IMG/VR virus record: IMGVR_UViG_3300010885_020782
Location: 63,376-127,375 of that record
DNA length: 64,000 nucleotides
Strand: one strand, 5' to 3'
DNA from: a virus
The first letter of the stretch is position 1. Each line of letters starts with the position of its first letter. The translations under genes were made by a program, and so were the position numbers. The notes beneath the pieces were generated by a model that was not told the origin of the DNA, made no database searches, and saw only the letters and a list, made by a program, of their open reading frames with translations. Positions 1 through 64,000 of the stretch are shown in pieces.

Positions 1-3000
1 GTTTAGAAGACTTCTTTCCTAAATCTTCAGGAACTTCTGCTGAAGAATATGCATCTGCTGAACGACTAATGAACTCGCGTCCACTTGATTCTGCTTCTGA
101 GCGAGAGGTGTGAACTGTCTTTTGGACATCAATAACATCTCCATCTGAATCTATAAGAGCAGAGTCTGATGTGTATTCAGGCTTATCTTTATCTGGAGAT
201 GATGGAGTAATTTGAATGTCTCCAGTAAATCCACCAGGCAAATCTGAGATTTCAACACGCTGAGGAGCACTGTCAGCGTTGGCTGGAACTGTTCCACGAG
301 ATACAGGAGTATCTTCTTGCTTAGTGGCTTCTTCGCCTTGCTCCTTGGCTTTCTGTGCCTCTGTAGAACGAACATGGTCTTGAATAAGAGCCTTACCTTC
401 AGCCTCAGCGCCTTCACGAGTGCGATATGAGTCTTCTACCTGATATGCAACATCCCCGTTGTCATCAAAGAATGTAGCAACCATCTTGTATCTACCATCT
501 TCTGATGGCTCAACCTTAACAGTTGCACTTCCTGTAGAAACTGGAACGTATTGATTAGATGACTCACCGTCAGTGGCACTGTCATTAATTGGAGAATCTG
601 TCGTATCTTCTGGAAGAAGCAAGTCATCTGGATTCTTAGGACGACGAACGCCATCCATCTTTGTTGGAGCCCAGTATTCAACCATGTGAATCTCGCCGTT
701 TTCAAGGTCAGCGCGATATGCACGAACTCGTCCTGCTTGGAATCCAAAGTCTTCACCAGCGCGAACTGCAACAACTTGATACATACGGTCTCCGCTAGCA
801 GATGCCATAAAGTCACCTGGTAGAAGGTCTTTCATACGAATATCTTCACGAGGAAGTAGTGTTGTATTTGCATCATCTACTGCCCACTCACGAGGCATCA
901 ACTTCATCTTGCCCTGTGGATATGTTCCAGCACCCTCAAAGTCAATAACTGCTGGCTCTGTAGATGTCTCACTCTTTTCAGATTCTTGCTGACCATCTGG
1001 GTTTGGCTTTGCAGCACCCTTTGCATCATCAATAACTTTATCTAAATCAACTTTCTTTCCAGCAAGTGCATCTTGGAATGCTTTAGCAGCAGCAAAGTCA
1101 GCCATCTTTTGTTCGTAGTCAGCCATAGCAGTCTGGAACTCTGTTTGAGCATTTTCCCAATCGGCTTGACGAGCATCTACATCAAATGTATCTGCGCCAG
1201 TCTTTTCCTTACTTGCTTGGTCAGCAAGTTTAGTAAAGAGTTGTGCAGTTGCTTCAGAATCATAATCAGCAGAGTGCGCTCTTTCTAAATCAATTCCAAA
1301 GTGTGCAGCAAGACTTGTAAGTTTATTGTCTTTTTCACCGTTGTATACATAAGTAGGTGCAGATGCATCATCTTTAAGAACATCTCGCGCAATAGGCAGT
1401 GTATCTAAAAGACCAGCAGGTGAGTATGGTGTGCCATGCTTATCTGCCATACGACGAGCAACTTCATCATCAAAGACCATGTTGTGTGCAGCAAGAAGAG
1501 GATTCTCTCCAGCCCAAGCAGCGAACTGCTCGTGTGCACTCTTCTGGTCAGGCTGAGAGGCTAAGAACTCGTCTGTAAGTTTTTCTCCATCGCCATTAAC
1601 AGCGTTTGGCTTACCAGCAGTATCTCTTGAAGCATAGGTTCCTTCAATAGAACGACCTGGATTCATAAATACATTAAATCGGTCAACAATTTTTCCATTA
1701 ACAACTTTTACAGCGCCTAGTTGCCATGGCTCATTGCCATCAGCAGCATCTACGCCAGTTGTTTCATAATCAAAGAAAATAATTTCTCGGTCTTTAATAA
1801 GTTCACGGAACTTATCCCAATCGCCACCTGCTTCACGAGCAATAGCAGCAAACTCGCCTTGGAACGCTGGCATTGTTGGTGAGCGAGGAGACTTTGGCTT
1901 CTTTACAACTGTTGCTTTAGTTGCAGTAGCGTCGGCTGTATCAGAGTCAGTTGCGGATGGCTCAATAGTTGGAAGTTCTTTTGGAACTTCCCACTTAGAT
2001 GCAACATCAGCAATTTCTTTTTCATACTCTGCACGCTTAGCAGGGTCTTTATCTGGAACCCAGTTTCCCTTAGCGTTTGTCTTAGATGGTTGATGAATTT
2101 CTGGAAGTTCACCCTTTGCAGGTGCTTCAACATTTCTAATTACATCAATGTCAGTTCCGACTTTCCATTCCTTACGCTGTGAAACGTGTCCTGGATAGTA
2201 ACCTTCAACGCTAACAAATCCTGGCTTTGTTGTCTCGTCTGTAAAGGTGCGCTCAATAACAAAGTGACCCTTTTCTGGCTTAGCAGAAACATCACCTGGT
2301 TGTAGGTCAGCAGCCTTAACACGAACTTGATGTGGAGCCTTTGTATTGTCTTTATTTGTTGGGTCTTCAAAACGAGCAATCGCTTCTGCTTTTCTTGCGT
2401 TGTATTCTTCCCACGCTGCATCAAGTCTTGCTTGGTCTTCTGGCTTAGACATAGCCCATTTGCCATCTTTGTTTTTATATGGCTTACCAAAGTCTTTTGC
2501 AAATGGCTTGCTAAGTTCTGGCAAGTCTCCCTTTTCAGGAGCCTGTGCACCACGAATAACAGTCATTTCTGTAGAAGCGTTCCACTTCTTTGTATTTTGT
2601 GTAACGTGTCCTGGATAGTAACCAGCAATCTCTAACTTGCTTGGGTCTCCTGGGAAAGGTCCACCAACAGATTCAATTACAAAGTGGTCATCAGCAGTAA
2701 TATCACCAGGCTGTAAATCAGAAACCTTAGACACAATGCGATAAGGACCAGTTACGTTATCTGGCTCTAAGTTTGGAGACTTAGGGGATGCCTCAATACC
2801 ATCTGGGATTTCTTGTTCAGATGAGACTTCAAAGTCAGAATCTAAGAAACCATCAAGTTGCTTTTGTAAACGAGCCATATCTTCATCATCAAGATATTGC
2901 TGCTCTTCCTGGGTCTTTGGAGTAGAGCCTTGCTGAGCCATCATGTCCTCAACAAGTTTGATGCCTTCTGCATTACTTACACCAATATCTGTAACTCTAT

Positions 3001-5986
3001 CAAAAAACTCACGCTCTTCTGGAGTCATAATGCTTCTAGGGAAAGATTGACCATTAATGCTTGTACCCTTACGAAGAGCACTTAGAAGAGAGTCTAAAAA
3101 TCCTTCACTAATATTTGGATTCTTAGGTGGAGTAGGGGTCTCTACAGCAATAGGTGCAGAAGGTGCAGCAGGTGCAGTTTGAAGTGTTGCAATCTCATCT
3201 GCAATTGTCTTCGAGATGGATTCAACAACTGCACGCTCTTCATCAGATACGTCATTTCTCATATCAGGATTTTCTAGTGCATGAAGAATATCTTTAAGAG
3301 TCTCTAATTTATCTACAGGTGCATTCATCTTAGAAGATGATGACTCATAGTGATTAGGGTTGTAGAAGAGGTTCTTAGCAACGCTTATTGCGTCACCTGG
3401 GCTTGGAGCATATCGGTAGCCGTCATACTCACGGCGATATAGCGCTTCATCGGCATCATAAAAATCTCCAGGAATATTTTCATCTCCAGATTGAGTGCTT
3501 GACTGCATATCTGTGTAGAAGTCTCCGCTATCTGCCCATGCAAAAAAGCGAGCAAATGCTTCAGGATTTTTACGAACTAGTTCTTCAAACTCTGGAACTA
3601 CAGTTCCATCTTTGATTACTTGGTCAATGTCATAAATACCTTCGTATGCTGGGTCAAGAGGGTCGGCAGGTCCTCGTGGAGGCTCTTTCTCAGCGGGCTT
3701 CTTTGTATAACTCTCACGCTGCCACTTACGATGAGCAGCAATAATTTTTTTGTTCTCTTCAATTTCTTGTTCTGGTGTGACAATCTTTGCAATTGGCTGT
3801 TCTTGACCGACAACTTCTTGCTTCTGTCCTTCAAAGCCTTCATCTGCAATTTTCTTAGTAAGAGCGTTTGTATCTACGCCTTGTAGTTGCAATGCATCAC
3901 GAACTGCTTCGCCTGGAACATCTGCAACAAACTCTTCACCAGAGTCTGTCTTAAGTGAAATCTTTGCAGTTCCTGGAATGTCATTACCTGGCTCAAGAGC
4001 GCGAGTAAATTCTTTTTCTAGTTCTGGTGTAGGAATGTTCTGTGCAATAAATACAGGGTTGTCACTAAAACCTTCTGGAAGGTTAGGGTCTGGATTTTCT
4101 GCTGTTACTTTCTTCCACGCAGCGTATGGTTCTGGGCTAAGGGATGCGTAGCCAATAGGCATTTCAACTTGTTCATTCTTTGGAAGGTAAGGAGTGTGGT
4201 CCTCTGATTCCATAAAGCGAGCAAGTTCGCTCTCTGACAAACCTTCTAGAAGTACAGGAAGTGGAGCAGCATCAAACTTTTCTGCATCAAATGCAGGTTC
4301 TTCTGTTGCTGGCTCAATGTCTGGGCCAAGTTCTTTTGTCTCACGGATAAATGCTTTATCAAGTTCAGGAGTTGGCTCCGAGATAGTTTCTTGCTTGCGT
4401 GAGGCAATAAGATTATCTTCGTTTTCAGATGTTCCAAGTTGCTTGTCGTAAATGCGGGCAACTTCTAACTCTGGGTCTCCGCCCATTTCTTGAAGTGCAA
4501 GGTAAAGATTTTCAACAGGAACTAATTGTTCTCCATCATAAGTATCAATGTTTCCGTAGCCAGTAGCGTTCTGACCTTCCTTCTTAGGAAGAAGTCCTTC
4601 TTCCATAGCGGCAATAAGGTCGCGCTCATCTGCATTCTGTGCAATTACTGTTGGGTCTTCGTATGACTCTTCAATGTCTGCATCAGGGTCTTTAGAAATC
4701 TTGTAAGCGCCTTCAGGGTAGTTGAAAGCAAACTTTTTAGGGAACGCATCTCTAGCAGGGCCTTTTGCTTTTCCATCTTTATCTAACTCTACTACTTGAA
4801 TATTTTCATCAGGGTTAGGAAGTTTTACACGACGCTCATCTTCTTCTCGTTCTTTTTTTCTTTTGGCGTCTGTTTTTTTAGAACTTTCCTCAAGTTCTTC
4901 ATCCCAAGCATTAATTCCATCAAATGCATCTTCCCAATCGCTAAAATTACCAATCTCTTGCGATGAGCCACTCATAAACTCAAATTCAACATTTAAAGAG
5001 CCGTCTTCGGCTTTTCTAACAACAATCCCAGCATTCTTTTCATCAATGCCTTGCCACTTATTTTCACCAACTTTTTTGAAACCAGCAGGTGAATCAACAA
5101 ACTTTAAATCTGCTTCATTGATAATTACATCATTGTCTTCTGAAGAAACTTTTGCAGGAACTGGCGAGAAACCGTCCTTTGTAGGATTGATAATTGCAGA
5201 GATAAACTCACCCTTAGATGCAGGGATATTTGCAATACGACCATCTGGAAGTTCTACTTGAACATCATCACCATCAGGACCATCTGCAATAGGACGACCT
5301 GTAAGGCTACGAACTTGTCCATCTTTAGCCATACGAATAAGAGCACGCATACCGCCACCCATAAAAGCAAACTGACCGAAGCGGTCACGACGCTGTAAGC
5401 GAGCACGAAGAGAACGTTCTGCTGAAGAGTTTCCATCAGCAGTAAGAGATACAAGAATGTCTTGTGGAACTGAGCCCTGTGGAAGAGATGCAAGAACTGC
5501 TGAGTAATAAGAGTGTTCTACAGAACCAGGAGTTGCTGTATATGCAGAGGCAACAATTGACTTTACTTTTTCGTTAGTGATGCGTGAATCATCGGCATAC
5601 CAGTTTGCTCGTGCTGAAATAAGAGCAGATGCTGTAAGTGTGTTCATCTTTGTTGAGCGTGGGTGCGCTACAGGGAGAAGGTCAGTATGGCTTGGCTTAA
5701 TCGCAGCGACTTTATTGTTTTGAAGAAGTGTCACATATTGTGAAAGGTCCTTCATTGCGATGTGCTCGCGGATTGAGAATGGTAAATCTTTTGTTGCAAC
5801 AAGTGAGCGGTGGACAACTGCAAACGCAGCACCACGAGTTAGGCGACGAGATGTAGATGCTTCAGCATTAGTTGAGTCAATAAACTCAATAACCTTCTCA
5901 CGCAAATAGGCAGCCTGTTTGAAGGTGCTGGCCTGTGCTCCATTAGGAGAGATGGCATAACCAAAGCGACGCACTACTCTACTCAT
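1..5986 (-). CDS. Giant multidomain (polyvalent-type) protein, >=1995 aa, open at left edge; contains DEDDh 3'-5' exonuclease domain and internal repeats
   Basis: ATG at 5986 overlaps the upstream stop (TAATG). Manual translation is open to base 2 (MSRVVRRFGY...EDLGKKSSK). Motifs IIFFDYETTG, AHNMVFD, DTLPIAR and AHSADYDSEAT. Missing from the ORF track because it has no stop in the window. Confidence 0.85.
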   Translation of the reverse strand, partial: MSRVVRRFGYAISPNGAQASTFKQAAYLREKVIEFIDSTNAEASTSRRLTRGAAFAVVHRSLVATKDLPFSIREHIAMKDLSQYVTLLQNNKVAAIKPSHTDLLPVAHPRSTKMNTLTASALISARANWYADDSRITNEKVKSIVASAYTATPGSVEHSYYSAVLASLPQGSVPQDILVSLTADGNSSAERSLRARLQRRDRFGQFAFMGGGMRALIRMAKDGQVRSLTGRPIADGPDGDDVQVELPDGRIANIPASKGEFISAIINPTKDGFSPVPAKVSSEDNDVIINEADLKFVDSPAGFKKVGENKWQGIDEKNAGIVVRKAEDGSLNVEFEFMSGSSQEIGNFSDWEDAFDGINAWDEELEESSKKTDAKRKKEREEDERRVKLPNPDENIQVVELDKDGKAKGPARDAFPKKFAFNYPEGAYKISKDPDADIEESYEDPTVIAQNADERDLIAAMEEGLLPKKEGQNATGYGNIDTYDGEQLVPVENLYLALQEMGGDPELEVARIYDKQLGTSENEDNLIASRKQETISEPTPELDKAFIRETKELGPDIEPATEEPAFDAEKFDAAPLPVLLEGLSESELARFMESEDHTPYLPKNEQVEMPIGYASLSPEPYAAWKKVTAENPDPNLPEGFSDNPVFIAQNIPTPELEKEFTRALEPGNDIPGTAKISLKTDSGEEFVADVPGEAVRDALQLQGVDTNALTKKIADEGFEGQKQEVVGQEQPIAKIVTPEQEIEENKKIIAAHRKWQRESYTKKPAEKEPPRGPADPLDPAYEGIYDIDQVIKDGTVVPEFEELVRKNPEAFARFFAWADSGDFYTDMQSSTQSGDENIPGDFYDADEALYRREYDGYRYAPSPGDAISVAKNLFYNPNHYESSSSKMNAPVDKLETLKDILHALENPDMRNDVSDEERAVVESISKTIADEIATLQTAPAAPSAPIAVETPTPPKNPNISEGFLDSLLSALRKGTSINGQSFPRSIMTPEEREFFDRVTDIGVSNAEGIKLVEDMMAQQGSTPKTQEEQQYLDDEDMARLQKQLDGFLDSDFEVSSEQEIPDGIEASPKSPNLEPDNVTGPYRIVSKVSDLQPGDITADDHFVIESVGGPFPGDPSKLEIAGYYPGHVTQNTKKWNASTEMTVIRGAQAPEKGDLPELSKPFAKDFGKPYKNKDGKWAMSKPEDQARLDAAWEEYNARKAEAIARFEDPTNKDNTKAPHQVRVKAADLQPGDVSAKPEKGHFVIERTFTDETTKPGFVSVEGYYPGHVSQRKEWKVGTDIDVIRNVEAPAKGELPEIHQPSKTNAKGNWVPDKDPAKRAEYEKEIADVASKWEVPKELPTIEPSATDSDTADATATKATVVKKPKSPRSPTMPAFQGEFAAIAREAGGDWDKFRELIKDREIIFFDYETTGVDAADGNEPWQLGAVKVVNGKIVDRFNVFMNPGRSIEGTYASRDTAGKPNAVNGDGEKLTDEFLASQPDQKSAHEQFAAWAGENPLLAAHNMVFDDEVARRMADKHGTPYSPAGLLDTLPIARDVLKDDASAPTYVYNGEKDNKLTSLAAHFGIDLERAHSADYDSEATAQLFTKLADQASKEKTGADTFDVDARQADWENAQTEFQTAMADYEQKMADFAAAKAFQDALAGKKVDLDKVIDDAKGAAKPNPDGQQESEKSETSTEPAVIDFEGAGTYPQGKMKLMPREWAVDDANTTLLPREDIRMKDLLPGDFMASASGDRMYQVVAVRAGEDFGFQAGRVRAYRADLENGEIHMVEYWAPTKMDGVRRPKNPDDLLLPEDTTDSPINDSATDGESSNQYVPVSTGSATVKVEPSEDGRYKMVATFFDDNGDVAYQVEDSYRTREGAEAEGKALIQDHVRSTEAQKAKEQGEEATKQEDTPVSRGTVPANADSAPQRVEISDLPGGFTGDIQITPSSPDKDKPEYTSDSALIDSDGDVIDVQKTVHTSRSEAESSGREFISRSADAYSSAEVPEDLGKKSSK
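1230..1800 (-). other. DnaQ/DEDDh exonuclease domain within the giant protein
   Basis: ExoI DYE, ExoII HN..FD and ExoIII H.A..D motifs in canonical order; boundaries approximate. Confidence 0.8.
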
Positions 5987-6807
5987 TATTCGCCGTCCTC
6001 CTCAAGGATTGGAAGTAAATTTCCATCAAGACTGTCTTGTCCAAAAGATGCAAGCATCCCTGCTCGCATAAATGGGTCATCTCCATTACGCACTGCACGA
6101 AGCCAAGATGCGCGAATGGCGCTCTCTGCTTCATACCCATAACCAGAAAACTCAGCCATAGCAATGATTGCTTCTTCTGGATATTGATAATCTTCTCTTG
6201 TTCCTAGTGTAACTAACAATTCTTCTTCGTAATCTGAATCCAAAGCAGAAGCCTTTACACCTCGTGAACTCTTTGGATGGGCTGCTGGAAGCAAATCATT
6301 ATCTGTCTTGTATGCAGAGTTTGATGGCTTGCCAGACTTTAATAGTTTAAGAAATGCATTGACGCGGCCCATAGCCCACTGATTACGGTTCATACCTGGG
6401 CGATGCGATACAGAAAATGCTCCTGCACCACGGCGATATACAGCCTTAAGCATTCCAAGTGTTGCTTTGCGGCCTTCAGGTGCTTTTGCATTGTGAGTCT
6501 TAACTTTTTCTGCCAAAGATGCTTCTGTTGCTTTACTAAATACAACTTTCTTAGAACCAGATGCAGAGCCCTTTTCATTTTTATCTGAGCCCTTAATCTG
6601 GTCTTTCTTTGGTGCAGATGTTTGAGAAATAGTTTTTTTACTAGCAAACTCTGAATTATCTGAAGCATCAACAGGAACGCAGTTAGGAACCATTTTTCCA
6701 TCTTTTTCTTTCATTCCAACTTGCTTATAGCCGTCCCAGCAAGGACCGTTGTTAGAGGCAGCAGTAATTACTGCGTTATCTATATCATCAATCCATTTTT
6801 GTGCCAT
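5986..6807 (-). CDS. Head-region hypothetical protein (273 aa)
   Basis: ORF track; GPCWDGYKQVG..VPNCVP and KAVYRRGAGAF..HRPG..QWAM.RVNAFL motifs of a type seen in aquatic phage head-gene regions; translationally coupled. Confidence 0.8.
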   Translation of the reverse strand: MAQKWIDDIDNAVITAASNNGPCWDGYKQVGMKEKDGKMVPNCVPVDASDNSEFASKKTISQTSAPKKDQIKGSDKNEKGSASGSKKVVFSKATEASLAEKVKTHNAKAPEGRKATLGMLKAVYRRGAGAFSVSHRPGMNRNQWAMGRVNAFLKLLKSGKPSNSAYKTDNDLLPAAHPKSSRGVKASALDSDYEEELLVTLGTREDYQYPEEAIIAMAEFSGYGYEAESAIRASWLRAVRNGDDPFMRAGMLASFGQDSLDGNLLPILEEDGE

Positions 6808-6808
6808 T

Positions 6809-7282
6809 TTAGAATCCTTGTCCTACTGAATCTTCTGCTGTGAGGTATGCATTTAACTGCCAGCGCCACTTTTGGTGCATATCAATACGCTCTGCAAGTA
6901 GGTTTGCAATTCCTTGTTCGTTAGAATCATTTGCAGCAGCAAAAGCGTTATTTAAAGAAGTAAGCATTGTGTCGTTAGCATCGTAAAGGTCTTTGCACAT
7001 TGCCATAGCGTTCTGGCCAACCTCTGTATCCTGAATATCAGACATACGAGCAAACTCAACAAGACGATATGGAGCAACAGCGCCCATCTTACGAATACTT
7101 TCTGCAATTGGGTCTAGAGAGCCATAAACATCTTCGTAGATTGATGCAAAGAAGTCATGGAACTGTGAGAAGTCATTACCAACAACATTCCAGTGATGCC
7201 CGTGAGCCTTGAAATACATTACAACGGCATTGCTAAGTGAATTAGCAAGACTATTTACTACTTCTGGCTTCTCTACGTTCAT
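6809..7282 (-). CDS. dps: Dps / DNA-binding ferritin-like protein
   Basis: KAHGHHWNVVG..F..FHDFF..IYE...D.IAE.IR ferroxidase signature, 157 aa. Confidence 0.9.
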   Translation of the reverse strand: MNVEKPEVVNSLANSLSNAVVMYFKAHGHHWNVVGNDFSQFHDFFASIYEDVYGSLDPIAESIRKMGAVAPYRLVEFARMSDIQDTEVGQNAMAMCKDLYDANDTMLTSLNNAFAAANDSNEQGIANLLAERIDMHQKWRWQLNAYLTAEDSVGQGF

Positions 7283-7284
7283 TG

Positions 7285-9033
7285 TTATTCTCCTTCTGGT
7301 GCTGGTGCTTGTTCACCAGTTGCTTGGTCAAGAATTTGTTGGATATCTGTCGGGATAGGTGCAACTGATGCCGCCTGTTGTGCTTGCTTAACAGCATCCA
7401 TAATCTCTGGAGCAAGTGCTTGAAGCATTGCCTCAGTAAGTTCAGGTGTAATTGCTCCACGCTCAGACAAAAGACGAAGCGCCATTTCATTTGAAGTAGG
7501 TGCATCTGCTGCTGAGAAACCGTGAGCACGACGCCATGCATCAAGTGAGATTGCATTACGGTCTAGACCACTATCTGCATCTGCTGCACGGTCATTGCGT
7601 GTTGCAACTGCTGATGGGTCATACCAAATAACAATCTTCTCAACATCGGTGACGCTATATCCCTGTGCAATAAGGTATGGGCGAAGATAAACAACTGTAA
7701 GAGCATCGCAGATGAGCAACATCATTGGCTCAATGTGTGCCTTATACAGTGCTTCATCAATCTGAAGTGCGTTTGAATACTTAACGTTTGCAAGTCCTGT
7801 TACAACATCCTTTGGAACGTCTAGTCCTTGAAGGATTCTTTCTAGAACACGGTCTGAACGCTCTGCAAGTGATGGGTCAAATGAACGCTCGAACTTAAAT
7901 TGCTTAATCTTGTCGCCAAGTTCTGCTGGACCACGAATAATAAGTGGAACAACTGCTGATGCTGACTCTTCATCACGAATTGGAGTCGTCATAGCATCAA
8001 TTAATTGCTCTTCAAACTCATCCTCTGCCTCCTCGGCAGTAAAGTTTGGATTCAATTCATTATCTGAATCGTATGGCTGGTCTGGGTCGCCCTGTGCAGC
8101 AACTGATAAACCATCTGGAAGATAAAGTGCGCCAGCATTTAGGCGAGAGCGTGCTGTTGCACGGAATGTGCGGTTAAGAAGTAAAAGTTCTGCACACATA
8201 TCAAGCAAACCGCGAAGTGATGAATCTGCTTCGTCTGAGTAGCGTGGGTGTGAGCGCCAGATGCGTCCTACAAATGCATTCTTTGAAAGACGATTTGTTG
8301 CGTTGTTCTGATTCTGTCCGCCAGAAGATTGCTCACGGCGACCAATGATATTAAATCCACCACGAGCATCTGCCATAACTTCATCAACGGAACGAATATC
8401 CCAAGACTCAGGTAATCCTGAACCTGGACGCTCTGGCATTTGAACTAAGTAACATTCACCAGCAACTGAAAGATTAAGTGCTGCATCTTTAAGAAGACCA
8501 GCCTGTCCACCATATGCAGAATCAAGACGAGCAAGTGCACGTTCTGCTGCTGCTCCCAATCTTGGGTCAATCTGTGTAGATGACTTTACTGAAACTGGAG
8601 TTTCATGTGCATTCTCAATAACGGCAGAGTAAATACGAATACGAGATACAACAGATGCAACTAAGTTAAATGCATATTTGATTTCACCAATTGCGTCGTA
8701 ATATTCCCAAGCCTCTGCTTGCCATGCTGACGATGCAGCAGTGCGACGATGCTTAAACTGTTCGAACTCGCCCTTGTCATTAATCTTTACTTGGGCTGCT
8801 GCGGCAGTAAGTGTTCGTGGTGTTGAATAGTTAGCAGCCTGTGCTGAGTTTGGCTGAGATAAAAATACTGATGCTGCACCAGTTACTTTTGGTGTCTGAC
8901 TTAAAACTACTTGACGAGAGCGACCTGTTTGTTTTGATTTATTAGTGCGCTTCTGTGGCTTTGCTTTAGGGGTGACGGGAGTAGAAACAACCTCGGCAGA
9001 TTCGCCTTGTTCATCGCGCTTGAAAACGCCCAC
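7285..9033 (-). CDS. Portal protein (actinophage type)
   Basis: 582 aa; WQAEAWEYYDAIGEIKYAFNLVASVVSRIR and ASAVVPLII resemble cluster-B-like mycobacteriophage portals; position in head block. Confidence 0.7.
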   Translation of the reverse strand: MGVFKRDEQGESAEVVSTPVTPKAKPQKRTNKSKQTGRSRQVVLSQTPKVTGAASVFLSQPNSAQAANYSTPRTLTAAAAQVKINDKGEFEQFKHRRTAASSAWQAEAWEYYDAIGEIKYAFNLVASVVSRIRIYSAVIENAHETPVSVKSSTQIDPRLGAAAERALARLDSAYGGQAGLLKDAALNLSVAGECYLVQMPERPGSGLPESWDIRSVDEVMADARGGFNIIGRREQSSGGQNQNNATNRLSKNAFVGRIWRSHPRYSDEADSSLRGLLDMCAELLLLNRTFRATARSRLNAGALYLPDGLSVAAQGDPDQPYDSDNELNPNFTAEEAEDEFEEQLIDAMTTPIRDEESASAVVPLIIRGPAELGDKIKQFKFERSFDPSLAERSDRVLERILQGLDVPKDVVTGLANVKYSNALQIDEALYKAHIEPMMLLICDALTVVYLRPYLIAQGYSVTDVEKIVIWYDPSAVATRNDRAADADSGLDRNAISLDAWRRAHGFSAADAPTSNEMALRLLSERGAITPELTEAMLQALAPEIMDAVKQAQQAASVAPIPTDIQQILDQATGEQAPAPEGE

Positions 9034-9071
9034 TTAAAACTCCTCGTCTTTGTTACGGAATACTGAGGACA

Positions 9072-9371
9072 TTATTTCTCCTCGTATGCAGTTAACAGCC
9101 CCGCAAGGGCAGACAGTGCGAACACTGTTTGGATGCCCAATGTGATGCTGGGATTAATGATACGGGATATTTCAGATAGTGATGCGACCCAAATGGACGT
9201 ACACCAAGTGCAAGTAAACCAGTATCCAAACTTTGAAGTCTCAGGTGGAAACCTCTTCCATATCCTATCTCGGATTGGGTTAAAAAGGGTGTCTGTCGTA
9301 ATAAATCTAGAGACTCTATAAACGGCTAATGCTGCTATTACAAAGGTAAGTGGCTCAGTCATTTTCGCCAT
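9072..9371 (-). CDS. DUF1360-like small membrane protein
   Basis: ALAVYRVSRFITTD..F.PIR...C.WCTSIW motif; typical neighbour of actinophage portals. Confidence 0.7.
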   Translation of the reverse strand: MAKMTEPLTFVIAALAVYRVSRFITTDTLFNPIRDRIWKRFPPETSKFGYWFTCTWCTSIWVASLSEISRIINPSITLGIQTVFALSALAGLLTAYEEK

Positions 9372-9723
9372 CCATAGCCATCAATATGTGCCCGTAAGGA
9401 TTCCATGTCCTGAGTCTAGAGCCACATCCGCAGTTATCGTCCTTACGAAAGGAAACAATCTTTCCACTCTCGGTAATTACCCTGTGAATTTTCTGGTCAT
9501 CTTTAATGTAGGAGTGGCACGCTTCACGAAAGACAAGTTTTGCTCCCTCTGGGGAATCAACAGCAACCATCAACATATCGTTGAAAACCACAACGCGGCA
9601 ACGGTCTAGACGTCGAGTTCCTTCAGGAGCAGCGCCTTTTGGAGTCAACTCCATATAATTTTCTAAGGAGCCTGGTTCGGCAAGAGCAATCACTGCTGGA
9701 AAGACATCTGCCTTAACGTTCAT
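9355..9723 (-). CDS. Hypothetical protein (CGCGSRL motif)
   Basis: ORF track; coupled to neighbours. Confidence 0.7.
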   Translation of the reverse strand: MNVKADVFPAVIALAEPGSLENYMELTPKGAAPEGTRRLDRCRVVVFNDMLMVAVDSPEGAKLVFREACHSYIKDDQKIHRVITESGKIVSFRKDDNCGCGSRLRTWNPYGHILMAMDGEND

Positions 9724-10070
9724 TATTTCTCCGTATATTCTGAAGGGATATGGAAATCTTGCCAGCCTAGAGCCTTTTTAGCAATCGTCAGCGGGACTAG
9801 CAAAGGTTTCTCCCTAGTTGCTCCATTTTCTAGAACTAGCCAGAGGTCTAAATCTGATGGGTCGTGAGCCACAGGGCAGAACATCCACGACTGAATTTTT
9901 TGAAGTGTTTCTAAAGGAAATGCAATAGGGATACTTGAATTATCTGTTGTAAGTGTTTCAAGAAGTCTAGCCTGAGAGCGTCCCTTTTTACGATTTGGAT
10001 TAATCCAAACGGCAACAACTAACTCTGATTCAGAGTATGTTCCAGATGCTGTTTTATATACCCTAGCCAT
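9723..10070 (-). CDS. Hypothetical protein
   Basis: ORF track; overlapping stop/start. Confidence 0.65.
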   Translation of the reverse strand: MARVYKTASGTYSESELVVAVWINPNRKKGRSQARLLETLTTDNSSIPIAFPLETLQKIQSWMFCPVAHDPSDLDLWLVLENGATREKPLLVPLTIAKKALGWQDFHIPSEYTEK

Positions 10071-10581
10071 TACTCAACCGCCGAGCCATTGCACGATAGG
10101 TAACTCCAGCCGCTTCTGCAATATCAGCAGCAGGAACCCCTCTGTGATAGAGCGTGAGCGATAGTTCTGTTAGTTCCCTATTTGCTTGGGCTAGCGGGCT
10201 ATCGTTAGAAGTCTTGGCGCGATAGCGTTTTGCTAGCGCTGAGAGTTCCTGTAAGCGTGGTCTCAGTTCTAGAGGAACCGTAGGGGAAATAGAACGAGTT
10301 CTAGGGGTCCCCAGAAGTGGGGCAGAGACTGTAAGAGATTTTGGTGGTGGCATTGGTATCTGGCGACGCTGCTCTGTAGAGGGAGCGTTCTTTACCCAGA
10401 AATGCACAGTTGATTTTGGCTTGGCTGGTTTGATTGAGGAAGCAATAATTCCTAAAGACCAACCTGCTTCCCACAACGCTCGAAGGCGAGAATGAACTAG
10501 ATTCGGGTCGAGAGCAGAGATAAAACGAACCTCATCGTCGGGGAGTTTTACCTTCTGTTTCATTACCCTATTGTACAGCAT
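10063..10581 (-). CDS. Tandem-HTH DNA-binding protein (paralog 1)
   Basis: ALWEAGWSLGIIA and VPAADIAEAAGVTYRAMARRL; same layout as 13599 and 54680. Confidence 0.7.
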   Translation of the reverse strand: MLYNRVMKQKVKLPDDEVRFISALDPNLVHSRLRALWEAGWSLGIIASSIKPAKPKSTVHFWVKNAPSTEQRRQIPMPPPKSLTVSAPLLGTPRTRSISPTVPLELRPRLQELSALAKRYRAKTSNDSPLAQANRELTELSLTLYHRGVPAADIAEAAGVTYRAMARRLSNG

Positions 10582-11161
10582 TTTAAAAAGCCGTACAGGG
10601 ATGGGCTAAGACTATTGGACGAAAGCATTGAAACTATGAACCTTTCCATTAAATGCTTTTGGCCTGTGAGAAGGTACCGCTTATATTTGGGGTCTTTCCA
10701 AATCGTTTCCGGGAAAATAACATTTTGTTATCAAAACTTTTGTTTTGTAACTTTTTGTTATAGAAAGGCAAGGGCATATAGATTTTATTTTATTTATATA
10801 ACAAAAAGTTATTTTTTAACATAACTAATGTGTATCAACAAACTTGAGTCAATGCGACTCAACTTTCTTATGAACTATGACTCAAGGTGGGTCTTAGTTA
10901 TTTATTTATCTATCTAATAGGCTTGCTTAGGTCTAATAACTATAAACAACTTCTCAAAGTAAAGGCTTGCCAAGATGTCTAGTAAGAAATCTAAAGCAAG
11001 GTAGTCAAGTAATAATTTCTAGCAGGGGGGTGGGGGTCTAGATATATGTAACAGGTCTTTACTTGTCTAGGCTCTAACAGGGGGGTAGGTCTGCCTAGAA
11101 AAGTAAAGGGGGTAGTAGGTATCTAATAACTTTACTACTCATTAGTAACATAGGATGGAAA

Positions 11162-11177
11162 TGTGGGGTAAATCACA
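11162..11177. promoter_or_regulatory. CRP/GlxR-like box TGTGG-N6-TCACA
   Basis: TGTGGGGTAAATCACA, 21 nt upstream of TTGCGT -35. Confidence 0.5.
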
Positions 11178-11280
11178 GGGGAGATAGTGCTAATGGTCTT
11201 GCGTTATCTCTATGCAGATGTAATACTTTAGACATACAGAAACCGCAGGGGTTATGTATAGAAAAGAAAAGGGGAAACAA

Positions 11281-11535
11281 ATGTCAGCATATGGAACCGC
11301 AGTTACTATCAAGGGAACTACTTACCGCTACATCATTGACACAAAAGAGCAGGTAAGAGAACTTCTACTAGGTGCTACCGCACCTATCGAGAAGGTAGAA
11401 ATCCAAGAAGAAACTCGCGGAGAACCTCACCGCGAGATGAGTGCAGAGGAAATCCTTTACCTCGTCCTCAATCACCCAACACCCGCAGAGGTTGAAGAGA
11501 AAGATGTCGTAGTCCTAGCGACTACATCAGCCTAA
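11281..11535 (+). CDS. Small cassette protein
   Basis: SD AAAGGGGAAACAA-ATG, own promoter and terminator. Confidence 0.8.
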   Translation: MSAYGTAVTIKGTTYRYIIDTKEQVRELLLGATAPIEKVEIQEETRGEPHREMSAEEILYLVLNHPTPAEVEEKDVVVLATTSA

Positions 11536-11545
11536 AGAGTTACAG

Positions 11546-11577
11546 AGAAGCCCCCGCAGAAATGTGGGGGTTTTTCT
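11546..11577 (+). terminator. Intrinsic terminator (representative of the AGAAGCCCC..GGGGTTTCT family after most cassettes)
   Basis: CCCCCGC/GTGGGGG stem followed by TTTTTCT. Confidence 0.8.
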
Positions 11578-11578
11578 A

Positions 11579-11653
11579 TGTGGTGCAACTCACACGAAAT
11601 AGGAAAGAAAAATCGTCAATGAACTTGCACTATCCGTAAAAAGATTATATGCT
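11579..11653 (+). promoter_or_regulatory. CRP-like box plus sigmaA promoter
   Basis: TGTGGTGCAACTCACA (11579-94); TTGCAC (11625-30)-N17-TATGCT (11648-53). Confidence 0.7.
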
Positions 11654-11680
11654 TAGGCTAACAAAGAAAGGGGGAACAAA

Positions 11681-11902
11681 ATGTCAGTAGTTGAAATCCA
11701 AGTCAGCCCGCTACAACTCTTCATCTTGAAGCAGGGTCTAGAACTTGAAATCAAAACGGAATTGCGTATGCAAATGTCCGCAGAGTCAAGCCTAAAGGCG
11801 TTCAAGCGTCTAACAGGTATTGACACAGGCAGAGGTCTAAAGGGTCGTGAAAAGGCTCTAGACATAGTTATAGACTTCCTGAAGCAAGTAGGGGAAGAAT
11901 AA
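11681..11902 (+). CDS. Small cassette protein
   Basis: ORF track; SD AAAGGGGG. Confidence 0.8.
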   Translation: MSVVEIQVSPLQLFILKQGLELEIKTELRMQMSAESSLKAFKRLTGIDTGRGLKGREKALDIVIDFLKQVGEE

Positions 11903-11981
11903 GTCTGGAAAGGAAAGCCCCCCGCAAGGGGGGTTTTCTCTTGCAGGAAAAGACAGGTAAAAAGTAAAAACTTGCGAGCGC

Positions 11982-12010
11982 AAAGTTATCCACACCCTGT
12001 GGATAACTTT
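11982..12010. promoter_or_regulatory. Inverted pair of perfect DnaA boxes
   Basis: AAAGTTATCCACA-CCC-TGTGGATAACTTT; TTATCCACA at 11986-94, TGTGGATAA at 11998-12006. Confidence 0.6.
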
Positions 12011-12043
12011 CACTTCCCAACAACTTCCGCAGGGGTGCAAATG

Positions 12044-12119
12044 TGTGGTGCAACTCACACGACATTTTTAATCTTTTTTGCCAAATGTGGTTGCGTTACC
12101 CGTAGCCAACCCTTATACT
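12044..12119 (+). promoter_or_regulatory. CRP-like box plus sigmaA promoter
   Basis: TGTGGTGCAACTCACA (12044-59); TTGCGT (12091-96)-N17-TATACT (12114-19). Confidence 0.75.
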
Positions 12120-12171
12120 TCAGTTAGTGGAAATCGCAAGGGGCGATGGATACAAAGGGGAGATGATAGAA

Positions 12172-12546
12172 ATGTCTTACGGCTCATTTCACAATCTACT
12201 TGCTGGGAACAGTAAGTCCCTTACCGAAATTGAAATCGGTATGGGCGCAACACAAATCGGCTGGTCTGACCGCTACGCCTACACAGTAGTAGGGTTCGAG
12301 CGTTTCAAGACAGGTGCAAAGGCTGGACAAATAAAGGCAGTAATTGCCACTCGCGACATTGCAAAGCGCACAGACTCAAACGGCTACTACACAGAGAGCC
12401 AAGATTACGAGTTCACTACCAATCCAAACGCTAAGCAAGAACGCTACACACTCCGCAAAGATGGTCGCTTTATGCGTGAAGGCGCAACTAATTCAGGCGT
12501 TCTCCTAGTCGGTGTGCGAATGGAATACTTCGACCCACACTTCTAA
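12172..12546 (+). CDS. Conserved phage hypothetical protein (GMGAT..WSDRYAYT)
   Basis: SD AAGGGGAG; start refined from the ORF track. Confidence 0.8.
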   Translation: MSYGSFHNLLAGNSKSLTEIEIGMGATQIGWSDRYAYTVVGFERFKTGAKAGQIKAVIATRDIAKRTDSNGYYTESQDYEFTTNPNAKQERYTLRKDGRFMREGATNSGVLLVGVRMEYFDPHF

Positions 12547-12640
12547 AGTCGGAAAGGAAGCCCCCTCGGAAGAGGGGGTTTCTTTTTTGCTGGAAAAATT
12601 AAAACTATGTAAAAAGTAAAAACTTGCGAGCGTCAAAAAA

Positions 12641-12717
12641 TGTGATGCAACTCACACCAGCACATCTAAACAATTTTCCCAAATGGTCTTGCAACTACTC
12701 AACTAATTAGATACACT
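12641..12717 (+). promoter_or_regulatory. Perfect TGTGA-N6-TCACA box plus sigmaA promoter
   Basis: TGTGATGCAACTCACA (12641-56); TTGCAA (12689-94)-N17-TACACT (12712-17). Confidence 0.75.
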
Positions 12718-12769
12718 TAGACCAAGAAGCCAAGCCACAGGGGGCAAGGCAACTAACAAAGGGAAGCAA

Positions 12770-13033
12770 ATGTCTAAACTAATCACAGACGCAGAACTAA
12801 TCGCAGTAATGAACGGCACAAACAAAGACGGAAAGAAAGTCTTTCTTGCACTTTTTGAGCCACGAAAGAACTCACTTCCACAAATGGACGGACGCTCCGT
12901 AACCTTCCACGCAGACACTAAGGCAGAGGCAGAACGCCTAGCCAAAGAATACGGCAGAAGGATTTTGGATAGACGCTTAGCGTATCTAATGTCTTGCGAG
13001 GTTGAGGAAGCCCGCTACGGACTTCGCTACTAA
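12770..13033 (+). CDS. Small cassette protein
   Basis: ORF track; SD and terminator. Confidence 0.8.
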   Translation: MSKLITDAELIAVMNGTNKDGKKVFLALFEPRKNSLPQMDGRSVTFHADTKAEAERLAKEYGRRILDRRLAYLMSCEVEEARYGLRY

Positions 13034-13237
13034 AGTTAGCGAGAAGCCCCCGAGAAATCGGGGGTTTCTTTTTTTGCATTTTATTTTTTGATTTTGAGTA
13101 AAAAGTAAAAACTTAGTGGCTAGTGCTCGCAACTTCCAAACAACTTTTAGACACCGCACAGGGGGTGGAGAGAAATGGGCTTGCATTGTTGCAACATATC
13201 TTGTATGCTATATCTACCAACTACGAAAGGAAACAAA

Positions 13238-13531
13238 ATGCAATTCACAATTGACCCGCAACTAGGTTCAGGCACTTCACTCAAAGGTTATGTAACTTCA
13301 ACACTTGCAGAACTTATTGAAACCTTCGGAGAGCCCGAATACTTCGCAGAGGGCGACAAAGTAACAGTAGAGTGGTCAATCCTTTTTGATAACGGCACAG
13401 TCGCAACAATCTACGACTGGAAGCGTTACGAGATGGGAAGACCTGCACTCACCGAGGTATTCCAATACAACATTGGCGGACACGACCACGAGGCAGTAAC
13501 GCTAGTAAAAAAGGCACTCCGCAAGGGGTAG
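13238..13531 (+). CDS. Conserved aquatic-phage hypothetical protein (GTSLKGY..FGEP..DKVTVEW..TIYDWK)
   Basis: SD GAAAGGA; recognisable family motif. Confidence 0.8.
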   Translation: MQFTIDPQLGSGTSLKGYVTSTLAELIETFGEPEYFAEGDKVTVEWSILFDNGTVATIYDWKRYEMGRPALTEVFQYNIGGHDHEAVTLVKKALRKG

Positions 13532-13598
13532 TCTCCCGACTTGCAATCAGTAATCCTATGGGTTATGCTTGCTATAAGACAAACTACGAAAGGAACAA

Positions 13599-14210
13599 AT
13601 GACAACAGAGACAACGAAAAACGCTATACCGAAACGAGTTACATATAAAATTGTGGCTAGTGGGGAAGGAAAAATCATCAAGCGAAAGCAAGAACTTCCG
13701 CAAGATGTATTAGATATCTTCAAGGGTATTAGCGACATAAAGCAACGCAACCAATACATAATTGCATTGGGCGAGGCTGGCTGGACGGACTCTTCTATTG
13801 CAAGGGCAGTAGATGTTTCACGGGAACGAGTAAGGCAACTTGCTCAACAAACAACGAGCGACACTTCTCTCATTGGTGATTTACCAATCCCAAAGCCACC
13901 GCGAGAAACAAAGTATTCTAAAGTCTATCCCGAACTTCCAAAAGAAATGCTTGACAGACTATTAGAACTAAAACCACTTGCCCAACAGGTAAGAGGACAC
14001 GGCAAGATGTATCGTGCAGAGGCAGATGAATACACCTACCTTCTCAATCAAGCAATAACAACTCAAGGCATTTCCGTATATCGTCTTGCAAAGTTATTGG
14101 GTGTAACTATTGGTGCAATCCAATTCCGCTTGACACGATACGGCTACCGAACAACAACAGGAAAAAGTAAGTGCTTCCAACCAATTCTAGAAAAGAACCG
14201 CCGTGGCTAA
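13599..14210 (+). CDS. Tandem-HTH DNA-binding protein (paralog 2)
   Basis: GWTDSSIARAVDVSRERVRQL and ISVYRLAKLLGVTIGAIQFRLTRYGY. Confidence 0.8.
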   Translation: MTTETTKNAIPKRVTYKIVASGEGKIIKRKQELPQDVLDIFKGISDIKQRNQYIIALGEAGWTDSSIARAVDVSRERVRQLAQQTTSDTSLIGDLPIPKPPRETKYSKVYPELPKEMLDRLLELKPLAQQVRGHGKMYRAEADEYTYLLNQAITTQGISVYRLAKLLGVTIGAIQFRLTRYGYRTTTGKSKCFQPILEKNRRG

Positions 14211-14322
14211 ACCGCAACAATGTAGTAAATGTCAGGCGTGGTTCAATCCTAAGTTCGGTGGTGGTGGAGAGGGGTTATGTAAACCCTGCCACTATATTGA
14301 AATGAAGAAGGACAAAGAGTAA
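14203..14322 (+). CDS. Mini zinc-finger-like protein (CSKC..CKPC, 39 aa)
   Basis: Manual translation; GTG start overlapping the upstream gene. Confidence 0.5.
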   Translation: MAKPQQCSKCQAWFNPKFGGGGEGLCKPCHYIEMKKDKE

Positions 14323-14472
14323 ATGAAAGAGTTAGACGACCACGAGTTTCTTGGTGCTTGTCCAAAGTGCCAACAACTTATACAAGGTGCAGAGGTGTAT
14401 GACCGCGAGCGTGGGTGGATTACAGTATGGATTCACGCACACTCAAGACGAAGGCTCTGCTTAGTGGCATAA
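14323..14472 (+). CDS. Mini protein (CPKC, 49 aa)
   Basis: Manual translation; start abuts the upstream stop. Confidence 0.5.
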   Translation: MKELDDHEFLGACPKCQQLIQGAEVYDRERGWITVWIHAHSRRRLCLVA

Positions 14473-14508
14473 GAAAACCCCCTAGACGAATAATCTAGGG
14501 GGATTCTT
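14471..14508. terminator. Bidirectional terminator at the convergence point
   Basis: CCCCCTAGA/TCTAGGGGG stem with A- and T-rich flanks between convergent genes. Confidence 0.75.
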
Positions 14509-14517
14509 ATTTATAAA

Positions 14518-14811
14518 CTAATCAGCAGACTTACGCTTATCTACAAGCGAAAAGGCTTCGTTGATTTCAGATGTAGTCAATTTTCCATCAGCAAGGTAGG
14601 CACGGGATAGAGCCTCTACAACAGTAGCGACACCCAAACCACCCGCAAGGGCAATAGATTTCCAAACTTCAATACCAAACAAAGAACCTGCTCCGACCAC
14701 TGATAGTCCCGAGGCAGCGAAAGTAGCGATGACGCGACCAATGAGCATTTTTGCTTTCTCAATAGCCTTGTCGTCCCGACTTACTTCAACCTCTCCTTTT
14801 GCTTTTGCCAT
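14518..14811 (-). CDS. Membrane protein, holin-like
   Basis: Two hydrophobic segments; SD GGAAGG before MAKAKG. Confidence 0.6.
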   Translation of the reverse strand: MAKAKGEVEVSRDDKAIEKAKMLIGRVIATFAASGLSVVGAGSLFGIEVWKSIALAGGLGVATVVEALSRAYLADGKLTTSEINEAFSLVDKRKSAD

Positions 14812-14914
14812 TTGTGCCGTCCTTCCTTGTCCTGCACAGAGCGTAAAAAGTAAAAACAACGCTCGGCTAGTCAATTTTAGATGACCAACCGAGCGTTGAT
14901 TATTGAAAAGGTGT

Positions 14915-15346
14915 TTAGGCTACGACTTCTACCGCAGTGTTCTTGAATAACTTAGTAATAAGTTTCTCATCTAGGACGAGTTCTTGGGTAGAACAACCAC
15001 AAAAGTCAGCAAGGGCTTTTTTAGTTCCTTCGCTTAGGTGTCCGCGACTATCAGAACCTGCGTCATCAAACCCGAGAACAATAAGTTGTTCTTGAACTAA
15101 GGCGACAGACGCAGAGTTGTGAGCAAACTTGTTTCCAAGCGCAGACAACGAAACAACTCCCGCAGTTGTTGAAACAACAGCAGGGGACTTTTTACTTTTT
15201 ACTACTGGTTCAGGCTCGACAGCCACAGCAAGAACAGGGGCAGGTTCTTCAACCACAGCCACAACCTCTACAACGGCGTCAGAAGCCTTTACTACTTCAG
15301 GCTCTACCGCAGGGGTAAAGACACTATAAAGGTCTTCATTACTCAT
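14915..15346 (-). CDS. Hypothetical protein with possible peptidoglycan-binding C-terminus
   Basis: VALVQEQLIVLGF..DSRGHL...TKKALADF resembles PG_binding_1. Confidence 0.55.
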   Translation of the reverse strand: MSNEDLYSVFTPAVEPEVVKASDAVVEVVAVVEEPAPVLAVAVEPEPVVKSKKSPAVVSTTAGVVSLSALGNKFAHNSASVALVQEQLIVLGFDDAGSDSRGHLSEGTKKALADFCGCSTQELVLDEKLITKLFKNTAVEVVA

Positions 15347-15935
15347 TTACGACTCCTTCAGGGAACTTGGCATACCACTCTTTGAATCTAATCTCATCAC
15401 TATTTGTGAGAGTGCCAGAGATTTTCCAAGCAGTCCAATCATCTCCACCACCGCTCATATGAAAGGCGACTTGAGCATTGACTACTGGGTCAAAGAGTTC
15501 TACATTGCTATTGAGGTCAAACTTGTCTCGGCGTGTAACACCAAGACCACCAATCATATTGATTTGGAATATGCCATAAGACGAATCGCCTGTTCTCCTA
15601 TTGCCATTGAAGGCTAGAGGGCGACCATTAGACTCCTTCTTGACAACAGCCCAAGCAGTTCTAAGGGCTTTACCCTCAAAACCAACCGCGTGAAGCAGTC
15701 TGGCTAGGTCTTCATCAGTCAGGGTTGTCTTTTGCTCGGAGAACTTCTTGAGTTCTAGCAAGCGTATTTCTTCATTCTTCTTTGCTATTTCAGCCTCTAC
15801 CGAAGCGATAGATACTGGCATAGGTTTTTGCTCGGCTCTGGAACTTTGAACAAAGGTAGAAAATACCGATAGAAGAATGACCGAGATGACCACACTTACT
15901 ATTTGTTCAACAGTCTTACTTTCGAGTTTCTGCAT
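15339..15935 (-). CDS. Lytic transglycosylase (SLT/lysozyme-like) with N-terminal anchor
   Basis: AVVKKESNG..GDSSYGIFQIN..LFDPVVNAQVA..W.AW catalytic motifs. Confidence 0.85.
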   Translation of the reverse strand: MQKLESKTVEQIVSVVISVILLSVFSTFVQSSRAEQKPMPVSIASVEAEIAKKNEEIRLLELKKFSEQKTTLTDEDLARLLHAVGFEGKALRTAWAVVKKESNGRPLAFNGNRRTGDSSYGIFQINMIGGLGVTRRDKFDLNSNVELFDPVVNAQVAFHMSGGGDDWTAWKISGTLTNSDEIRFKEWYAKFPEGVVNE

Positions 15936-16124
15936 TGATTATTCCTTTGTTAGGGGACAGGACAAGGTGGCTACTTAGCCCACCTGTATCACCCGCTCTG
16001 GGGAGATAGGTATTGCGACCTACTTTCTAATGCGTCTTGCATCATTTCTACTAGACCACCTTAGCACACTAAAGTCAGGAAAGTCGCCCCCAAGCAGGGT
16101 CAGAGGCGACCTTCCATCATAGAG

Positions 16125-16541
16125 TTACTTGGTGTAGCCAAACGCCTTACGGCACTCCGGCCCTAGGGATAACTCACGACTACGCTCATCAGTGAGTTCA
16201 GCACCGCACTTTGCACAGCAACGATAGTGCTCACCAAAGATACGAGCGTATTTGTGAGGGTCAGAAGCCAAGATACGCACAAACGCAAGCGTGTCGAGCG
16301 CATTAGGCTTGATACGGGTAAAAGAACCAATAGAACCTAACAACTTGCGTAGGTATGTGGTCTTCTTGAACTCACGAACCTCTACAAACAGTAGGTCTCC
16401 GTGAATTTTATCCGCTAAGAAGTCCGAAATAATCTCGGAAGTTGGGATAGCGTATTTAGATTTAGGAAGTTTAGAAAGTGCCTCATAAAGTTCCGCCCAT
16501 TCGGACTTAGAAGGCAATCTTGTTGCAACTTGAGTATTCAT
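16125..16541 (-). CDS. DUF6011-like zinc-binding protein
   Basis: CAKCGAELTDERSRELSLGPEC. Confidence 0.7.
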   Translation of the reverse strand: MNTQVATRLPSKSEWAELYEALSKLPKSKYAIPTSEIISDFLADKIHGDLLFVEVREFKKTTYLRKLLGSIGSFTRIKPNALDTLAFVRILASDPHKYARIFGEHYRCCAKCGAELTDERSRELSLGPECRKAFGYTK

Positions 16542-16741
16542 TTGATACCCCCCTTTCAAGACAAAGCATATAACACTCCATCATAGAAGTCAAGGGCAAT
16601 TAGAAAGGAATCAGGAAGAAGTTGTTGGGAAGTTGTGAAACCTGGCGAGCGCGAGGGCTTGGAGATACGCATAAAAAGTAAAAACTTACCCGCACAAAAA
16701 GAAACCCCGCACAAGGCGGGGCTTCTTCGTGGCAAAGTTAT

Positions 16742-16873
16742 TTATTCAAGACCTAACCACATCTCAAAACCTGCGTCTTCAACAACAACGACATCTTCAA
16801 CTTCAAGAGTGTCGTCTTCGTCTTCAGCCCAAGGGTCATATTCAAGACCATTGTTATCAATATTTACAGACAT
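16742..16873 (-). CDS. Highly acidic mini protein (43 aa)
   Basis: Manual translation MSVNIDNNGLEYDPWAEDEDDTLEVEDVVVVEDAGFEMWLGLE; SD AAAGGGGA, own promoter and terminator. Confidence 0.7.
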   Translation of the reverse strand: MSVNIDNNGLEYDPWAEDEDDTLEVEDVVVVEDAGFEMWLGLE

Positions 16874-17009
16874 TGGAATCCCCTTTCAATTTGTTAGGCA
16901 CAATATAACAGTCTTCAGGCAGTAAAGCAAGGAAGTTGTTTAGAAGTTGCCCGCAGCGAGGCTTGGACTCACGCATAAAAAGTAAAAAGTCCCACGGGAA
17001 AAAACGCTA

Positions 17010-17276
17010 CTAATCTTCGTAGTAGCGATTTTCGCAGGAACGCGAACCACAGTTGGCATAGCGAACCCCCGCAAGGCGGAAGGGAATGTCCCCGCCACAA
17101 ATCTCGCATAGGGGAATGCACTTCGAGCAGAAATCGCCCAAAGACTCTGCGGGCTTACCGCAGTCAGGGCAGGTGTGCGACAACTCCGCACAACGCCCGC
17201 ATAGGTGCGAACCACGCACCACAGAAATATCATCAGAAGCGTAGCCACAGTTGGCGCAAGTGTTGGAATCGAACAT
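17010..17276 (-). CDS. Cys-rich multi-zinc-finger protein
   Basis: Six CxxC-type pairs in 88 aa. Confidence 0.7.
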   Translation of the reverse strand: MFDSNTCANCGYASDDISVVRGSHLCGRCAELSHTCPDCGKPAESLGDFCSKCIPLCEICGGDIPFRLAGVRYANCGSRSCENRYYED

Positions 17277-17422
17277 AAAAATACCCCCCGAGAATTAGAT
17301 GAACAACGCAATAATAACTAACATCATCTAAAAAGTCAAGCAAGCAGAAGAAAAGAAAGGCTGTAAGTGGGGGAAGTAACCTACAGCCTAACTCTCGGAG
17401 AAGTAGGAAAAAGGGGTTTAGC

Positions 17423-17575
17423 CTACTTCTCTCGACTTGCTAAGGTTGCAGAGGCAACCGCAGACAAGCCCAAACTAATAGACCACGCCACACTACCTTG
17501 CCAAGACGCCACGAAAGACGCCACGATAAACAAGATAGTTCCAACAGCAGTCCAAACTATATTCAAGTTGTTCAT
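17423..17575 (-). CDS. Small membrane protein
   Basis: Manual translation MNNLNIVWTAVGTILFIV...; SD. Confidence 0.6.
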   Translation of the reverse strand: MNNLNIVWTAVGTILFIVASFVASWQGSVAWSISLGLSAVASATLASREK

Positions 17576-17778
17576 TTGTTTCCCTTCTTTCCTTTAGGAC
17601 TTGTGCGTCCTTTAGTTCTAGCAGAGGGGTTTCTTATTTCAGCCCCACCACCTTGAATTGCTTTGCGAGCGCAACGATAGGACACGGCAAGTTCTCTAGC
17701 CACATCATCTATCGAAAGACCACCGCGATACAAAGAACTTGCGCTGGCTTCTAACTTTTTACTTTTTGCTACTCTCAC
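17572..17778 (-). CDS. Small HTH protein
   Basis: GLSIDDVARELAVSYRCARKAI. Confidence 0.65.
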   Translation of the reverse strand: MRVAKSKKLEASASSLYRGGLSIDDVARELAVSYRCARKAIQGGGAEIRNPSARTKGRTSPKGKKGNK

Positions 17779-18260
17779 GCAGACTTGTCCTCTTCATCTT
17801 CGTAAGGTCGTTGAACCGCGTTACGAATTACCGCAGGGTCTAATCCCTTGTCCCTCAGCCATTGAGCAGTCTGTGGGTCTTGTGCGTTGTCTGTAACGTG
17901 CCTTCCTTCGTTCCAAGTAAAGAAAGAAGTTGTTCCTTCAGGTAGAACCCAAAGATGGTATTGGTTAGAGGTATCAACAAGTTGGCTTTCAGGTGGAAAG
18001 ATTTCTACGGCTTCTCTTTCAGAACCTGCAAGTTCGTTCTTGATACGCTGGAAGTGTCGCCAATCTCTAATAGCCTTGCGTTCGTTATGACGAATCGAAA
18101 GGTGAAGACCACTGGTTTCTCCAAGTTCAGGTTCTAAAATTGTCTTGACGACAACATAAAACCTGTTCTTCCAAATTGTTTGATGGGGTTCAAGGTCAAT
18201 CTTCTTCCCATTTACAGTTGGAGTTGCTTCCTCGAACTTATCCCAAAGGGGCTTAGTCAT
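17775..18260 (-). CDS. Conserved phage protein (DUF7694-like)
   Basis: HLSIR..DWRHFQRIKNEL.G.EREAVEIFP.ESQLVD..NQYHLW. Confidence 0.75.
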   Translation of the reverse strand: MTKPLWDKFEEATPTVNGKKIDLEPHQTIWKNRFYVVVKTILEPELGETSGLHLSIRHNERKAIRDWRHFQRIKNELAGSEREAVEIFPPESQLVDTSNQYHLWVLPEGTTSFFTWNEGRHVTDNAQDPQTAQWLRDKGLDPAVIRNAVQRPYEDEEDKSA

Positions 18261-18427
18261 TATCCGCGCCTCTTCTTGATAACTCGATAGATTCCATAAC
18301 CAAGCAGAGCAACAATTAGTGCTGGGGTATAGACAGATACGCCAAAGAAGTTTGACGAAATTTCAATCCACTCGAACTGGCAAGTGAAACTACAGTTAGC
18401 GTCAGAAATTACCTGTGTTGTTTCCAT
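18260..18427 (-). CDS. Small membrane protein; 14-bp motif between SD and ATG
   Basis: Manual translation METTQVISD...YRVIKKRRG. Confidence 0.6.
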   Translation of the reverse strand: METTQVISDANCSFTCQFEWIEISSNFFGVSVYTPALIVALLGYGIYRVIKKRRG

Positions 18428-18581
18428 TTTTACTTTTTACTCCTTTCGTCTCGTAGAAGTTTCCGCAACCGATAATTCTCTTTTGTGAGATTTCGGTGGG
18501 ACATTATTGAGATTACCATTACGGCGCACGAACTGGCGAGCGCAATAGTAATTCCGATTAGCGTTCCTGTATCTAAATACA

Positions 18582-18830
18582 TTAGTTTCCCTTCTCTAGT
18601 TTGATAAACACTTCATCTTTTTTTAGATGAGGCATAGGTAATGCTTCCATAAAGGCTTTTACTTCCGCTTTTGTTTCCAGTTTGCACCACTTCTCGAACT
18701 GTTCATCACTCATAAACGCGAACTTGAGCAAGAACTCCGCACGATTAGTTGGTATTGGGGTTCTCTCTTTTAGGAGAGATTCTTTATTTTTTTCTAAAGT
18801 ATTTCTTTTTTTAGTTCTCCAGCCCGACAT
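18582..18830 (-). CDS. Hypothetical protein
   Basis: ORF track; SD. Confidence 0.6.
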   Translation of the reverse strand: MSGWRTKKRNTLEKNKESLLKERTPIPTNRAEFLLKFAFMSDEQFEKWCKLETKAEVKAFMEALPMPHLKKDEVFIKLEKGN

Positions 18831-18841
18831 TTTATTCCCCC

Positions 18842-18997
18842 TTATGGATACAACAGGTCTAGGCAGAATTGGTTCATCTGCTCTGTTGGAACTTTACACA
18901 TTTCAGGTGTTGTGGCGTCTAACGCCCACGCCATAAGCGCGAGAAAGATAAGCCCAACCGCAATACGGCGTCTTACATACTTTGCTTCTGTTTTCAT
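18842..18997 (-). CDS. Small membrane protein
   Basis: Manual translation MKTEAKYVRRRIAVGLIF...; SD. Confidence 0.6.
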   Translation of the reverse strand: MKTEAKYVRRRIAVGLIFLALMAWALDATTPEMCKVPTEQMNQFCLDLLYP

Positions 18998-19094
18998 TTC
19001 TTGCCCCTTTTCATTTTGTCTTTTTGTTAGTCCCCTTGACCAACAAGATAAGCATACAACACTTTACCCTTTTAGGCAACTTCCCTGCCTTTTA

Positions 19095-19421
19095 TTATTT
19101 TGGCGTGTCGCTCTTTTTCTCACGCCAAATTACAGGCATAGTTTCTTTTCTTGGCTCTCGCTCGGCACGCTTCTTATTAGAACGCTCTGCCAACCAAATC
19201 ATAGGCATTGCTATCATAATCAGAGCCTCTACGAAGCCTTGACCTTCGGAGCGATAAGGCTTAGGTGTTTCCTCAACCACGATAGTAATTGAGCCTTGTG
19301 AGCGTTCAGGCTTTTCAGCCTTTACCTTGTGAGCCTTTGCCTTTTTCTTAGCACTCTTTTTTACAATACTCTTTACACGCTTGGCAGTTCCTAGAACCGC
19401 ACTATCAGGTAGTCCATACAT
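19095..19421 (-). CDS. Basic protein with a hydrophobic segment
   Basis: ORF track; SD; promoter TTGACT-N18-TATACT at 19451-80. Confidence 0.7.
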   Translation of the reverse strand: MYGLPDSAVLGTAKRVKSIVKKSAKKKAKAHKVKAEKPERSQGSITIVVEETPKPYRSEGQGFVEALIMIAMPMIWLAERSNKKRAEREPRKETMPVIWREKKSDTPK

Positions 19422-19544
19422 CTTGTTCCCCTTTCGTTGTTGTTAGCCCAAGTATAACACTCTCTCCCCCCGAAAGTCAAACAGGGGGTTCGGGGAGAGA
19501 GCGTGTCGTTTAGGGGGCACATAGAAAGTTTTTACTTTTTACTA

Positions 19545-19685
19545 TCAACCCCAGTTAGTTTGGCACAGTTTCCATATTAGTTCTAAGACATTGTTCTTAG
19601 CCTCATAACTCTTTTCTGTTTCCAACACTTTCGCATACTCCTCTAGTGCGAATATGATTGTGCCCTTCTCTTTAGTGTCTAGCAT
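19545..19685 (-). CDS. Mini protein (46 aa)
   Basis: Manual translation; SD AAAGGGAG. Confidence 0.55.
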   Translation of the reverse strand: MLDTKEKGTIIFALEEYAKVLETEKSYEAKNNVLELIWKLCQTNWG

Positions 19686-19810
19686 TGTTCTCCCTTTTCT
19701 TTTTAGTGTTTAGCATTTACCGCAGACCAAACCATTATAGTAATTGTCTTGGTCAATCCTCATTGACTTACCGCACTTCCAGCAAGCGACATAAATCATC
19801 ACCTTCCGCA

Positions 19811-20176
19811 TTAGCGTAGCCCTCTCACCAAAGTAATCACATTGACCGCTTTGTAAGTAAAGAGTTCATAAGAGCCTTCGCAATCGCACTTGGCTTTTAT
19901 TTCATCACCTTTGTAGTCATACATACAATCGCAGTTGTCGTGGCGATAGTAAACATAAATAGTTCCTTCGCAATCCTCTATCTTGTAGATAGTTCCGCTA
20001 ATCGCATAGTTGTTTTGATTATCTACAACATCACGAATAAAAACATCAAGAGCAGAAAAACCTTCTCCACCTTGATACATAACATCGTCAATCATCAAAG
20101 TAGTTTCATCATCATTGTAGATAGAACCCTTGTATGAAAGAGTTTCATTTACATCGTAAAGAGTTTCTGTTTCCAT
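19811..20176 (-). CDS. Acidic hypothetical protein
   Basis: ORF track; SD. Confidence 0.7.
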   Translation of the reverse strand: METETLYDVNETLSYKGSIYNDDETTLMIDDVMYQGGEGFSALDVFIRDVVDNQNNYAISGTIYKIEDCEGTIYVYYRHDNCDCMYDYKGDEIKAKCDCEGSYELFTYKAVNVITLVRGLR

Positions 20177-20262
20177 TTTAGTTTCCCCCTTAGAAAACTT
20201 GTTGTTAGATGAAGTTTACCCTACTTGCCATTTTTTAGCAAGTAGGGCAACCTCGGCGTGTC

Positions 20263-20523
20263 TTAGGCTTCGTAGGCTAGTGCGTAGCCTCTGTCGTAAA
20301 CCTTTGCGTTTTTCTTATCAAGAGCAAACCAGCGAGCCTCTTGTGTGCTTCCAAGAACAACAACCTTGCTTTGGCGTTGTGGCTTTTCTGCCATTCCCCA
20401 AACCATTGTTACCTTGTTACCCTCTAGGGTAATTTCGTAAATCTTTTTCTTACCTGACTGACCGCGACTTCCGTCGCTTTGCTTGACCAAGACCCACTTG
20501 GTCGTTGTTAGTGTTGTGGACAC
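20263..20523 (-). CDS. WGR-domain-like protein
   Basis: KKIYEITLEGNKVTMVWGMAE..RQSK resembles the WGR fold. Confidence 0.6.
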   Translation of the reverse strand: MSTTLTTTKWVLVKQSDGSRGQSGKKKIYEITLEGNKVTMVWGMAEKPQRQSKVVVLGSTQEARWFALDKKNAKVYDRGYALAYEA

Positions 20524-20694
20524 TTGTTTCCCCTTTTTCTTTTTGTAGTTGTGTCGTTGTTTTATTTAGTTGTTATTTAGTTGTTGGTGTAAGTATAAAA
20601 CTTTTTTCTTGATAAGTCAAGTTATTAGTTTTACCTAGTGGCGGGGTTTCGCCTAGTTCCTCACTTTTCTACCCTGTTTAGTTGTTGTAGGAGT

Positions 20695-20780
20695 ATTGTA
20701 GCGTTTTGGATACCATAACGCAACTTATACTCGGCGTGTCGTGGTGTGAGTTACATCACACGATTACAACCTGTGGATAA
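20695..20780 (-). promoter_or_regulatory. sigmaA promoter, GACACGCC, CRP-like box and DnaA box
   Basis: TTGCGT (20718-23)-N17-TACAAT; TGTGAGTTACATCACA (20745-60); TGTGGATAA (20772-80). Confidence 0.7.
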
Positions 20781-20928
20781 CTTTTGGAAGTTGAGGCGAG
20801 GCGGGCACCGGAGCGTGTAAAAAGTAAAAACTCTCCCCTGAGTCCCCACTTCGCAACAACCTACCCGCGAGCGCAATAAAAAAATCCCCCACCTCTCGGC
20901 AGGGGACTTTTAGGGAAGTTATCTGTAT

Positions 20929-21402
20929 CTACTTGGCACTTTCCTTTATGAAAGTTAGTAGGCAGTCGTCGCAACGAATTAGTAATTGACCCTCTGAACC
21001 AATAGTTTGTCCGCAGTCGGTGCAGTCAATTTCATAGTAAGGCGCGAATCGGAATCTTGCTCCACCCATAGGCTCATCGTGCGATGAACGCTCCGCAGTC
21101 AATTCATTACCCTCTAGTGTGAAAGTAATTGTGAAGTCGCCATTCAAGGTTACGGCGCGATGAAGATTATCGTAATCAACCTCTGCCGACCCGCTTGTCT
21201 TTCTCCATCCCATTCCTTTTCCGAATGAGATTACTTTAGAGAAGTCTTTGCCGACTCTCTTAGTCCATTCTTTCTTTAGATAATCTAAGTTATCTAGAGA
21301 GTCTTGGTAACAACCGAAGCATTCTTCGGAAGGACTTTCATCCTCATTAGTGCAATTGCAGTTACTTTCGAGAGTAACTACTTGTGTTTCAAGTGTGTCC
21401 AC
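20929..21402 (-). CDS. Hypothetical protein with Cys pairs
   Basis: ORF track; SD; promoter at 21428-57. Confidence 0.75.
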   Translation of the reverse strand: MDTLETQVVTLESNCNCTNEDESPSEECFGCYQDSLDNLDYLKKEWTKRVGKDFSKVISFGKGMGWRKTSGSAEVDYDNLHRAVTLNGDFTITFTLEGNELTAERSSHDEPMGGARFRFAPYYEIDCTDCGQTIGSEGQLLIRCDDCLLTFIKESAK

Positions 21403-21587
21403 TTGTCCCCCTTTCTTAGGTAACCGAAGTATAACAACCTATCACGAAGAAAGTCAAGTCAAGACACGAAAGTTATTGTGAAGTGCAGGACCGGCGAGGG
21501 CCCGGACTGAACAAAACTTTTTACTTTTTACTTTCATAGGGAGATGCAAAAGCCCCCGCATCTCTGCGAGGGCTTCCGCGTCAACCT

Positions 21588-21728
21588 TTAGAGATACTTC
21601 ATCGGGTCGGCATCTTCAAAGATATCTTCGATATCAGTGAAAGACCAAGTCTCCCAATTTATCTCTTTCATATTGAACTTGATACGGCAGTCTTGGCAGG
21701 TATCAAGGTCGCAATTAGAGTGTTGCAT
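21588..21728 (-). CDS. Mini protein (46 aa)
   Basis: Manual translation; SD and promoter at 21756-84. Confidence 0.6.
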   Translation of the reverse strand: MQHSNCDLDTCQDCRIKFNMKEINWETWSFTDIEDIFEDADPMKYL

Positions 21729-21921
21729 ACTTCCCCCTTTCTCTAATGTAGCCTAAGTATAATAGTCGGCTAGAGATAAGTCAAGGGCAGACACGAAAGT
21801 TATTATGAAGTCGAATGCACTTGGTTGCTGTTGCTGAAGAAAGTTTTTACTTTTTACTGTTACCGCAAAAAAAAAGAAAGAGAGCGCGGGGGGAACCGCG
21901 CCCTCTCCTTGTGGGGGAAGA

Positions 21922-22296
21922 TTAGTTGTAGAGCGAACCTAGTAGGTAGGCTGTCGGAATAATATGCTTGTCGTATGCAAGCCAGTGAGCCACTTGCTCA
22001 TCTGTTAGTCCGAGTGTTTCCCCTTCATCGTCCGCACCGCCAGTAATGATTACATTACCGAGGATAGGATTACTTGCCTTGAACGCTTCATAGTAGATAG
22101 CCGAAGCAACCATATTGAGAGGCAGACCCTCTGCAATACCATTCTCGTTGCACCACATATCCGCACCTTCAAGACCAACACATTCGATATATCCACCAAC
22201 GGCATCGCTTAGTGTCTTATATGAGTTTTTGAACTCGAACTCGACCACGGACTTTTTGCCATCTGTGTCTATAACTATTGCTTTTTGTTTTTGCAT
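21922..22296 (-). CDS. DUF3846-like protein
   Basis: AVGGYIECV..MWCNENG..LPLN..AS..ILGNVII.G. Confidence 0.75.
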   Translation of the reverse strand: MQKQKAIVIDTDGKKSVVEFEFKNSYKTLSDAVGGYIECVGLEGADMWCNENGIAEGLPLNMVASAIYYEAFKASNPILGNVIITGGADDEGETLGLTDEQVAHWLAYDKHIIPTAYLLGSLYN

Positions 22297-22333
22297 ATAC
22301 TCCCTTTCTCTTTGTTGGTGTAAGTATAACTAA

Positions 22334-22561
22334 CTATTTATTGCAAGTCAAGTCGGGACACTCCGCACACTCGCAACACTTTGCACCTTGTGGGATTAGT
22401 TGGTGAGTCGCGGGTTCGCTGTCCCCTTTATGGCAACCAACGCAATACTTTTCCGCGCAACCTAAACACACGGGATAATCAAAACGATAATCAAAACCTT
22501 CATCGTCAAAGTTTTCATTACAACGCTCGCAATAAGTTCTCTCGTCTTCCACCTCACTCAC
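22334..22561 (-). CDS. Cys-rich small protein
   Basis: GTG start; several CxxC. Confidence 0.55.
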   Translation of the reverse strand: MSEVEDERTYCERCNENFDDEGFDYRFDYPVCLGCAEKYCVGCHKGDSEPATHQLIPQGAKCCECAECPDLTCNK

Positions 22562-22772
22562 CCCCTTCCGAGAAGTGGCAAGAGCAAAGGCAACAAGTTG
22601 CCTTCGCAAAGTCGAAGCCGAATATATCGGCAAGGTATTGTGGAGAAGAAAGGCAGAGGCTGTGCTCCGCAATAGAGCAAGCATTAGTTGAAAGGCGTGA
22701 GGCAGGGACGAAGCCCTTGTATGTATAAGTTTTGTTTGTTGTTGGGTTTTTTAGGTTTTGTGTTTGGGTCAT
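22554..22772 (-). CDS. Small Cys-containing protein, apparently leaderless
   Basis: ATG 6 nt after -10 TATTAT; CRP-like box at 22827-42. Confidence 0.55.
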   Translation of the reverse strand: MTQTQNLKNPTTNKTYTYKGFVPASRLSTNACSIAEHSLCLSSPQYLADIFGFDFAKATCCLCSCHFSEGGE

Positions 22773-23016
22773 AGTTGAATAATAAACCATCAACCGCAAT
22801 AAGTCAAGTATCTAATAAACCGAAAGTGTGTTCTACATCACATAAAAAGTTCTCGAAAACATTAACATTTATTTTGCTAAGGGTTTTAGCCAATAGGCGT
22901 GAGAAAGTTGTTTGGAAGTCCAGCACCGCTAGGGGACAGCCCCGCATAGTTTTTACTTTTTACTTTCCTATTGCAAAAGAAAAACCCCGTATTTCTACGG
23001 GGCTTCTCTCTAAGGC

Positions 23017-23205
23017 TTATATTGCCTCTGCCATAAGGCAACGCATTTCTTCTTCCGCAACATCTATTGCGTATTCAAAGTTCTCCGCGTTTGCGACATA
23101 ACCTGCACGATAGGAATACTCCCCACCGAACACGCCACGCCAAAGTTCAAGATGGTTCTCTACGCGATAGAGCCTGTATTCGCCTTGCTTCTTGATAGCA
23201 CGCAT
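23017..23205 (-). CDS. Small cassette protein
   Basis: SD AAAGGGGG; promoter at 23231-60. Confidence 0.7.
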   Translation of the reverse strand: MRAIKKQGEYRLYRVENHLELWRGVFGGEYSYRAGYVANAENFEYAIDVAEEEMRCLMAEAI

Positions 23206-23387
23206 TGTGTTCCCCCTTTCTGTTGCCCTAAGTATAACCCTAGAAAGGTTCATAAGTCAAGTCAAGACACGAAAGTTATTGTGAAGTCCAGCACCGCTAG
23301 GGGTAAGTCCGCGTATAAGTTTTTACTTTTTACTGTTTCACCGCAAAAGAAAAAACCCCACCCGAAGGTGGGGCTTCTCCTAATTGT

Positions 23388-23570
23388 TTATCTGTAACCC
23401 GCAGCGTGGAGAGCCTTGAAAATATTGTTCACTCTTTCAACATTTATTTTCTCGTGCTCGTTCTCTTGCTTGTAGTTCATCATTTCAAACTCTTGAAGAA
23501 CGCAATCAAGTTGTGCTATTTGGCGTGCGTCAAAAGTTACTGTAATGGTAGTGCCTGTTGCTATACCCAT
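23388..23570 (-). CDS. Small cassette protein
   Basis: ORF track; SD. Confidence 0.65.
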   Translation of the reverse strand: MGIATGTTITVTFDARQIAQLDCVLQEFEMMNYKQENEHEKINVERVNNIFKALHAAGYR

Positions 23571-23635
23571 TTGGTATCCCCCTTTCCCTGTAAGGCAATA
23601 ATAACACTAGGTGCAACCCTAAGTCAAGTCCATTT

Positions 23636-23965
23636 TTATTCCGTGTCGTCCTCGAAATCCTCGCCATCAAGGTCGAAGAAGCCCTGTCCTATGAGAGTTT
23701 CAAAACCCTTGTTCGGGTCTGTTGGGTGAGAGTTCACCGCGTCAATAAACCTAAGACCGCAAGAACCCTCGAACCACTCTTTTAGAAGTTCTAACATCTG
23801 TTCGGGTGTTGCTTCCGCATTAGTAATAAGTGGGTCATAACCATAACCGCGCATTACCTCTACCTGCTCATCGTCCATTAGCAAGTAAATCTTGTGGCAA
23901 GTATCGAACGCAATAGCCTTTGCGTCCTGCACTCTTTCTTCTACCAAACTGTAATCAACACTCAT
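23636..23965 (-). CDS. Conserved actinophage hypothetical protein (AIAFDTCHKIY)
   Basis: ORF track; coupled. Confidence 0.75.
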   Translation of the reverse strand: MSVDYSLVEERVQDAKAIAFDTCHKIYLLMDDEQVEVMRGYGYDPLITNAEATPEQMLELLKEWFEGSCGLRFIDAVNSHPTDPNKGFETLIGQGFFDLDGEDFEDDTE

Positions 23966-24186
23966 TTCTTTTCCTTTCCAAACTCACAACGGCATTTGGT
24001 GTAATACTCACCGCAACTCTTGTGGCAAGCAAATTCATCTACAAGTCCCGACAACATCATTTCTTCAAAGTCCGAGAATTGTCCGACAATACCTTTCGGC
24101 ACATATTCCTCTACAACATCTTCCTCGTCATAGATTTCTTGCTCCCGCATAATCCAAGCGTCTAACGCTCTTTTATCAAGGCTCAT
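23962..24186 (-). CDS. Acidic small protein
   Basis: ORF track; SD. Confidence 0.6.
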   Translation of the reverse strand: MSLDKRALDAWIMREQEIYDEEDVVEEYVPKGIVGQFSDFEEMMLSGLVDEFACHKSCGEYYTKCRCEFGKEKK

Positions 24187-24452
24187 TTTTTCTCCCCTTC
24201 TTCTTTTTCTAGTAGCCCCATAAGTTCCATTTCTTCAAAGTAATCTAATGCTTCATTAGGTTCATCTATAAAGAAAAGCATTACTTACGCCTCGCAATCG
24301 TGTCCATAAGCCCACTCGTTAGCATCGTTGCTATCTAGTAGGTCAAACACTCTTGAACACTCTACGCATTTTGCTTTAGTTGAAATCTTCATTTCATTTC
24401 CCCTTTTCATTTGGTCTTGCTAAGGCAAGTATAAGACCTGCCATAGCAAAAG

Positions 24453-24689
24453 TCAAGTATTCTTTTTATTCTTTTTTGACTCTTGAAACTTTTCTTCGCA
24501 AGAGTAGTTGTAGCAAACATTGTCCTTGTCGGTGTTATACATAGAAAGTTTCTTTTCGCAGATAACGCAGAAGCGAGTGTTTTTATTTATTTGCGTTGGT
24601 GTTCTACCCGGCCCCGCAATACCGCGACCCGCGTAATGAGTTGGGCGAATATAAACTCTGCCAAACTCGTCAAACTCTACTGAATCCAT
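24453..24689 (-). CDS. Small zinc-finger-like protein
   Basis: CVIC...C..YSC; SD. Confidence 0.6.
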   Translation of the reverse strand: MDSVEFDEFGRVYIRPTHYAGRGIAGPGRTPTQINKNTRFCVICEKKLSMYNTDKDNVCYNYSCEEKFQESKKNKKNT

Positions 24690-24904
24690 TTCTTCCCCTT
24701 TTCTTTATTAGGTTCAGTAGGGGAGTCGTATTGTTTCCGCCCCTTGCAAGTTATAGGCGTTCAGGTGACCAGCGACTTTCCCCCTACTGAATACCCTAAG
24801 TATAACCAAAAGGGGAAGAAAGTCAAGTCCTCTAGGCACGACACGCCAAAGTTATTTGGAAGTTGCCCTCGCAGCGAACGCCGGCGAGCGCAAGTTTTTA
24901 CTTT

Positions 24905-25480
24905 TTACTTCTCCCCGTAATACTGAACATTTATGTAAATCGGTGGGGCAGAGTTCGGGTCAAGTTTGGTGGCAATAGTTAGGGCTTGTCTAACCAAAGT
25001 CTTAGCCGTAGATAAAGTTCTTTTACGGGTTTCCATAGTTCCAAGTAAAGAACCAAGTGCGTAGGAAGAACCTGTTCCGATAGCGTAGATACCGCTTTCA
25101 TCTCTAGCCCAAGAGTAGTCGTTGCCTATCTCATAGATAGTCCCGTTGATTACGACCATCACATTACTGTCGTTATCGCTATCTTTGGAGTAAGAGTTTT
25201 CCTCAAAACATTTCTTCATTTCAGGGATAAAGGAAGCCGTCATAAATTTGTCTAACCTTAGACCATAGGTTGAGGGGCTAATGATGGGCGGTTTGAATAT
25301 GTAGCAAAGAATATTTATGGCTCTAACATCTCCAGCCACGCCAATGATGTAGTTCCCGTTCTTGAACATCTTGCCATTATCTTTTGGAAGTGAGTAAATC
25401 TTTTCGTTCTCCTCGGTTACCCGTGAGTCATATCCAACGACAGCCCAGTTCTCCCCTTGCACGCCAGCAATAGTCGTCAT
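24905..25480 (-). CDS. Ntn-hydrolase protease, HslV/proteasome-beta-like (paralog 1)
   Basis: N-terminal MTTIAG, YDSRVT, GVAG and AIGTGS motifs. Confidence 0.8.
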   Translation of the reverse strand: MTTIAGVQGENWAVVGYDSRVTEENEKIYSLPKDNGKMFKNGNYIIGVAGDVRAINILCYIFKPPIISPSTYGLRLDKFMTASFIPEMKKCFEENSYSKDSDNDSNVMVVINGTIYEIGNDYSWARDESGIYAIGTGSSYALGSLLGTMETRKRTLSTAKTLVRQALTIATKLDPNSAPPIYINVQYYGEK

Positions 25481-25518
25481 CTTCTTCTCTCCCGTTACCC
25501 TTCAGTTTTTACTTTTTA

Positions 25519-25770
25519 CTACTTCCAGAAGCCGTCCCAGAGTTCTTCTCTAAGTTGTTCATACTTATCGCCGTGATGCCCGTTGTATTTCGCAGAAATA
25601 TCTTCACCTCTAATGAGATAGTCTAGCGAAAGAACGGCGGTATAGTCAGTATCGCCAAACATAATAACAAGTTTAGCGTCCCCGTCAGAGGGGTCATCTA
25701 CAATAGCAACAACGAAAGGCTCGCCAGAGCCGTTAGCGTGAAAGTCCTTAGCAATAATATCCATACCCAA
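25519..25770 (-). CDS. Hypothetical protein
   Basis: ORF track. Confidence 0.6.
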   Translation of the reverse strand: MGMDIIAKDFHANGSGEPFVVAIVDDPSDGDAKLVIMFGDTDYTAVLSLDYLIRGEDISAKYNGHHGDKYEQLREELWDGFWK

Positions 25771-25851
25771 AAGGGTAGGGGTTTTTTATACAGGTGATTT
25801 GGACAAAAAGAAACCCCTGCCGTTAGACAGGGGCTTCCTAAGTGTTTGCCG

Positions 25852-26049
25852 TTAGGAAACGGACACCCATTTGTGAGCCGTGCGAAGAACATTAGCGTAG
25901 TCGCCAGCCATACTTTCATCAAGGAAGCGGTTGATTTCTTCCTGTGAAACGCTTGCTCGGCGCAGAGCCGTAGCCACTCGTCCCATAATCGCAACGGCGT
26001 TGCCGTCTTGACCTGATAGCGCAACTTCTATGTGGTCGTATTTTGCCAT
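25852..26049 (-). CDS. Small conserved phage protein (GQDGNA..IMGRV..ALR..GDY)
   Basis: Recognisable small family; SD and promoter. Confidence 0.8.
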   Translation of the reverse strand: MAKYDHIEVALSGQDGNAVAIMGRVATALRRASVSQEEINRFLDESMAGDYANVLRTAHKWVSVS

Positions 26050-26098
26050 TTGGTTTCCCCCTTTCTTTCCTCTAATTTTACTCGCTTGCTATCGTAAG

Positions 26099-26221
26099 TC
26101 AAGAACCGCACTCGGCGTGTCGCCTACAATGAGTCCAGCAAGTTCCGCATACTCCGCAATGGTCTATCTGTGAGCCAACATCATAAGTTGTTTGGCAGTA
26201 GTCGCAAGAGCCAATGTCCAT
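26099..26221 (-). CDS. Mini Cys/His-rich protein
   Basis: SD AAAGGGGAAACAA; promoter at 26250-77. Confidence 0.6.
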   Translation of the reverse strand: MDIGSCDYCQTTYDVGSQIDHCGVCGTCWTHCRRHAECGS

Positions 26222-26441
26222 TTGTTTCCCCTTTTTGTTTGTAAGAGCAAGTATAGCAAAATAATTTAGAAAGTCAAGAATAGATACACACCGACTTCCC
26301 ACAAGACAGGGGAAGGGGAAGTCGGCGGAGCAGAGAAGGGTATGTCTGCTCTCATCTAGGCAAGGCAGAAAGGGGAACGCCTCGCACTAGGTGGTTCTAT
26401 TTTACACCGAAGTTTTTACTTTTTACTTCGGCAAACCGCGT

Positions 26442-26789
26442 TTAGATTTTATCCACAATGGCTATGGGGACAATGACCTCGGCAGAAATAGTTTCGCCAT
26501 TACCCGACTTTCGGGCGAACCGCCCTGTGGGGTTATCCAGCATTACAGTAATCTTGCTTCGCCTAATGCCAACAATTTGTGCTGTTTCGCCGACAAGGTA
26601 TTTAGTTCCGCAACGCTCGTTGATACGAACCTTGTCGCCAACTAGGAAGTCAGAAAGTTTTAGCGAACCGCGCTTCTCCTCAATTCGTTTATCAACCGCT
26701 TGACGCAAGATTTGTAAGTGGCTATCAAGTTCTCCACTCTCTATCTTGTCTGTAAGTGAAACAATAAAGTCTAAGTTAGTCGTCGTCAT
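26442..26789 (-). CDS. Protein with SH3/KOW-like C-terminus
   Basis: FLVGDKVRI..YLVGETAQIVGIRRSKITV. Confidence 0.7.
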   Translation of the reverse strand: MTTTNLDFIVSLTDKIESGELDSHLQILRQAVDKRIEEKRGSLKLSDFLVGDKVRINERCGTKYLVGETAQIVGIRRSKITVMLDNPTGRFARKSGNGETISAEVIVPIAIVDKI

Positions 26790-27012
26790 TTTCTATCTCC
26801 TCTCCATTTTCATCTACGACACCAATGTCGTTAGATACTTTGGCAACATCAAACCCATAGTATTCTTCCATAAAGATAGAAGCGCAACGAATAGCGAAGT
26901 CGTTATCGCTCTCTCCTTCGTTTCGCAATTCATTATGAAGAACGATAGTGGTCATTAGCGTAAAGTAATCGCCAACGAACATTACTGTTCTTGAAAGATT
27001 TATCTCGTCCAT
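26776..27012 (-). CDS. Hypothetical acidic protein
   Basis: ORF track; coupled. Confidence 0.7.
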   Translation of the reverse strand: MDEINLSRTVMFVGDYFTLMTTIVLHNELRNEGESDNDFAIRCASIFMEEYYGFDVAKVSNDIGVVDENGEEIENDDD

Positions 27013-27242
27013 TAGTTATTTAGCCTACTTATGAACTCGCCAAACTTTTGGTCAAGGTCGTCAGAGGTTGAGCCATCAGGTAAGGTGAAAAACTTTTCAC
27101 TACCTTGATAAGAGTATGTCCAAGTGCCTGTCTTCTCGTCCCAAATAGTTCCATCAGGAAACCGCACTTCTTCACTCTCAACATCAACCGACCAATGGTT
27201 TAGGTTGTCGTCATACTTCACTACGAAATGGTGTTCAGCCAT
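27012..27242 (-). CDS. Hypothetical protein
   Basis: ORF track; SD. Confidence 0.7.
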   Translation of the reverse strand: MAEHHFVVKYDDNLNHWSVDVESEEVRFPDGTIWDEKTGTWTYSYQGSEKFFTLPDGSTSDDLDQKFGEFISRLNN

Positions 27243-27302
27243 TTTATTTCTCCCTTTCTTTCTTTGACTTATTATTCCACTACCCTAGTGGAAAGTCAAA
27301 TC

Positions 27303-28454
27303 CTATTTTGCTAGGACATAAACCTTGTCTTTCATAACCAAAGGTTTGTCGTCCGGCCCCTTTACATAAGGTGCTATCCAAATCCGCTTCTTAGTATTGT
27401 CCTTGTAAGGTTGCCATCTCCAATGACCGCCGACTACCCATCTGTGCGACCAATCTATGAAGCGACCATCATCAGACTTTTCTCCACTCTTGTATTCTGT
27501 TTTGCGAAGTTGCACAACAACATACTCGCTAGGAAGTTTTGCCTTCTCCATAGACTTTCTAATTCCGCGTTGAGGTGTTTTCTTTTCAGTAGATACAATA
27601 GTTTGCGACATCATCAAAAAGTATGCGTGCATAAATCGTGGAAAGTTATCCATACCAACGAAATCGTTTTGATAGTTCTCTTTCCAATAGTCCGCGTCTA
27701 ACTCAAATTGTTCTTGTCGCTTTTTTCCGCCGACCTTTTCTCCGTGTCCAGCAGACTCAACGGAAGAGAGCAACCACTTACCAACATTTCTACGGAACTC
27801 CGCAACACTCTTTCCTGTTGCCTCTGCTGTTCTTTCTAGCATAGGCATAGAGTCGTCAGCCATTACATCAAAATTATTGAATAAGTAATAAACAATTTGT
27901 CTATCTTGCATTTCCCAAAGAACGGCGTGGATTATGTATTTGTTTCCTTCTATGTCGTTTGTTTCTACGCCCTTCTCAAAGTAAGCAAAGCCTCTAAGAC
28001 TAGGGACAAGTTCTAAGTCAAAGGTATCTGTTTCATCTAGTTGATTAGAAGCGAACGCAATTACATCTGTCATTTCGCCTTTTACTAAATAAACATCAGC
28101 CTCTTCAGTAATCGTAACCATTTCCTTGACCATAGTTTCGGCAAGGTCAATTTTTGTTTTACCTGTTCTCATAGTCCCTGTTAGAGATAGAGCCTTCTTC
28201 TCTGTATCAAAAGTAACCGCAGAACCATACTGCGCTACATTGTTTAGGCAGAATAGTTTTTGTCCATAGAAGAACAACGCACCTTTTTTGCCAGCAAGTT
28301 CTGTTTTGTATTTAGCAAAAATATCCCTAACAATTTCATCTTCTTCATCTCTGCACTTTACAGATAGGACATTAGTTAGGACATAACCCGCATTACCTTT
28401 TAGGCGCAGGTTTAGGTCGTTGAGTAGCGTAAGCGTTTCATCAGGTCTAATCAT
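27303..28454 (-). CDS. Conserved phage protein with C-terminal HRW.V.GHWR.Q..IWI.PY.KGP motif
   Basis: 383 aa; SD; promoter at 28478-507. Confidence 0.85.
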   Translation of the reverse strand: MIRPDETLTLLNDLNLRLKGNAGYVLTNVLSVKCRDEEDEIVRDIFAKYKTELAGKKGALFFYGQKLFCLNNVAQYGSAVTFDTEKKALSLTGTMRTGKTKIDLAETMVKEMVTITEEADVYLVKGEMTDVIAFASNQLDETDTFDLELVPSLRGFAYFEKGVETNDIEGNKYIIHAVLWEMQDRQIVYYLFNNFDVMADDSMPMLERTAEATGKSVAEFRRNVGKWLLSSVESAGHGEKVGGKKRQEQFELDADYWKENYQNDFVGMDNFPRFMHAYFLMMSQTIVSTEKKTPQRGIRKSMEKAKLPSEYVVVQLRKTEYKSGEKSDDGRFIDWSHRWVVGGHWRWQPYKDNTKKRIWIAPYVKGPDDKPLVMKDKVYVLAK

Positions 28455-28508
28455 TTGTTTCCCCTTTTCATACCCTAAGTATAAAACTATCTTTCCCCAA
28501 AGTCAAGT

Positions 28509-28961
28509 CTATTCTTCGTCCCACTCTTCCGAGTCTTCGTCCGAGTTTTCTTCCTTAGACTTATAGACAACTTCCTCAACAGGCATAAAGTCCAATAAGT
28601 CTAAGTCCTGCGTCAAGTCAAGAACTAGACACTCTTCGCACCTCTTGTAGTCAATAGACCTCTCAAAGTGGCGAAGTTCCTCTATGGAAACATCTAAACC
28701 ACTCTCCATCTTGGCAAGAATAATTCTTGTCCGCAAAGCCCTATGCTCTAACATATTTTGAGCATAGACATAATCTTCGTGGCGAATAAGGTCAGAGTCT
28801 TTGATTTGCTTTTCCTGTGTCTTGCAAGTCGGCAACCAAAGTGTGTCTTTATCTATGATTAGTTCGTAACCATCATCAGAAGTTTTAGTTGAGATAGGTT
28901 CGTAACTATGTAGAACTTTGCTAGTTAGTGGGTTGTGCGTGTATTTTCTTTTGTTAGTCAT
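28509..28961 (-). CDS. Hypothetical protein
   Basis: ORF track. Confidence 0.65.
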   Translation of the reverse strand: MTNKRKYTHNPLTSKVLHSYEPISTKTSDDGYELIIDKDTLWLPTCKTQEKQIKDSDLIRHEDYVYAQNMLEHRALRTRIILAKMESGLDVSIEELRHFERSIDYKRCEECLVLDLTQDLDLLDFMPVEEVVYKSKEENSDEDSEEWDEE

Positions 28962-29093
28962 AGTGCAACCTTATCAAATAGTTTTTGGTTTTGCAACTTA
29001 TCTCTCCCCTGCGTGTCGTTTGTGTTTTTACTTTTTACTATCCCTGTTTTGTAAGAAACCCCCCACCCTTTCGGGTGAGGGGCTTCCTCGCAA

Positions 29094-29480
29094 TTACTTG
29101 CCTGTCTTGAGAGCCTTGTAAGGGGCTGGAATTGTGAAGTCCTTGAGTAGGGCTTCAACTGTTGGGTGTGTCTTGAAAAGGTTTTCCTTATCAAGTTTTG
29201 TAGCGTTGATTGTTGCAACACGCACAACAACATTACCTGCAACTGTTCCTGCTTCCGCAGTTCCTACCCACTCATCATTTACGAGTGTGTATCCGAGTAG
29301 TGCATAGAGTTCAGCCTTTAGAGCCTTCTCTGTATCTTGATTGGCTTTGATAGTGTCTTTCACGCTATCAAGTTTTACAAGCAGTTCGCTTGCATTAGTT
29401 GCGTCAAGCGCAACTTGCGTTGTAGTAACAGATGTAACAACCTTTGTTGTTACTTCTGTTTCAACTTTGGTTCTAGGCAT
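29094..29480 (-). CDS. Hypothetical protein
   Basis: ORF track; SD; promoter TTGCTT-N17-TAAAGT with perfect CRP-like box at 29604-19. Confidence 0.75.
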   Translation of the reverse strand: MPRTKVETEVTTKVVTSVTTTQVALDATNASELLVKLDSVKDTIKANQDTEKALKAELYALLGYTLVNDEWVGTAEAGTVAGNVVVRVATINATKLDKENLFKTHPTVEALLKDFTIPAPYKALKTGK

Positions 29481-29614
29481 AAGCCCAATTCCCTTCGTCG
29501 TTTTGTATTTTTACTTCATTAGGTATCTGACCTAACAAAGAGAACTTTACCCTTTTGCCAAGCGATAAGCAAATCCAAATGAGCGTGTCGCCAAAAAATC
29601 TTTTGTGATTTGGC

Positions 29615-29896
29615 TCACACCTTTCCCCACGCTCGGGCTTCTGTGTATGGCTCTGCCACAAAGTCAGCCCCTTTGATTAGGTCATAAGGAAAGTCAGCCT
29701 TAGCCCTTGCTTCTCCAATGCGCTCGGCTTCGGCTTCGGTTTTGGCTTCTACTTCGTAATAAGCATTTGTTGCGGTTTCATCTTCAGAGAAGTATCCACG
29801 CACTATCCACTTTTTACTTTTTACTTTCAATCCAGTTTCTCCACTTCTATCTCGGTTGAGCGTGAGAGGTCGTGTCCATACTCGTTCTCCAACCAC
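29615..29896 (-). CDS. Small hypothetical protein (start uncertain)
   Basis: ORF track; contains the 14-bp motif in frame (KVKSKK). Confidence 0.5.
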   Translation of the reverse strand: MVGERVWTRPLTLNRDRSGETGLKVKSKKWIVRGYFSEDETATNAYYEVEAKTEAEAERIGEARAKADFPYDLIKGADFVAEPYTEARAWGKV

Positions 29897-29980
29897 TCTC
29901 TTGCTTGTGTTTCAGCACCCCGTTGCGTTTCGGAACTCACCTCTGTCCCGAAGTGGGAGATGAAGGTGGCTTTCCAGCGG

Positions 29981-30226
29981 TTAGTCATTAGGGCTTGCCG
30001 TTTCTGCTAATACCTCGTTCGCTAAATCTACGAAGTCTTCGGCAGCAGAACTTTGGAAATACCACTCGCCGTCTTCATACTTGTCGCAGACTTGCTCCCA
30101 TTGTTCGTCCGTCAAGGTCAAGCCGTCTGCGTATCCTTCAACACACTCTTTGTCCCAGTATGCAACAAGCAACTCGGTTTCAGGTGCGTATGCCGTTAGT
30201 TGTTCTATTAGTTTTTTTACTTGCAT
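29981..30226 (-). CDS. Acidic small protein; motif between SD and ATG
   Basis: ORF track. Confidence 0.7.
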   Translation of the reverse strand: MQVKKLIEQLTAYAPETELLVAYWDKECVEGYADGLTLTDEQWEQVCDKYEDGEWYFQSSAAEDFVDLANEVLAETASPND

Positions 30227-30388
30227 AGTTTTTACTTTTTACCTTTCTTGGTTATGCGCTCGCCAGTTGTCGGTTAGGTTCGTGCGGTAGTGGAACATCT
30301 CCACGCCAATCACAAACCGAGCCGTTGTATGTATCTATCCACATACCAAAATCTTGCTTTACTTCCCAGCCACACTTGCGACAGATAT

Positions 30389-30628
30389 TCACTCTTGCCA
30401 CCCGCCCGTCATAACTTCCCAACAACTTGGGTGCGTGCCTGTAATCATTTGCTCACGCAACGCCTTATCCATTTCAGGGTAAGCGTCTTGAATAGCACCG
30501 CCTAATTGGCGAATAAGAAATCCCTTCATAGGAACTTCAACTGTTCCACCCTTGCCACACATTGTGCAAGTAGGGGTTTCAACTATGTAAGTTGTTTCCT
30601 CTACTACCTTTCCGAACTCTGTTTCCAT
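30389..30628 (-). CDS. Small zinc-ribbon-like protein (CTMC..IQDAYP..REQMITGTHP.CW)
   Basis: Recognisable actinophage small family; SD. Confidence 0.75.
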   Translation of the reverse strand: METEFGKVVEETTYIVETPTCTMCGKGGTVEVPMKGFLIRQLGGAIQDAYPEMDKALREQMITGTHPSCWEVMTGGWQE

Positions 30629-30667
30629 TTGTTTCCCTTTCTAGTTGGTTGGCTAATAATAACAAAA

Positions 30668-31195
30668 TTAAAAGTGGAAGTCAATCGGCACTAGGTATTG
30701 GCGTGTCGGGTCTTTCTCCACTCGTTCCCAAAAGAACTCTAGGCTTGCCGAGTGTTCCTTTAGGTCATAAACACCTGTATCAGAACACCAATCATTAGAG
30801 AGAAGTCGTCCTAACCGCAGTAAAGACCAAGCGTCCATAGTTGAGCCATAGTTATACTTGTTTGGGTTGTAGTCCTCAACAAGTTGTTCTAGGTTGAAGC
30901 CTTCTGTTTTTATTTGTTCTAGGTATCGCAACATTTCTTTTTTACGATAACTAGCAAAGTCTTTGATAATGTCGTTTGCAAGAACGGGGTTCTCTGTGTA
31001 TGCAAGAACATCTCTGTTCTCTTCCCAGCCTTCAAACAATCCTGACCAGCGACCAGCAAGCCCTTCGTCAAGACCCCCGTGCCAATCTGACCACGCAGGG
31101 TATGGAGTTTCTGAATAAGTAATAGTTGTTTTGGCGTAGTCAATAGCGTCCTGTGCGCTATCCGCTTCAATCAACATAATCTGACAAGTGTGCAT
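30668..31195 (-). CDS. Hypothetical protein (SDW..AGRWSG..VPIDFHF)
   Basis: ORF track; motif between SD and ATG. Confidence 0.8.
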   Translation of the reverse strand: MHTCQIMLIEADSAQDAIDYAKTTITYSETPYPAWSDWHGGLDEGLAGRWSGLFEGWEENRDVLAYTENPVLANDIIKDFASYRKKEMLRYLEQIKTEGFNLEQLVEDYNPNKYNYGSTMDAWSLLRLGRLLSNDWCSDTGVYDLKEHSASLEFFWERVEKDPTRQYLVPIDFHF

Positions 31196-31250
31196 TTTTA
31201 CTTTTTACCCTTTCTTTCGTTCTTGGTTGAGAACTATTATCCCATTTTAT

Positions 31251-31691
31251 TTATGCAAAGTCAAGTAGCAACATCTTTTCATTTTCATACTGTTCCTTCA
31301 CATAGGAACTCGCACTTTGGAGAGCCTCTGAAATACTGTCGCATACCCAATCTAAATGCTCTCCGCGACAATACAAGTCAAACCAGTTGTTGTTGTCCCA
31401 GTTCAAGGCGTTCTCGCCATTAGCAAGGCGTAAGTCCTCATCACAATTTATACCTAAGCCATAAAAATCTGACGCAGTTCTAAGGATTGTTTCTGTTGGT
31501 TCGTGGATTACACGAACTTCTCCATCTGCATAAACATCTACCTCAAACCCTTTATAGGAAACTTGGCAGATAAATCCATCACCTTCATACCAAAGGCTAT
31601 CGTCTTGTTTTTCTAAGTTGGGAGCAACTCCAGAAAACATAGAAGCCCAAACAACTTTTGAACCTTCTAATAATTCTTCTACTGTTTTCAC
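31251..31691 (-). CDS. Hypothetical acidic protein
   Basis: ORF track; SD. Confidence 0.75.
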   Translation of the reverse strand: MKTVEELLEGSKVVWASMFSGVAPNLEKQDDSLWYEGDGFICQVSYKGFEVDVYADGEVRVIHEPTETILRTASDFYGLGINCDEDLRLANGENALNWDNNNWFDLYCRGEHLDWVCDSISEALQSASSYVKEQYENEKMLLLDFA

Positions 31692-31861
31692 TTCTATCCT
31701 TTCGTCATTGGTTTTTACTTTTTACTAAGTAGTAAGTGAAACCCCACAAAGGGGGTAAGGGGGCTTCACCTACTTAGGGTGTTGGTTCGCAGGTTCAGTT
31801 GTGGTGGAACTGACTTGCGTTGGAAGGACGCACCACACGAACCAACACTTCTTTTAGAACA

Positions 31862-33643
31862 TTAGGCAACCGCCCTCTGTCCAACTCTAGTTAGAGCGTC
31901 TGCACACGCCTTGCCAATTACTTCACTTGCTTCCGCAGGATTAGTAATGTCGTCAATAACTTTAGCGTATCCACCGCCTAAATCGTTTGCTCTGTGTCCA
32001 TTACTGAAAGGCAACCAAACAATTGCAACGCCAGCCTTCTCACATTGAGCCATAGCCCTACGAACATTGGCAGGTTCGTTGCCTGAATAGCAACCATCAG
32101 AAACGATTACGAGTAATTTCGCACCACTTCCATTTAGTAAGTTGAGAGAACCTTCTAGTGCTTTGTATGCTCGCTCAAACTTTTCAGTTCCGTCCTCTGC
32201 TGAATAAACATTTACTTGTTCTAACTTTTGTCCTGACTTTAGAACAGGGAAAACATCATTACCGAAATAAACCATAGCGCACTCACCTTGAATACGATTT
32301 ACTGCTGACGACATTACCCAAGCAGTTGTAGCCATTGGGTTCATAGCACTTCCCATTGAACCTGAAATATCAACCATAATTCCAACTTTGAGAGTTGGGT
32401 CGTCTGTGTGCTTGCGAACTTTCTTTCGGAAAGGTTCTACCTTTGTATGAATACCGCGAGAGCGTAATGCTTCGCGTTGAATAAGTGCGCGAGTGCGTAA
32501 GCGTCCGGGTGGAACTTCACTAGACTTCTCAACAACATCTCGCTCACGATACTTAGCCTTCTCTAACCAGCGACCAATAAGAACTGACGCAGAACGCTCC
32601 GCACCTGTTGGGTTGCGAGTTTCAACTAACTTACTATCAGTTCTACTCTTACCCGGCCCTGACGACTTTGAGAAAATCTCTGTTGAGATTTCTTTATTCT
32701 CTAAGCGTTCCTGACTTTCCTTAGCCTTTGATTGTGCTTGCTCTTTCCAATCATCTGATTGCTCTGCGTCAGAGAGTTCCCCGAAGTTATTTACTTCTAC
32801 TGTTGAAGCACCTTCATCTAGTGCCTCAAGAATTTTCTCTAGCATTTCTCTAGGGATAGGGAAGCAACCTTGTGTGCCTTCCTCATCTCCGCGCTCTTTC
32901 GCTAACTCACGAACAATTTTTGCCCACTCAATAGCGATAGGGTAAATATCTGTAAGGTCAGTATCGTTAGTGTGGAATTGTGCTTGACGAGCAAGCGAGC
33001 GCAACTTCTCAACAACTTCAAGACCAAGTTCCTTCTCAATCATTTCTGTAATCTGACTTACTTCATCTGCGTCAAGAATACCTGCGTCAATGCGACTATG
33101 AACAAGACCAACAAGATTAGTAAGTGATTGAGTTGTGCTTGTCTTTTCCGCACCTTCTTTTACATCTCCAATAACAATTTCCATAGCGCAAGCACGAAGG
33201 AAAGGACGAGCAGTTGGCATAGCAGTTAGACCGCGATACTCAATGCGACTTTCCTCTAGCAATACAAGTGCTTGGTATTCGTCAGACTTTAGTTCGCTAT
33301 ACGCCTTTGGCATAGACCAACTAGAGAAGCGAGCGTGGAAGGCTTCGTGCATAATCGCACCTATCGCCTTTGGATATTCGTAATGAGTTGAACGATTAGT
33401 TAGGTCGCCAATTTGTTCGGGTGTAATACCTTTTCCAAACGCAACTTCAACATTTACTTCAACTTCTGAAAGTGTTGGGTTGTAGCAAGCAGGAGCGATA
33501 CCACCTGCACCTGCGCCAACATAAGCAACTAAATCTCCGCGATTAGACCACTTGTTAGCAAGTGTTCCTATGTCGCGTCCTACTGATAACCACTCAACAG
33601 GCGTATGCGCTGTTCGTGTATCGTCAAACTTTAGATGAGCCAT
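31862..33643 (-). CDS. vWA (MIDAS) protein with N-terminal HExxH, CobT-like partner
   Basis: HEAFH, LEESRIE, VDISGSM and VIVSDG motifs; 593 aa. Confidence 0.85.
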   Translation of the reverse strand: MAHLKFDDTRTAHTPVEWLSVGRDIGTLANKWSNRGDLVAYVGAGAGGIAPACYNPTLSEVEVNVEVAFGKGITPEQIGDLTNRSTHYEYPKAIGAIMHEAFHARFSSWSMPKAYSELKSDEYQALVLLEESRIEYRGLTAMPTARPFLRACAMEIVIGDVKEGAEKTSTTQSLTNLVGLVHSRIDAGILDADEVSQITEMIEKELGLEVVEKLRSLARQAQFHTNDTDLTDIYPIAIEWAKIVRELAKERGDEEGTQGCFPIPREMLEKILEALDEGASTVEVNNFGELSDAEQSDDWKEQAQSKAKESQERLENKEISTEIFSKSSGPGKSRTDSKLVETRNPTGAERSASVLIGRWLEKAKYRERDVVEKSSEVPPGRLRTRALIQREALRSRGIHTKVEPFRKKVRKHTDDPTLKVGIMVDISGSMGSAMNPMATTAWVMSSAVNRIQGECAMVYFGNDVFPVLKSGQKLEQVNVYSAEDGTEKFERAYKALEGSLNLLNGSGAKLLVIVSDGCYSGNEPANVRRAMAQCEKAGVAIVWLPFSNGHRANDLGGGYAKVIDDITNPAEASEVIGKACADALTRVGQRAVA

Positions 33644-33816
33644 TTCTTTCCCCTTCGTTAGTATCAGGCTTCCGACCTGATAAACCTAGTATCCTCTTTT
33701 GTTTTCCTTTTGTCAAATCCTGTCTTTGGCGTGTTGGGGGTAGATAGGGGGAGCGAGCGCACCCAAGAAGGCTCACTCAACCCCTACCCGAACCAAAACC
33801 TAGCGACAGGGAAGGG

Positions 33817-34866
33817 CTAGATTTTGGCTGTCTTACACTCTGCTCCGAAGGAGCGAGAGAGAACATCTGCGACAGTTGCTCTGTCGTTTTCAGGTGCGCC
33901 AGCAATCAGATTAGAGATAGCAAACTCTGCTCCGAAAGTTGTTGAAATGTCGCGGAACGCGAGCAACTCACGCATTTGAGGACACCAAGAAACTTCGTTA
34001 GAAAGTTGCTTGCGTGAAAGATTTTGTGAAGCAGTAATCAACATAGCAGGAACGCCAAGTTTCTTAGCCAAGTTCCAATCAGTTGTCATTTCAACTTGGA
34101 GAGTGAAACGAGAAGTCAATGCTTCGCTAATACGAACTCCGGGTGCGTTTGGATTTGTAGCACTCACCACAAAGAAATCAGGGTGAGCCTTGACAACTCC
34201 GCGTTCAGGATTGGCAGATACAAATACTTCTCTGCGTCCGTCCATAGCACCATAAAGGATTGAAAGAACTTTAGGGTCAATCAAACCAATTTCGTCAATA
34301 AAATAAACCCAACCATTTTCCATACACTTGACTAAATCTCCGTCCAGCCAATCGTATGTTCCACTTGGTGATTGAATAAAGTTTCCAAGTAAATCAGAAA
34401 CTTCAATGTCTCCGTGTCCAACGAGTGTTCGCATTTCAGCACCGAAGGTTGCTTCAACCAACGCAGTTTTACCTGTGCCGGGTGCGCCATAAAACATTGG
34501 GAACAAAGGCGAACCTTCGTTTGTAAGAACTGATTGCTTAGTTGCTTCTCTCGCATTACGCAGAGCCATTACATCTTGGTGTGTTCCCCACATACGAGCA
34601 ACATACTTAGAACCATTAGGTCGGAAATAAACATCATCTCCAACTAGAGCGTCAATGCTTGGTAGAGAACTCATCTTAGGTTTTCTTGGCTTTCTATCTG
34701 CGCCACTTGCGCGAGCAACATAGCGACCACTTGGGGGAACAACTGCACTAAGTGTAGTTGAAGCAACTTCATTTACTCCCTGTGTGGCAACTTCAATAAT
34801 CGTATCCCAAAGGCTTGGGGTCAGATTTGGACTTAGTTGAGCATACTGCTCTTTCATTGTTGTCAT
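33817..34866 (-). CDS. MoxR-family AAA+ ATPase (CobS/CbbQ-like)
   Basis: Walker A GAPGTGKT, Walker B FIDEI, ATNP sensor, EALTSRF. Confidence 0.9.
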   Translation of the reverse strand: MTTMKEQYAQLSPNLTPSLWDTIIEVATQGVNEVASTTLSAVVPPSGRYVARASGADRKPRKPKMSSLPSIDALVGDDVYFRPNGSKYVARMWGTHQDVMALRNAREATKQSVLTNEGSPLFPMFYGAPGTGKTALVEATFGAEMRTLVGHGDIEVSDLLGNFIQSPSGTYDWLDGDLVKCMENGWVYFIDEIGLIDPKVLSILYGAMDGRREVFVSANPERGVVKAHPDFFVVSATNPNAPGVRISEALTSRFTLQVEMTTDWNLAKKLGVPAMLITASQNLSRKQLSNEVSWCPQMRELLAFRDISTTFGAEFAISNLIAGAPENDRATVADVLSRSFGAECKTAKI

Positions 34867-34892
34867 TTTGTATTTCTCCCTGTCTTTCTTTT

Positions 34893-35348
34893 TTATACTA
34901 ATTCAGGAAAGGCGAGAGCCTTCCGAGATAGATGAACACGATAAAGTATCTTATTAGGTGTCTTACCTTTGGCAAGGTCGTCTGCGTCTCCGCGAGATAC
35001 CTCTACAAGTATTGGAGTCTTTTCTAAAGACCAACCCTGACTAATCACACTATCAAAGTATGAAGTTGCGTGGCGCATACGAAGTTCTGTGAAGTTCTCT
35101 TTCGCGCTATCTTGGAGTGTTGAACCACTTTCTACGATTTCCTCTAATTCCTTAGAGCGCAGAACAGAAGTTTTCCATTGTTTGCGTGGAGTGCTTGGTG
35201 TAATCACTCGGCGAACAAAGGTCATAGGAACTAAAGTTCCTGCTGTTGTGTAAGCGTCAGGAGTAATAATGACTTGCATTACTTGTCCTGTCTTACGGAA
35301 CTCGGCATAAACTCCGACTCCCTGAACATCTTTTTCTTTACTTAGCAC
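34893..35348 (-). CDS. Hypothetical protein
   Basis: ORF track; SD; first gene of the MoxR operon. Confidence 0.75.
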   Translation of the reverse strand: MLSKEKDVQGVGVYAEFRKTGQVMQVIITPDAYTTAGTLVPMTFVRRVITPSTPRKQWKTSVLRSKELEEIVESGSTLQDSAKENFTELRMRHATSYFDSVISQGWSLEKTPILVEVSRGDADDLAKGKTPNKILYRVHLSRKALAFPELV

Positions 35349-35495
35349 TTGGGTGTTCCTTTCGTTTAGTTTTGCTAGGTAAGAGAATTATTACCGAACA
35401 CTTCCCGATTGTCAAGTTCTGACCTTCGGCGTGTCTCCCCCTAATTCTCCCTGCCTGTGGGGGTGGTGTAAGTGTAAAGGTTTGCTAGGCGATTG

Positions 35496-35732
35496 TCAAA
35501 TCGTGTCAGGGTCAGGCAAATCCATCAAGAGGTTTCCATACTGCCGAGATACTTCTACTGCCTTACTGCCTCTATCGCTGTCTGTGCAGTTCTCAACTTC
35601 TGCCCAGTCTTCCTCTGTCCAAAATTGGGTTTGGCAAAGGACAATCCCATCTGCACTTCCATAATTTCCGTCCATAGCAAAGTAATGGATTTGTGGTTGT
35701 GGTGGCATTTTTTCATTTAGTTCTTCTGACAT
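35496..35732 (-). CDS. Hypothetical protein
   Basis: ORF track; coupled. Confidence 0.7.
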   Translation of the reverse strand: MSEELNEKMPPQPQIHYFAMDGNYGSADGIVLCQTQFWTEEDWAEVENCTDSDRGSKAVEVSRQYGNLLMDLPDPDTI

Positions 35733-36412
35733 TATTCAGCACCTACTATTTCTATCTCACGAACTTCGTGAAGTTCTATTGGTTTGGTTTTGTTCGGACA
35801 ATCTTTATACCACTCGTCTTCATCTTCTTCACTAGCGCAACGACAACCATCTACATTATCTCTATCAACATAATCTTTGTGTGAGTCAGGTATGTCGTAT
35901 TCACTAACAATGCTAGAGCCTTCTTTTGTCCAAAGGATTTCTCCACCCCAGCCTTGTTCTTCTTCATACTCCAAAGTTATTTCTAACTCGGGGTGTTGAA
36001 CAGATAGTTCCTCAATAACAGGAAGTGGTGGCGACCACGCAGTATCAAAACGATACGAAATGTGTGTAGCAGACTCGCTAGTTATTTCTGTCGCAGACCA
36101 ATCATTTGGGCTGTCTGATTTAGCGACATCCCACTTAGTTCCCCATTTATTGTTGTTGAAGTTATACCAGTTGTATTCAGTTTCACCAGTAGCCTTACCA
36201 TCTTCAAATCCGTGAGTCCCGAAGTATTCCTCTAACTTATCTTCAGGTGGAGCAATAATGTTCCAAAACGAAAAGATGGGGTTTGAGTAAATAGTTGGTT
36301 CTTTATCTTCGCCATACTGTTTTACAAGTGGCTTGTTTAGTTGAGCCTTTACTTTCGCAATGGCTTCTTCTGTTCCCTCTATTGAAAGATTGTTATAGAC
36401 ATAGTTTGGCAT
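35732..36412 (-). CDS. DUF1281/YubB ferredoxin-like domain protein
   Basis: MPNYVYN..WYNF...WGTKWD..FDTAWSPP.PV..L...HPEL...Y.EE. Confidence 0.8.
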   Translation of the reverse strand: MPNYVYNNLSIEGTEEAIAKVKAQLNKPLVKQYGEDKEPTIYSNPIFSFWNIIAPPEDKLEEYFGTHGFEDGKATGETEYNWYNFNNNKWGTKWDVAKSDSPNDWSATEITSESATHISYRFDTAWSPPLPVIEELSVQHPELEITLEYEEEQGWGGEILWTKEGSSIVSEYDIPDSHKDYVDRDNVDGCRCASEEDEDEWYKDCPNKTKPIELHEVREIEIVGAE

Positions 36413-36452
36413 TGGACTTCCTTTCTGTTGGTTGGTGTAAGTCTAACGATTT

Positions 36453-36719
36453 TTATTTTTCTGTCAAGCGCCGAAACTCGGGAAGTGTGTAGTCGGGAAG
36501 TCCGAACAAGAACCCACCGCCATTTCCTTCTTCATCTTGCGATACAACAAGTTCCGTTAGTTGTCCGTTAGCAAGTTTGACGAGGAACATAGGAAATCCT
36601 TTTCCACCGAACTCGTCTGTGTCTGTGCGTAGGAACTTCACAATAGTTGCTCCGTTGAGTGCGGAGTAGTATCCAGCGTTCCAGCGTTCTTGTATCGTGT
36701 CTTGTTTTGTAGCGGTCAT
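36453..36719 (-). CDS. Hypothetical protein (SQDEEGNGGGFLF)
   Basis: ORF track; SD. Confidence 0.75.
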   Translation of the reverse strand: MTATKQDTIQERWNAGYYSALNGATIVKFLRTDTDEFGGKGFPMFLVKLANGQLTELVVSQDEEGNGGGFLFGLPDYTLPEFRRLTEK

Positions 36720-36723
36720 TGTT

Positions 36724-36876
36724 TTATTCTCCCTGTTCCTCTAATGCACGGCGCTTGTTCTCCAAACGAGTGCGGTTGCGTTTAGTTCTCTTGTCAGCGA
36801 ACACCTGTGCTTTTTGGTTCAGCACAAAGCGACCTCGCAAGCGAAGCAAGCCGTCAAGAGCGTTTTTCTTTTTCAT
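36724..36876 (-). CDS. Small Arg/Lys-rich protein, leaderless
   Basis: Manual translation MKKKNALDG..DKRTKRNRTR; TAGACT 6 nt before ATG. Confidence 0.65.
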   Translation of the reverse strand: MKKKNALDGLLRLRGRFVLNQKAQVFADKRTKRNRTRLENKRRALEEQGE

Positions 36877-37361
36877 AGCACCAGTCTAACGCTTGCCGTT
36901 GATTTGTCAAGCCCCGTTGCTGAAGACACGCCGACTTCCTAACAACTTCTTTAGCGGGGCTCAGCGCATCTGCTACTTTTTACTTTTTACTCGGTTCGGT
37001 ATAAGCGCTCGCCGTTTTTACTTTTTACTCTCCAGGCCCTGGCGGTTGGTGCACTTCCAAATAACTTATACAGCGCTGGCAGCAAATGTTTTCTGGTGCA
37101 CTTCCGAACAACTTCAAGATGTCAAGACGGCGGCGGAAATCTTCAGCGGTTAGATAAAAGAAAAAGCGTGCCAACTCCGTGTCTCGCACGAAATTATTGG
37201 CACGCCGTTTGTTGCGTTTGAATTAGTCTTTGGTGTCGGGGCAGACTTCCTCTAGGTTTGAATCATCCTGCTTTACAGCGCAGATGGAACAAATGGTAAT
37301 CATCCCGAAGCCGTCATCCCTATCGGGAATCTCAACGAATAAGTGGTTCATAGATGTAATC

Positions 37362-37787
37362 TTACAATAACTCCGCTGGCACTTCAGGCTCGTAGGTGTG
37401 TGGAGTGCGCTGTTTCCATCCGCTGTCTCCCACCATCTTGAACTCAAAGATACGCCCTAGAGCATCCGCAACTTGTTCGCTAATGTCTGTCCAGCCCTCG
37501 CCCTCTGTATTGAGCGAGCCCGCGTTTGGAATGTTCGGCAAGTCCGAATCCTCTGTGTAATCGCCATAGACAAAACATCTGTCGCCAGCCCAACGAGCCG
37601 AGACCGAAGTCATAGGCAAGTCGCCCCCACCGCGATTAGGCGATGCCGTTGTTAGAACATAGAGAGCATCCGAAAGACTTCCATTGAAATCTCCGATGTG
37701 TTCCCATTGCTTTAGACCCAAGCCGAGTGCGTGTGGCACTACAACTTCCTTCTTATCGTAATTTACTAAAACGTGATACTGACCCAT
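37362..37787 (-). CDS. Conserved phage hypothetical protein (MGQYH..N.DKKE..RWAGD)
   Basis: ORF track; recognisable motif. Confidence 0.8.
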   Translation of the reverse strand: MGQYHVLVNYDKKEVVVPHALGLGLKQWEHIGDFNGSLSDALYVLTTASPNRGGGDLPMTSVSARWAGDRCFVYGDYTEDSDLPNIPNAGSLNTEGEGWTDISEQVADALGRIFEFKMVGDSGWKQRTPHTYEPEVPAELL

Positions 37788-37791
37788 CCCT

Positions 37792-37989
37792 TTACCCTTT
37801 CACTTCGTAGATACATTCCATACCTACATCTTTTTTTGACTTGATGAGAGATTTTACAAACTCCCCCATCAACTCGCCAGCGCGAACTTCCGCGTCATAG
37901 ATGTCCGCGTCAGAATCTCCAACGAGTTCATCTAAGTCGTATTCCTTTACAAGGCTTACAACTATCTTTGTCTTTTTTCTTTTTGTCAT
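37792..37989 (-). CDS. Small hypothetical protein
   Basis: ORF track. Confidence 0.6.
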   Translation of the reverse strand: MTKRKKTKIVVSLVKEYDLDELVGDSDADIYDAEVRAGELMGEFVKSLIKSKKDVGMECIYEVKG

Positions 37990-38273
37990 TCTTCTTCCTC
38001 AATACCGAATTCTTGACGAATGGTATCTACTGTCTCCATCCAAACCGCGGCACGAGTCTCATTGAGGACATCATCGTTTTCCCAAAGGTGTAAAAACCTT
38101 AGCCATTGTTCGTCTGTAAGTTCAACATCAAGGTCAGACTCAACATCGGACTTTGAATAGACGTTGTAACTAACAATTTCATCTTCTTCAAATTCTTGCG
38201 AGACATACTCCGCAAGTGCGCCAGCAGTAATAAACGGGCTTTCTTCTTCTAGTTCTTCTACTTCGTTACTCAT
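37986..38273 (-). CDS. Very acidic small protein
   Basis: ORF track; about 30% D/E. Confidence 0.7.
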   Translation of the reverse strand: MSNEVEELEEESPFITAGALAEYVSQEFEEDEIVSYNVYSKSDVESDLDVELTDEQWLRFLHLWENDDVLNETRAAVWMETVDTIRQEFGIEEEE

Positions 38274-38631
38274 TTTAGTTCATACTCCATTTCCCAAGAA
38301 GCATCAGGCCAATGCAGGTCGTGTTGCGCTGACTCTATTGCCCCTAGGTCGTCTAGGTGTGCATTTATTTTTTTGTTTGCTTCTGCTTCATTTTTAGCAG
38401 AAACATTCCCTGCAAGTTTTATTACGAACGCGTAATTGTTTTGCATAACTTTCCTTTCGTTGGTTGGTGGTGTAAGTCTAATGATTTATTTCTAATTGTC
38501 AAGTATCTCTACATACTCGTCATCGCCAACTTCTTTGAGGTTGGTGTAGATAATAATTTGCCCCTCATTGTCTTTGTCTACTGAATAGTTGGGTGCAAAT
38601 TTTGCAATCGCTGTTCTAAAGTCGTATCCAT

Positions 38632-38892
38632 TCATTTCACAATCTCCGCATACTCGCTAGACATTTCGCTAAGGACATTTGAAAGATGTTGGTCGTGGGG
38701 GTCAAGCCCTCCAGAAGATTCCATCTCCTCAACCATTTTGAGCCAGCCCTCGTCTGTGAGAGTCATCTCATCTTCCTCGGGATAATCAAATGTATCTTTT
38801 GAATAAATCAAAACAATAACTTCATCTTCAGCATCGTAGTTCGTGGTTACCATTTGGACCAGGTCTTTGACTTTCATACAACTTCCTTTCAT
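38632..38892 (-). CDS. Acidic small protein
   Basis: ORF track; real start probably MKVKD. Confidence 0.65.
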   Translation of the reverse strand: MKGSCMKVKDLVQMVTTNYDAEDEVIVLIYSKDTFDYPEEDEMTLTDEGWLKMVEEMESSGGLDPHDQHLSNVLSEMSSEYAEIVK

Positions 38893-39137
38893 TGGTTGGT
38901 GTGTCTGGGTAACGGGCTTTTTGGCCTAGGACCTCAACCCTCTTCGTCATCCATCTGGAATTCGCCCCAGACACAAGACGTATCTAAACATACTGAAATC
39001 AGGTTGTCAAGTCCTAGGAAATAAAAAAGTCCCCGTGTTCGCTGATGGCGGGGAAACCCATCAAACCAAGTCATAATGCTTAGAACTAGAAAGGTAGATG
39101 TCTAAGCGACTTTGCGAATTATAAAGTAACAGCGGTC

Positions 39138-39389
39138 TTAGTCTCCTGTCAAATCGTGTCGTGCTCTAGCAGTCTCTTCCATCTCATCGGTTACTTCTGT
39201 AGTCTTCGGAAGATTGATAATCTCACCCGTTACAGCATCCACAATTTGTCCATTCACAATCTGGAGTTGAGGTCCCTGGTCAAGATGTCTTCCCAACAAC
39301 TCATCAACGTCAGCGGTTACTTGTATGTATCCCTTTTGCACTTCGCGTTTGAGCAGTGCGTATCCAACCCACGCCGTTATGAGTCCCAT
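39138..39389 (-). CDS. Small protein downstream of whiB
   Basis: ORF track; SD GAGAGGGG. Confidence 0.65.
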   Translation of the reverse strand: MGLITAWVGYALLKREVQKGYIQVTADVDELLGRHLDQGPQLQIVNGQIVDAVTGEIINLPKTTEVTDEMEETARARHDLTGD

Positions 39390-39664
39390 CGGTCCCCTCT
39401 CAGCGCTTGCCGTTGTTCAACGGTCATGCCTCCCCACACCCCGTATTGCTCGGGGACATTGAGTGCGTGCTCAAGGCACGCCGTTCTCACTGGGCACGCC
39501 CCACATACTGCGAGCGCTCTCGATTCGCGGGCCGCTTTCTCGGGGCCCCGTTGACCGTGTTCGAGAAAAAATATTTCAGTGTCTTCATCTTTACACAGGC
39601 CGTGTTCTTGCCATGCATAAAAGTCAGCGGTTGGTTTAAGTCTTTCGATAATTTTTGTGTCCAT
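39377..39664 (-). CDS. whiB: WhiB-family Fe-S transcription factor (WhiB3/WhiD-like), leaderless
   Basis: WQEHGLC..FF..GQRG..C..CPV...CLEHAL..E.YGVWGG; TTGACA (39695-700)-N17-TACCGT (39672-77), 7 nt before ATG. Confidence 0.92.
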   Translation of the reverse strand: MDTKIIERLKPTADFYAWQEHGLCKDEDTEIFFLEHGQRGPEKAARESRALAVCGACPVRTACLEHALNVPEQYGVWGGMTVEQRQALRGDRWDS

Positions 39665-39719
39665 GGCAGCAACGGTACAAGCAGCGCTCGTCGTTGTCAA
39701 GTGGTGGTGGTGGTGGCGG

Positions 39720-40640
39720 AGGTTTCAGTGGCGGCGGGCCGTTTGTCAAAAAGTTATTTGGAAGTTCACTTTCGCATCGGAGATGCGAAAGCAGTCTACT
39801 CCCCAGGCAAGCCGTTGTCAAGTTTTTCTAAGCGTGGCTCAGAAGACGGTTGGCCGCCAGGTAGACATCACAACAACTTATTAATTCACGGTTGGTCCCA
39901 CAAGTCCCGTTGGTCCGACCGGTCCTGGTACCAACATCTCAACAACTTAAATTTTCACAGCAGCATCTGGAGCATCGGTTAATACTCAGTCGGACGTCTG
40001 GTCCCTCGACATCTCAATAACTCGAACGGTTCACCTGGCAGCATCACGGTTCGTTCCATCATGTGGGTTGGTCCCACTCGTCACAATAACTTCAGCGGTT
40101 GACTACAGCACTGTCGAGGCAGCGGTTAAATATATACAGCGTCCCCATCTACCAGGCCGCTCTTCGTCCAGGCCGCCTTTGAGTTTTTACTTTTTACTAG
40201 CGGTTGACTCAACCCAGGAATCTGGAGAAGTAATAAACAGCAGCGAGCATCACGGTCACGCCGCTTATGAGTTTAATCACATCAAGCACGGTTATCCTCC
40301 AAGCCGCTCTGTGTATACGGTTAGAACTAAGGGTGTACGAATCTTACGGTTATATGAACGTTACTGCACCGGCGCAGCGGTCAACTTCACAACAACTTCC
40401 TTACGCGGGCCGCTCTTCAGCGGCAAGCCGTTCTTCTCTTTTGACTGCACATTGGGGGCACACGGTTAATGACTTGTCATACGCCTCGCCGCACCAGAAG
40501 CAATCGGTTAATACGGTTTCCATCTTGGGTCCTTACTTTTTACTTTTTACTTTTTACTCTTACGACACGCCGTCGTTTCGATTTGACATCAATACGTTAT
40601 CTTAGTAGGCTAGGTTCTTGCCAAGCCTACTTAGATAACT
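39720..40640. repeat. Non-coding kilobase with about 70-bp degenerate periodicity and clustered motifs
   Basis: 15-mer copies at 39865, 39934, 40009, 40078 (spacing 69/75/69); over 15 CGGTT/CGGTC; (TTTTTAC)x3; palindromes at about 39769-39790 and 40596-40639. Confidence 0.7.
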
Positions 40641-40791
40641 ATTTACTTTTTATATGGTTGAACAGTTCAAGGGCTTCGTTAGCGCGAGCCGTTACGCGGA
40701 TATGTTCTTCCCTGGTCTTTGACAACGGAATATCTTCTTGAAGTCTTTCCGCCAGGCGGGCCGCCAACTCCTCTAAGTTATTTTGTTCCAT
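40639..40791 (-). CDS. Small helical protein (50 aa)
   Basis: Manual translation MEQNNLEELAARLAE..TREEHIRVTARANEAL; SD GAGGAG. Confidence 0.65.
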   Translation of the reverse strand: MEQNNLEELAARLAERLQEDIPLSKTREEHIRVTARANEALELFNHIKSK

Positions 40792-41707
40792 CGGTTGGCT
40801 CCTCGCCGTTTAAATTGTTTGAGTCCTCCATGACCACTTCAGCCTCAATAACTTTTACATCTACAAGGCTGGCCGCTTTCCGTTGGGCAGCATCAGCGAG
40901 CCGTTGCAATCTTTCAGCCACGATGTCTTTGGCGGGCCGAACCTCAAGAACTCCACCTACATCAACTTCCACGCCACCTCTTACACCAGCACGGTCAAGT
41001 ATCTCGGTTGAGGCTTTAAGGCGGACTGGTTCTGACTGAGCGGTATCCATCAACTCTTCAAGAACATCAACGGCTGCGCTCGCAGATTGCTTTAACTTCT
41101 GGCGTGCCCACTCGACATCTGCTCCTGGCCGACGGTTAGTTCGTAGATGGATGCGACACAAGCCGTCATCCTTTGGACGCCCGCTCGACCATAACATACA
41201 GCGGATGCCGTCGGTCTTGACAATTCGGCATCGGTGAGGTAGACTGGAAGGTGCACGGTTTTTACTTTTTACTACCTTGCCGTTTTCCTCGTCAACGAAT
41301 AGACGGGTTGCACCAAGTACCCAAGGTGGTGTAACCTTGCAAGCAGCCTCATCTACCAAGAGGTCGAGGCCCGTTAAGAAGTCTGAGTTGTTTTTAGTTG
41401 GGTCGGTTAGAAGTGCTCGCTTCTCGGAAAGGCTTTGGAGGCGACGCTCTTTCAGTGCTTCCTGGGAACGCCCTGCAATCAAACCCGTTGGTCGTCCTAG
41501 TTGGTCATAAACTGTGTCCCACTGCAAGCCCGCGGCGCGAAGCGCTCTGCGGTTATCTGCTGTGTCTTCGACGATGCCGCGTTCGTGCTCAAGGAGTCCG
41601 AGGGCTGAGAGGTCGGGTCGGTAATCATATGGGGTATCGAGGTCAGGAAGTTTAGAGGTTGGGTCTTCCTCTTCGCGCTCGCCAAATAGGTCAATCTCGG
41701 TTGCCAT
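40778..41707 (-). CDS. Terminase small subunit-like protein
   Basis: Cys/His cluster CR..K.DG.RC..LCRIH and AVDVLEELM..VRLKASTEILDRAG, as in actinophage TerS-like proteins. Confidence 0.5.
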   Translation of the reverse strand: MATEIDLFGEREEEDPTSKLPDLDTPYDYRPDLSALGLLEHERGIVEDTADNRRALRAAGLQWDTVYDQLGRPTGLIAGRSQEALKERRLQSLSEKRALLTDPTKNNSDFLTGLDLLVDEAACKVTPPWVLGATRLFVDEENGKVVKSKNRAPSSLPHRCRIVKTDGIRCMLWSSGRPKDDGLCRIHLRTNRRPGADVEWARQKLKQSASAAVDVLEELMDTAQSEPVRLKASTEILDRAGVRGGVEVDVGGVLEVRPAKDIVAERLQRLADAAQRKAASLVDVKVIEAEVVMEDSNNLNGEEPTDGTK

Positions 41708-41740
41708 TAGTTTTTACTTTTTACTTTCGGTTAAGGACGA

Positions 41741-41786
41741 ACAGCCCTCAGAATATATATTTGAATATTTTTTATCTGAGGGCTGT
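41741..41786. terminator. 12-bp inverted repeat with AT-rich loop
   Basis: ACAGCCCTCAGA/TCTGAGGGCTGT downstream of the holin-like gene. Confidence 0.55.
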
Positions 41787-41808
41787 CGCCACATCTTGAA
41801 GAAGTTGT

Positions 41809-42102
41809 TTACTTCTTCTTTGGGGCCGCGGTCTTTTTCTTCGCTGCTGCCTTTACAATTTTTTTCGATACGTCGGCTGCTGCTGCTTCTGCGATGCGGC
41901 CAAACGCTGGGTCCTTCTTGTTGACAAATCGCAATGCGACTGGTACAAGGGACGCCCATAGAGCGTTTGCTACGAGTAGCCACTCACTAGAACCGAAGTC
42001 TAGAGGGGTTGAAATTCCTGAAGTTTGTGTGACAATAATCACAGCGCCAATAACTTGACCTGCAAGGTTTCTGACGTATGACTCAATCATTGCTTTATTC
42101 AT
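41809..42102 (-). CDS. Holin-like membrane protein
   Basis: Two hydrophobic segments and a Lys-rich tail (ESYVR..N.KDPAFG). Confidence 0.65.
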   Translation of the reverse strand: MNKAMIESYVRNLAGQVIGAVIIVTQTSGISTPLDFGSSEWLLVANALWASLVPVALRFVNKKDPAFGRIAEAAAADVSKKIVKAAAKKKTAAPKKK

Positions 42103-42422
42103 CTTTGTGTTTCTCCTCGCGGAGGATTTTGGAAGGACTCCGCATTACATCACAATGTAGCATATATGATGGCAAAAGATTTTTTGGAAAACGGTGTTAT
42201 ATAGTCACCCTTGTATAAACAAGGAACTGATTTGAGCGTAAAATCCTAGGTAAAACTATAGTTCTATTGTATAGAAAATATTATTCCGACACGCCCGAAA
42301 AACTGTTTCCTGATAGGTGTTTTTCATAGTTCTCTTTGGACTCTTCGGCACAGGGTTGGCAGATAACTCCGTGGGTCACGAAATTGTCAGCGGTCTTGGT
42401 GACCATACAACGACAACAAGTT

Positions 42423-42752
42423 CTAGGATTTTTTGAAATCATCGCTAGTAATCTTTCTCTCAATATCACGATAGTCTTTTTCGTCAAGTGGTTTATGGTC
42501 GTTTTCTCGGATTAAATCTATAGCATGACGAAGTCCTAAACTATAGAGATTTTCATTGGTGCCATCAAAGGCTTCTTCCCAATTCTTGACTTTATCCATC
42601 AGTTCATTAACTTTGGTTTCCTGCCAAGTATCAAGTGCTTCTACAATGAACTTCATTAAATCAGGGACAGCATTAGGTTCAATCTCTCGACTCATCATCA
42701 TTGACTGAAGTTGGCTGGCAATAACATCTTCAAGTTGTTTTCTGTTCATCAT
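42423..42752 (-). CDS. Hypothetical protein
   Basis: ORF track; coupled. Confidence 0.7.
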   Translation of the reverse strand: MMNRKQLEDVIASQLQSMMMSREIEPNAVPDLMKFIVEALDTWQETKVNELMDKVKNWEEAFDGTNENLYSLGLRHAIDLIRENDHKPLDEKDYRDIERKITSDDFKKS

Positions 42753-43243
42753 AACTCCTTAGTTCCTTCTCGGCAGTCTTGGCAGAGTAGTGCATGGTAG
42801 ATAGGCTTTGGCGGTTCACCAGGTCTACGCTCTGGAATTCCATCATAGATAATTCCTTCAGGGCTAACAACACAGGGTGCAGTTGGACCCTCTTCTTTAC
42901 AGCGAGCACAGACACTTGGGACAGTCCACTCAACGGTGGCTCCCTTTTCTATTGCACTTTGCATTCCAAGAATCAAGGCGTGACGCTTTCCATTTCCAAT
43001 AGTCTTTCGGACAAATGGTCTGGTATCTGTTGACTTGATAACTTCAACAAGTTTTTTACACTCACAGTTGAATCTTGGTGGCTGGCAAGTATGGGCTTGC
43101 AACTCCTCGGTCCAAGTATGTCGTCCGCTAGCATGACCGCAAATACAGATTTTGTCGTTCTTCTGTCGGGTCTGCTTTAGAGCGGCATTTAGTTCTGCCA
43201 ACTCCTTCAGGTCTAACCCCGTTCTCTCTAGGGGATTACTCAT
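42749..43243 (-). CDS. Cys/His-rich zinc-binding protein
   Basis: CICGH..H..C..C.C, C..C pairs. Confidence 0.75.
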   Translation of the reverse strand: MSNPLERTGLDLKELAELNAALKQTRQKNDKICICGHASGRHTWTEELQAHTCQPPRFNCECKKLVEVIKSTDTRPFVRKTIGNGKRHALILGMQSAIEKGATVEWTVPSVCARCKEEGPTAPCVVSPEGIIYDGIPERRPGEPPKPIYHALLCQDCREGTKEL

Positions 43244-43463
43244 CGTCTTCTCCCATCTCTTTGCGTAACCGTTTGGTTATGTCTTTAAAATCTTCTTCGG
43301 TCTTAATCTGTTCAGTCACATGGTCTATGAACATATCAACCATTGCTCGACGCTTCTGCCGTTCTCTATAGTTTTTGATATAGATAGCATTAAGTGTCCC
43401 CACTACTGCCATCAAATAAATTACAATAAAATCTAAAACTGTCAATGAGAACTTTAGAGTCAC
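43236..43463 (-). CDS. Small membrane-anchored protein
   Basis: ORF track; N-terminal TM. Confidence 0.7.
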   Translation of the reverse strand: MTLKFSLTVLDFIVIYLMAVVGTLNAIYIKNYRERQKRRAMVDMFIDHVTEQIKTEEDFKDITKRLRKEMGEDDE

Positions 43464-43681
43464 TTCTTCTCCTCAGTTAGAATCCCTGAATCTACAAAAT
43501 GCTCAACCACAGCAGTCGCATCTGCCACAGAGATTTCAACCCACTTCAAATAATCTTCACCTGTAGGTAAACGATTTGGGAACCATCTCTTCATCAGAGC
43601 ATAAGCGGCTTCCTCAACCAACTGTCGCTTTAAGGTTTCAGGAAAACCCCCACCTTCAATAACTTGTAACTCAGTTGTCAT
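43460..43681 (-). CDS. Hypothetical protein
   Basis: ORF track; coupled. Confidence 0.7.
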   Translation of the reverse strand: MTTELQVIEGGGFPETLKRQLVEEAAYALMKRWFPNRLPTGEDYLKWVEISVADATAVVEHFVDSGILTEEKK

Positions 43682-43907
43682 CTGTCTCTCCTTCTCTATC
43701 TATTCTTTCCGACCATTCGTCAATTGCATCTGGTGGAGTTCCTATACTTAGTTTTGCTTTACACGAATAACAAAATCCTTTTGTTCCCCACATTGAAATT
43801 GTGTAAGTATCTGGGTTGAGTTTTATTGGAGCCATCAACCAATCACAACCACATCTAGGGCAGACAGAAGTTGGTATCCCTCTGGCATCAAGATAGTCGT
43901 CAGTCAC
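43671..43907 (-). CDS. Small zinc-ribbon protein (G.PT.VCPRCG..C.SC)
   Basis: Recognisable actinophage small family. Confidence 0.7.
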   Translation of the reverse strand: MTDDYLDARGIPTSVCPRCGCDWLMAPIKLNPDTYTISMWGTKGFCYSCKAKLSIGTPPDAIDEWSERIDREGETDDN

Positions 43908-44271
43908 ATTGTCTCTCCTTCATTTGACTTCATTCTATATCCCTCAAATCTAATCTGTCTATTCCTCAATAGTATAACATAACTAATTTTTATACACTAT
44001 ACACAATACAACAAAAACAAACTAATAAAGCGTGACGCGTATGTATATTTTTTCCGCGGTGTAGTATTTATTAATATGTATTAATATATTTATGTATTGT
44101 ATTTTAGTGGACCTAGCAAGAAATATCTACCTCAAAGTATAAAATCCTTGTTAGTAACCTATCATATAAGTTCATATATAAGCCGTCTAATGTAGACCAT
44201 TTTTGACATAAAGAAACCCCTAAAAAAGGAGATACTAGCAAGATTTTTAGGGGGATACTAGCAAGAAAAAA

Positions 44272-44925
44272 CTAGTCGGCTCTGTAAACAATTTCCTTGT
44301 TATGGCCTACTCGGACTAGGGGGTCAACCCAAATTTTGAATCCAGCCTTCTGCGCTTTGACACACCAAGAGTAGTCTTCCCCATAGTTGACGACCATTCC
44401 GTTCTCCATCACAAAACTTTCAGCCCCAAACCAAGGTCGGTCAATTTTCTCAAAGACCCCTGCTTTCATAGCCACAAATCCGAATCCTACACCAGATACC
44501 TCAAGTGGCAAGGTATGTAGCATAAACTCGACCTTGTTCACCCTAGTTGGTAATCCGTTTTCGTTAGGGTAGGAAACTGCCACACTTCCAGCAAGGTCGG
44601 TGGCGTAGATGCCAGAAACAATTTCTAACTCACTTACATATATCTTTAGGAAGTCTTCAGGGTTCCAGCCCATATCTGAATCAATCCAGAAAATCTTATT
44701 ATATGAGACTCCCTTATAAATCTCATTTGAATCCCAGACGTGACTTCCCTGACCTAAAGCAGTGAACTCTCTTGCATGGGGAACATAACTGGAGTAGGCA
44801 TTTGAAAGCACAAAACTAATACCCTCACGGTTTAACATTTCAACTGTTCGCATCAAACTATCAACATAAGAAGCGTGCATTGAATGACCAGGGGTTGCAA
44901 TAATTACATCATAATGTTTTCTCAT
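44272..44925 (-). CDS. GT-A fold glycosyltransferase-like protein
   Basis: IATP, WIDSD, G.GF...K..VF, GEDYSWC..GFKIWVDP..VGH. Confidence 0.8.
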   Translation of the reverse strand: MRKHYDVIIATPGHSMHASYVDSLMRTVEMLNREGISFVLSNAYSSYVPHAREFTALGQGSHVWDSNEIYKGVSYNKIFWIDSDMGWNPEDFLKIYVSELEIVSGIYATDLAGSVAVSYPNENGLPTRVNKVEFMLHTLPLEVSGVGFGFVAMKAGVFEKIDRPWFGAESFVMENGMVVNYGEDYSWCVKAQKAGFKIWVDPLVRVGHNKEIVYRAD

Positions 44926-44962
44926 AGCCGTTTTAGTCTACCTTACCTGTTAGGATTTTCCT

Positions 44963-45157
44963 ATGTTTGACTTGAATCTGAAGTGTAGTTGGGACGACTG
45001 CCCAAAGCACTTCCGCACACAGGTCAACGGAGAAGGAACAATTGTACTGACTTGGTCGAAGAAAGTCTATTACTTCTACGCCACAGACTGCCTTGCATTT
45101 TGGGCAGCCAACTTCCCAATGAATCACATATTAGTAGGAAAGGCATCCGATGAGTAA
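44963..45157 (+). CDS. Small hypothetical protein
   Basis: ORF track. Confidence 0.55.
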   Translation: MFDLNLKCSWDDCPKHFRTQVNGEGTIVLTWSKKVYYFYATDCLAFWAANFPMNHILVGKASDE

Positions 45158-45434
45158 AGATAGTAGTAACCCAATGTTCCCAGACCTCAACGGCATTGTT
45201 GAAGAGTTGATGACTCTTAACGGTTGGAATGTTGACGACAACCCCATTGAATTTGATAAGAACAGAGACGACTCACAGATTTCTATTCTGCAAGATGAAG
45301 TAGCGCAGATACTCAAAGTCATTGAAAAACACTATAAAGTTGAGCCTATCGAGTGTCTAGAGTGTGGCGGTAAAGATGTTTTGGTTGTCGCTCACACCTG
45401 TACAATAGACTTAGCAATTCAGTCAGAAGACTAA
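45150..45434 (+). CDS. Hypothetical protein
   Basis: ORF track. Confidence 0.6.
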   Translation: MSKDSSNPMFPDLNGIVEELMTLNGWNVDDNPIEFDKNRDDSQISILQDEVAQILKVIEKHYKVEPIECLECGGKDVLVVAHTCTIDLAIQSED

Positions 45435-45447
45435 ATAAGGAGAATAT

Positions 45448-46227
45448 ATGGCCGCCGCTCAAGGTACCGCAGCCCGTTTTATTGAGGTTGCAACAGCAGA
45501 AGTCGGAACTATCGAAGGTCCGAAAGATAATCAAACAAAGTATGGCGCTTTTACAAAAGCAAATTTCCAAGCATGGTGCGGAAGTTTCGTAATGTGGTGC
45601 GCTAACGAATCTGGCGTAAAGGTTCCAAACACAGTTTATACACCAGCAGGTGCAGACGGTTTTAAAAAGATGAAGCGTTGGTATGACAATGACGGAACAA
45701 ATGTTCCAGAGCCAGGCGATGTCATTTATTTTGATTTCCCAGGAGACGGCGTTGACCGGATTAGTCACGTTGGTATTGTTGCAAAGGTAGATGCAAAGGC
45801 TGGAATTGCCATCTGTATTGAAGGAAATACCGCAGGAAACCCAAAGGGAGACCAGCGAAATGGCGGAGAGTGTTGCAAGAAAGAACGCGCATTCCGCAAG
45901 AACAATGCAAAGAAACTTCTTAATGGAGTTGTCGGTTGGGGTCGTCCAGACTTCGCTGCATCATCTGCAAATCCAGTAGAACCAAAGGTTGCTAAAGCAC
46001 CTGTTACTGACCCACTTGTTTATCCTGGCGAAACTATTGACCCAGGCGAATCAGGTGTTCACGTCAAAACAGTTCAGCAAAAACTTCAGGTTCCAAAGCC
46101 AGATGGTGTTTATGGTCCTGTTACTAAGAAAGCAGTAATTGCATTCCAGAAAGCAAATCCAAAACTTGGTGCTGCTGATGGCGTTGTTGGTCCAAAAACT
46201 TGGGCCGCTATTATTAAACTAAAGTAA
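45448..46227 (+). CDS. Endolysin: CHAP amidase plus C-terminal PG-binding domain
   Basis: AWCGSFV, PGDVIYFD..SHVGIV..IEGNT; DGVYGPVT..AVIAFQ..DGVVGPKTW. Confidence 0.9.
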   Translation: MAAAQGTAARFIEVATAEVGTIEGPKDNQTKYGAFTKANFQAWCGSFVMWCANESGVKVPNTVYTPAGADGFKKMKRWYDNDGTNVPEPGDVIYFDFPGDGVDRISHVGIVAKVDAKAGIAICIEGNTAGNPKGDQRNGGECCKKERAFRKNNAKKLLNGVVGWGRPDFAASSANPVEPKVAKAPVTDPLVYPGETIDPGESGVHVKTVQQKLQVPKPDGVYGPVTKKAVIAFQKANPKLGAADGVVGPKTWAAIIKLK

Positions 46228-46302
46228 ATAGAGTTATAGAGTAGTGGGTTGTTTTTTCCTCAACCGTTTCTTCAACCCACTACTTTATACATTGAGGACA
46301 CA

Positions 46303-46629
46303 ATGATTTATTTGTCAGGACCTATGACTGGTTATCCAGAATTTAATTACCCTGCATTTAGAAAAGCAGCAAAAGTTTTACGCAATTATGGTTTTAAAGT
46401 TTTTGACCCATCAGAATGTTTTGGTGGTGACATAAATCTTCCTAAAGAAGTTTATATGAAAACAGATATCAAGGCTGTTCTTGAAGCAGACCTTGTAGTT
46501 ACACTTGAAGGGTGGCAAGACTCCTCTGGGGCTAAACTAGAGGTTGAGGTTGCACAAGCGTGCGGAATCCCTGTAACTACATATGATATGTTCATCACTT
46601 CAACTGAAGAGTATTCACGAAGGGGCTAA
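46303..46629 (+). CDS. DUF4406 / nucleoside 2-deoxyribosyltransferase-like protein
   Basis: IYLSGPMTG.P.FNYPAF..GW..S.GA.LE..A. Confidence 0.85.
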   Translation: MIYLSGPMTGYPEFNYPAFRKAAKVLRNYGFKVFDPSECFGGDINLPKEVYMKTDIKAVLEADLVVTLEGWQDSSGAKLEVEVAQACGIPVTTYDMFITSTEEYSRRG

Positions 46630-46631
46630 CA

Positions 46632-46862
46632 ATGGAAAGTGATTACACATCTATTTCTTGGAGCACTTATGAACAAGAACGCTCTAGAATTGAATATGAA
46701 ACGCGACTTAAAATTGCTGAAGGTATACAAAGGAAAGTTAACATTGTGCGTGAGAGTGGGCTCTCAAGAGATTTGTTATATGGACTTGAGATAGCAAAGA
46801 CAATCGTGTTAGATATAAACACCTCAGACAACGACGCGACAGAACAACCTACACTCCTGTAA
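46632..46862 (+). CDS. Hypothetical protein
   Basis: ORF track. Confidence 0.6.
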   Translation: MESDYTSISWSTYEQERSRIEYETRLKIAEGIQRKVNIVRESGLSRDLLYGLEIAKTIVLDINTSDNDATEQPTLL

Positions 46863-46946
46863 GTTGCTGTAAGATTTGTTTCTAGGGTTTAACACCGTAG
46901 GACGAAATACAAATTATTAATCAACTTTATTAAAGGGAGTCTTTAT

Positions 46947-48992
46947 ATGTCTGTCTCATTTTCTTTCAAACTTTCCGAAGAATTCGTAGGCGGGTATAAA
47001 GAAAGAAAAGCCCCATTCGGTTATCGAGATGCAGCGGGGAATTCTGTTGGAGAAATTACTTTTCTTCGCACATACTCTCGTTTAAAAGAAGATGGCACAA
47101 AAGAAACATGGACAGATGTTTGTGAGCGCGTAATCAATGGAATGTATTCAATCCAGAAAGACCACGCTAAATCACAGCGACTTCCTTGGAATGACTCTAA
47201 GGCTCAGGCATCTGCTAAAGAAGCATTCGAGCGTTTGTATGAATTAAAGTGGTCACCCCCAGGGCGCGGGCTTTGGGTTATGGGAACACCACTTGTTAAT
47301 ACACAACGCAACTCTGCTGCATTACAAAATTGTGCATTTGTTTCAACAAAAGAAATGACAAAGAACGACCCTGCTAAACCTTTTACTTTCCTTATGGAAG
47401 CATCAATGCTTGGTGTTGGTGTTGGCTTTGATGACAAGGGTGCCGACAAAGAATTTACAATTTATGCGCCACAAGGAGAAGAGACATATGTCGTTCCAGA
47501 CACTAGAGAAGGGTGGGTCAAAACACTTGAACTCATCATCAATGCTTACCTACGACCAGATACGAAGGCTCCAATATTTGATTACTCAGAAGTCCGTCCA
47601 GAGGGAACGCCAATTAAAACTTTTGGTGGAACAGCAGCAGGACCAGAACCGTTAGAGCGTCTTGTAAACCACATTACTAAGTTGTTCTCAGGTCGCGCAG
47701 GAGAGAAAGTAACTCGTCGTGATATTGCAGACATTGGAAATATGATTGGTGTTTGCGTTGTATCAGGCAACGTTCGTCGCTCTGCTGAACTTCTTATTGG
47801 TCGCATTGATGACCCAGATTTTCTTAACTTGAAGAATCCAGAGATTTATCCAGAACGTAACTCTTATGACCCAAAGAATCCAGGCTGGGCTTGGATGTCT
47901 AACAACTCTGTAGAGGCTTATGTTGGTGCAAACCTTGACCCTATTGTTGATGGCATTGCTCGTAACGGGGAGCCAGGAGTTATTTGGTTAGATGTATCTC
48001 GTCAATATGGTCGCTTGGTTGACCCACCTAACAACAAAGATTATCGCGTTGAAGGTTACAACCCTTGCGCCGAGCAATCACTAGAGTCTTATGAAATGTG
48101 CACACTTGTTGAAACATACCTCAACCGTCACGAAACTCTTGAGGATTACAAGCGCACACTCAAGTTTGCATATCTTTATGCCAAGACTGTGACACTTTTG
48201 CCTACCCACTGGGCGGAGACAAATGCAATTATGCAGCGTAATCGTCGCATTGGGACTTCAATGTCAGGCGTAGCAAACTTTGCAGATAACCGTGGACTCC
48301 CAAAGTTGCGTGAATGGATGGATAAAGGATACGAGACAATTAAGTATTACGATACTAATTACTCTGAATGGCTTGGAATCCGTGAATCTATCAAGACAAC
48401 AACCATTAAGCCTTCTGGCACAGTTTCTATTCTCGCTGGTGAAAGTCCTGGCGTACATTGGACTCCTGGCGGTAAGTATTTTATGCGTACCATTCGCTTT
48501 GCTAATTCGGACCCTATGCTTCCGTTATTTAAGATGGCGAACTACAAAGTTGAACCAGCATCGGAATCACCAAACACTACATCGGTTGTTTATTTTCCAA
48601 TCAAGTCTGAGTCCAAGAGGGCTGAGAAAGATGTCTCAATCTACGAAAAGATGGCGCTAGCAGCATACGCACAGCGCTACTGGTCAGATAACTCTGTATC
48701 AGTAACTATCTCTTTCAATCCTGAAACAGAATCAGAAGCGGTTGGAACTGTTCTCCATCTTTATGATGGTCAACTTAAGACTGTTTCATTCCTACCTTCA
48801 GGTAACTTTACCTATCCTCAAATGCCTTACACACAAATAACAGAGGCAGACTACGAGGAAGAAGGCGTGATGAAGTTGTTCCCAATTGATTTCTCTGGTG
48901 TCTATGCAGGAATGGCTGCCGATGCAATTGGTGAGGCTTATTGCACTACAGACGCTTGTGAGGTAAAGTTGATTAGCGAGAACATTAAGTAA
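46947..48992 (+). CDS. nrdJ: Class II (adenosylcobalamin) ribonucleotide reductase, RTPR type
   Basis: PPGRGLW, LQNC, GNVRRSA, NPCAEQSL, TTIKPSGTVS and C-terminal CTTDAC. Confidence 0.95.
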   Translation: MSVSFSFKLSEEFVGGYKERKAPFGYRDAAGNSVGEITFLRTYSRLKEDGTKETWTDVCERVINGMYSIQKDHAKSQRLPWNDSKAQASAKEAFERLYELKWSPPGRGLWVMGTPLVNTQRNSAALQNCAFVSTKEMTKNDPAKPFTFLMEASMLGVGVGFDDKGADKEFTIYAPQGEETYVVPDTREGWVKTLELIINAYLRPDTKAPIFDYSEVRPEGTPIKTFGGTAAGPEPLERLVNHITKLFSGRAGEKVTRRDIADIGNMIGVCVVSGNVRRSAELLIGRIDDPDFLNLKNPEIYPERNSYDPKNPGWAWMSNNSVEAYVGANLDPIVDGIARNGEPGVIWLDVSRQYGRLVDPPNNKDYRVEGYNPCAEQSLESYEMCTLVETYLNRHETLEDYKRTLKFAYLYAKTVTLLPTHWAETNAIMQRNRRIGTSMSGVANFADNRGLPKLREWMDKGYETIKYYDTNYSEWLGIRESIKTTTIKPSGTVSILAGESPGVHWTPGGKYFMRTIRFANSDPMLPLFKMANYKVEPASESPNTTSVVYFPIKSESKRAEKDVSIYEKMALAAYAQRYWSDNSVSVTISFNPETESEAVGTVLHLYDGQLKTVSFLPSGNFTYPQMPYTQITEADYEEEGVMKLFPIDFSGVYAGMAADAIGEAYCTTDACEVKLISENIK

Positions 48993-49101
48993 TGGAATCC
49001 TTAGCCATCCTTGCTATTGGAGTCTATCTTCTCCTACCTATTTTAATTGTGACCGCTCTGGTAGTATTCATGTTCAGAACGGTGAAGAAAATGGAGAAAA
49101 A

Positions 49102-49485
49102 ATGAGCGTTCAACATAAGCACATACTTATCAACGCACAAATCACTAACCCACTAAATACCTACCAAGAGGCTATTGATTTTCTTGATGACCTTATTGAG
49201 TCTATTGGGATGAAGAAGTTAATGGGTCCATTAGCAGAATATGTAAAAACTCCAGGAAATCAAGGAGTAACTGCAATTGTTGGTATTGAAACTAGCCACA
49301 TTGCTTTTCATATCTGGGATGAGAATATGCCAGCACGTCTTCAGTTCGACCTTTACACCTGTGGACCTTTAGATAAAGCATTGGTATTAGATAAGGTAAT
49401 TAAGCGTTTTGATGTTATTGGCGGAGATTATCGTATATATGACCGTGAAACAGGCTTTCTTTTGCTTGAAGAGGGCAAACTCTAA
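49102..49485 (+). CDS. speD: S-adenosylmethionine decarboxylase proenzyme family
   Basis: GVTAIVGIETSHIAFH.W..DLYTCG. Confidence 0.85.
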   Translation: MSVQHKHILINAQITNPLNTYQEAIDFLDDLIESIGMKKLMGPLAEYVKTPGNQGVTAIVGIETSHIAFHIWDENMPARLQFDLYTCGPLDKALVLDKVIKRFDVIGGDYRIYDRETGFLLLEEGKL

Positions 49486-49748
49486 AAGCCATTCTCACTA
49501 CGTCCTTCTACCCGTAAAATAGTAGGTATGTTTAATTCTTTGATTATGTTTATAAAATATATTGGTGGCGCTTGTCTAGTAGGTTATCTTTTGGCTCAAG
49601 CAATTATTCTTTTTACAAAGGATGATGAGTAGCCAAAGTGCTACCCTACTCTTATGTGTAGCGATAGTTGGTTAGCCATATTCCTTCCATTTCTTGGAAT
49701 GGCTTGCGGAATGACGGTTATGTATATTTGGATGAAATACAGTAAGTA

Positions 49749-49928
49749 ATGGCAACATACGAATACGAATGCGACGAAGGACATTACAACATTCAAGAGC
49801 GTCCTATGGCTGAAGAACAAACAATTCACACTTGTTCTGCTCCAGAATGTAATGCCAATCTAAAACGTATTTATAATTCTCCTCCAGCAATGTTTAAAGG
49901 TCGTGGCTTCTACTCAACCGGAGGGTAA
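49749..49928 (+). CDS. FmdB-family zinc-ribbon protein
   Basis: Manual translation MATYEYEC..C..C..FKGRGFYSTGG. Confidence 0.8.
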   Translation: MATYEYECDEGHYNIQERPMAEEQTIHTCSAPECNANLKRIYNSPPAMFKGRGFYSTGG

Positions 49929-50047
49929 GTGGACTACTACGAAGCAGAGAAGAAAAGATTGAAGCAGTGGCAATGTTTCTACTGCAAAAAAATGTTTGTT
50001 GTGCCAGACTTAGCACGTCAGTGCGAGTCAAAGCACGAAGCGAACGA

Positions 50048-50120
50048 TGACCTGTAACTCAGTTGGCAGAGTGAGCGACTGTTAATCGCTATGTCGGAGG
50101 TTCGAGCCCTCCCAGGTCAG
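50048..50120 (+). tRNA. tRNA-Asn(GTT)
   Basis: TGACCTG/CAGGTCA acceptor, AGCGA-CTGTTAA-TCGCT anticodon arm, GTTCGA T-loop. Confidence 0.95.
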
Positions 50121-50130
50121 CAAGTTGTTA

Positions 50131-50286
50131 CTACTTAGTGTTTGGAACACGCACCATCTTGTGACGCCCACGGCGCTCGTCAAAGACCATAGTCTTAATA
50201 AACTTTTTATATGCCTTCCCGTTGGGACGGTTAGCACCTGTCTGCGCTTTTGCGGGAGTCGCTGCTCCACCTTTTCCTTTAGCCAT
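50131..50286 (-). CDS. Small basic protein (51 aa)
   Basis: Manual translation MAKGKGGAATPAK..RPNGKAYKK..; SD GAGGTAGG. Confidence 0.65.
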   Translation of the reverse strand: MAKGKGGAATPAKAQTGANRPNGKAYKKFIKTMVFDERRGRHKMVRVPNTK

Positions 50287-50390
50287 GAAATAATCCTACC
50301 TCATTTTTTGTTATACTAGGTGAACCACAGCCAAACGGTGTGGGAATAAACCGCTATCGCCTAACGGGGTAGCAGAAAGTAGGCACAACC

Positions 50391-50876
50391 ATGTCTAAAG
50401 AAGTAAGTAATTATCAGACATACATCACATCCCCTTCAGTAACAACAACCACGGTCAACTCTTCATTTGACAACTGGCTCCCAAAAATCAACAACTGGGC
50501 CATTGGATTTGACCGCCACTGGGATATGTTAAACAACTTCCACAACTCAGTAACAACAACCTCTTATCCTCCATACAACATTATCAAGGTTGATGAGGAT
50601 GATTACACAATCGAGATGGCAGTTGCTGGTTTTTCAAAGAACGATATTGAAATTGTTCAACAGGAACAGACATTGACCATTGAAGGTAAAAAGGACAAAG
50701 AGGACACAAGCAACTATGTCCACCGAGGAATTGCTGCTAGAGACTTTAAACATACTTTTGCTTTGGCAGATTATGTAGAAGTAGAGTCAGCAAAATTTAC
50801 AGACGGAATTCTCTCTGTCAAGATTAAAAGAGAAGTTCCCGAAGAGAAGAAACCTCGCACCATTACTGTAAAGTAA
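50391..50876 (+). CDS. hsp20: Small heat-shock protein Hsp20
   Basis: SYPPYNI..IEMAVAGF..HRGIA.RDF..F.LA..A..DGIL. Confidence 0.95.
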   Translation: MSKEVSNYQTYITSPSVTTTTVNSSFDNWLPKINNWAIGFDRHWDMLNNFHNSVTTTSYPPYNIIKVDEDDYTIEMAVAGFSKNDIEIVQQEQTLTIEGKKDKEDTSNYVHRGIAARDFKHTFALADYVEVESAKFTDGILSVKIKREVPEEKKPRTITVK

Positions 50877-50885
50877 GTCTTAAGT

Positions 50886-50966
50886 GCTGAGGGGGATTCC
50901 CTCTCCTATAGAGGATTTCCCTAACGTGCCTCAGCCTTACGACCTGAGCAAGTCGTAAAACTGCTC
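50886..50966 (+). ncRNA. Candidate structured RNA: branched hairpin plus H-type pseudoknot
   Basis: GCTGAGG/CCTCAGC with inner GGGA/TCCC and CCTCT/AGAGG; then (TT)ACGAC/GTCGT(AA), whose loop GAGCA pairs with TGCTC. Confidence 0.5.
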
Positions 50967-50970
50967 CAAC

Positions 50971-51041
50971 GCGAGTGTTGCATAATGGTAGTGCATCTGC
51001 CTTCCAAGCAGATAGTGCCAGTTCGATTCTGGTCACTCGCT
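50971..51041 (+). tRNA. tRNA-Gly(TCC)
   Basis: GCGAGTG/CACTCGC acceptor, TCTGC-CTTCCAA-GCAGA anticodon arm. Confidence 0.95.
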
Positions 51042-51081
51042 CACAGCCACTTTTTTCTTTGTTCTAACATAGACTACAAAC

Positions 51082-51870
51082 ATGATTAATAATCCATACG
51101 AAGGTGTCTCTGAAGAGATTAAAGAGACGTTAGACTCTCTTATTTCTTCTAAAGATTTCTACCATAACACCCATAGGCGTCGTATGGCAAGGACCCTGCA
51201 AGTTCTCCTAGACCAAAACCCTAAAGGTTCCATACTTGAAATAGGAACATCTCACTTAATGCCTCTAGCACTAGAGCGTCTTCTCCCAGAGTTAGAAGTC
51301 TTTGTTACTGACTTTGATTTAGATAAAGAGACTGTGGGGGACATAACTATCTCTCTTAACGGTTTTTCAAAAGTAGTCCACTGCGCTCGTGTAAATATTG
51401 AAAATGAGCCTCTACCATTTTTAGACAACAGTTTTGATTATGTCCTCTGCTCCGAAGTCCTTGAGCATATGGAAGTGGACCCTATGTATATGCTTGCTGA
51501 ACTTAATCGAGTGACAAAAGAATTAGGGACTCTAATTCTTACCACCCCTAATGCAGTGAGCACTTGGTCTATTACAAAAATGCTTAGAGGTGTTGAGCCT
51601 TATTTTTATATGCAGTATCGCCGTGACGGTTCTCCAAACCGACACAACTACGAATACAGCATTCATAGTACTATGCAAGTTGTTAAAGCAGCAGGTTTTG
51701 ATGGAACCATTTGGACAGAGAATTCTTTTGAAGAACCTAATTACACCGACATCCACAAACTACAAGCAGCGGGCTATCAACTCAATCACTTGGGGGATAA
51801 CATATTTACCATCGCTCATAAGAAGAGTGGCGTTGTTGACAGATACCCGAAAGTGATATACGCAGACTAA
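51082..51870 (+). CDS. Class I SAM-dependent methyltransferase (type 11-like), leaderless
   Basis: ILEIGT, LPFLDNSFDYVLCSEVLEH, LILTTPN. Confidence 0.85.
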   Translation: MINNPYEGVSEEIKETLDSLISSKDFYHNTHRRRMARTLQVLLDQNPKGSILEIGTSHLMPLALERLLPELEVFVTDFDLDKETVGDITISLNGFSKVVHCARVNIENEPLPFLDNSFDYVLCSEVLEHMEVDPMYMLAELNRVTKELGTLILTTPNAVSTWSITKMLRGVEPYFYMQYRRDGSPNRHNYEYSIHSTMQVVKAAGFDGTIWTENSFEEPNYTDIHKLQAAGYQLNHLGDNIFTIAHKKSGVVDRYPKVIYAD

Positions 51871-52814
51871 TGAAATACACATACCCAACCTTTGAAGAAT
51901 TAGGCGGAAGGATTAAAGACCTTCGTCGCTTTGTTAAAGCAGATGACAAGTTTTGGTCCGCCACCAACCCCTCCATAGGTAAGTCTGGTCGTAAGGGATA
52001 CGCTCTTTCAATTCGTTCAAGTAACTATGTAATTACTCCAAATGGAGCCTACACAGTAACAACTTCTACAGGAACTATTAAAAGTAACTTTTGGTTTGCT
52101 GACTTAGATAAAAACTTTGATATAAAAGACTTGCGTCAGATTGATACATCTAAGTTGGATATTGCTGTTGTTCGTGGTTTAGAGGACCCTAAACTTATCT
52201 GGGACAAAGACCACTGGAAATTTACTGCCGTTATGATGGAAGCGCATACCCCTGTGGCACGGATGGTTATAGGTCATCTTGATAAGAAAGCAACTAAAGT
52301 TGTTTCAGTAGAGAAGTTTCCAGGCATTGATGTGAAACGCCCAGAGAAGAACTGGATGGCACCACCTGAACTAAACCCTAACTTTGATTTTATCTATGGC
52401 CCTAACGCAACTATTAAAGATGGCGTTCTTTCTACTTGGATGACCGACCACCCAGACATATCTGCTCTGCGTGGAAACACTAATCTTTTACAGTTAGATG
52501 ATGGAACATACTTAGCGGTTGTTCATCGTATGTGGGGAAAAACAGAGAACTTATTCTCGCGTCAAACTTTTAGCACTGTGAGTAGTCATCATAGAAACTA
52601 TGCACATCACTTTGCACAATACGACCAAAAAGGTCACATTATTGCTTTATCTGCTGGCTTTCACTTTTTTCAATCAGGAGTCGAGTTTGCTGCTGGAATA
52701 GTAGCAACTGATAAAGAGTTTGTCATCTCTTACGGAAGTAAAGATGTTTCATCACATCTAGCATTTATGTCTAAAGAATTAGTTCTCAAATCACTAGTAG
52801 CGATTACATACTAA
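51870..52814 (+). CDS. Beta-propeller glycosidase-like protein (GH43/GH130 clan-like)
   Basis: ATNPSI, GLEDPKL, PEKNWM, VEFAAG, ISYG..D. Confidence 0.6.
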   Translation: MKYTYPTFEELGGRIKDLRRFVKADDKFWSATNPSIGKSGRKGYALSIRSSNYVITPNGAYTVTTSTGTIKSNFWFADLDKNFDIKDLRQIDTSKLDIAVVRGLEDPKLIWDKDHWKFTAVMMEAHTPVARMVIGHLDKKATKVVSVEKFPGIDVKRPEKNWMAPPELNPNFDFIYGPNATIKDGVLSTWMTDHPDISALRGNTNLLQLDDGTYLAVVHRMWGKTENLFSRQTFSTVSSHHRNYAHHFAQYDQKGHIIALSAGFHFFQSGVEFAAGIVATDKEFVISYGSKDVSSHLAFMSKELVLKSLVAITY

Positions 52815-52816
52815 AA

Positions 52817-53053
52817 TTGGCTATGAGCAAAATGGCCTACGAGACCGACACAGACACTCGCGTAGATACAGATAGCGGTGACCATGACCGTTTTGCTCAC
52901 TACGTTGATAAGGACGAAGTCACAGAGGCGTTGATAAATGGTTACCCAGTTATCGCCCTCTGCGGCAAAGTCTGGGTTCCGTCCCGTGACCCCGAGAAGT
53001 ATCCAATCTGTCCAGTCTGCAAAGAGGAATATGAAAAGATGGGAAACCTATAG
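52817..53053 (+). CDS. DUF3039 protein (actinobacterial family)
   Basis: GDHDRFAHYV..G.PVIALCGKVWVP.RDPEKYPICP.CKE.YE. Confidence 0.9.
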   Translation: MAMSKMAYETDTDTRVDTDSGDHDRFAHYVDKDEVTEALINGYPVIALCGKVWVPSRDPEKYPICPVCKEEYEKMGNL

Positions 53054-53289
53054 TGGTTGCTGTAATCCAAGAAGAGAAAGTTCTATCTCCTAAAGACCGT
53101 TGCGATAGGTGCATTGCACAAGCAAAGTTTTTAGTATTTCTTTCATCAGGTGAACTTTACTTTTGTGGACACCACTTCTACGAACACGAGACTGCTCTAG
53201 TAGACATTGCCTCTGACATCTTTGATGAGACAGATGTTATTCCAGCGGACCCTTTGGATACGGAAGAACCTGATACCGAAGTTTCCTAA
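53053..53289 (+). CDS. Small actinobacterial zinc-binding protein (DUF7455-like)
   Basis: DRCDRC.AQA..GEL.FCGHH..H. Confidence 0.8.
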   Translation: MVAVIQEEKVLSPKDRCDRCIAQAKFLVFLSSGELYFCGHHFYEHETALVDIASDIFDETDVIPADPLDTEEPDTEVS

Positions 53290-53875
53290 CTAACTCTTTG
53301 CGTCTTGTCTTACTGCAATTAAAGTAGATATATCGGTGCTTACGAGGTCGGTCTACAAAGTAAACATTCTCTGCCCCAAACTTCTCAATAACTTCTGCAT
53401 TTGTTAATCCGTTGGCGTATGTAGCATGGTGCTGATTTTCTTTACCCTTTACCTTCGGGTCACGAAACTTTGACGACAATCCTGTGTATAAGAAGTTTGC
53501 TGCTTGATAAATAATGCCAACGTGCCCTTGAGATGTATCTGCAAAAGAAACAATAATTTCTTTGTTGAGCCTTTTCATACTGTTGGAGACTAAGTAACTC
53601 TCCCCGTTCTTAGGGACTTTATCATCCACCCATAAGCGGTTGAGTTCATAGACATTCTGGTATTCCTCTGGACCACATATTCCTCTGAGAAGAGTAGAAG
53701 ATGGACTAACTCCATAAGTAACAACACCACAACATTCACTACTATCCCCAACCTTGAATAGCCCAAAGGCATGACTAACAGGGCATTTACGATGTAAGTA
53801 ATGTTTTTCTACAACTATTTCCATAGCAAACTGGTAAGAAATAGGTAGGACTTCGTATTCCTCTTTGAAACCCAT
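53237..53875 (-). CDS. mom: Mom-like DNA-modification protein (GNAT fold)
   Basis: HYLHR..FGL..GVVTYG..YELNRLW..ES..S..IVSFAD..GHVG.IYQA.NF.YTG. Confidence 0.8.
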   Translation of the reverse strand: MGFKEEYEVLPISYQFAMEIVVEKHYLHRKCPVSHAFGLFKVGDSSECCGVVTYGVSPSSTLLRGICGPEEYQNVYELNRLWVDDKVPKNGESYLVSNSMKRLNKEIIVSFADTSQGHVGIIYQAANFLYTGLSSKFRDPKVKGKENQHHATYANGLTNAEVIEKFGAENVYFVDRPRKHRYIYFNCSKTRRKELVRKLRYQVLPYPKGPLE

Positions 53876-53885
53876 GAGGAACTTC

Positions 53886-54287
53886 TTAACTATCTGAGTC
53901 GTCGTTTACCATTGAGAAACCAAATTTTTCACATTGAAGCATAAAAGAAAAATTCTGCCCTAAAATTTCAATACTTGCATTATCAATGCTTACAAATTTG
54001 TTTTCTTTATCAACATCAAAATATGAAGGCTCTGCGTATGTTGAGGATAGTTGATTAATAAAGTGATTTACAAAAAACTCAGGAGAAAGACCCATGTCAT
54101 CTGGCATAGGAGGATTAGATGCAATAGACATCCGTCCAGCAATAACTAATACCCACTCATTCTTCCGACCAGCCACATAAATATGTAGATTCCCAGTACT
54201 CGTATCAACACTCGCAATACTGGACCCCTGGAGTTCTTCATTAATCTGCTGCCAGATTTTTTGTGTTTGCTCATAACCCGCTATCAT
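53886..54287 (-). CDS. Hypothetical protein, leaderless
   Basis: TAGAGT 6 nt before ATG. Confidence 0.7.
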   Translation of the reverse strand: MIAGYEQTQKIWQQINEELQGSSIASVDTSTGNLHIYVAGRKNEWVLVIAGRMSIASNPPMPDDMGLSPEFFVNHFINQLSSTYAEPSYFDVDKENKFVSIDNASIEILGQNFSFMLQCEKFGFSMVNDDSDS

Positions 54288-54315
54288 TCCTCAACTCTAT
54301 CACTATACTTATATT

Positions 54316-54582
54316 ATGAACCCTCTTGAGGAAGATAGCAATTTTAAGAAGATTGTCTATGACAACGGTTTCATTTCGTCTGACCCTGCTTTTATAGGGG
54401 AGATTCTCGATGGTATGTATAAATATATCCACGAAAAGACGAAAATCCCACATAAGGAACTTTCTTTTTATCTACACAAACTAGAGGAACTTCTAGGCTC
54501 AGAAGATATGCAATCTTTTGGGCTTGATGACATTTGCGATTGGCTGCTTACATTGAGTCAACATCCAAACAACTTATCTTAA
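54316..54582 (+). CDS. Hypothetical protein, leaderless
   Basis: TATACT 6 nt before ATG. Confidence 0.7.
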   Translation: MNPLEEDSNFKKIVYDNGFISSDPAFIGEILDGMYKYIHEKTKIPHKELSFYLHKLEELLGSEDMQSFGLDDICDWLLTLSQHPNNLS

Positions 54583-54679
54583 AGTCAGGTAAGTAGTTTA
54601 CAACTTGCATCCCTATGTCTAAATGTGATGTAATACATACACGACGGAAAGACATACTTCCCTGAAAGGAAAAGAAAAA

Positions 54680-55261
54680 ATGACTAGCCCTTACTACAAG
54701 AGCAACATCACCCTACCAAAGGATGTAGTTGCAGCATTTAAAAAGATTGATGACGATGTCATCAAGCGAAATGAATATATTAAAGCCCTACGGAAAAACT
54801 CGTGGAGCCTTCAAGCCATTGCTGATGCAGCAGGTGGATTGACCCGTGAGCGAGTCCGACAGATTATTAATAATGACTACGAGAACGCAGATAAGTTACG
54901 AGCATCTGTCTCAGGACTTCCGATGCCACTACCCCCTCTTAAGCCTGTAAAGGTTCCAAGAGTTGTAATCAACCCGTCTGCCAAGACTATTTCACGATTA
55001 CTCGAACTTCAGCCACAAGCGCAGAAAGTTCGCTCGCACTCCCCTAAGTATCGTAAGCAAGCAGAGGAATACACATCTCTTATTAATTACGCACTTACTG
55101 TTGAGAAAGTCAATCTTAGTAACTTGGCTCGACATCTAGGAGTAACACATGGTTCACTACGATTCCGTTTGGCACGCTATGGATATTTGAAGAACCATAA
55201 CTCAGATAGCACTTGCTACAAGCCAATCTTAAAAAAGAATCGTTATGTCCTCCAGTCCTAA
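54680..55261 (+). CDS. Tandem-HTH DNA-binding protein (paralog 3)
   Basis: WSLQAIADAAGGLTRERVRQI and LSNLARHLGVTHGSLRFRLARYGY; close to 13599. Confidence 0.85.
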   Translation: MTSPYYKSNITLPKDVVAAFKKIDDDVIKRNEYIKALRKNSWSLQAIADAAGGLTRERVRQIINNDYENADKLRASVSGLPMPLPPLKPVKVPRVVINPSAKTISRLLELQPQAQKVRSHSPKYRKQAEEYTSLINYALTVEKVNLSNLARHLGVTHGSLRFRLARYGYLKNHNSDSTCYKPILKKNRYVLQS

Positions 55262-55434
55262 TGAACACTCACTCAAACCTAAGTTTGGTTGGGGTCACGA
55301 AGAAGCGCTACGCAATCAAAAAGAAGCGATTGCTGTGCAAGTTGAGCAACTTGAAGTTGATTCATCTTGGCGCCCAAACGAAGTAATTAGGTATGTAGCA
55401 CGACTAATTCGTAATCTTTAGTCCATCCGTCAAC

Positions 55435-55464
55435 GAGAAAGGCTCCCTTCGGGGGGCCTTTCTT
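55435..55464 (+). terminator. Intrinsic terminator
   Basis: AGAAAGGCTCCC-TTCG-GGGGGCCTTTCT. Confidence 0.75.
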
Positions 55465-55642
55465 ACTATAAACTGCATATATGGAACGACTAGACCACGA
55501 AGCGATAAAAGAAGCGCAAGAACAACGAGAGCAACTTGATAAGTTAGATGTTAAAGAGTTGTGGAAAAAATTAGATTTATTAATTCCAAAGGACCTAACT
55601 CAGGATTTGACAGCCTAAACAAAGAAAGGTAGCCTAGGGACA

Positions 55643-55927
55643 ATGACAAAAAAGACCTATGAAAAGTGCTCACACTGCTCTAAAAAATTAGAGCGCACAC
55701 CCTACGGAAACCCCGAGGATACTCTTCTAGTAAAACTAGATGGAGGCTACGCATCGTTTGTTGACACCATTGTTTGTAGCAGACAAGAACTTGCCACTTG
55801 GCCATTTACTCACCATCTCTGCCACGAGTGCGCCCACGAACTTATGGTGTGGCTCAATGTTCCACTCAACAAAATCAAACGCTGGCATCAAAAACAACCT
55901 GACGCTGATTACTGCGATGGTTGGTAA
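55643..55927 (+). CDS. Zinc-binding hypothetical protein
   Basis: CSHC..LCHEC; SD. Confidence 0.7.
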   Translation: MTKKTYEKCSHCSKKLERTPYGNPEDTLLVKLDGGYASFVDTIVCSRQELATWPFTHHLCHECAHELMVWLNVPLNKIKRWHQKQPDADYCDGW

Positions 55928-55934
55928 CTAACTG

Positions 55935-56005
55935 CTCCCGAACATGGACTCGAACCACAATTCACCGCTCCAGAGGCGGTTGTCTTGCCATTAGACGATT
56001 CGGGA
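55935..56005 (-). tRNA. tRNA-Gln(CTG)
   Basis: TCCCGAA/TTCGGGA acceptor, ACCGC-CTCTGGA-GCGGT anticodon arm. Confidence 0.95.
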
Positions 56006-56006
56006 A

Positions 56007-56082
56007 TGGAGCGGTTGACGGGGTTCGAACCCGCGACCTGAACCTTGGCAAGGTTCCGCGCTACCAACTGCGCTACAACCGC
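56007..56082 (-). tRNA. tRNA-Gly(GCC) with encoded CCA
   Basis: GCGGTTG/CAACCGC acceptor, GAACC-TTGCCAA-GGTTC anticodon arm, TCCA end. Confidence 0.97.
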
Positions 56083-56086
56083 GTAT

Positions 56087-56401
56087 TTAAATATCTCCTT
56101 TGTTATTCTTAAAATTCTCTTTGCCTTTTTCTGTCGGGTAAAAGTGCGCTTCTAAGTTTTCATCATATTCTACAGAAATTAAACCTTCTTCGTATAAACT
56201 AAGAAGTGCTTGATTTGTGTCTGACATCATTAGTTCATATAACTCAAAGTTTTTTTCTTTCATCATTTTATAATTACAGATGTAAACAATATCGCCATCT
56301 TCATCAAAGCCATCTTCTTCTAATATACCCTCTTCAATAAGATAGTCAATGTAGTCATACATATCGTCTTCATCTTCAAAGTCTCGGCCAAAAGCGTGCA
56401 T
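56087..56401 (-). CDS. Acidic hypothetical protein, probably leaderless
   Basis: ORF track; TAGTAT 5 nt before ATG. Confidence 0.75.
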   Translation of the reverse strand: MHAFGRDFEDEDDMYDYIDYLIEEGILEEDGFDEDGDIVYICNYKMMKEKNFELYELMMSDTNQALLSLYEEGLISVEYDENLEAHFYPTEKGKENFKNNKGDI

Positions 56402-56429
56402 ACCTAATACTATCCTCTATACTAGGGAT

Positions 56430-56675
56430 ATGACCTACGCGAAGATGTTTAAAGATGACGTAAATGTCTACCCTCATACCAACGGCGGAGTTGTCTGCGC
56501 CATGTGTTATTTCTGTGACGACACAGAGCCTTACTACAAAGCAGAGTCAACTCAAGAAATGATTGACCATCTCAAGGCGCATCAGAAAATTGGGCACAAG
56601 ATGCCAGATGATATTTTTGAACGTCTCTTACAAGACGACCAGCAAAACTATCCTAATCAAAAACCTAAAGAGTAA
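56430..56675 (+). CDS. Small zinc-finger-like protein, leaderless
   Basis: CAMC..H..HQ..GH; TATACT 6 nt before ATG. Confidence 0.75.
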   Translation: MTYAKMFKDDVNVYPHTNGGVVCAMCYFCDDTEPYYKAESTQEMIDHLKAHQKIGHKMPDDIFERLLQDDQQNYPNQKPKE

Positions 56676-56683
56676 CTAAATCT

Positions 56684-57859
56684 TTATGCTAACCCAAGTG
56701 TAGTAATTGTTCCTGAAGAGCCTCTGTATTTAAGGGCTCCTGCTTCTACATAGATAATGCCACCACCTGAAAGACTTGCAGTGGGGGCTGTTCCATTTTG
56801 CATAAGAAGTCTATCGGCGTTGATGTATTGGAAGTAGTCAATAGAACCTGTAGAACCACCAGTGCCTGAGAGGGCAACTAGGGTTGAGTTTGGTTTGTCA
56901 TAAACACAGTCAATAATTGAGTAGAACCCAGAGAGACTTACTCTTGCAACGTTTGCTCCAGATGGAATAAGAATGTTTAAGTTAGATAAAGTAACAACTG
57001 TTCCAGCACTGGTAGTAACAGCATTTCCAGTAGTAGTTGATGGGAATACTAGAGAGTTAGACATTGCTAAAGTTCCAGCAGTTACAGTAGCAACTAAGAC
57101 CTGTGGAGAGTTTCTTACGATTACAGTAGCAGAAGCATTACTTACAACAAGGCCCCAGATTGAGGTAGCGTTAAAAATAACTCCTGTTGCAGTAGCACCA
57201 CTGATTGTTACGCCACTAGCGCATTGTAAGGAGCAACCTGTTACTTCTAGATAGCCAGTATTAGTAACAGTCATTTGAGTATCTACTGTTGAGTTGTACA
57301 GATAAACTGGTTGTGTTGTATTTACAACTAAGTTAGTCATCTTTATGCCAGTAAAGCGAGCAGTAGCAGTAACTGTTACAGTTCCAGCAATCGCTGTGTT
57401 AGCACCAAGAGCACCTGGAGCAATAATATAAACGCCCGTAGATACAGCCACGTTTTCCGTATAAGTACCTGGGTGAACAATAATTGTTCGTCTATCGGAT
57501 ACGCCAACGGCTGCCACAGCAATTTCCATGGCTTTAGTAATAGATGCAACTGGGTTTAACATATCTCCGTTACCAGTAGTGTTGTTTCCGTCTACTTGGC
57601 TAACATGAATCTCATAGTCATAGCCAGCAAAATTTGTTCCAGTCGCACCAGTCGCACCCGTCGGACCAGCAGGTCCAGTATCACCAGTAGAGCCGCCAGG
57701 ACCAGTTGCACCCGTCGGACCTTGCGGACCAGCCACAGTGCTTGCTAACCCTCTAGGACCTGTCGGCCCTTGCGACCCCTGTGGACCAGCAACGCCTAAA
57801 GAAACTACAACATCTGAACTATCTATTTGAACTGTTACTTCGTTATTATTTGTAGTCAT
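56684..57859 (-). CDS. Tail fibre / decoration-like protein with collagen G-X-Y repeats
   Basis: About 17 GxY triplets, then beta-helix-like Thr/Val-rich repeats; C-terminal [15 protein letters not shown]. Confidence 0.75.
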
Positions 57860-58200
57860 CGAGTCACCTCTGGTGTAACAATAAACTTTCCTTCAAGTAA
57901 TCTTGTTACTTCCCCTGTTGTATTAATAAGTTCTAAATCATAAACGTGGCTTCCAGCAGGAAACCCTGCTGTAGTTACTGCACTAATAGAAATTGAAATA
58001 GTCCCAGCAGTTCCACCAAGAGTTATACCACTGCCACTCGTGAGGCTTACCAAAGTAGAATCTGATTCGTAGCGCTCTCTAACCTGCATTCTGGCAGTCC
58101 ACCCCGTGATATTGACAGTATTTTTGCCAATTCTATATGTCAGGGTTCGCTGAAAAGTCGAGCCTCGCGGGCACACAAGATTTGCAATACCAGGTTTCAT
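57856..58200 (-). CDS. Tail-associated adaptor-like protein (G.TF..ARMQVR..YDLEL..RLLEGKF.V.PEVTR)
   Basis: Recognisable motif commonly found next to fibre genes. Confidence 0.75.
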
Positions 58201-58327
58201 TGGCTCTCTTCCAAAAAAATAACGGAAACTTCCCCAATTTTACCCCACTACCCACCCTCCTACTTTCTTCTTCCGCCGTTTATAACGGAAAGGGAGCGCG
58301 AAAAAAAGCAGTTTGTATTGTATAAAA

Positions 58328-58873
58328 CTACTTATTTTGTTCGTAATAGGTAAAAGGCTCTGATGTATAAATGTCATTTATTGCAGCAATCTCAAGAGCA
58401 TCTAAGTAACTAGCCCCAGCGTAGAGAGCGCCGATGGCATACTTAGAGCCACTACCAATTCCATAGATTCCATCATCTCTCATCGAGACGGTGTTTGAAT
58501 TATCTATTTCGTAAATGACTCCACGGATAGCAATAAGGAAAAGATAGCCAGCATCCTTATCATTTTTGTCCTGCTCGTAGTCGCCATCTTCAAGGCACTG
58601 ACGCAGACTCGGGGATACTACTGTCACCATAAAGTTGAAAAGGTTATTCTCTCTATTAGCCCTACTTTTCTTAGGAGGCACAGGCGGGTCCCAAACGTGC
58701 TGAATGATGTCGCAAGCATCGGCGTCCCCAGAACCAGCAATTAGGTATTCACCACGCTCGGTAATTTTCTCAACCCACTTGTGGTGGTAGGGGCGACCAG
58801 TCTCACCAGTTGTTCGGCTATCAGAGGCTAGCCAACATCCCGTTTCAAACTGCATACCAATTATTGTTGTCAT
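58328..58873 (-). CDS. Ntn-hydrolase protease, HslV/proteasome-beta-like (paralog 2)
   Basis: MTTIIG, ASDSRTT, EKI, IAGSG, GIGSGS. Confidence 0.85.
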   Translation of the reverse strand: MTTIIGMQFETGCWLASDSRTTGETGRPYHHKWVEKITERGEYLIAGSGDADACDIIQHVWDPPVPPKKSRANRENNLFNFMVTVVSPSLRQCLEDGDYEQDKNDKDAGYLFLIAIRGVIYEIDNSNTVSMRDDGIYGIGSGSKYAIGALYAGASYLDALEIAAINDIYTSEPFTYYEQNK

Positions 58874-59109
58874 AGTGGTATTTCGTTTACTTTTTCTTTT
58901 GACCAGTGAATGTAGGAGCGGATGTAGACAATGGCATATGCCAGCGCCGAAAAGATAAAGCCATATTGGTCAGTAATCAAGGCATAGGCAATCCATAGGC
59001 ACTCGTTAAAAAGCAGAACAAGCCAGCCCCAGATGGTCTTACGACCAACAAAGTAAATCCCGCCCACGCCAATTACAGCCAACAGCCAAGACCCATACTC
59101 CATTACCAT
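58870..59109 (-). CDS. PnuC-like small membrane protein
   Basis: WLLAVIG..GRK..WGW..NE.LW..Y...QYGF. Confidence 0.65.
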   Translation of the reverse strand: MVMEYGSWLLAVIGVGGIYFVGRKTIWGWLVLLFNECLWIAYALITDQYGFIFSALAYAIVYIRSYIHWSKEKVNEIPL

Positions 59110-59214
59110 CCCCCCATCCTACACCCCTCCCCCTCTTTTTTGCCTCTTCCTCTTATAACGGAAAGGGAGCGCAAAAAGTTGAACTTTTTATTGTATAAGT
59201 GCTACGATTTGAAT

Positions 59215-59463
59215 ATGGCGCATAAACGAATAACAGATAAAGAGTTACGCAAAAGAGGTTATATGACCTCTGACGAATTTGTAGACACACTGGTTCCAGG
59301 ACTTAAGGAATACCTTTCTAAGAATTGGGGGGTTCACAACAAGAATGAACTTCACCATCCAGAGGACCTCATCTCAAATGTCTCTATTTATATAGAAGCG
59401 GCGTATCACATTATTGTTGATTTTGGTGTTGCTCCAATAGAAGAAAAAGAGGATGAAAATTGA
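59215..59463 (+). CDS. Hypothetical protein, leaderless
   Basis: TTGAAC-N18-TACGAT, 6 nt before ATG. Confidence 0.7.
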   Translation: MAHKRITDKELRKRGYMTSDEFVDTLVPGLKEYLSKNWGVHNKNELHHPEDLISNVSIYIEAAYHIIVDFGVAPIEEKEDEN

Positions 59464-59654
59464 TTACGATAACTTGTATATTTCTTACTTGGTATTTGAC
59501 CAAGGTTTACTACACTCGCTCTCTTACTATAAAAACTAATACTTCTTTAGAAAAGCGCGGGCTGGTAGAGGCTAAATGTTCTAAGTGCTCTCAGGTAATT
59601 GTTACCAAAGAAGAGAACCTTCGCACACCATTTTATTGCTCTGTATGTAAGTAG
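59460..59654 (+). CDS. Small membrane-anchored zinc-ribbon protein
   Basis: N-terminal TM, CSKC..CSVC. Confidence 0.65.
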   Translation: MITITCIFLTWYLTKVYYTRSLTIKTNTSLEKRGLVEAKCSKCSQVIVTKEENLRTPFYCSVCK

Positions 59655-59778
59655 GAGTCGAGATGACACACGAACACGACTTTATTAAAGACCTAGACGG
59701 ACAAGTAACCTGCTCTTTATGCGGAGCAATGGATGATAAAAGAACAGATATGTTTGAGAAGCAAGTGGACTTTGAATA

Positions 59779-59964
59779 ATGGCTGACCCTAATCAGACCT
59801 CCGAACGAGGCGACTGGGTTTGTCCCTGCTCTGGATGTCAGAAGGCACGCAAAACAGCCTTTGCCGAGGTGCTAGCCCTACTCAATGCCACAGGCGACAT
59901 TATGTATAACGTCCACGCTGTCAGGGAACTTATCACCCCCAAACCACCCAAACCTCGCACCTAA
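59779..59964 (+). CDS. Small hypothetical protein (CPCSGC)
   Basis: ORF track. Confidence 0.6.
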   Translation: MADPNQTSERGDWVCPCSGCQKARKTAFAEVLALLNATGDIMYNVHAVRELITPKPPKPRT

Positions 59965-60085
59965 CCTCCCCCCTTCCCCTCCTTTTTTCCGCTTCCTCCT
60001 ATAACGGAAAGAGAGCGCGAAAAGTTGCACTTTTCATTGTATAGACTTACCATATTCTCAAGACAAATGACGAAAGGACTTAAAA

Positions 60086-60472
60086 ATGGAAACACTACAA
60101 GACATCATTACAAACAAAACCTGTAAAAGCACAATTGCTGGCTGGGTTTGGTATTGCGATAGTTGCGATACCCACGGAAACGCAAACTCAAGTGGTGAAG
60201 CAGAGTATCTAGCAAAGTCACACGCAAAGTACTACTCATGGATTGATGACAATGATGAAGATTTAGACCCTCCTTCATTTACAGAGATGGATGTCTCTGA
60301 AAGAGAAAAAGAGCATAACTGGTCTTACGAATGTTTAGGCGCTACTTACATTATTGATGTAACTGAGAACATTACTTATAACTATGGAGATGACTACGAA
60401 GATAAAACTCCAAACAAACCTTATGATGTAGATAAGGCAATGTGGCTTAAAAAATACTTTGGCGTTGAGTAG
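60086..60472 (+). CDS. Hypothetical protein
   Basis: ORF track; SD GAAAGGA; promoter TTGCAC-N17-TACCAT. Confidence 0.75.
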   Translation: METLQDIITNKTCKSTIAGWVWYCDSCDTHGNANSSGEAEYLAKSHAKYYSWIDDNDEDLDPPSFTEMDVSEREKEHNWSYECLGATYIIDVTENITYNYGDDYEDKTPNKPYDVDKAMWLKKYFGVE

Positions 60473-60999
60473 TGATTGTTCGGATACCCCAAAGAGAGTT
60501 AGAAGTCTGCTACGACTTAGCAAAACATCGCTGGCTTGAAAAACGCGGAGGCACTAATCGCCCCAATTATCAAGCAGGTCTTGAAAACGGAAAGTTAGAA
60601 CACGAACTTCTTGCCACCATAAGAACTATGGTCGCAGAGGTGGCAGTTGCTTATGTCACTGACCAAAAGTGGAGTGTTCCTGTCTACAGTAAGCGCTTTC
60701 ACAAAGAACGAGGCAAATTCTCTGATGTTGGCGACAACATTGAAGTCCGAACAGTTCGCACCAAGGACCACGTTCCAATTTGGGAGAAAGACGCTGGCAA
60801 GGTCATCTTTGCCTGTAAAGTCCTAGACCCAGACTTCTTCTCCGAGGTGGAGGTTTACGGCTACATCCCAGCAGATGTCGCCATGCAACACGCCGAATAC
60901 TTTGACTCCAGCCCAGAGATGAACGGCTGGCGTTACCCCCTCACAGCCCTCTCCGCCATTGAACCCTTCCCTCCCATTCGGGTCGCCCTCATTGACTAA
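60472..60999 (+). CDS. Hypothetical protein, possible PD-(D/E)XK-like fold
   Basis: AEVAVA..SDVGDNIEVRTVR. Confidence 0.65.
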   Translation: MIVRIPQRELEVCYDLAKHRWLEKRGGTNRPNYQAGLENGKLEHELLATIRTMVAEVAVAYVTDQKWSVPVYSKRFHKERGKFSDVGDNIEVRTVRTKDHVPIWEKDAGKVIFACKVLDPDFFSEVEVYGYIPADVAMQHAEYFDSSPEMNGWRYPLTALSAIEPFPPIRVALID

Positions 61000-61068
61000 C
61001 GGACCCAGAGCGCAGAGGATTTGACTTTCTATTCTATAACTGCTAAACTTGTTTTTGGAGGTAAATAA

Positions 61069-61362
61069 GTGGCAAAAGAAAAAGACATATATGACATACA
61101 AAGATATTTTCCAAAAGATATTCCAGCAGATGTCTCTGATGTCTTAGAGATAGAAGGTGTCAGACCCATAAAGGCTGGCAATAAGTTCAAGGCTCACAAT
61201 GAACGGGGATTGTTTACCTTTCTATATGTCCAAGCAGGGCAGATAACCTGCTTCGACCCTCAAGGGCAGTTCAGAGCCCTACCTATCAGTAAGGTCAAAA
61301 GGTCGGTCAATCCCTCAAAAAGAGAGAAAGCGACTAAAAATATAAAGAAAGCCAAAGTTTGA
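61069..61362 (+). CDS. Small conserved actinophage protein
   Basis: ERGLFTFLYV..FRA.P.SKVKR; promoter TTGACT-N17-TAAACT. Confidence 0.7.
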   Translation: MAKEKDIYDIQRYFPKDIPADVSDVLEIEGVRPIKAGNKFKAHNERGLFTFLYVQAGQITCFDPQGQFRALPISKVKRSVNPSKREKATKNIKKAKV

Positions 61363-61387
61363 CATTCTATTCTAGAGGTTTTATAAT
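61359..61387 (+). promoter_or_regulatory. Consensus sigmaA promoter
   Basis: TTGACA-N17-TATAAT. Confidence 0.8.
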
Positions 61388-61884
61388 TGGGGCAACAACT
61401 ACGAAAGGACGGCTATGGCCTTCATAGATACAACAGAGTTTTACGAGATTGCAGATGAAACTTGGATTCACTGCGATGCATCACAGTTTAAGTATTACTG
61501 CAAAGCACACAACGAACTAATGGGTTGCTACTACTGCGAGTTCGACTACGACAAACCTTGTGGTTGCGATGAGTAGCAATGTCTCAGCCAATCGCAGAGT
61601 AATCTGCCCTGAGTGCAAGAAAGAGATTGAAGTTCGCTCTGGCTTTGCACACTTCACACTAGTTAGACATATGAAAGAGCATAAAGAATGATTATGTTCC
61701 TATTAGGTGGTCTAACTGCCACAATTCTTATCTTTACGCTCATTTGGATAGCGTTAGGGTAAAAATCGTCCAATATGAAGGTTATGAATAGGCACCATAT
61801 GTGCTTATATTCTGTATACACTTAGGTCTAAGCGTATACATATGGTAGGCTCAAACAAGCGTAAATTACGCTAGAAAAGAGGAA

Positions 61885-62082
61885 ATGATGAATATAAACT
61901 GGAAAGCACCATTCGAGTTGGCTTTTGAACTAGGTATGTATGTTCTTGGTAGCGCTTTGCTACTAATCGTTGCTTTTGTTGGTTTGGCTTTGCTAGTTGC
62001 CTTTGGTCAAGCCTTTCTTAACTTGTTTAGAAGTGGAAAGAACAAAAAGTCAACTAAGGAGATTTTCAAGGTTGTTAAGTGA
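61885..62082 (+). CDS. Small membrane protein
   Basis: Hydrophobic core; SD. Confidence 0.7.
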   Translation: MMNINWKAPFELAFELGMYVLGSALLLIVAFVGLALLVAFGQAFLNLFRSGKNKKSTKEIFKVVK

Positions 62083-62738
62083 CAGAAAAGAAAATCGCCT
62101 ATTGCTATGCCCGAGTCTCCACCCAGATGCAGGTGGATGACGGGGTAAGCCTTGATGCCCAAGAAAAGCAACTTCGTTATGCAGCGGAGTCGCAAGGGTA
62201 TGAAGTGGAGATGCTTCGTGAAGAGGGTCGTTCTGGAAAGAACATCACTGGTCGTCCTGTCTTAAAGAAAGCCTTGGATGATTTAGATGCTGGAAGAGCA
62301 GAAGCCCTCTTTGTCACTCGTCTTGACCGCCTTGCTCGCTCTACTCGTGACTTTCTTAGCATTGTTGACCGTTCACATAAATACAACTGGCGTCTAGCAC
62401 TTCTTGATTTAGGTTTAGATACTGCAACTTATCAAGGACGCTTTGTTGTAACAATTATGTCTGCAATGGCAGAGATGGAACGCGGAATGATTTCGCTTCG
62501 TCAGAAAGATGTTCACCAAGATAGACGTAATAATGGCAAAGTTTGGGGAGTTGATTTGGGACCACTACCTCTTGTAAATGAAACAGTTCTTACAAGAATA
62601 CAAAATGAAAGAAGTCTTGGTTTATCATATAAATTAATTGCAGATAACCTTAACAGAGACGCCATACCTACCGTTTTAAGCGGGGAAAAGTGGTATCCAG
62701 CAACAGTAAGAAAAGTTTACTTGCGTATTTCTAAGTAG
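62079..62738 (+). CDS. Serine recombinase (resolvase catalytic domain plus C-terminal recombinase-like segment)
   Basis: YARVST..Q..SL..Q, SGK..RP.L..AL, RLDRL.RS, AEMER..IS.R. Confidence 0.92.
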   Translation: MTEKKIAYCYARVSTQMQVDDGVSLDAQEKQLRYAAESQGYEVEMLREEGRSGKNITGRPVLKKALDDLDAGRAEALFVTRLDRLARSTRDFLSIVDRSHKYNWRLALLDLGLDTATYQGRFVVTIMSAMAEMERGMISLRQKDVHQDRRNNGKVWGVDLGPLPLVNETVLTRIQNERSLGLSYKLIADNLNRDAIPTVLSGEKWYPATVRKVYLRISK

Positions 62739-62821
62739 TTTCTAAATATTGATAGTGTAAAATAAGCATATAAATACAGCGATTGCTGTGTGGAATAAAC
62801 CTGTGGTGGGGGTATTTCCGA

Positions 62822-64000
62822 TTGCGTAAACGCATCGTCAAAGTAAAAAGTAAACTGGCTGCCAAGAAACTTCTGGTCAGTCTTTTTGGTGCGCCAATAC
62901 TTGCATTTATTATTGCAATCCTTGCTCCAGGACAAGCATATGCAGATGAACCCCCAGCACCAGCAGAACAGGTAGTAGTAAGCCCAGCACAGCAAGCAGT
63001 AAATACCGCTATAGCAACAGCAACAACAGAGGTAGCGCAAGCGACAGCGGCTAGTGATACAGCAACAGCAACTATAGCCACAGCAGTAGCAGCAGTTTCT
63101 GCTTCAAATGCAGCAGTGGACACAGCGACAGCAACAGTTGCAACAGCAGTAGCAGCCGTAGCAGAAGTATCAAATGTATCTTCTGCCGTGGAGACAGCAA
63201 CTGCGGTTACTCAAACAATTACATCCACCGTGGCATCAGTTACACAAGCAGTTGCTGCGATTCCAGTAAATGCAACAACTCAAACGCCAGAGGTTGCGGC
63301 GGCGCAAACAATAGTAACGCAAGGCGTTACTACCGTAGATTCTGCAACTGCAACAGTTATAGCAACAGCAACTCCATTAATGACAGAAACGCCAACCACT
63401 GTTGCTCAGGTGGCCACTGCAATTGCGGTAGAAGTTGCACAATCAGAGACAGCATCTACATTAATTCAAGTAGCGCAAGCAGCGATAGATACGTCTACAG
63501 CAACAATAGCAACAGCAACCACAGCAGTAGCAGCAGTAACACCTGCAAGAACAGAAGCACAGACACAATTAACTCAAGCAAACGTAGCAATTAATAATGC
63601 TCAAGATGCAGTTAACGCCCTTGCAGCAACTATTGGAACAACAACAAACGTTCTTGCAAATGTAGATGACGTTGGCATTCGTATGAATCTTCCCTTTAAT
63701 CTACAAATGGGCGGTGTTACTTATAACAATGTCTATGTGGGTTCTAATGCAACTATTACCTTTGGAGTAAATCAAGGCAGCACTTACCACACTACTCCTA
63801 GCGCACCGTCTATCTCTATTGCAGGATATGACTGGACTACATGGAGCGCTGGCTCTGGAGTTACATACTCAACAACTACCAACACTCTTTCTGTTGCCTG
63901 GGATGTTCGCGTCTTTCCTCTTAGAACTGCCGATACTCAGATGACACAGATTAGATTTAATGCAGATGTAAACCCAGCAGATGGCGCTTGGGCAGCAGAT
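62822..64000 (+). CDS. Large secreted/surface protein, Ala/Thr/Val-rich stalk followed by NIDO-like beta domain; open at right edge
   Basis: TTG start; basic-hydrophobic signal peptide ending AYA|DE; later DDVG..LPF..YNNVYVGSNATITFG..IAG.DW. Confidence 0.7.
   Translation, partial: MRKRIVKVKSKLAAKKLLVSLFGAPILAFIIAILAPGQAYADEPPAPAEQVVVSPAQQAVNTAIATATTEVAQATAASDTATATIATAVAAVSASNAAVDTATATVATAVAAVAEVSNVSSAVETATAVTQTITSTVASVTQAVAAIPVNATTQTPEVAAAQTIVTQGVTTVDSATATVIATATPLMTETPTTVAQVATAIAVEVAQSETASTLIQVAQAAIDTSTATIATATTAVAAVTPARTEAQTQLTQANVAINNAQDAVNALAATIGTTTNVLANVDDVGIRMNLPFNLQMGGVTYNNVYVGSNATITFGVNQGSTYHTTPSAPSISIAGYDWTTWSAGSGVTYSTTTNTLSVAWDVRVFPLRTADTQMTQIRFNADVNPADGAWAAD

Follow-up and report, generated by a model that had tools for sequence, protein, structure and literature searches.

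About 70 small genes lie in a cassette array in the window studied here, the 64,000-nucleotide stretch from positions 63,376 to 127,375 of IMG/VR record IMGVR_UViG_3300010885_020782. The cassettes are probably units bounded by promoters and terminators, with junction repeats that double as substrates for homologous recombination, similar to the promoter-early stem-loops (PeSLs) of T4-type phages. The initial annotation had proposed this dual role, and at least six of seven cassette-scale differences among close relatives do cross over in junction repeats. Its suggestion of an undescribed system applies to this phage group and to the extra boxes in the junctions, but the kind of system is already known from PeSLs, and no dedicated recombinase is present.

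Phage identity and gene content

The studied phage (G000) is uncultured, was recovered from a lake or freshwater setting, and has a genome of about 127 kb. Its portal protein is most similar to that of Actinomycetia phage DSL-LC01 (74% identity), with those of Microbacterium and Arthrobacter phages also among the nearest portals, and the array encodes a WhiB-family transcription factor (39377-39664, minus strand; PF02467, E 1.5e-23). Both observations support the earlier assignment to the actinophages. The phage is siphovirus-like and probably of lytic type, and the region is probably its early or accessory arm. No integrase or lysogeny module was seen among the annotated G000 genes. A search for a phage RNA polymerase found none, so the host enzyme must read the array promoters.

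The ORF map and junction table place about 65 small, probably early or accessory genes in a leftward array (14518-44811, minus strand), with Pfam matches to WhiB, HslV-like, MoxR AAA, VWA, SLT, DUF3846 and Zn ribbon families. A rightward unit of seven genes (11281-14472, plus strand) carries the same junction modules and is convergent with the main array. The previously reported count of about 70 small genes is upheld. Recombination-type genes in G000 include an AAA_24 (Sak4-type) gene, a PD-(D/E)XK nuclease, a SNF2 helicase and PolA.

Composition and distribution of the junctions

Junction motifs span positions 11162-41724 of the window. This region contains all 27 exact copies of the tandem GTAAAAA heptad GTAAAAAGTAAAAA found in the genome (at 11957-41724; expectation 0.05 exact copies, or 1.9 with two or fewer mismatches) and 16 of 17 copies of the ACTTC box ACTTCNNAAYAACTT (expectation 0). 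CRP-like TGTGA-N6-TCACA boxes and GACACGCC are array-specific. All 11 copies of TTGACW-N16-18-TAYACT fall in the region, on the coding strand, and their positions include 19451, 20592, 21428, 21756, 22323, 23231, 24428 and 28478. A relaxed scan identified 28 promoter-like sites in the array, compared to about 7 expected by genome share, and nearly all are followed 15-60 nt downstream by an AAAGGGG-type Shine-Dalgarno (SD) sequence and a start codon. An independent scanner returned 16 promoter matches (10/12), every one of them TTGACT and located on the minus strand. The motifs of the initial annotation are thus real, and its figure of at least 25 promoters, with the coordinates just given, is matched by about 28 sigma-A-type sites. 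Promoter and terminator activity, as well as early timing, are predicted from consensus sequences.

Full junctions on the minus strand occur at 23231-23373 (terminator 23350-23373, heptad 23320-23333, ACTTC box 23273-23287, promoter 23231-23260), 21756-21908 (terminator 21877-21908, heptad 21844-21857, ACTTC box 21797-21811, promoter 21756-21784) and 21428-21573 (terminator 21548-21573, heptad 21518-21531, ACTTC box 21470-21484, promoter 21428-21457). The one at 22779-23002 also has a CRP-like box (terminator 22980-23002, heptad 22950-22963, ACTTC box 22905-22919, CRP-like box 22827-22842, promoter 22779-22807). The junction at 24799-24908 (minus strand) is without a hairpin (heptad 24895-24908, ACTTC box 24849-24863, promoter 24799-24826). 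In the plus-strand unit, a full junction at 11918-12059 comprises a terminator, a heptad (11957-11970), a TTATCCACA palindrome (11986-12006), an ACTTC box (12012-12026) and a CRP-like box (12044-12059). Two further plus-strand junctions are found at 12557-12656 (terminator 12557-12588, heptad 12609-12622, CRP-like box 12641-12656) and 13043-13146 (terminator 13043-13075, heptad 13098-13111, ACTTC box 13132-13146).

The claim that every junction is stereotyped holds in part. With about 70 genes and about 28 promoters there are roughly 2.5 genes per unit, and operon runs of up to six genes proceed without junction motifs. At least one motif occurs at about 32 of 68 gene boundaries, but the other 36, between overlapping or coupled genes, have none, and only about 8 of the 68 show the full terminator-heptad-spacer-ACTTC-promoter order. 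Individual elements are also found on their own: some heptads directly adjoin a start codon, and others are located between coupled genes or in frame within a gene. In the part from 30 to 41 kb the ACTTC boxes have the inverted orientation, and some ACTTC boxes lie inside genes. A compound junction at 36882-37114 (minus strand) combines three inverted ACTTC (AAGTT) boxes, heptads at 37015-37028 and 36977-36990, and a near-leaderless promoter. At 40537-40557 (minus strand) the heptad is tripled, and a degenerate fourth unit, GTAAGGA, forms the SD of a 40-aa gene. A non-coding hub at 39720-40400 (minus strand) contains five to six AAGTTRTTGNGAWG boxes about 70 bp apart, AACCG words and one heptad.

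Some junction sequences are nearly identical to one another. One repeat family is a 43-nt tract of -35, GACAC and ACTTC elements (95% identity between junctions), and another is a 24-nt tract of heptad plus CTTGCGAGCG (100% identity). Phage DSL-LC01 shares this architecture, but its junctions are homogenised to another sequence: an extended -10 promoter within a palindrome, present 17 times, with a fixed leader and SD. Junctions evolve in concert within lineages, a pattern of concerted evolution, and the homogenised junction 'brand' that each lineage possesses is a new observation.

Cassette differences among close relatives

We compared four close genomes, G000 and three relatives that are 85-95% identical to it and derive from three different metagenomes (G001-G003), and identified seven cassette-scale differences. 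Contrary to a fixed gene order, whole cassettes have been gained, lost and moved. Breakpoints are not independent of the junctions: in at least six of the seven events they lie inside junction motifs as overlap-type, scar-free crossovers, with the -35, the -10/leader, the heptad or the terminator plus heptad as the shared word. In six events the join is a 5-90 nt overlap exactly inside that word, with no extra or missing bases, and most events involve only short stretches of homology, of 10-45 nt.

One mobile example is a 60-aa gene (gene A; 23388-23570, minus strand), which has the -35 word on both sides, with TTGACTTA repeated at -35. It precedes gene B in G000, follows it in G002 and G003, and is missing from G001. 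Within the clade its contexts number at least four, and it is also found in an unrelated phage lineage. Other events involve two genes, one of 62 aa with acTTGACAa on its flanks and one of roughly 70 aa with TACACTTACACCA on its flanks. Two cassettes are missing from G002: one at 21536-21838 (minus strand) with a 46-aa gene (21588-21728), where the crossover is in the heptad, and one at 11981-12545 (plus strand) with a 124-aa gene (12172-12546), flanked by a 60-90-bp direct repeat of terminator and heptad. The seventh event, 150 bp at 19551-19701 (minus strand), adds an extra 46-aa gene (19545-19685) that G001-G003 lack; the heptad at 19529-19542 forms its downstream edge, and there is no clear flanking repeat. 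More distant relatives retain the backbone order, but g23636 and g21922 occupy different relative positions and about 40% of the genes vary.

All four genomes are metagenome assemblies, the relatives being IMG/VR contigs, and repeats could confuse assemblers. Nevertheless, it is very unlikely that the rearrangements are assembly chimeras, given that most repeats are below usual k-mer and read lengths. In addition, G002 (from 3300027710) and G003 (from 3300009059) carry identical arrangements, and G000, G001 and G003 agree for the cassette at 21.7 kb; such agreement between independent assemblies argues against misassembly.

A second alternative is that the junction repeats are purely regulatory and that random illegitimate recombination, followed by selection for intergenic breaks, creates the coincidence with motifs. 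Phages in general have mosaic boundaries that coincide with gene borders, and both the 19551-19701 event and a 1.15-kb insert near 10602, outside the array, lack flanking repeats. Indels beyond the array, of which the latter is an example, indicate that the array is not uniquely plastic. Moreover, a promoter-bearing cassette that lands before another promoter is inevitably flanked by promoter-like words, so part of the flanking-repeat signal is built in. We consider this explanation improbable because random breaks in intergenic spaces of 50-300 bp would usually leave non-homologous remnants, in contrast to the scar-free joins in six events, and because the phage owns a short-homology recombination kit.

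No other perfectly repeated word is as long as the heptad, which forms the edge of three of the seven events, as might be expected if it served a phage recombinase or homing nuclease as attachment site in a dedicated, integron-like cassette system. However, crossovers also occur at -35, -10/leader and terminator sequences, heptads persist inside genes, and no integrase, transposase or homing nuclease is present among the 75 array proteins. A system of this type therefore has very little probability, and general short-homology recombination suffices.

We thus return to junctions that serve both regulation and recombination. The array would comprise about 28 autonomous expression units of one to six small genes. 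In each unit a host sigma-A-type promoter (TTGACT-N17-TATACT) would come first, together with a strong extended SD, and in many an intrinsic terminator would come last. Between terminator and promoter lie the tandem heptad, the AAGTTGTT/ACTTC box with its 11-bp period, GACACGCC and the CRP-like palindrome, to which proteins most likely bind to adjust or shut down the array. Because the junction words are repeated dozens of times, in tracts of 24-45 nt (up to 90 nt) with 75-100% identity, they would also provide portable homology. Recombination could involve a single genome or relatives that infect the same cell, and the phage's own Sak4-type annealase and PD-(D/E)XK nuclease are plausible drivers of it. 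Crossovers inside junction words would delete, insert or re-position whole units and leave the genes undamaged. Points against this reading are the small sample of four genomes and seven events, the shortness of the homologous stretches, and the half of the gene boundaries that lack any junction module.

Function of the heptad

Across the subclade, the heptad core AAAAAGTAAAAA is present in 183 copies in 0.94 Mb, compared to 0.1 expected. The word is asymmetric, and 25 of the 27 exact copies are co-oriented with transcription. It occurs in short intergenic spaces, at stop and start codons, after terminators and in 5' leaders. Within a 143-aa gene it reads VKSKK in frame (15189-15202, minus strand), where the nucleotide sequence of the core is conserved, including synonymous sites, in at least 11 diverged orthologues despite its position in a hypervariable linker. 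A second in-frame copy (41259-41272, minus strand; frame from coordinates) lies in a 309-aa gene (40778-41707). A polar, subclade-wide word kept at synonymous sites inside a gene is also new.

Our best guess for heptad function is a stoperator-like operator. It is possible, although we put this forward tentatively, that a phage or host protein bound to this polar operator blocks or modulates elongating RNA polymerase throughout the array and so shuts off the early genes, and that the heptad's role in recombination is incidental. This proposal concerns the heptad only and complements the recombination model. It is consistent with the copy number, orientation and subclade-wide conservation of the word, its position-independent yet polar placement, the conserved synonymous sites, and the published description of L5 stoperators (PMC9283540). 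A candidate binder of the asymmetric boxes is a basic 203-aa protein with two sigma-region-4-like HTH modules (13599-14210, plus strand), which has a paralogue outside the array (54680-55261, plus strand; 43% identity). The tandem-HTH family is present in G000, G001, G004 and G005 and absent from the heptad-free DSL-LC01. It co-occurs with the heptad (15/23 versus 0/8 loci), although phylogeny is a confounder here, since the heptad-bearing genomes belong to a single subclade. Also against an operator are the lack of an annotated lysogeny module, the confinement of sites to one arm rather than the whole genome, and the inverted orientation of four copies at their sites (exact at 14843 and 20817, with one mismatch at 16671 and 16975).

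Alternatively, the heptad could function at the transcript level. It might be an A-rich leader or spacer element, similar to (ARN)x4, that aids translation start or termination-reinitiation, or an inter-cistron processing site, by analogy with the start-associated sequences of cluster K phages and the RNase III sites of T7. Strict co-orientation suits a transcript-level signal. In G004, G005 and several G000 copies the motif is immediately next to the start codon (AAAAAGTAAAAATG) and closely preceded by a purine run that resembles an SD, its last A is the A of ATG in 21 of 146 unique contexts, and the upstream stop codon is often inside or adjoining it. Nonetheless, only about 14-25% of heptads lie within 6 nt of a start codon, and many come after a terminator and precede the next promoter by 60-140 nt, so that only read-through would transcribe them. 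Furthermore, the four flipped heptads occur in otherwise standard junctions, for example at 16565-16725 (minus strand; terminator 16696-16725, inverted heptad 16671-16684, ACTTC box 16619-16633, promoter 16565-16593) and 16933-17027 (minus strand; hairpin 17005-17027, inverted heptad 16975-16988, ACTTC box 16933-16947). This favours recognition at the DNA level. On balance, an RNA function is unlikely.

Comparison with known systems

The host-takeover and early clusters of SPO1 and T5 are dense in small early genes with strong host-type promoters, SDs and terminators, and the array resembles them in its rows of small, probably early genes with their own predicted host-type promoters. We know of no described shuffling via junction repeats in these clusters, and of no polar word like the heptad.

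The start-associated sequences (SAS/ESAS) of cluster K mycobacteriophages (PMC3203893) are, like the heptad, polar repeats of 13-14 nt restricted to the non-structural half of the genome; in both, some copies come right before ATG and enclose the upstream stop codon. SAS are almost always 3-7 nt from a start codon and include the SD core. By contrast, only a minority of heptads are close to a start codon, and the heptad lacks complementarity of the SD type. The stoperators of cluster A mycobacteriophages, bound by L5 gp71 (PMC9283540, PMC6550527), share with the heptad a short asymmetric word in more than 20 copies, a location in short intergenic spaces, an orientation tied to transcription, and lineage-specific variants (GT / GC / GG). 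The heptad differs in its restriction to one genome arm, its tandem 7-mer rather than 13-mer structure, and the lack of evident lysogeny.

The closest parallel to the whole array is the PeSLs of T4-type phages (Arbiol et al. 2010, PMC2839356; Comeau et al. 2014, PMC4122927). The hosts belong to an unrelated phylum and the phages to an unrelated lineage, and the motifs have no sequence in common. Unlike in PeSLs, the hairpin in the array lies upstream of the promoter, with extra conserved boxes in between (heptad, AAGTT/ACTTC box, GACACGCC and CRP-like box) that are missing from PeSLs. Both systems consist of repeated composite modules of terminator, sigma-70-type early promoter and SD, concentrated in a hyperplastic region of small ORFans. 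In both, whole genes bounded by modules differ between close relatives, and the proposed mechanism is homologous exchange between modules.

Phage identity and transcription of the array

The source record is 127,375 bp long and about 95% complete, and the window, bases 63376–127375, has a GC content of about 43%. The portal gene is on the minus strand at 7285–9033, and its product is 74% identical to the portal of Actinomycetia phage DSL-LC01, whose genome was assembled from Dishui Lake metagenome data (PMC10611076). More remote portal matches are found in phages of Microbacterium, Arthrobacter and Gordonia, and nearly 600 portal relatives occur in IMG/VR. The ~30-kb array of small genes encodes a WhiB factor, as identified with Pfam. 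Given this factor and the portal relatives, the assignment to actinophages in the initial annotation is right. No phage RNA polymerase was found among the large ORFs of this phage or in the DSL-LC01 annotation, so the host RNA polymerase must transcribe the array. Nine Pfam families only were recovered from 65 array proteins, and a megablast search with 7 kb of the array found no match in cultured phages.

Junction words and predicted promoters

In k-mer enrichment the heptad, a tandem GTAAAAA repeat at gene junctions, ranks far above every other word. The sequence GTAAAAAGTAAAAA has 27 exact copies, every one within 11957–41724, and ACTTCNNAAYAACTT has 17 copies, 16 of them in the array region, with none expected. 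The same enrichment recovered GCGAGCGC(A), with 13 copies in the array (11974–41682) versus one in the rest of the genome, as well as GACACGCC, found upstream of the -35 element in both orientations, the -35 word ACTTGACTT and the Shine–Dalgarno (SD) sequence AAAGGGGAA. Copies of GCGAGCGC(A) are mainly in one orientation, and some occur within genes. The junction motifs lie in the 30-kb small-gene arm.

A strict promoter pattern of the TTGACT-N16-18-TATACT type has 11 sites, none of them outside the region and all on the coding strand; they match the promoter positions proposed in the initial annotation. A relaxed scan found 28 array sites upstream of an SD sequence and ATG, versus about 7 expected, and an independent promoter scanner run with a control region agrees. 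By consensus match, the repeated motif includes a predicted sigma-70-type early promoter. About 10–13 junctions also have a predicted terminator, a GC-rich hairpin followed by a T-run, placed upstream of the promoter and not overlapping it.

Based on heuristic gene calls, the junctions are less uniform than first described. The complete order of terminator, heptad, 20–41-nt GC-rich spacer, ACTTC box, GACAC or CRP-like element, promoter and SD is seen at only about 8 of 68 gene boundaries. Some motif is present at about 32, and the other 36 are motif-free (coupled genes, in operons with as many as 6 genes in a row). At four junctions of otherwise standard layout the heptad is inverted in place, in two cases as an exact copy (14843 and 20817) and in two with one mismatch (16671 and 16975). 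The ACTTC boxes are inverted across the 30–41 kb part and also occur within genes at 30414 and 33004.

Other features were seen in these intervals. At several junctions (21457/23260, and ~19310 in the close relative G001) the -35 word is doubled in tandem (cTTGACTTGACt); such doubling might be left over from crossovers at -35 words, or might have a function. Perfect DnaA-box words (TTATCCACA) occur at 11986–12006, 20772–20780 and 26449–26457, one of them as an inverted pair within a junction spacer. A hairpin with a 17-bp stem (14857–14898) adjoins an inverted heptad near the convergence of a plus-strand unit with the minus-strand array, and is probably a strong bidirectional terminator.

Cassette gain and loss among close relatives

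Three close relatives, G001 (60 kb), G002 (36 kb) and G003 (17 kb), each come from a different metagenome, and all are metagenome assemblies. Their portals are 97% identical to that of the phage under study, G000, and their DNA is 85–95% identical and mostly collinear with the window. A composite-pattern scan of IMG/VR, with 21 loci, identified these three as the only relatives; copy numbers in the other contigs (G006–G013) were 1–4, similar to control counts, and are attributed to chance.

We catalogued all clean insertion and deletion events and read their joins. Seven involve whole expression units, and at least six of these are joined within junction words, which bears out the expected gain and loss of cassettes at junctions. 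Two events concern gene A (23388–23570), which encodes 60 amino acids and is located before its neighbour gene B in G000. In G002 and G003 it follows gene B, and G001 lacks it. In both positions the insert edges are the repeated -35 word acTTGACTTA, within a repeat of 24–27 nt in G002 and G003. A 62-aa gene present in G001 and G002, and not in G000, is flanked by acTTGACAa, and a gene of ~70 aa in G001 and G002 is flanked by TACACTTACACCA, the -10 element plus leader. The unit at 21536–21838 is missing in G002, where the one remaining junction matches the left junction as far as the heptad and the right junction from the spacer on. Also missing in G002 is the unit at 11981–12545, which is situated between two 60–90-nt repeats of terminator, heptad and CTTGCGAGCG. 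The seventh event is a 46-aa gene found only in G000 (19545–19685), which ends at a heptad but for which no flanking repeat is clear.

The joins are scar-free with overlaps of 5–90 nt, as read in the assemblies a signature of homologous or microhomology recombination, and identical arrangements recur in independent assemblies. Direct-repeat families of 24–45 nt with 75–100% identity show that homology is available. Recombination-type genes in G000 include a Sak4-type AAA_24 protein, a PD-(D/E)XK nuclease, an SNF2 helicase and PolA, and DSL-LC01 has annotated RecA-like and RuvC-like genes in addition. The remaining differences are in-gene indels and one 1.15-kb insert outside the array, near ~10602, which is present in G001 (47152–48305) and G002 (28184–29336), not in G000 or G003, and lacks flanking repeats.

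Lineage-specific junctions in the wider clade

In two more distant relatives, G004 and G005 (portals 76–77%), a backbone of ~35 genes is conserved in order with G000. The relative positions of g23636 and g21922 differ, and many genes are lineage-specific. Between relatives, variable genes amount to about 40%.

Within the clade gene A is found in four or more contexts. The G000 copy is closer to the L126/L127 type (92%) than to the G002 copy (78%), which indicates from these identities that at least part of its apparent reordering is independent acquisition, at different junctions, from other lineages. Gene A also occurs, with 88% amino acid identity, in an unrelated phage lineage (L129–L136) with different intergenic signals, and the 60-aa gene looks to have moved horizontally from one phage group to another. 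Genes in L129–L136 are preceded by another recurrent leader, aaccgccaggag.

DSL-LC01 (L137/L114, OQ999401.1) has neither heptads nor, in its small-gene array, AAGTT boxes (the ACTTC box read on the other strand). This array, at ~24.8–43.3 kb, has its own module in 17 copies, composed of a GC hairpin, a GATTCTA...TAGAATC palindrome that encloses an extended -10 promoter, and the leader/SD ACGACGAAAGGACAA. The palindromic promoter word GATTCTAAAGATGTTATAAT(A/T)GAATC occurs 17 times and the leader/SD 15–20 times; the palindrome looks like an operator. Since this array is built with a different module, the cassette-array architecture is a trait of the clade, within which every lineage has homogenised a junction of its own.

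The heptad as a polar nucleotide word

The heptad core AAAAAGTAAAAA has 183 copies in 0.94 Mb of portal-anchored loci, versus 0.1 expected, and mostly follows ta-GC in the clade and GT in the G000 lineage. It is restricted to the early arm, where 25 of the 27 exact copies are co-oriented with transcription. Heptad positions differ relative to genes: some copies follow terminators, some separate coupled genes and contain or adjoin the preceding stop codon, some are in 5' leaders between SD and ATG (31208), some abut ATG (18440 and 31208), and two genes contain the heptad in-frame (15202 and 41272). In orthologues of a 143-aa gene (39–46% identity), AAA-AGT-AAA-AA is perfectly kept in at least 11 distinct sequences, within an otherwise hypervariable linker. 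Retention in such a linker means that the heptad is selected as a nucleotide word.

Several roles for this word were considered and rejected. A -10 element for leaderless transcripts is incompatible with a first heptad T that varies across the clade and with the missing T-7. For a slippery frameshift site, only five A precede the G, and this is not an X XXY YYZ heptamer. A multi-frame stop signal is not a sufficient account, as two copies close just two frames and some copies are flipped or in-frame. Against A-tract curvature, the 7-bp period does not keep phase with the helix. Among possible readers, a phage RNA polymerase was rejected on the same searches of G000 and DSL-LC01, and an RHH regulator, by analogy with omega protein, because Pfam identified no RHH among the 65 array proteins. 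A dedicated recombination site also seems unlikely, as crossovers use other words too.

In polarity and positional freedom, the heptad most resembles L5-type stoperators (PMC9283540). Both this word and the stoperators of cluster A phages are asymmetric, co-oriented sites in more than 20 copies. However, stoperators occur genome-wide, including the structural arm, whereas all heptads are within 30 kb of a 127-kb genome, and no homologue of the immunity repressor (HTH plus stoperator domain) was found by name. An RNA-level role like that of SAS in cluster K (PMC3203893) would fit only the start-proximal minority of heptads. Virtually all SAS copies are 3–7 nt before the start and include the SD core, whereas the heptad is within 6 nt of a start in 35 of 146 unique contexts and has no SD complementarity.

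The ACTTC box and a possible binding protein

On the opposite strand, the ACTTC box consists of two direct repeats with an 11-bp period (GAAGTTGTTNN x2). A non-coding stretch at 39720–40400 has 5–6 AAGTTRTTGNGAWG boxes ~70 bp apart, together with one heptad and more than 10 AACCG words; it might act as a hub of regulation or as an origin of replication.

Among the small array proteins, the most conserved ones are extremely acidic (26776–27012, 23636–23965, 35732–36412 and 31251–31691), one example having 20 D+E versus 4 K+R in 78 aa. As the clade-conserved small proteins are mostly strongly acidic, they are unlikely binders and were rejected as such; a role as DNA mimics or anti-host factors is conceivable. 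Only one protein of the region is both clearly basic and conserved in the clade, the 203-aa product of 13599–14210, from a tandem-HTH family with more than 275 members and Sigma70_r4-type HTH domains. Its structure, predicted with confidence (pLDDT 86), has two modules of beta-strand plus helical HTH, and a fold search with this model gave weak matches only, to sigma-4 and paired domains. A paralogue is encoded at 54680–55261. A third, weakly similar paralogue (26% identity) is encoded at 10063–10581, beside the head genes.

G000, G001, G004 and G005 each have the heptad, the AAGTT box and the tandem-HTH family, and DSL-LC01 has none of the three. Heptad and tandem-HTH family are associated in 15/23 versus 0/8 portal-anchored loci, but the heptad-bearing genomes form one subclade, and the association is therefore a lead, not evidence of binding. 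On this lead, the tandem-HTH protein is a candidate binder of the boxes. We tentatively consider, as a rather doubtful proposition, that the heptad (core AAAAAGTAAAAA), the AAGTTGTT box with its 11-bp period and the family of duplicated sigma-4-like HTH proteins form a subclade-specific, polar, stoperator-like control that silences or times the whole 30-kb early arm. If true, such control would act in a lytic phage whose hosts are abundant freshwater actinobacteria, and selection on the word would be intense enough for its fixation at synonymous positions within a gene. Apart from the cassettes, the polar heptad is a puzzle of its own, because a nucleotide word is kept even inside a gene.

Comparison with known systems

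In the literature searched, we found no description of such an array in actinophages, nor of these motifs. The array would extend the idea behind promoter-early stem-loop (PeSL) modules, in which regulatory repeats provide portable homology for safe swaps of accessory genes, beyond T4-type phages of Gram-negative bacteria and into a freshwater actinophage clade that is uncultured and very abundant. A junction "brand" per lineage, combined with portable homology, may help to account for the turnover of host-takeover and anti-defence repertoires. The array is also a source of predicted promoter and terminator parts for low-GC actinobacteria.

Integron cassettes rely on an integrase and one defined site, whereas crossovers in the array occur at several different words, and no recombinase was found in it. 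Four features are in common with PeSLs: a predicted sigma-70-type promoter in a repeated motif; a predicted stem-loop in the same intergenic module, although the hairpin of the array is upstream of the promoter; a hyperplastic region of small ORFans; and indels between close relatives that are bounded by the modules. The motifs are unrelated in sequence to T4-type PeSLs, and the phage belongs to an actinophage lineage. The proposal of an actinophage equivalent of PeSLs thus stands for these four features and not for sequence homology: the array appears to work like PeSLs and is not a member of that system by descent.

Follow-up and report, generated by a model that had tools for sequence, protein, structure and literature searches.

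Start-associated sequences (SAS) of Cluster K mycobacteriophages are exact motifs of ca. 13 bp that occur in many copies on one strand and directly before start codons. The stoperators of Cluster A phages such as L5, Bxb1 and TipsytheTRex are a set of more than 20 asymmetric sites of 13 to 14 bp, nearly all of consensus sequence, that lie mostly in short intergenic gaps with a strand bias relative to transcription and come in versions that differ by lineage (PMC9283540, PMC6550527). Inversion of a stoperator abolishes its function (PMC9283540). In T4-type phages, PeSL cassettes consist of small early genes that each have a host-type promoter and a stem-loop terminator, an organization resembling the gene array described here (PMC2839356, PMC4122927).

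We analyzed a window of 64,000 nucleotides (bases 63376-127375 of one contig of 127,375 bp) from an uncultured lake phage of actinobacteria. Across the whole window, the word GTAAAAAGTAAAAA (box M) has 27 exact overlapping matches that correspond to 26 loci because positions 40537-40557 form a triple heptamer, and there are 3 one-mismatch copies (at 16671, 16975 and 17756). Exact and one-mismatch copies alike fall within window positions 11957-41724, i.e., 30 kb of a 127-kb genome. The earlier note on this DNA had counted 26 exact loci and 3 near-copies in one region, and both statements hold: Exact k-mer counting over the full contig finds the word at genome positions 75332-105099 only and not once in the remaining 97 kb, while, beyond this region, there are just 2 words with two mismatches (at 50686 and 62843). 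Shuffles give a chance expectation of 0.02 exact copies (0 of 100 reached 27), the confinement to 30 kb has a P of ca. 4e-17, and box M is by a wide margin the most over-represented 14-mer of the genome.

In this phage, box M reads A-GTAAAAAGTAAAAA-CT, with 14 invariant positions, flanking preferences for A(-1) in 21/27, C(+1) in 19/27 and T(+2) in 20/27 copies, and random sequence beyond. This all-or-none pattern, with its sharp edges and only 3 one-mismatch copies, is as expected for a high-affinity site. The initial reading as a tandem heptamer did not survive comparison with five metagenomic relatives, which share the constrained core AAAAAGTAAAAA and vary at position 1 (G or A) and position 2 (T, C or G). 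An assembly artefact, already deemed unlikely in the earlier note, can be rejected because the identical word recurs at orthologous sites of five independent metagenome contigs.

Box M marks ca. 29 gene boundaries in the early-gene region: Of 29 loci, 25 avoid called genes and only 4 are fully inside coding sequences, in a region with 73% coding DNA (P ca. 5e-11). The earlier proposal that the motif marks an early/accessory region is indirectly supported in that box M delineates one block of small, separately promoted genes. It is present at only ca. 40% of boundaries in this phage. As to the four copies previously assigned to the inside of coding sequences, 15189 and 41259 are firmly internal, but 17756 and 29811 lie at or beside start codons. 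A typical box M is found ca. 20 bp past an intrinsic terminator and 50 to 140 bp ahead of a host-type promoter (TTGACT-17-TATACT). Distances to the preceding stop codon are concentrated at 53 to 68 nt, which equals the terminator plus ca. 20 nt. At least 12 copies occupy such an untranscribed gap, with an intrinsic terminator on one side and the next promoter on the other. Other copies directly precede a start codon, ca. 8 of them between a Shine-Dalgarno-like run and the start or no more than 26 nt from it, while the distance to the start codon overall ranges from -1 to ca. 200 nt with most copies at 100 to 200 nt. Around half of the strong promoters lack an upstream box M, and around half of the boxes are not followed by a promoter; box M is therefore not tied to one transcription signal. 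The copies and their neighboring features are listed below in window coordinates ("kept" refers to orthologous sites in the related genomes named; M is box M, and B is motif B; for box M, the strand listed is that of its A-rich sequence).

11957-11970, plus: box M; terminator, M, B and promoter, then gene 12172-12546
ca. 11982-12006: DnaA-box-like inverted repeat after this box
12609-12622, plus: box M; terminator-M-promoter junction ahead of gene 12770-13033
13098-13111, plus: box M; terminator-M-B-promoter junction ahead of gene 13238-13531
13599-14210, plus: tandem-HTH protein of 203 aa at the array end; fast-evolving extra paralogue in box-carrying genomes
14843-14856, plus: box M, flipped with respect to the minus-strand genes around it; read on their coding strand, it forms the T-run following hairpin 14857-14898; flipped copy kept in G005
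15189-15202, minus: box M within coding sequence 14915-15346, reading VKSKK; not kept in G001, G004 and G005
16671-16684, plus: box M with one mismatch (ATAAAAAGTAAAAA), flipped; terminator-M-B-promoter position
16975-16988, plus: box M with one mismatch, flipped; 9 nt past terminator 17005-17027 and 26 nt ahead of B
17756-17769, minus: box M with one mismatch (GCAAAAAGTAAAAA), where gene 17775-18260 meets the start of a 68-aa HTH gene; kept in G001, G004 and G005
18427-18440, minus: box M; Shine-Dalgarno-like run, M, ATG of gene 18260-18427; kept in G001, G004 and G005
19529-19542, minus: box M, 49 nt ahead of promoter 19451-19480; adjoined by a 150-bp indel relative to G002/G003
20817-20830, plus: box M, flipped; terminator-M-B position
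21518-21531, minus: box M; terminator-M-B-promoter junction, one edge of a cassette absent from G003
21844-21857, minus: box M; terminator-M-B-promoter junction, opposite edge of the cassette absent from G003
22950-22963, minus: box M; terminator-M-B-promoter junction
23231-23260, minus: host-type promoter TTGACT-18-TATACT of the model junction
23273-23287, minus: motif B (ACTTCACAATAACTT) of the model junction, a second, family-wide box just upstream of the -35 element
23320-23333, minus: box M of the model junction; hairpin 23356-23373, T-run, M, B, promoter, ATG at 23205
23356-23373, minus: stem-loop of the model junction's intrinsic terminator, 22 nt before M
24895-24908, minus: box M containing the stop codon of HslV-like gene 24905-25480, then B and promoter
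25506-25519, minus: box M in the gap from the stop of gene 25519-25770 to the HslV-like gene's ribosome site, with neither terminator nor promoter; G001, G004 and G005 keep it in a gap of 41-45 bp
26413-26426, minus: box M, 15 nt past gene 26442-26789 and 136 nt ahead of promoter 26250-26277
29025-29038, minus: box M, 20 nt past a terminator and ahead of gene 28509-28961; orthologous copy in the G001 lineage (locus L118), another in the wider G005 interval
29811-29824, minus: box M immediately ahead of a GTG, either at the beginning of ORF 29615-29896 or slightly inside it; not kept in relatives
30229-30242, minus: box M; purine-rich run, M, 2 nt, ATG of gene 29981-30226; kept in G001 and G004 of the G001 lineage but not in G005
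31195-31208, minus: box M within a 5' leader, where it follows a promoter and a Shine-Dalgarno-like run and precedes the ATG of gene 30668-31195
31712-31725, minus: box M past a terminator, 7 nt ahead of the ribosome site of gene 31251-31691
36724-36876, minus: very basic protein of 50 aa (16 K+R) just downstream of a double box; candidate nucleic-acid binder
36977-36990, minus: box M, proximal of a direct pair upstream of the basic-protein gene
37015-37028, minus: box M, distal of the direct pair; orthologous G005 pair inverted
40184-40197, minus: box M in a non-coding, repeat-rich stretch of ca. 1 kb between the 309-aa gene and whiB
40537-40557, minus: triple heptamer forming two overlapping boxes, 13 nt ahead of a 40-aa zinc-ribbon ORF; kept in G001, G004 and G005
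41259-41272, minus: box M within the 309-aa core gene 40778-41707; not kept in relatives
41711-41724, minus: box M, 3 nt ahead of the ATG of the array's first gene, the 309-aa core gene; kept in G001, G004 and G005

Four copies are flipped (14843, 16671, 16975 and 20817), as had been noticed before, and all but the hairpin T-run at 14843 hold the terminator-box-promoter position. Moreover, the direct pair at 36977/37015 corresponds to an inverted pair at the orthologous G005 junction. Box M thus tolerates inversion at conserved positions. Together with the copies in terminator-promoter gaps, these observations indirectly bear out the suggestion of a site that acts at the DNA level.

Box M is kept at 8 of 11 testable orthologous junctions in G001 and at 9 of 12 in G005, i.e., around three quarters of testable junction copies in lineages with 40% to 80% protein identity. 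At junctions of these two genomes that keep the box, the spacers cannot be aligned and the flanking proteins are only 40% to 80% identical, while individual boxes stay letter-perfect at fixed junctions across lineages with ca. 70% nucleotide identity. This conservation places box M under purifying selection at fixed junctions. G001 (123 kb, 92% complete) has 15 copies, all in 24 kb. In more distant lineages, the same junctions bear an invariant word of 12 to 16 letters that is particular to the lineage and placed between terminator and promoter, with as many as one per cassette, as exemplified by the 38 copies spaced by 400 to 600 bp in G007 and the 15 copies within 14 kb in G006 (complete, 154 kb) of the same lineage. 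Lineage-private words thus replace box M in related phages, as would be expected for a co-evolving pair of protein and site like that of stoperators (PMC6550527, PMC9283540). Box M does not look like a general feature elsewhere: Among the matches listed for viral and cellular collections, the first 114 and 120 stretches contain only isolated matches or one tandem run each.

Since this word, or a lineage's own version of it, is kept at the same places in related phages, the most likely role of box M is to dock a regulator. Specifically, we favor with a probability of roughly 45% that it is a double-stranded DNA site for a putative sequence-specific protein that controls transcription across cassette boundaries in a stoperator-like manner; we infer the binding, the identity of the protein and the effect on transcription alike. 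Box M would then be a cis-acting site at gene and cassette boundaries of an early, host-takeover gene array, where the docking protein, probably phage-encoded, would govern RNA polymerase. A roadblock or insulator would be our favored, though only one of several, sub-mechanisms: A protein sitting ca. 20 bp past the U-tract of a terminator might stall read-through polymerases on that terminator, and one bound directly before a start codon might shut off the downstream gene. If true, this would create a block-wide switch, e.g., for early shut-off or the insulation of adjoining strong units.

No binder of box M was identified, and tandem-HTH proteins are the only DNA-binding family found at the array end. 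The earlier note had named them among the proteins to test for binding, yet the family also occurs in lineages with other words and its second HTH is nearly invariant there, leaving it a weak candidate. For Lsr2 or a host nucleoid protein, which had been suggested as well, we found no evidence. The basic 50-aa protein is 92% to 98% identical in G001/G004. Neither a repressor nor a tyrosine or large-serine integrase was found in this large phage.

Box M could alternatively be mainly a short homology linker at module boundaries, at which crossovers add, delete or swap single-gene cassettes, a role that PeSLs indeed play (PMC2839356, PMC4122927). The gene array is mosaic between relatives, indels adjoin box M at 19551 and 16992, and the cassette at 21532-21843 is absent from G003, whose junction is a chimera of both flanking junctions with a crossover in box M or no more than ca. 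5 bp after it. However, we consider such a recombination joint unlikely, given that, of the 25 indels or replacements that set this phage apart from G002/G003, ca. 20 end away from box M and that a second clean cassette loss (11981-12546) had its crossover in the terminator region outside the box. Letter-perfect boxes at fixed junctions are also not expected from second-order selection for shuffling, and box M lacks a dyad or core like those on which the small serine recombinase (62079-62738) acts.

A signal in RNA, with GUAAAAAGUAAAAA in early transcripts as the site of a phage RNA-binding protein or endoribonuclease (RegB- or RegA-like) or as an unstructured, A-rich translation leader, has a similarly small chance; it might serve, e.g., control or the processing of read-through RNA. 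The coding strand carries the A-rich sequence in 26 of 30 copies, the boxes close to start codons (a placement likewise seen in the G001 lineage) and the one at 31195 in a leader downstream of a promoter would fit, and an arginine-rich protein, the one of 50 aa, is encoded beside the double box. Yet the strand bias can come simply from junctions copied with their orientation, and in related lineages it is the T-rich strand of the word that is coding in 13 to 16 of 14 to 17 copies. The boxes between terminator and promoter would be transcribed by read-through only, and the flipped copies in place and the inverted box of the G005 pair are equally at odds with an RNA signal.

It is rather improbable that the host reads box M as an A-tract, either as an UP-like or curvature element for the alpha subunit of RNA polymerase or through a nucleoid protein, so that the strong early promoters are boosted. 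Every lineage's word contains an A5-6 tract, the word of locus L172 lies ca. 15 bp upstream of the -35 element, and the G006/G007 word lies ca. 22 to 27 bp upstream of it and contains ATTTATTTTTT, which we take to match the distal UP-subsite consensus AWWWWWTTTTT. But box M ends 50 to 140 bp upstream of the -35 element with motif B in between, and the frequent lack of a promoter after a box, or of a box before a strong promoter, does not fit either. UP elements and nucleoid-protein sites are also degenerate, whereas 12 to 14 positions are invariant here and the word differs by lineage.

Finally, a promoter read by the host polymerase with a phage-specified factor for a second temporal class of transcripts (compare the late and middle elements of T4) is very improbable: Box M is short, invariant, strand-biased and upstream of genes, some of which have no obvious sigma-70-type promoter (e.g., 31251-31691), and the genes at 18427 and 31195 show the TAAAAA-6 nt-ATG geometry expected of leaderless transcripts, but neither a phage RNA polymerase nor a sigma factor was found, the distance from box to start is inconstant even among start-adjacent copies, flipped copies and the flipped orientation in related lineages would fire antisense, and a normal promoter follows the word in the G007 lineage.

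Among known systems, the SAS comparison made in the earlier note fits ca. 6 to 8 copies directly before start codons but not the remaining ones, most of which lie 100 to 200 nt from the start, behind a terminator and ahead of a promoter. As with PeSLs, relatives differ by whole cassettes and at least one crossover fell exactly in a shared junction. However, the conserved part of a PeSL is its promoter and stem-loop, whereas the most conserved part here is an extra 14-bp box, which is distinct from both promoter and hairpin, is also found without them and is not where breakpoints usually fall. The G006/G007 lineage shares the architecture of one invariant word per cassette junction, with a word differing by lineage, while box M lies farther from the promoter, marks ca. 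40% of boundaries and also sits at start codons. The stoperator analogy drawn in the earlier note proved the closest in number, length, asymmetry, strand bias, intergenic placement (PMC9283540) and lineage versions. Stoperators are nonetheless spread genome-wide in temperate phages and bound by the immunity repressor, whereas box M is confined to one 30-kb block, A/T-rich and usually found just past a terminator, and its binder is only putative. Because inverted stoperators are inactive while inversions of box M are tolerated, the mechanism may differ.

The 14-mer GTAAAAAGTAAAAA (reverse complement TTTTTACTTTTTAC; here box M or M, cited by its left coordinate) is matched exactly 27 times in the window, counting overlaps, which amounts to 26 loci because 40537-40557 consists of three consecutive heptamers; shuffled sequences give a chance expectation of 0.02 copies. 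Allowing one mismatch adds only three copies (16671, 16975 and 17756), and allowing two adds a few words, two of them outside the region (50686 and 62843), so that M presents itself as a non-palindromic site of more than 20 copies with little degeneracy (26 exact and 3 one-mismatch loci). All exact copies lie at genome positions 75,332-105,099, i.e., in 30 kb of a 127,375-bp genome whose other 97 kb hold none, and the full-genome count thus bears out the earlier note, which had reported 26 exact and three one-mismatch copies in one region. When all 14-mers of the genome are ranked, M is by far the most repeated, followed by collagen-like coding repeats of the tail fibres. An alignment of the 27 copies shows 14 invariant positions flanked by a preferred A at -1 (21/27), C at +1 (19/27) and T at +2 (20/27), with no conservation further out. 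In non-exhaustive scans of viral and cellular collections, M gave only isolated matches or single tandem runs among the matches listed (the first 114 and 120 stretches, respectively), on which grounds we reject a host-genome or general occurrence of the word; it is neither equally frequent across the whole genome nor, among these matches, in unrelated genomes.

The window covers the right half of one contig with 43% G+C, and this contig belongs to a tailed phage that encodes portal, terminase, primase, fibres, endolysin and ribonucleotide reductase. The portal shares 74% identity with its counterpart in DSL-LC01, an Actinomycetia phage assembled from a Dishui Lake metagenome, and has more distant relatives in Microbacterium, Arthrobacter and Gordonia phages. 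Megablast and blastn against named phages gave no nucleotide match. DSL-LC01, the nearest named phage, carries neither M nor a comparable separate box, the word it repeats most often being its extended -10 promoter element; the paper describing it, which terms it lysogenic, does not mention promoters, repeats or motifs.

Using the conserved AAA-ATPase of the M-bearing early-gene block (33817-34866) as a bait, we found 66 related IMG/VR loci, and the same word M is present in five contigs (G001-G005). In the stretches examined, G002 and G003 (ca. 90% nucleotide identity) have 28 and 22 core copies, and G001, G004 and G005 (proteins about 40-80% identical) 19-24 each; in G001 (123 kb, 92% complete), all 15 copies of GYAAAAAGTAAAAA are found inside 24 kb. 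This recurrence rules out the assembly artefact considered in the earlier note and, together with the shuffle counts and the distribution over the genome, leads us to reject chance or artefact as the source of M. Across the six genomes, the core AAAAAGTAAAAA with its A5-GT-A5 is invariant, while position 1 is G or A and position 2 is T in this phage, mostly C in G001 and G004, and split about evenly between T and C in G005; a G also occurs there at times. Since positions 1 and 2 vary, the tandem-heptamer look of M is incidental, and the heptamer previously proposed as its unit has to be given up. The same variation eliminates a 7-bp target-site-duplication footprint, and the occasional G at position 2 eliminates guide-RNA wobble pairing as an account of the tolerated changes. 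The idea that M maintains stops in two reading frames, with a TAG making up for the change in the GC lineage, fails on the GC copies of G005, which lack the TAG, and the near-equal presence of both forms in G005 also weakens the concerted T-to-C change as a proof of co-evolution.

The block is composed of small genes, most of which have their own host-type promoter and intrinsic terminator; a promoter scan of the minus strand at 17-31 kb found 16 promoters of the type TTGACT-16/18-TATACT or TATTAT. The commonest junction runs from the stop codon through a GC hairpin with T-run, ca. 20 nt, M and a GC-rich spacer of ca. 30 nt to a second box, B, followed after 7-13 nt by the -35, the -10, the ribosome site and the ATG. 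A clean example is the following:

23205-23373, minus strand: junction in the order terminator, M, B, promoter

Box B (ACTTCCAAACAACTT and variants) comprises two AACTT words 11 bp apart, has 35 matches within 11900-41000 (e.g., 23273-23287) and, in either orientation, precedes many -35 hexamers by 7-13 bp. In contrast to M, many related lineages share it (variants AACTTCCAACGAA and TCCAAATAACTT).

Distances from the upstream stop codon to M cluster at 53-68 nt, and those from terminator to box are mostly 15-42 nt across lineages, in a partial set obtained with a hairpin finder that was too strict. M is tied to neither promoter nor terminator: about half of the strong promoters lack it, and about half of its copies are not followed by a promoter. 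At 18427, 31195, 30229 and 41711, the box fills the space from a purine-rich run to the start codon, and it comes within 13-26 nt of the start codon at 40537, 31712 and 25506; the last is set between two co-transcribed genes with neither terminator nor promoter. Altogether, about 6-8 of 29 loci are at most 26 nt from a start codon, and the majority are 100-200 nt away. Box 24895 contains the stop codon of the first of two genes for weakly proteasome/HslV-like proteins (24905-25480 and 58328-58873, both minus strand), which is flanked by two boxes that are both kept in relatives. Only four of the 29 loci are fully inside called CDSs in a block that is 73% coding (P about 5e-11); M thus does occur within genes, as had been observed before, but the two firm in-CDS copies are not conserved in relatives.

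Orthologous junctions were anchored on flanking orthologues, the spacers being otherwise unalignable, and of the junctions that could be tested, 8 of 11 in G001 and 9 of 12 in G005 have kept their box. This retention is purifying selection on individual M sites.

An RNA signal would fit the strand bias of M, whose A-rich strand is the coding strand in 26 of 30 copies, and the copies in 5' leaders. Against this stand the many copies in the gap between terminator and promoter, the four copies that are flipped in place, and the opposite strand used in sister lineages: flipped copy 14843 is flipped in G005 as well, and the direct pair 36977/37015 corresponds to an inverted pair at the orthologous G005 junction. 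We therefore favour a DNA-level site, the reading that the earlier note had drawn from the flipped copies.

M could alternatively be a recombination linker. G003 lacks the cassette 21532-21843, and its single junction there joins the upstream flank of box 21844 to the downstream flank of box 21518, which places the crossover in M or at most ca. 5 bp past it; such a clean box-to-box loss records how genes are gained and lost in these arrays. The crossover of a second cassette loss (11981-12546) fell in the terminator region outside M, and only about five of ca. 25 indels or replacements relative to G002 and G003 touch the box. M may thus be a homology patch but not the usual or exclusive breakpoint, and site-specific recombination at M seems unlikely. 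A UP-like A-tract, a less probable rival, would suit the base composition of the box, yet 50-140 bp separate the end of M from the -35, and every second copy lacks a promoter. A private promoter is likewise a less probable rival; one read by a phage RNA polymerase is rejected, as protein scans found neither such a polymerase nor a sigma factor.

More distant lineages lack M, but each has its own most-repeated 12- to 16-mer in the same block:

Same block, distant lineages: private words, e.g., GAAAAAATAAATAC, AAAAAATGAATAC, AAAAAAGTGGATAC, GGAAAAAATGAAAAAT and GGTTACACGGAAAAA

These words sit between terminator and promoter, and in most of the lineages their T-rich strand is the coding strand, opposite to the situation in this phage. 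In G006 (complete, 153.7 kb), 15 word copies are packed into 14 kb; G007, a partial genome, carries 38 at a spacing of 400-600 bp, or about one per cassette, and the word of this lineage lies roughly 22-27 bp upstream of the -35.

The sharp 14- to 17-bp boundary, the scarcity of degenerate copies, the conservation of one site after another and the words private to each lineage, all of which have parallels in stoperators, together favour M as the putative docking site of a specific protein. About 70 proteins were scanned against Pfam or PHROG, and no immunity-repressor homologue was found among them. At its end, the block encodes a tandem-HTH protein of 203 aa, the first HTH of which is similar to sigma region 4, and the window encodes two paralogues:

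13599-14210, plus strand: tandem-HTH protein
54680-55261, plus strand: tandem-HTH protein, 41% identical to the former; both have a sigma-region-4-like 'RERVRQ' helix

A copy at the end of the cassette array is found in this phage, G001, G006 and G007. Both paralogues are present in this phage (apparently the entry G000) and G001, G006 with its other word has one of the common type, and DSL-LC01 has none. The array-end copy evolves fast, its recognition helices differing among G000, G001 and G005, while the common type hardly changes from one word lineage to another; the extra paralogue is thus no more than a weak lead. We set aside the family as such because it is too conserved across lineages with other words; the common type would be a better candidate for the shared box B. 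A 68-aa HTH protein (17572-17778), likewise widespread, was also set aside. M-lineage-restricted genes (29094-29480, 9723-10070 and 18260-18427) encode no recognisable DNA-binding domain. Directly after the double box, a 50-aa protein with 16 Lys+Arg is encoded (36724-36876, minus strand); it matched no known family and is 92-98% identical in G001 and G004, where neighbouring proteins are about 70% identical. In seven loci with other words (L140, L157, L163, L168, L175, L176 and L181), an excisionase-like HTH protein of ca. 90 aa is encoded just upstream of the orthologue of the 309-aa core gene that opens the array, along with an XRE-like HTH protein of ca. 95 aa (at about 3.3-5.1 kb and 14-16 kb of each locus). 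Both diverge far more between word types than within, making them candidate word readers in these lineages; a simple motif search found no counterpart in this phage.

Because M behaves as an autonomous boundary mark, usually ca. 20 bp beyond the terminator U-tract, we favour a putative roadblock or insulator role. The more specific reading that M and a private phage protein form a boundary-insulator switch of a lytic phage's host-takeover array is tentative, with a probability of about 0.2. The protein, for which the additional, fast-evolving tandem-HTH paralogue of the array end is one possibility, would bind either ca. 20 bp past each terminator or right at start regions, making leaky terminators tight and shutting down selected genes; a word for each lineage would prevent cross-regulation among co-infecting relatives. 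If true, a stoperator-like principle would operate outside lysogeny, coupled to terminators. To our knowledge, routine culture of large lytic lake actinobacterial phages is not yet possible, and almost all genes of their early regions are without assigned function. An invariant, positionally conserved and lineage-private boundary word offers a direct handle on the regulation of such blocks: it defines a regulon, can serve as bait for the regulator and lets sequence alone predict temporal class.

Several other features of the genome were recorded. A VWA (CoxE-like) protein and an AAA-ATPase (MoxR/CobS-like; 31862-34866, minus strand) form a pair kept in all 66 related loci and occupy the longest box-free stretch of the block. 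Gene 28509-28961 (minus strand) is apparently leaderless (TTGCAA-17-TAAGGT, 6 nt, ATG; 28961-29010). Between the 309-aa gene (40778-41707) and whiB, ca. 1 kb of elevated G+C without a credible gene (39700-40600) holds more than 12 AACCG/CGGTT words, several B motifs, three TTGACA promoters, one box M and the triple box, and may be a replication origin or regulatory hub. Just past the first box, a perfect 10-bp inverted repeat (AGTTATCCAC...GTGGATAACT, 11982-12006) includes two DnaA-box-like words, TTATCCACA and TGTGGATAA, and further TGTGGATAA words adjoin the boxes at 20817 and 26413. A Mom-family protein (53237-53875, minus strand; Pfam PF25680, E = 1.5e-44) suggests adenine modification of the phage DNA, and a methyltransferase is encoded at 51082-51870. 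A small serine recombinase of 219 aa with a resolvase domain (62079-62738, plus strand) is encoded just upstream of the primase/helicase gene, as in DSL-LC01. Elsewhere in the genome, outside the window, the neighbour of the primase gene encodes 218 aa that include a GmrSD C-terminal nuclease domain (L182:2883-3539, E = 9e-13).

Among known systems, the start-associated sequence of cluster K phages marks genes from a position just a few bp before their start codons. The earlier analogy to it fits few copies, as only about 6-8 of 29 M loci come within 26 nt of a start codon. UP elements are A/T-rich tracts at about -40 to -60 that abut the -35, whereas M is 50-140 bp upstream and half of its copies are promoterless; the word of the G007 lineage comes nearer to such a position. 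In T4-type phages, PeSLs combine an early sigma-70-type promoter with a stem-loop between small genes of variable regions (PMC2839356, PMC4122927). The whole junction fits this pattern, with 16 host-type promoters and intrinsic terminators between small ORFs, though M is a third element outside the PeSL definition. In PeSLs, changes between close relatives end at the motif; here the picture is mixed, with the crossover of one cassette loss in M, that of another in the terminator region, and most other indels ending elsewhere. Stoperators of cluster A phages spread over the whole genome in an orientation that is tied to transcription and needed for their function, and serve the immunity repressor of temperate phages, a protein with an HTH and a second domain. 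They are asymmetric 13-mers, number more than 20 and occupy the gaps between genes, where a monomeric repressor of two domains binds them (PMC9283540, PMC6550527). M resembles them in number, asymmetry, low degeneracy and intergenic siting (25 of 29 loci not fully within a called CDS), and to this extent the earlier comparison stands; it departs from them in being confined to 30 of 127 kb (in G001, to 24 of 123 kb). On orientation the signs are mixed, with the A-rich strand coding in 26 of 30 copies but four flips and the inverted G005 pair, so that a lack of orientation dependence is only a possible second difference. M itself is closest to stoperators, and a terminator-coupled roadblock would carry the stoperator principle beyond temperate mycobacteriophages and supply compact insulator parts for actinobacterial synthetic biology.
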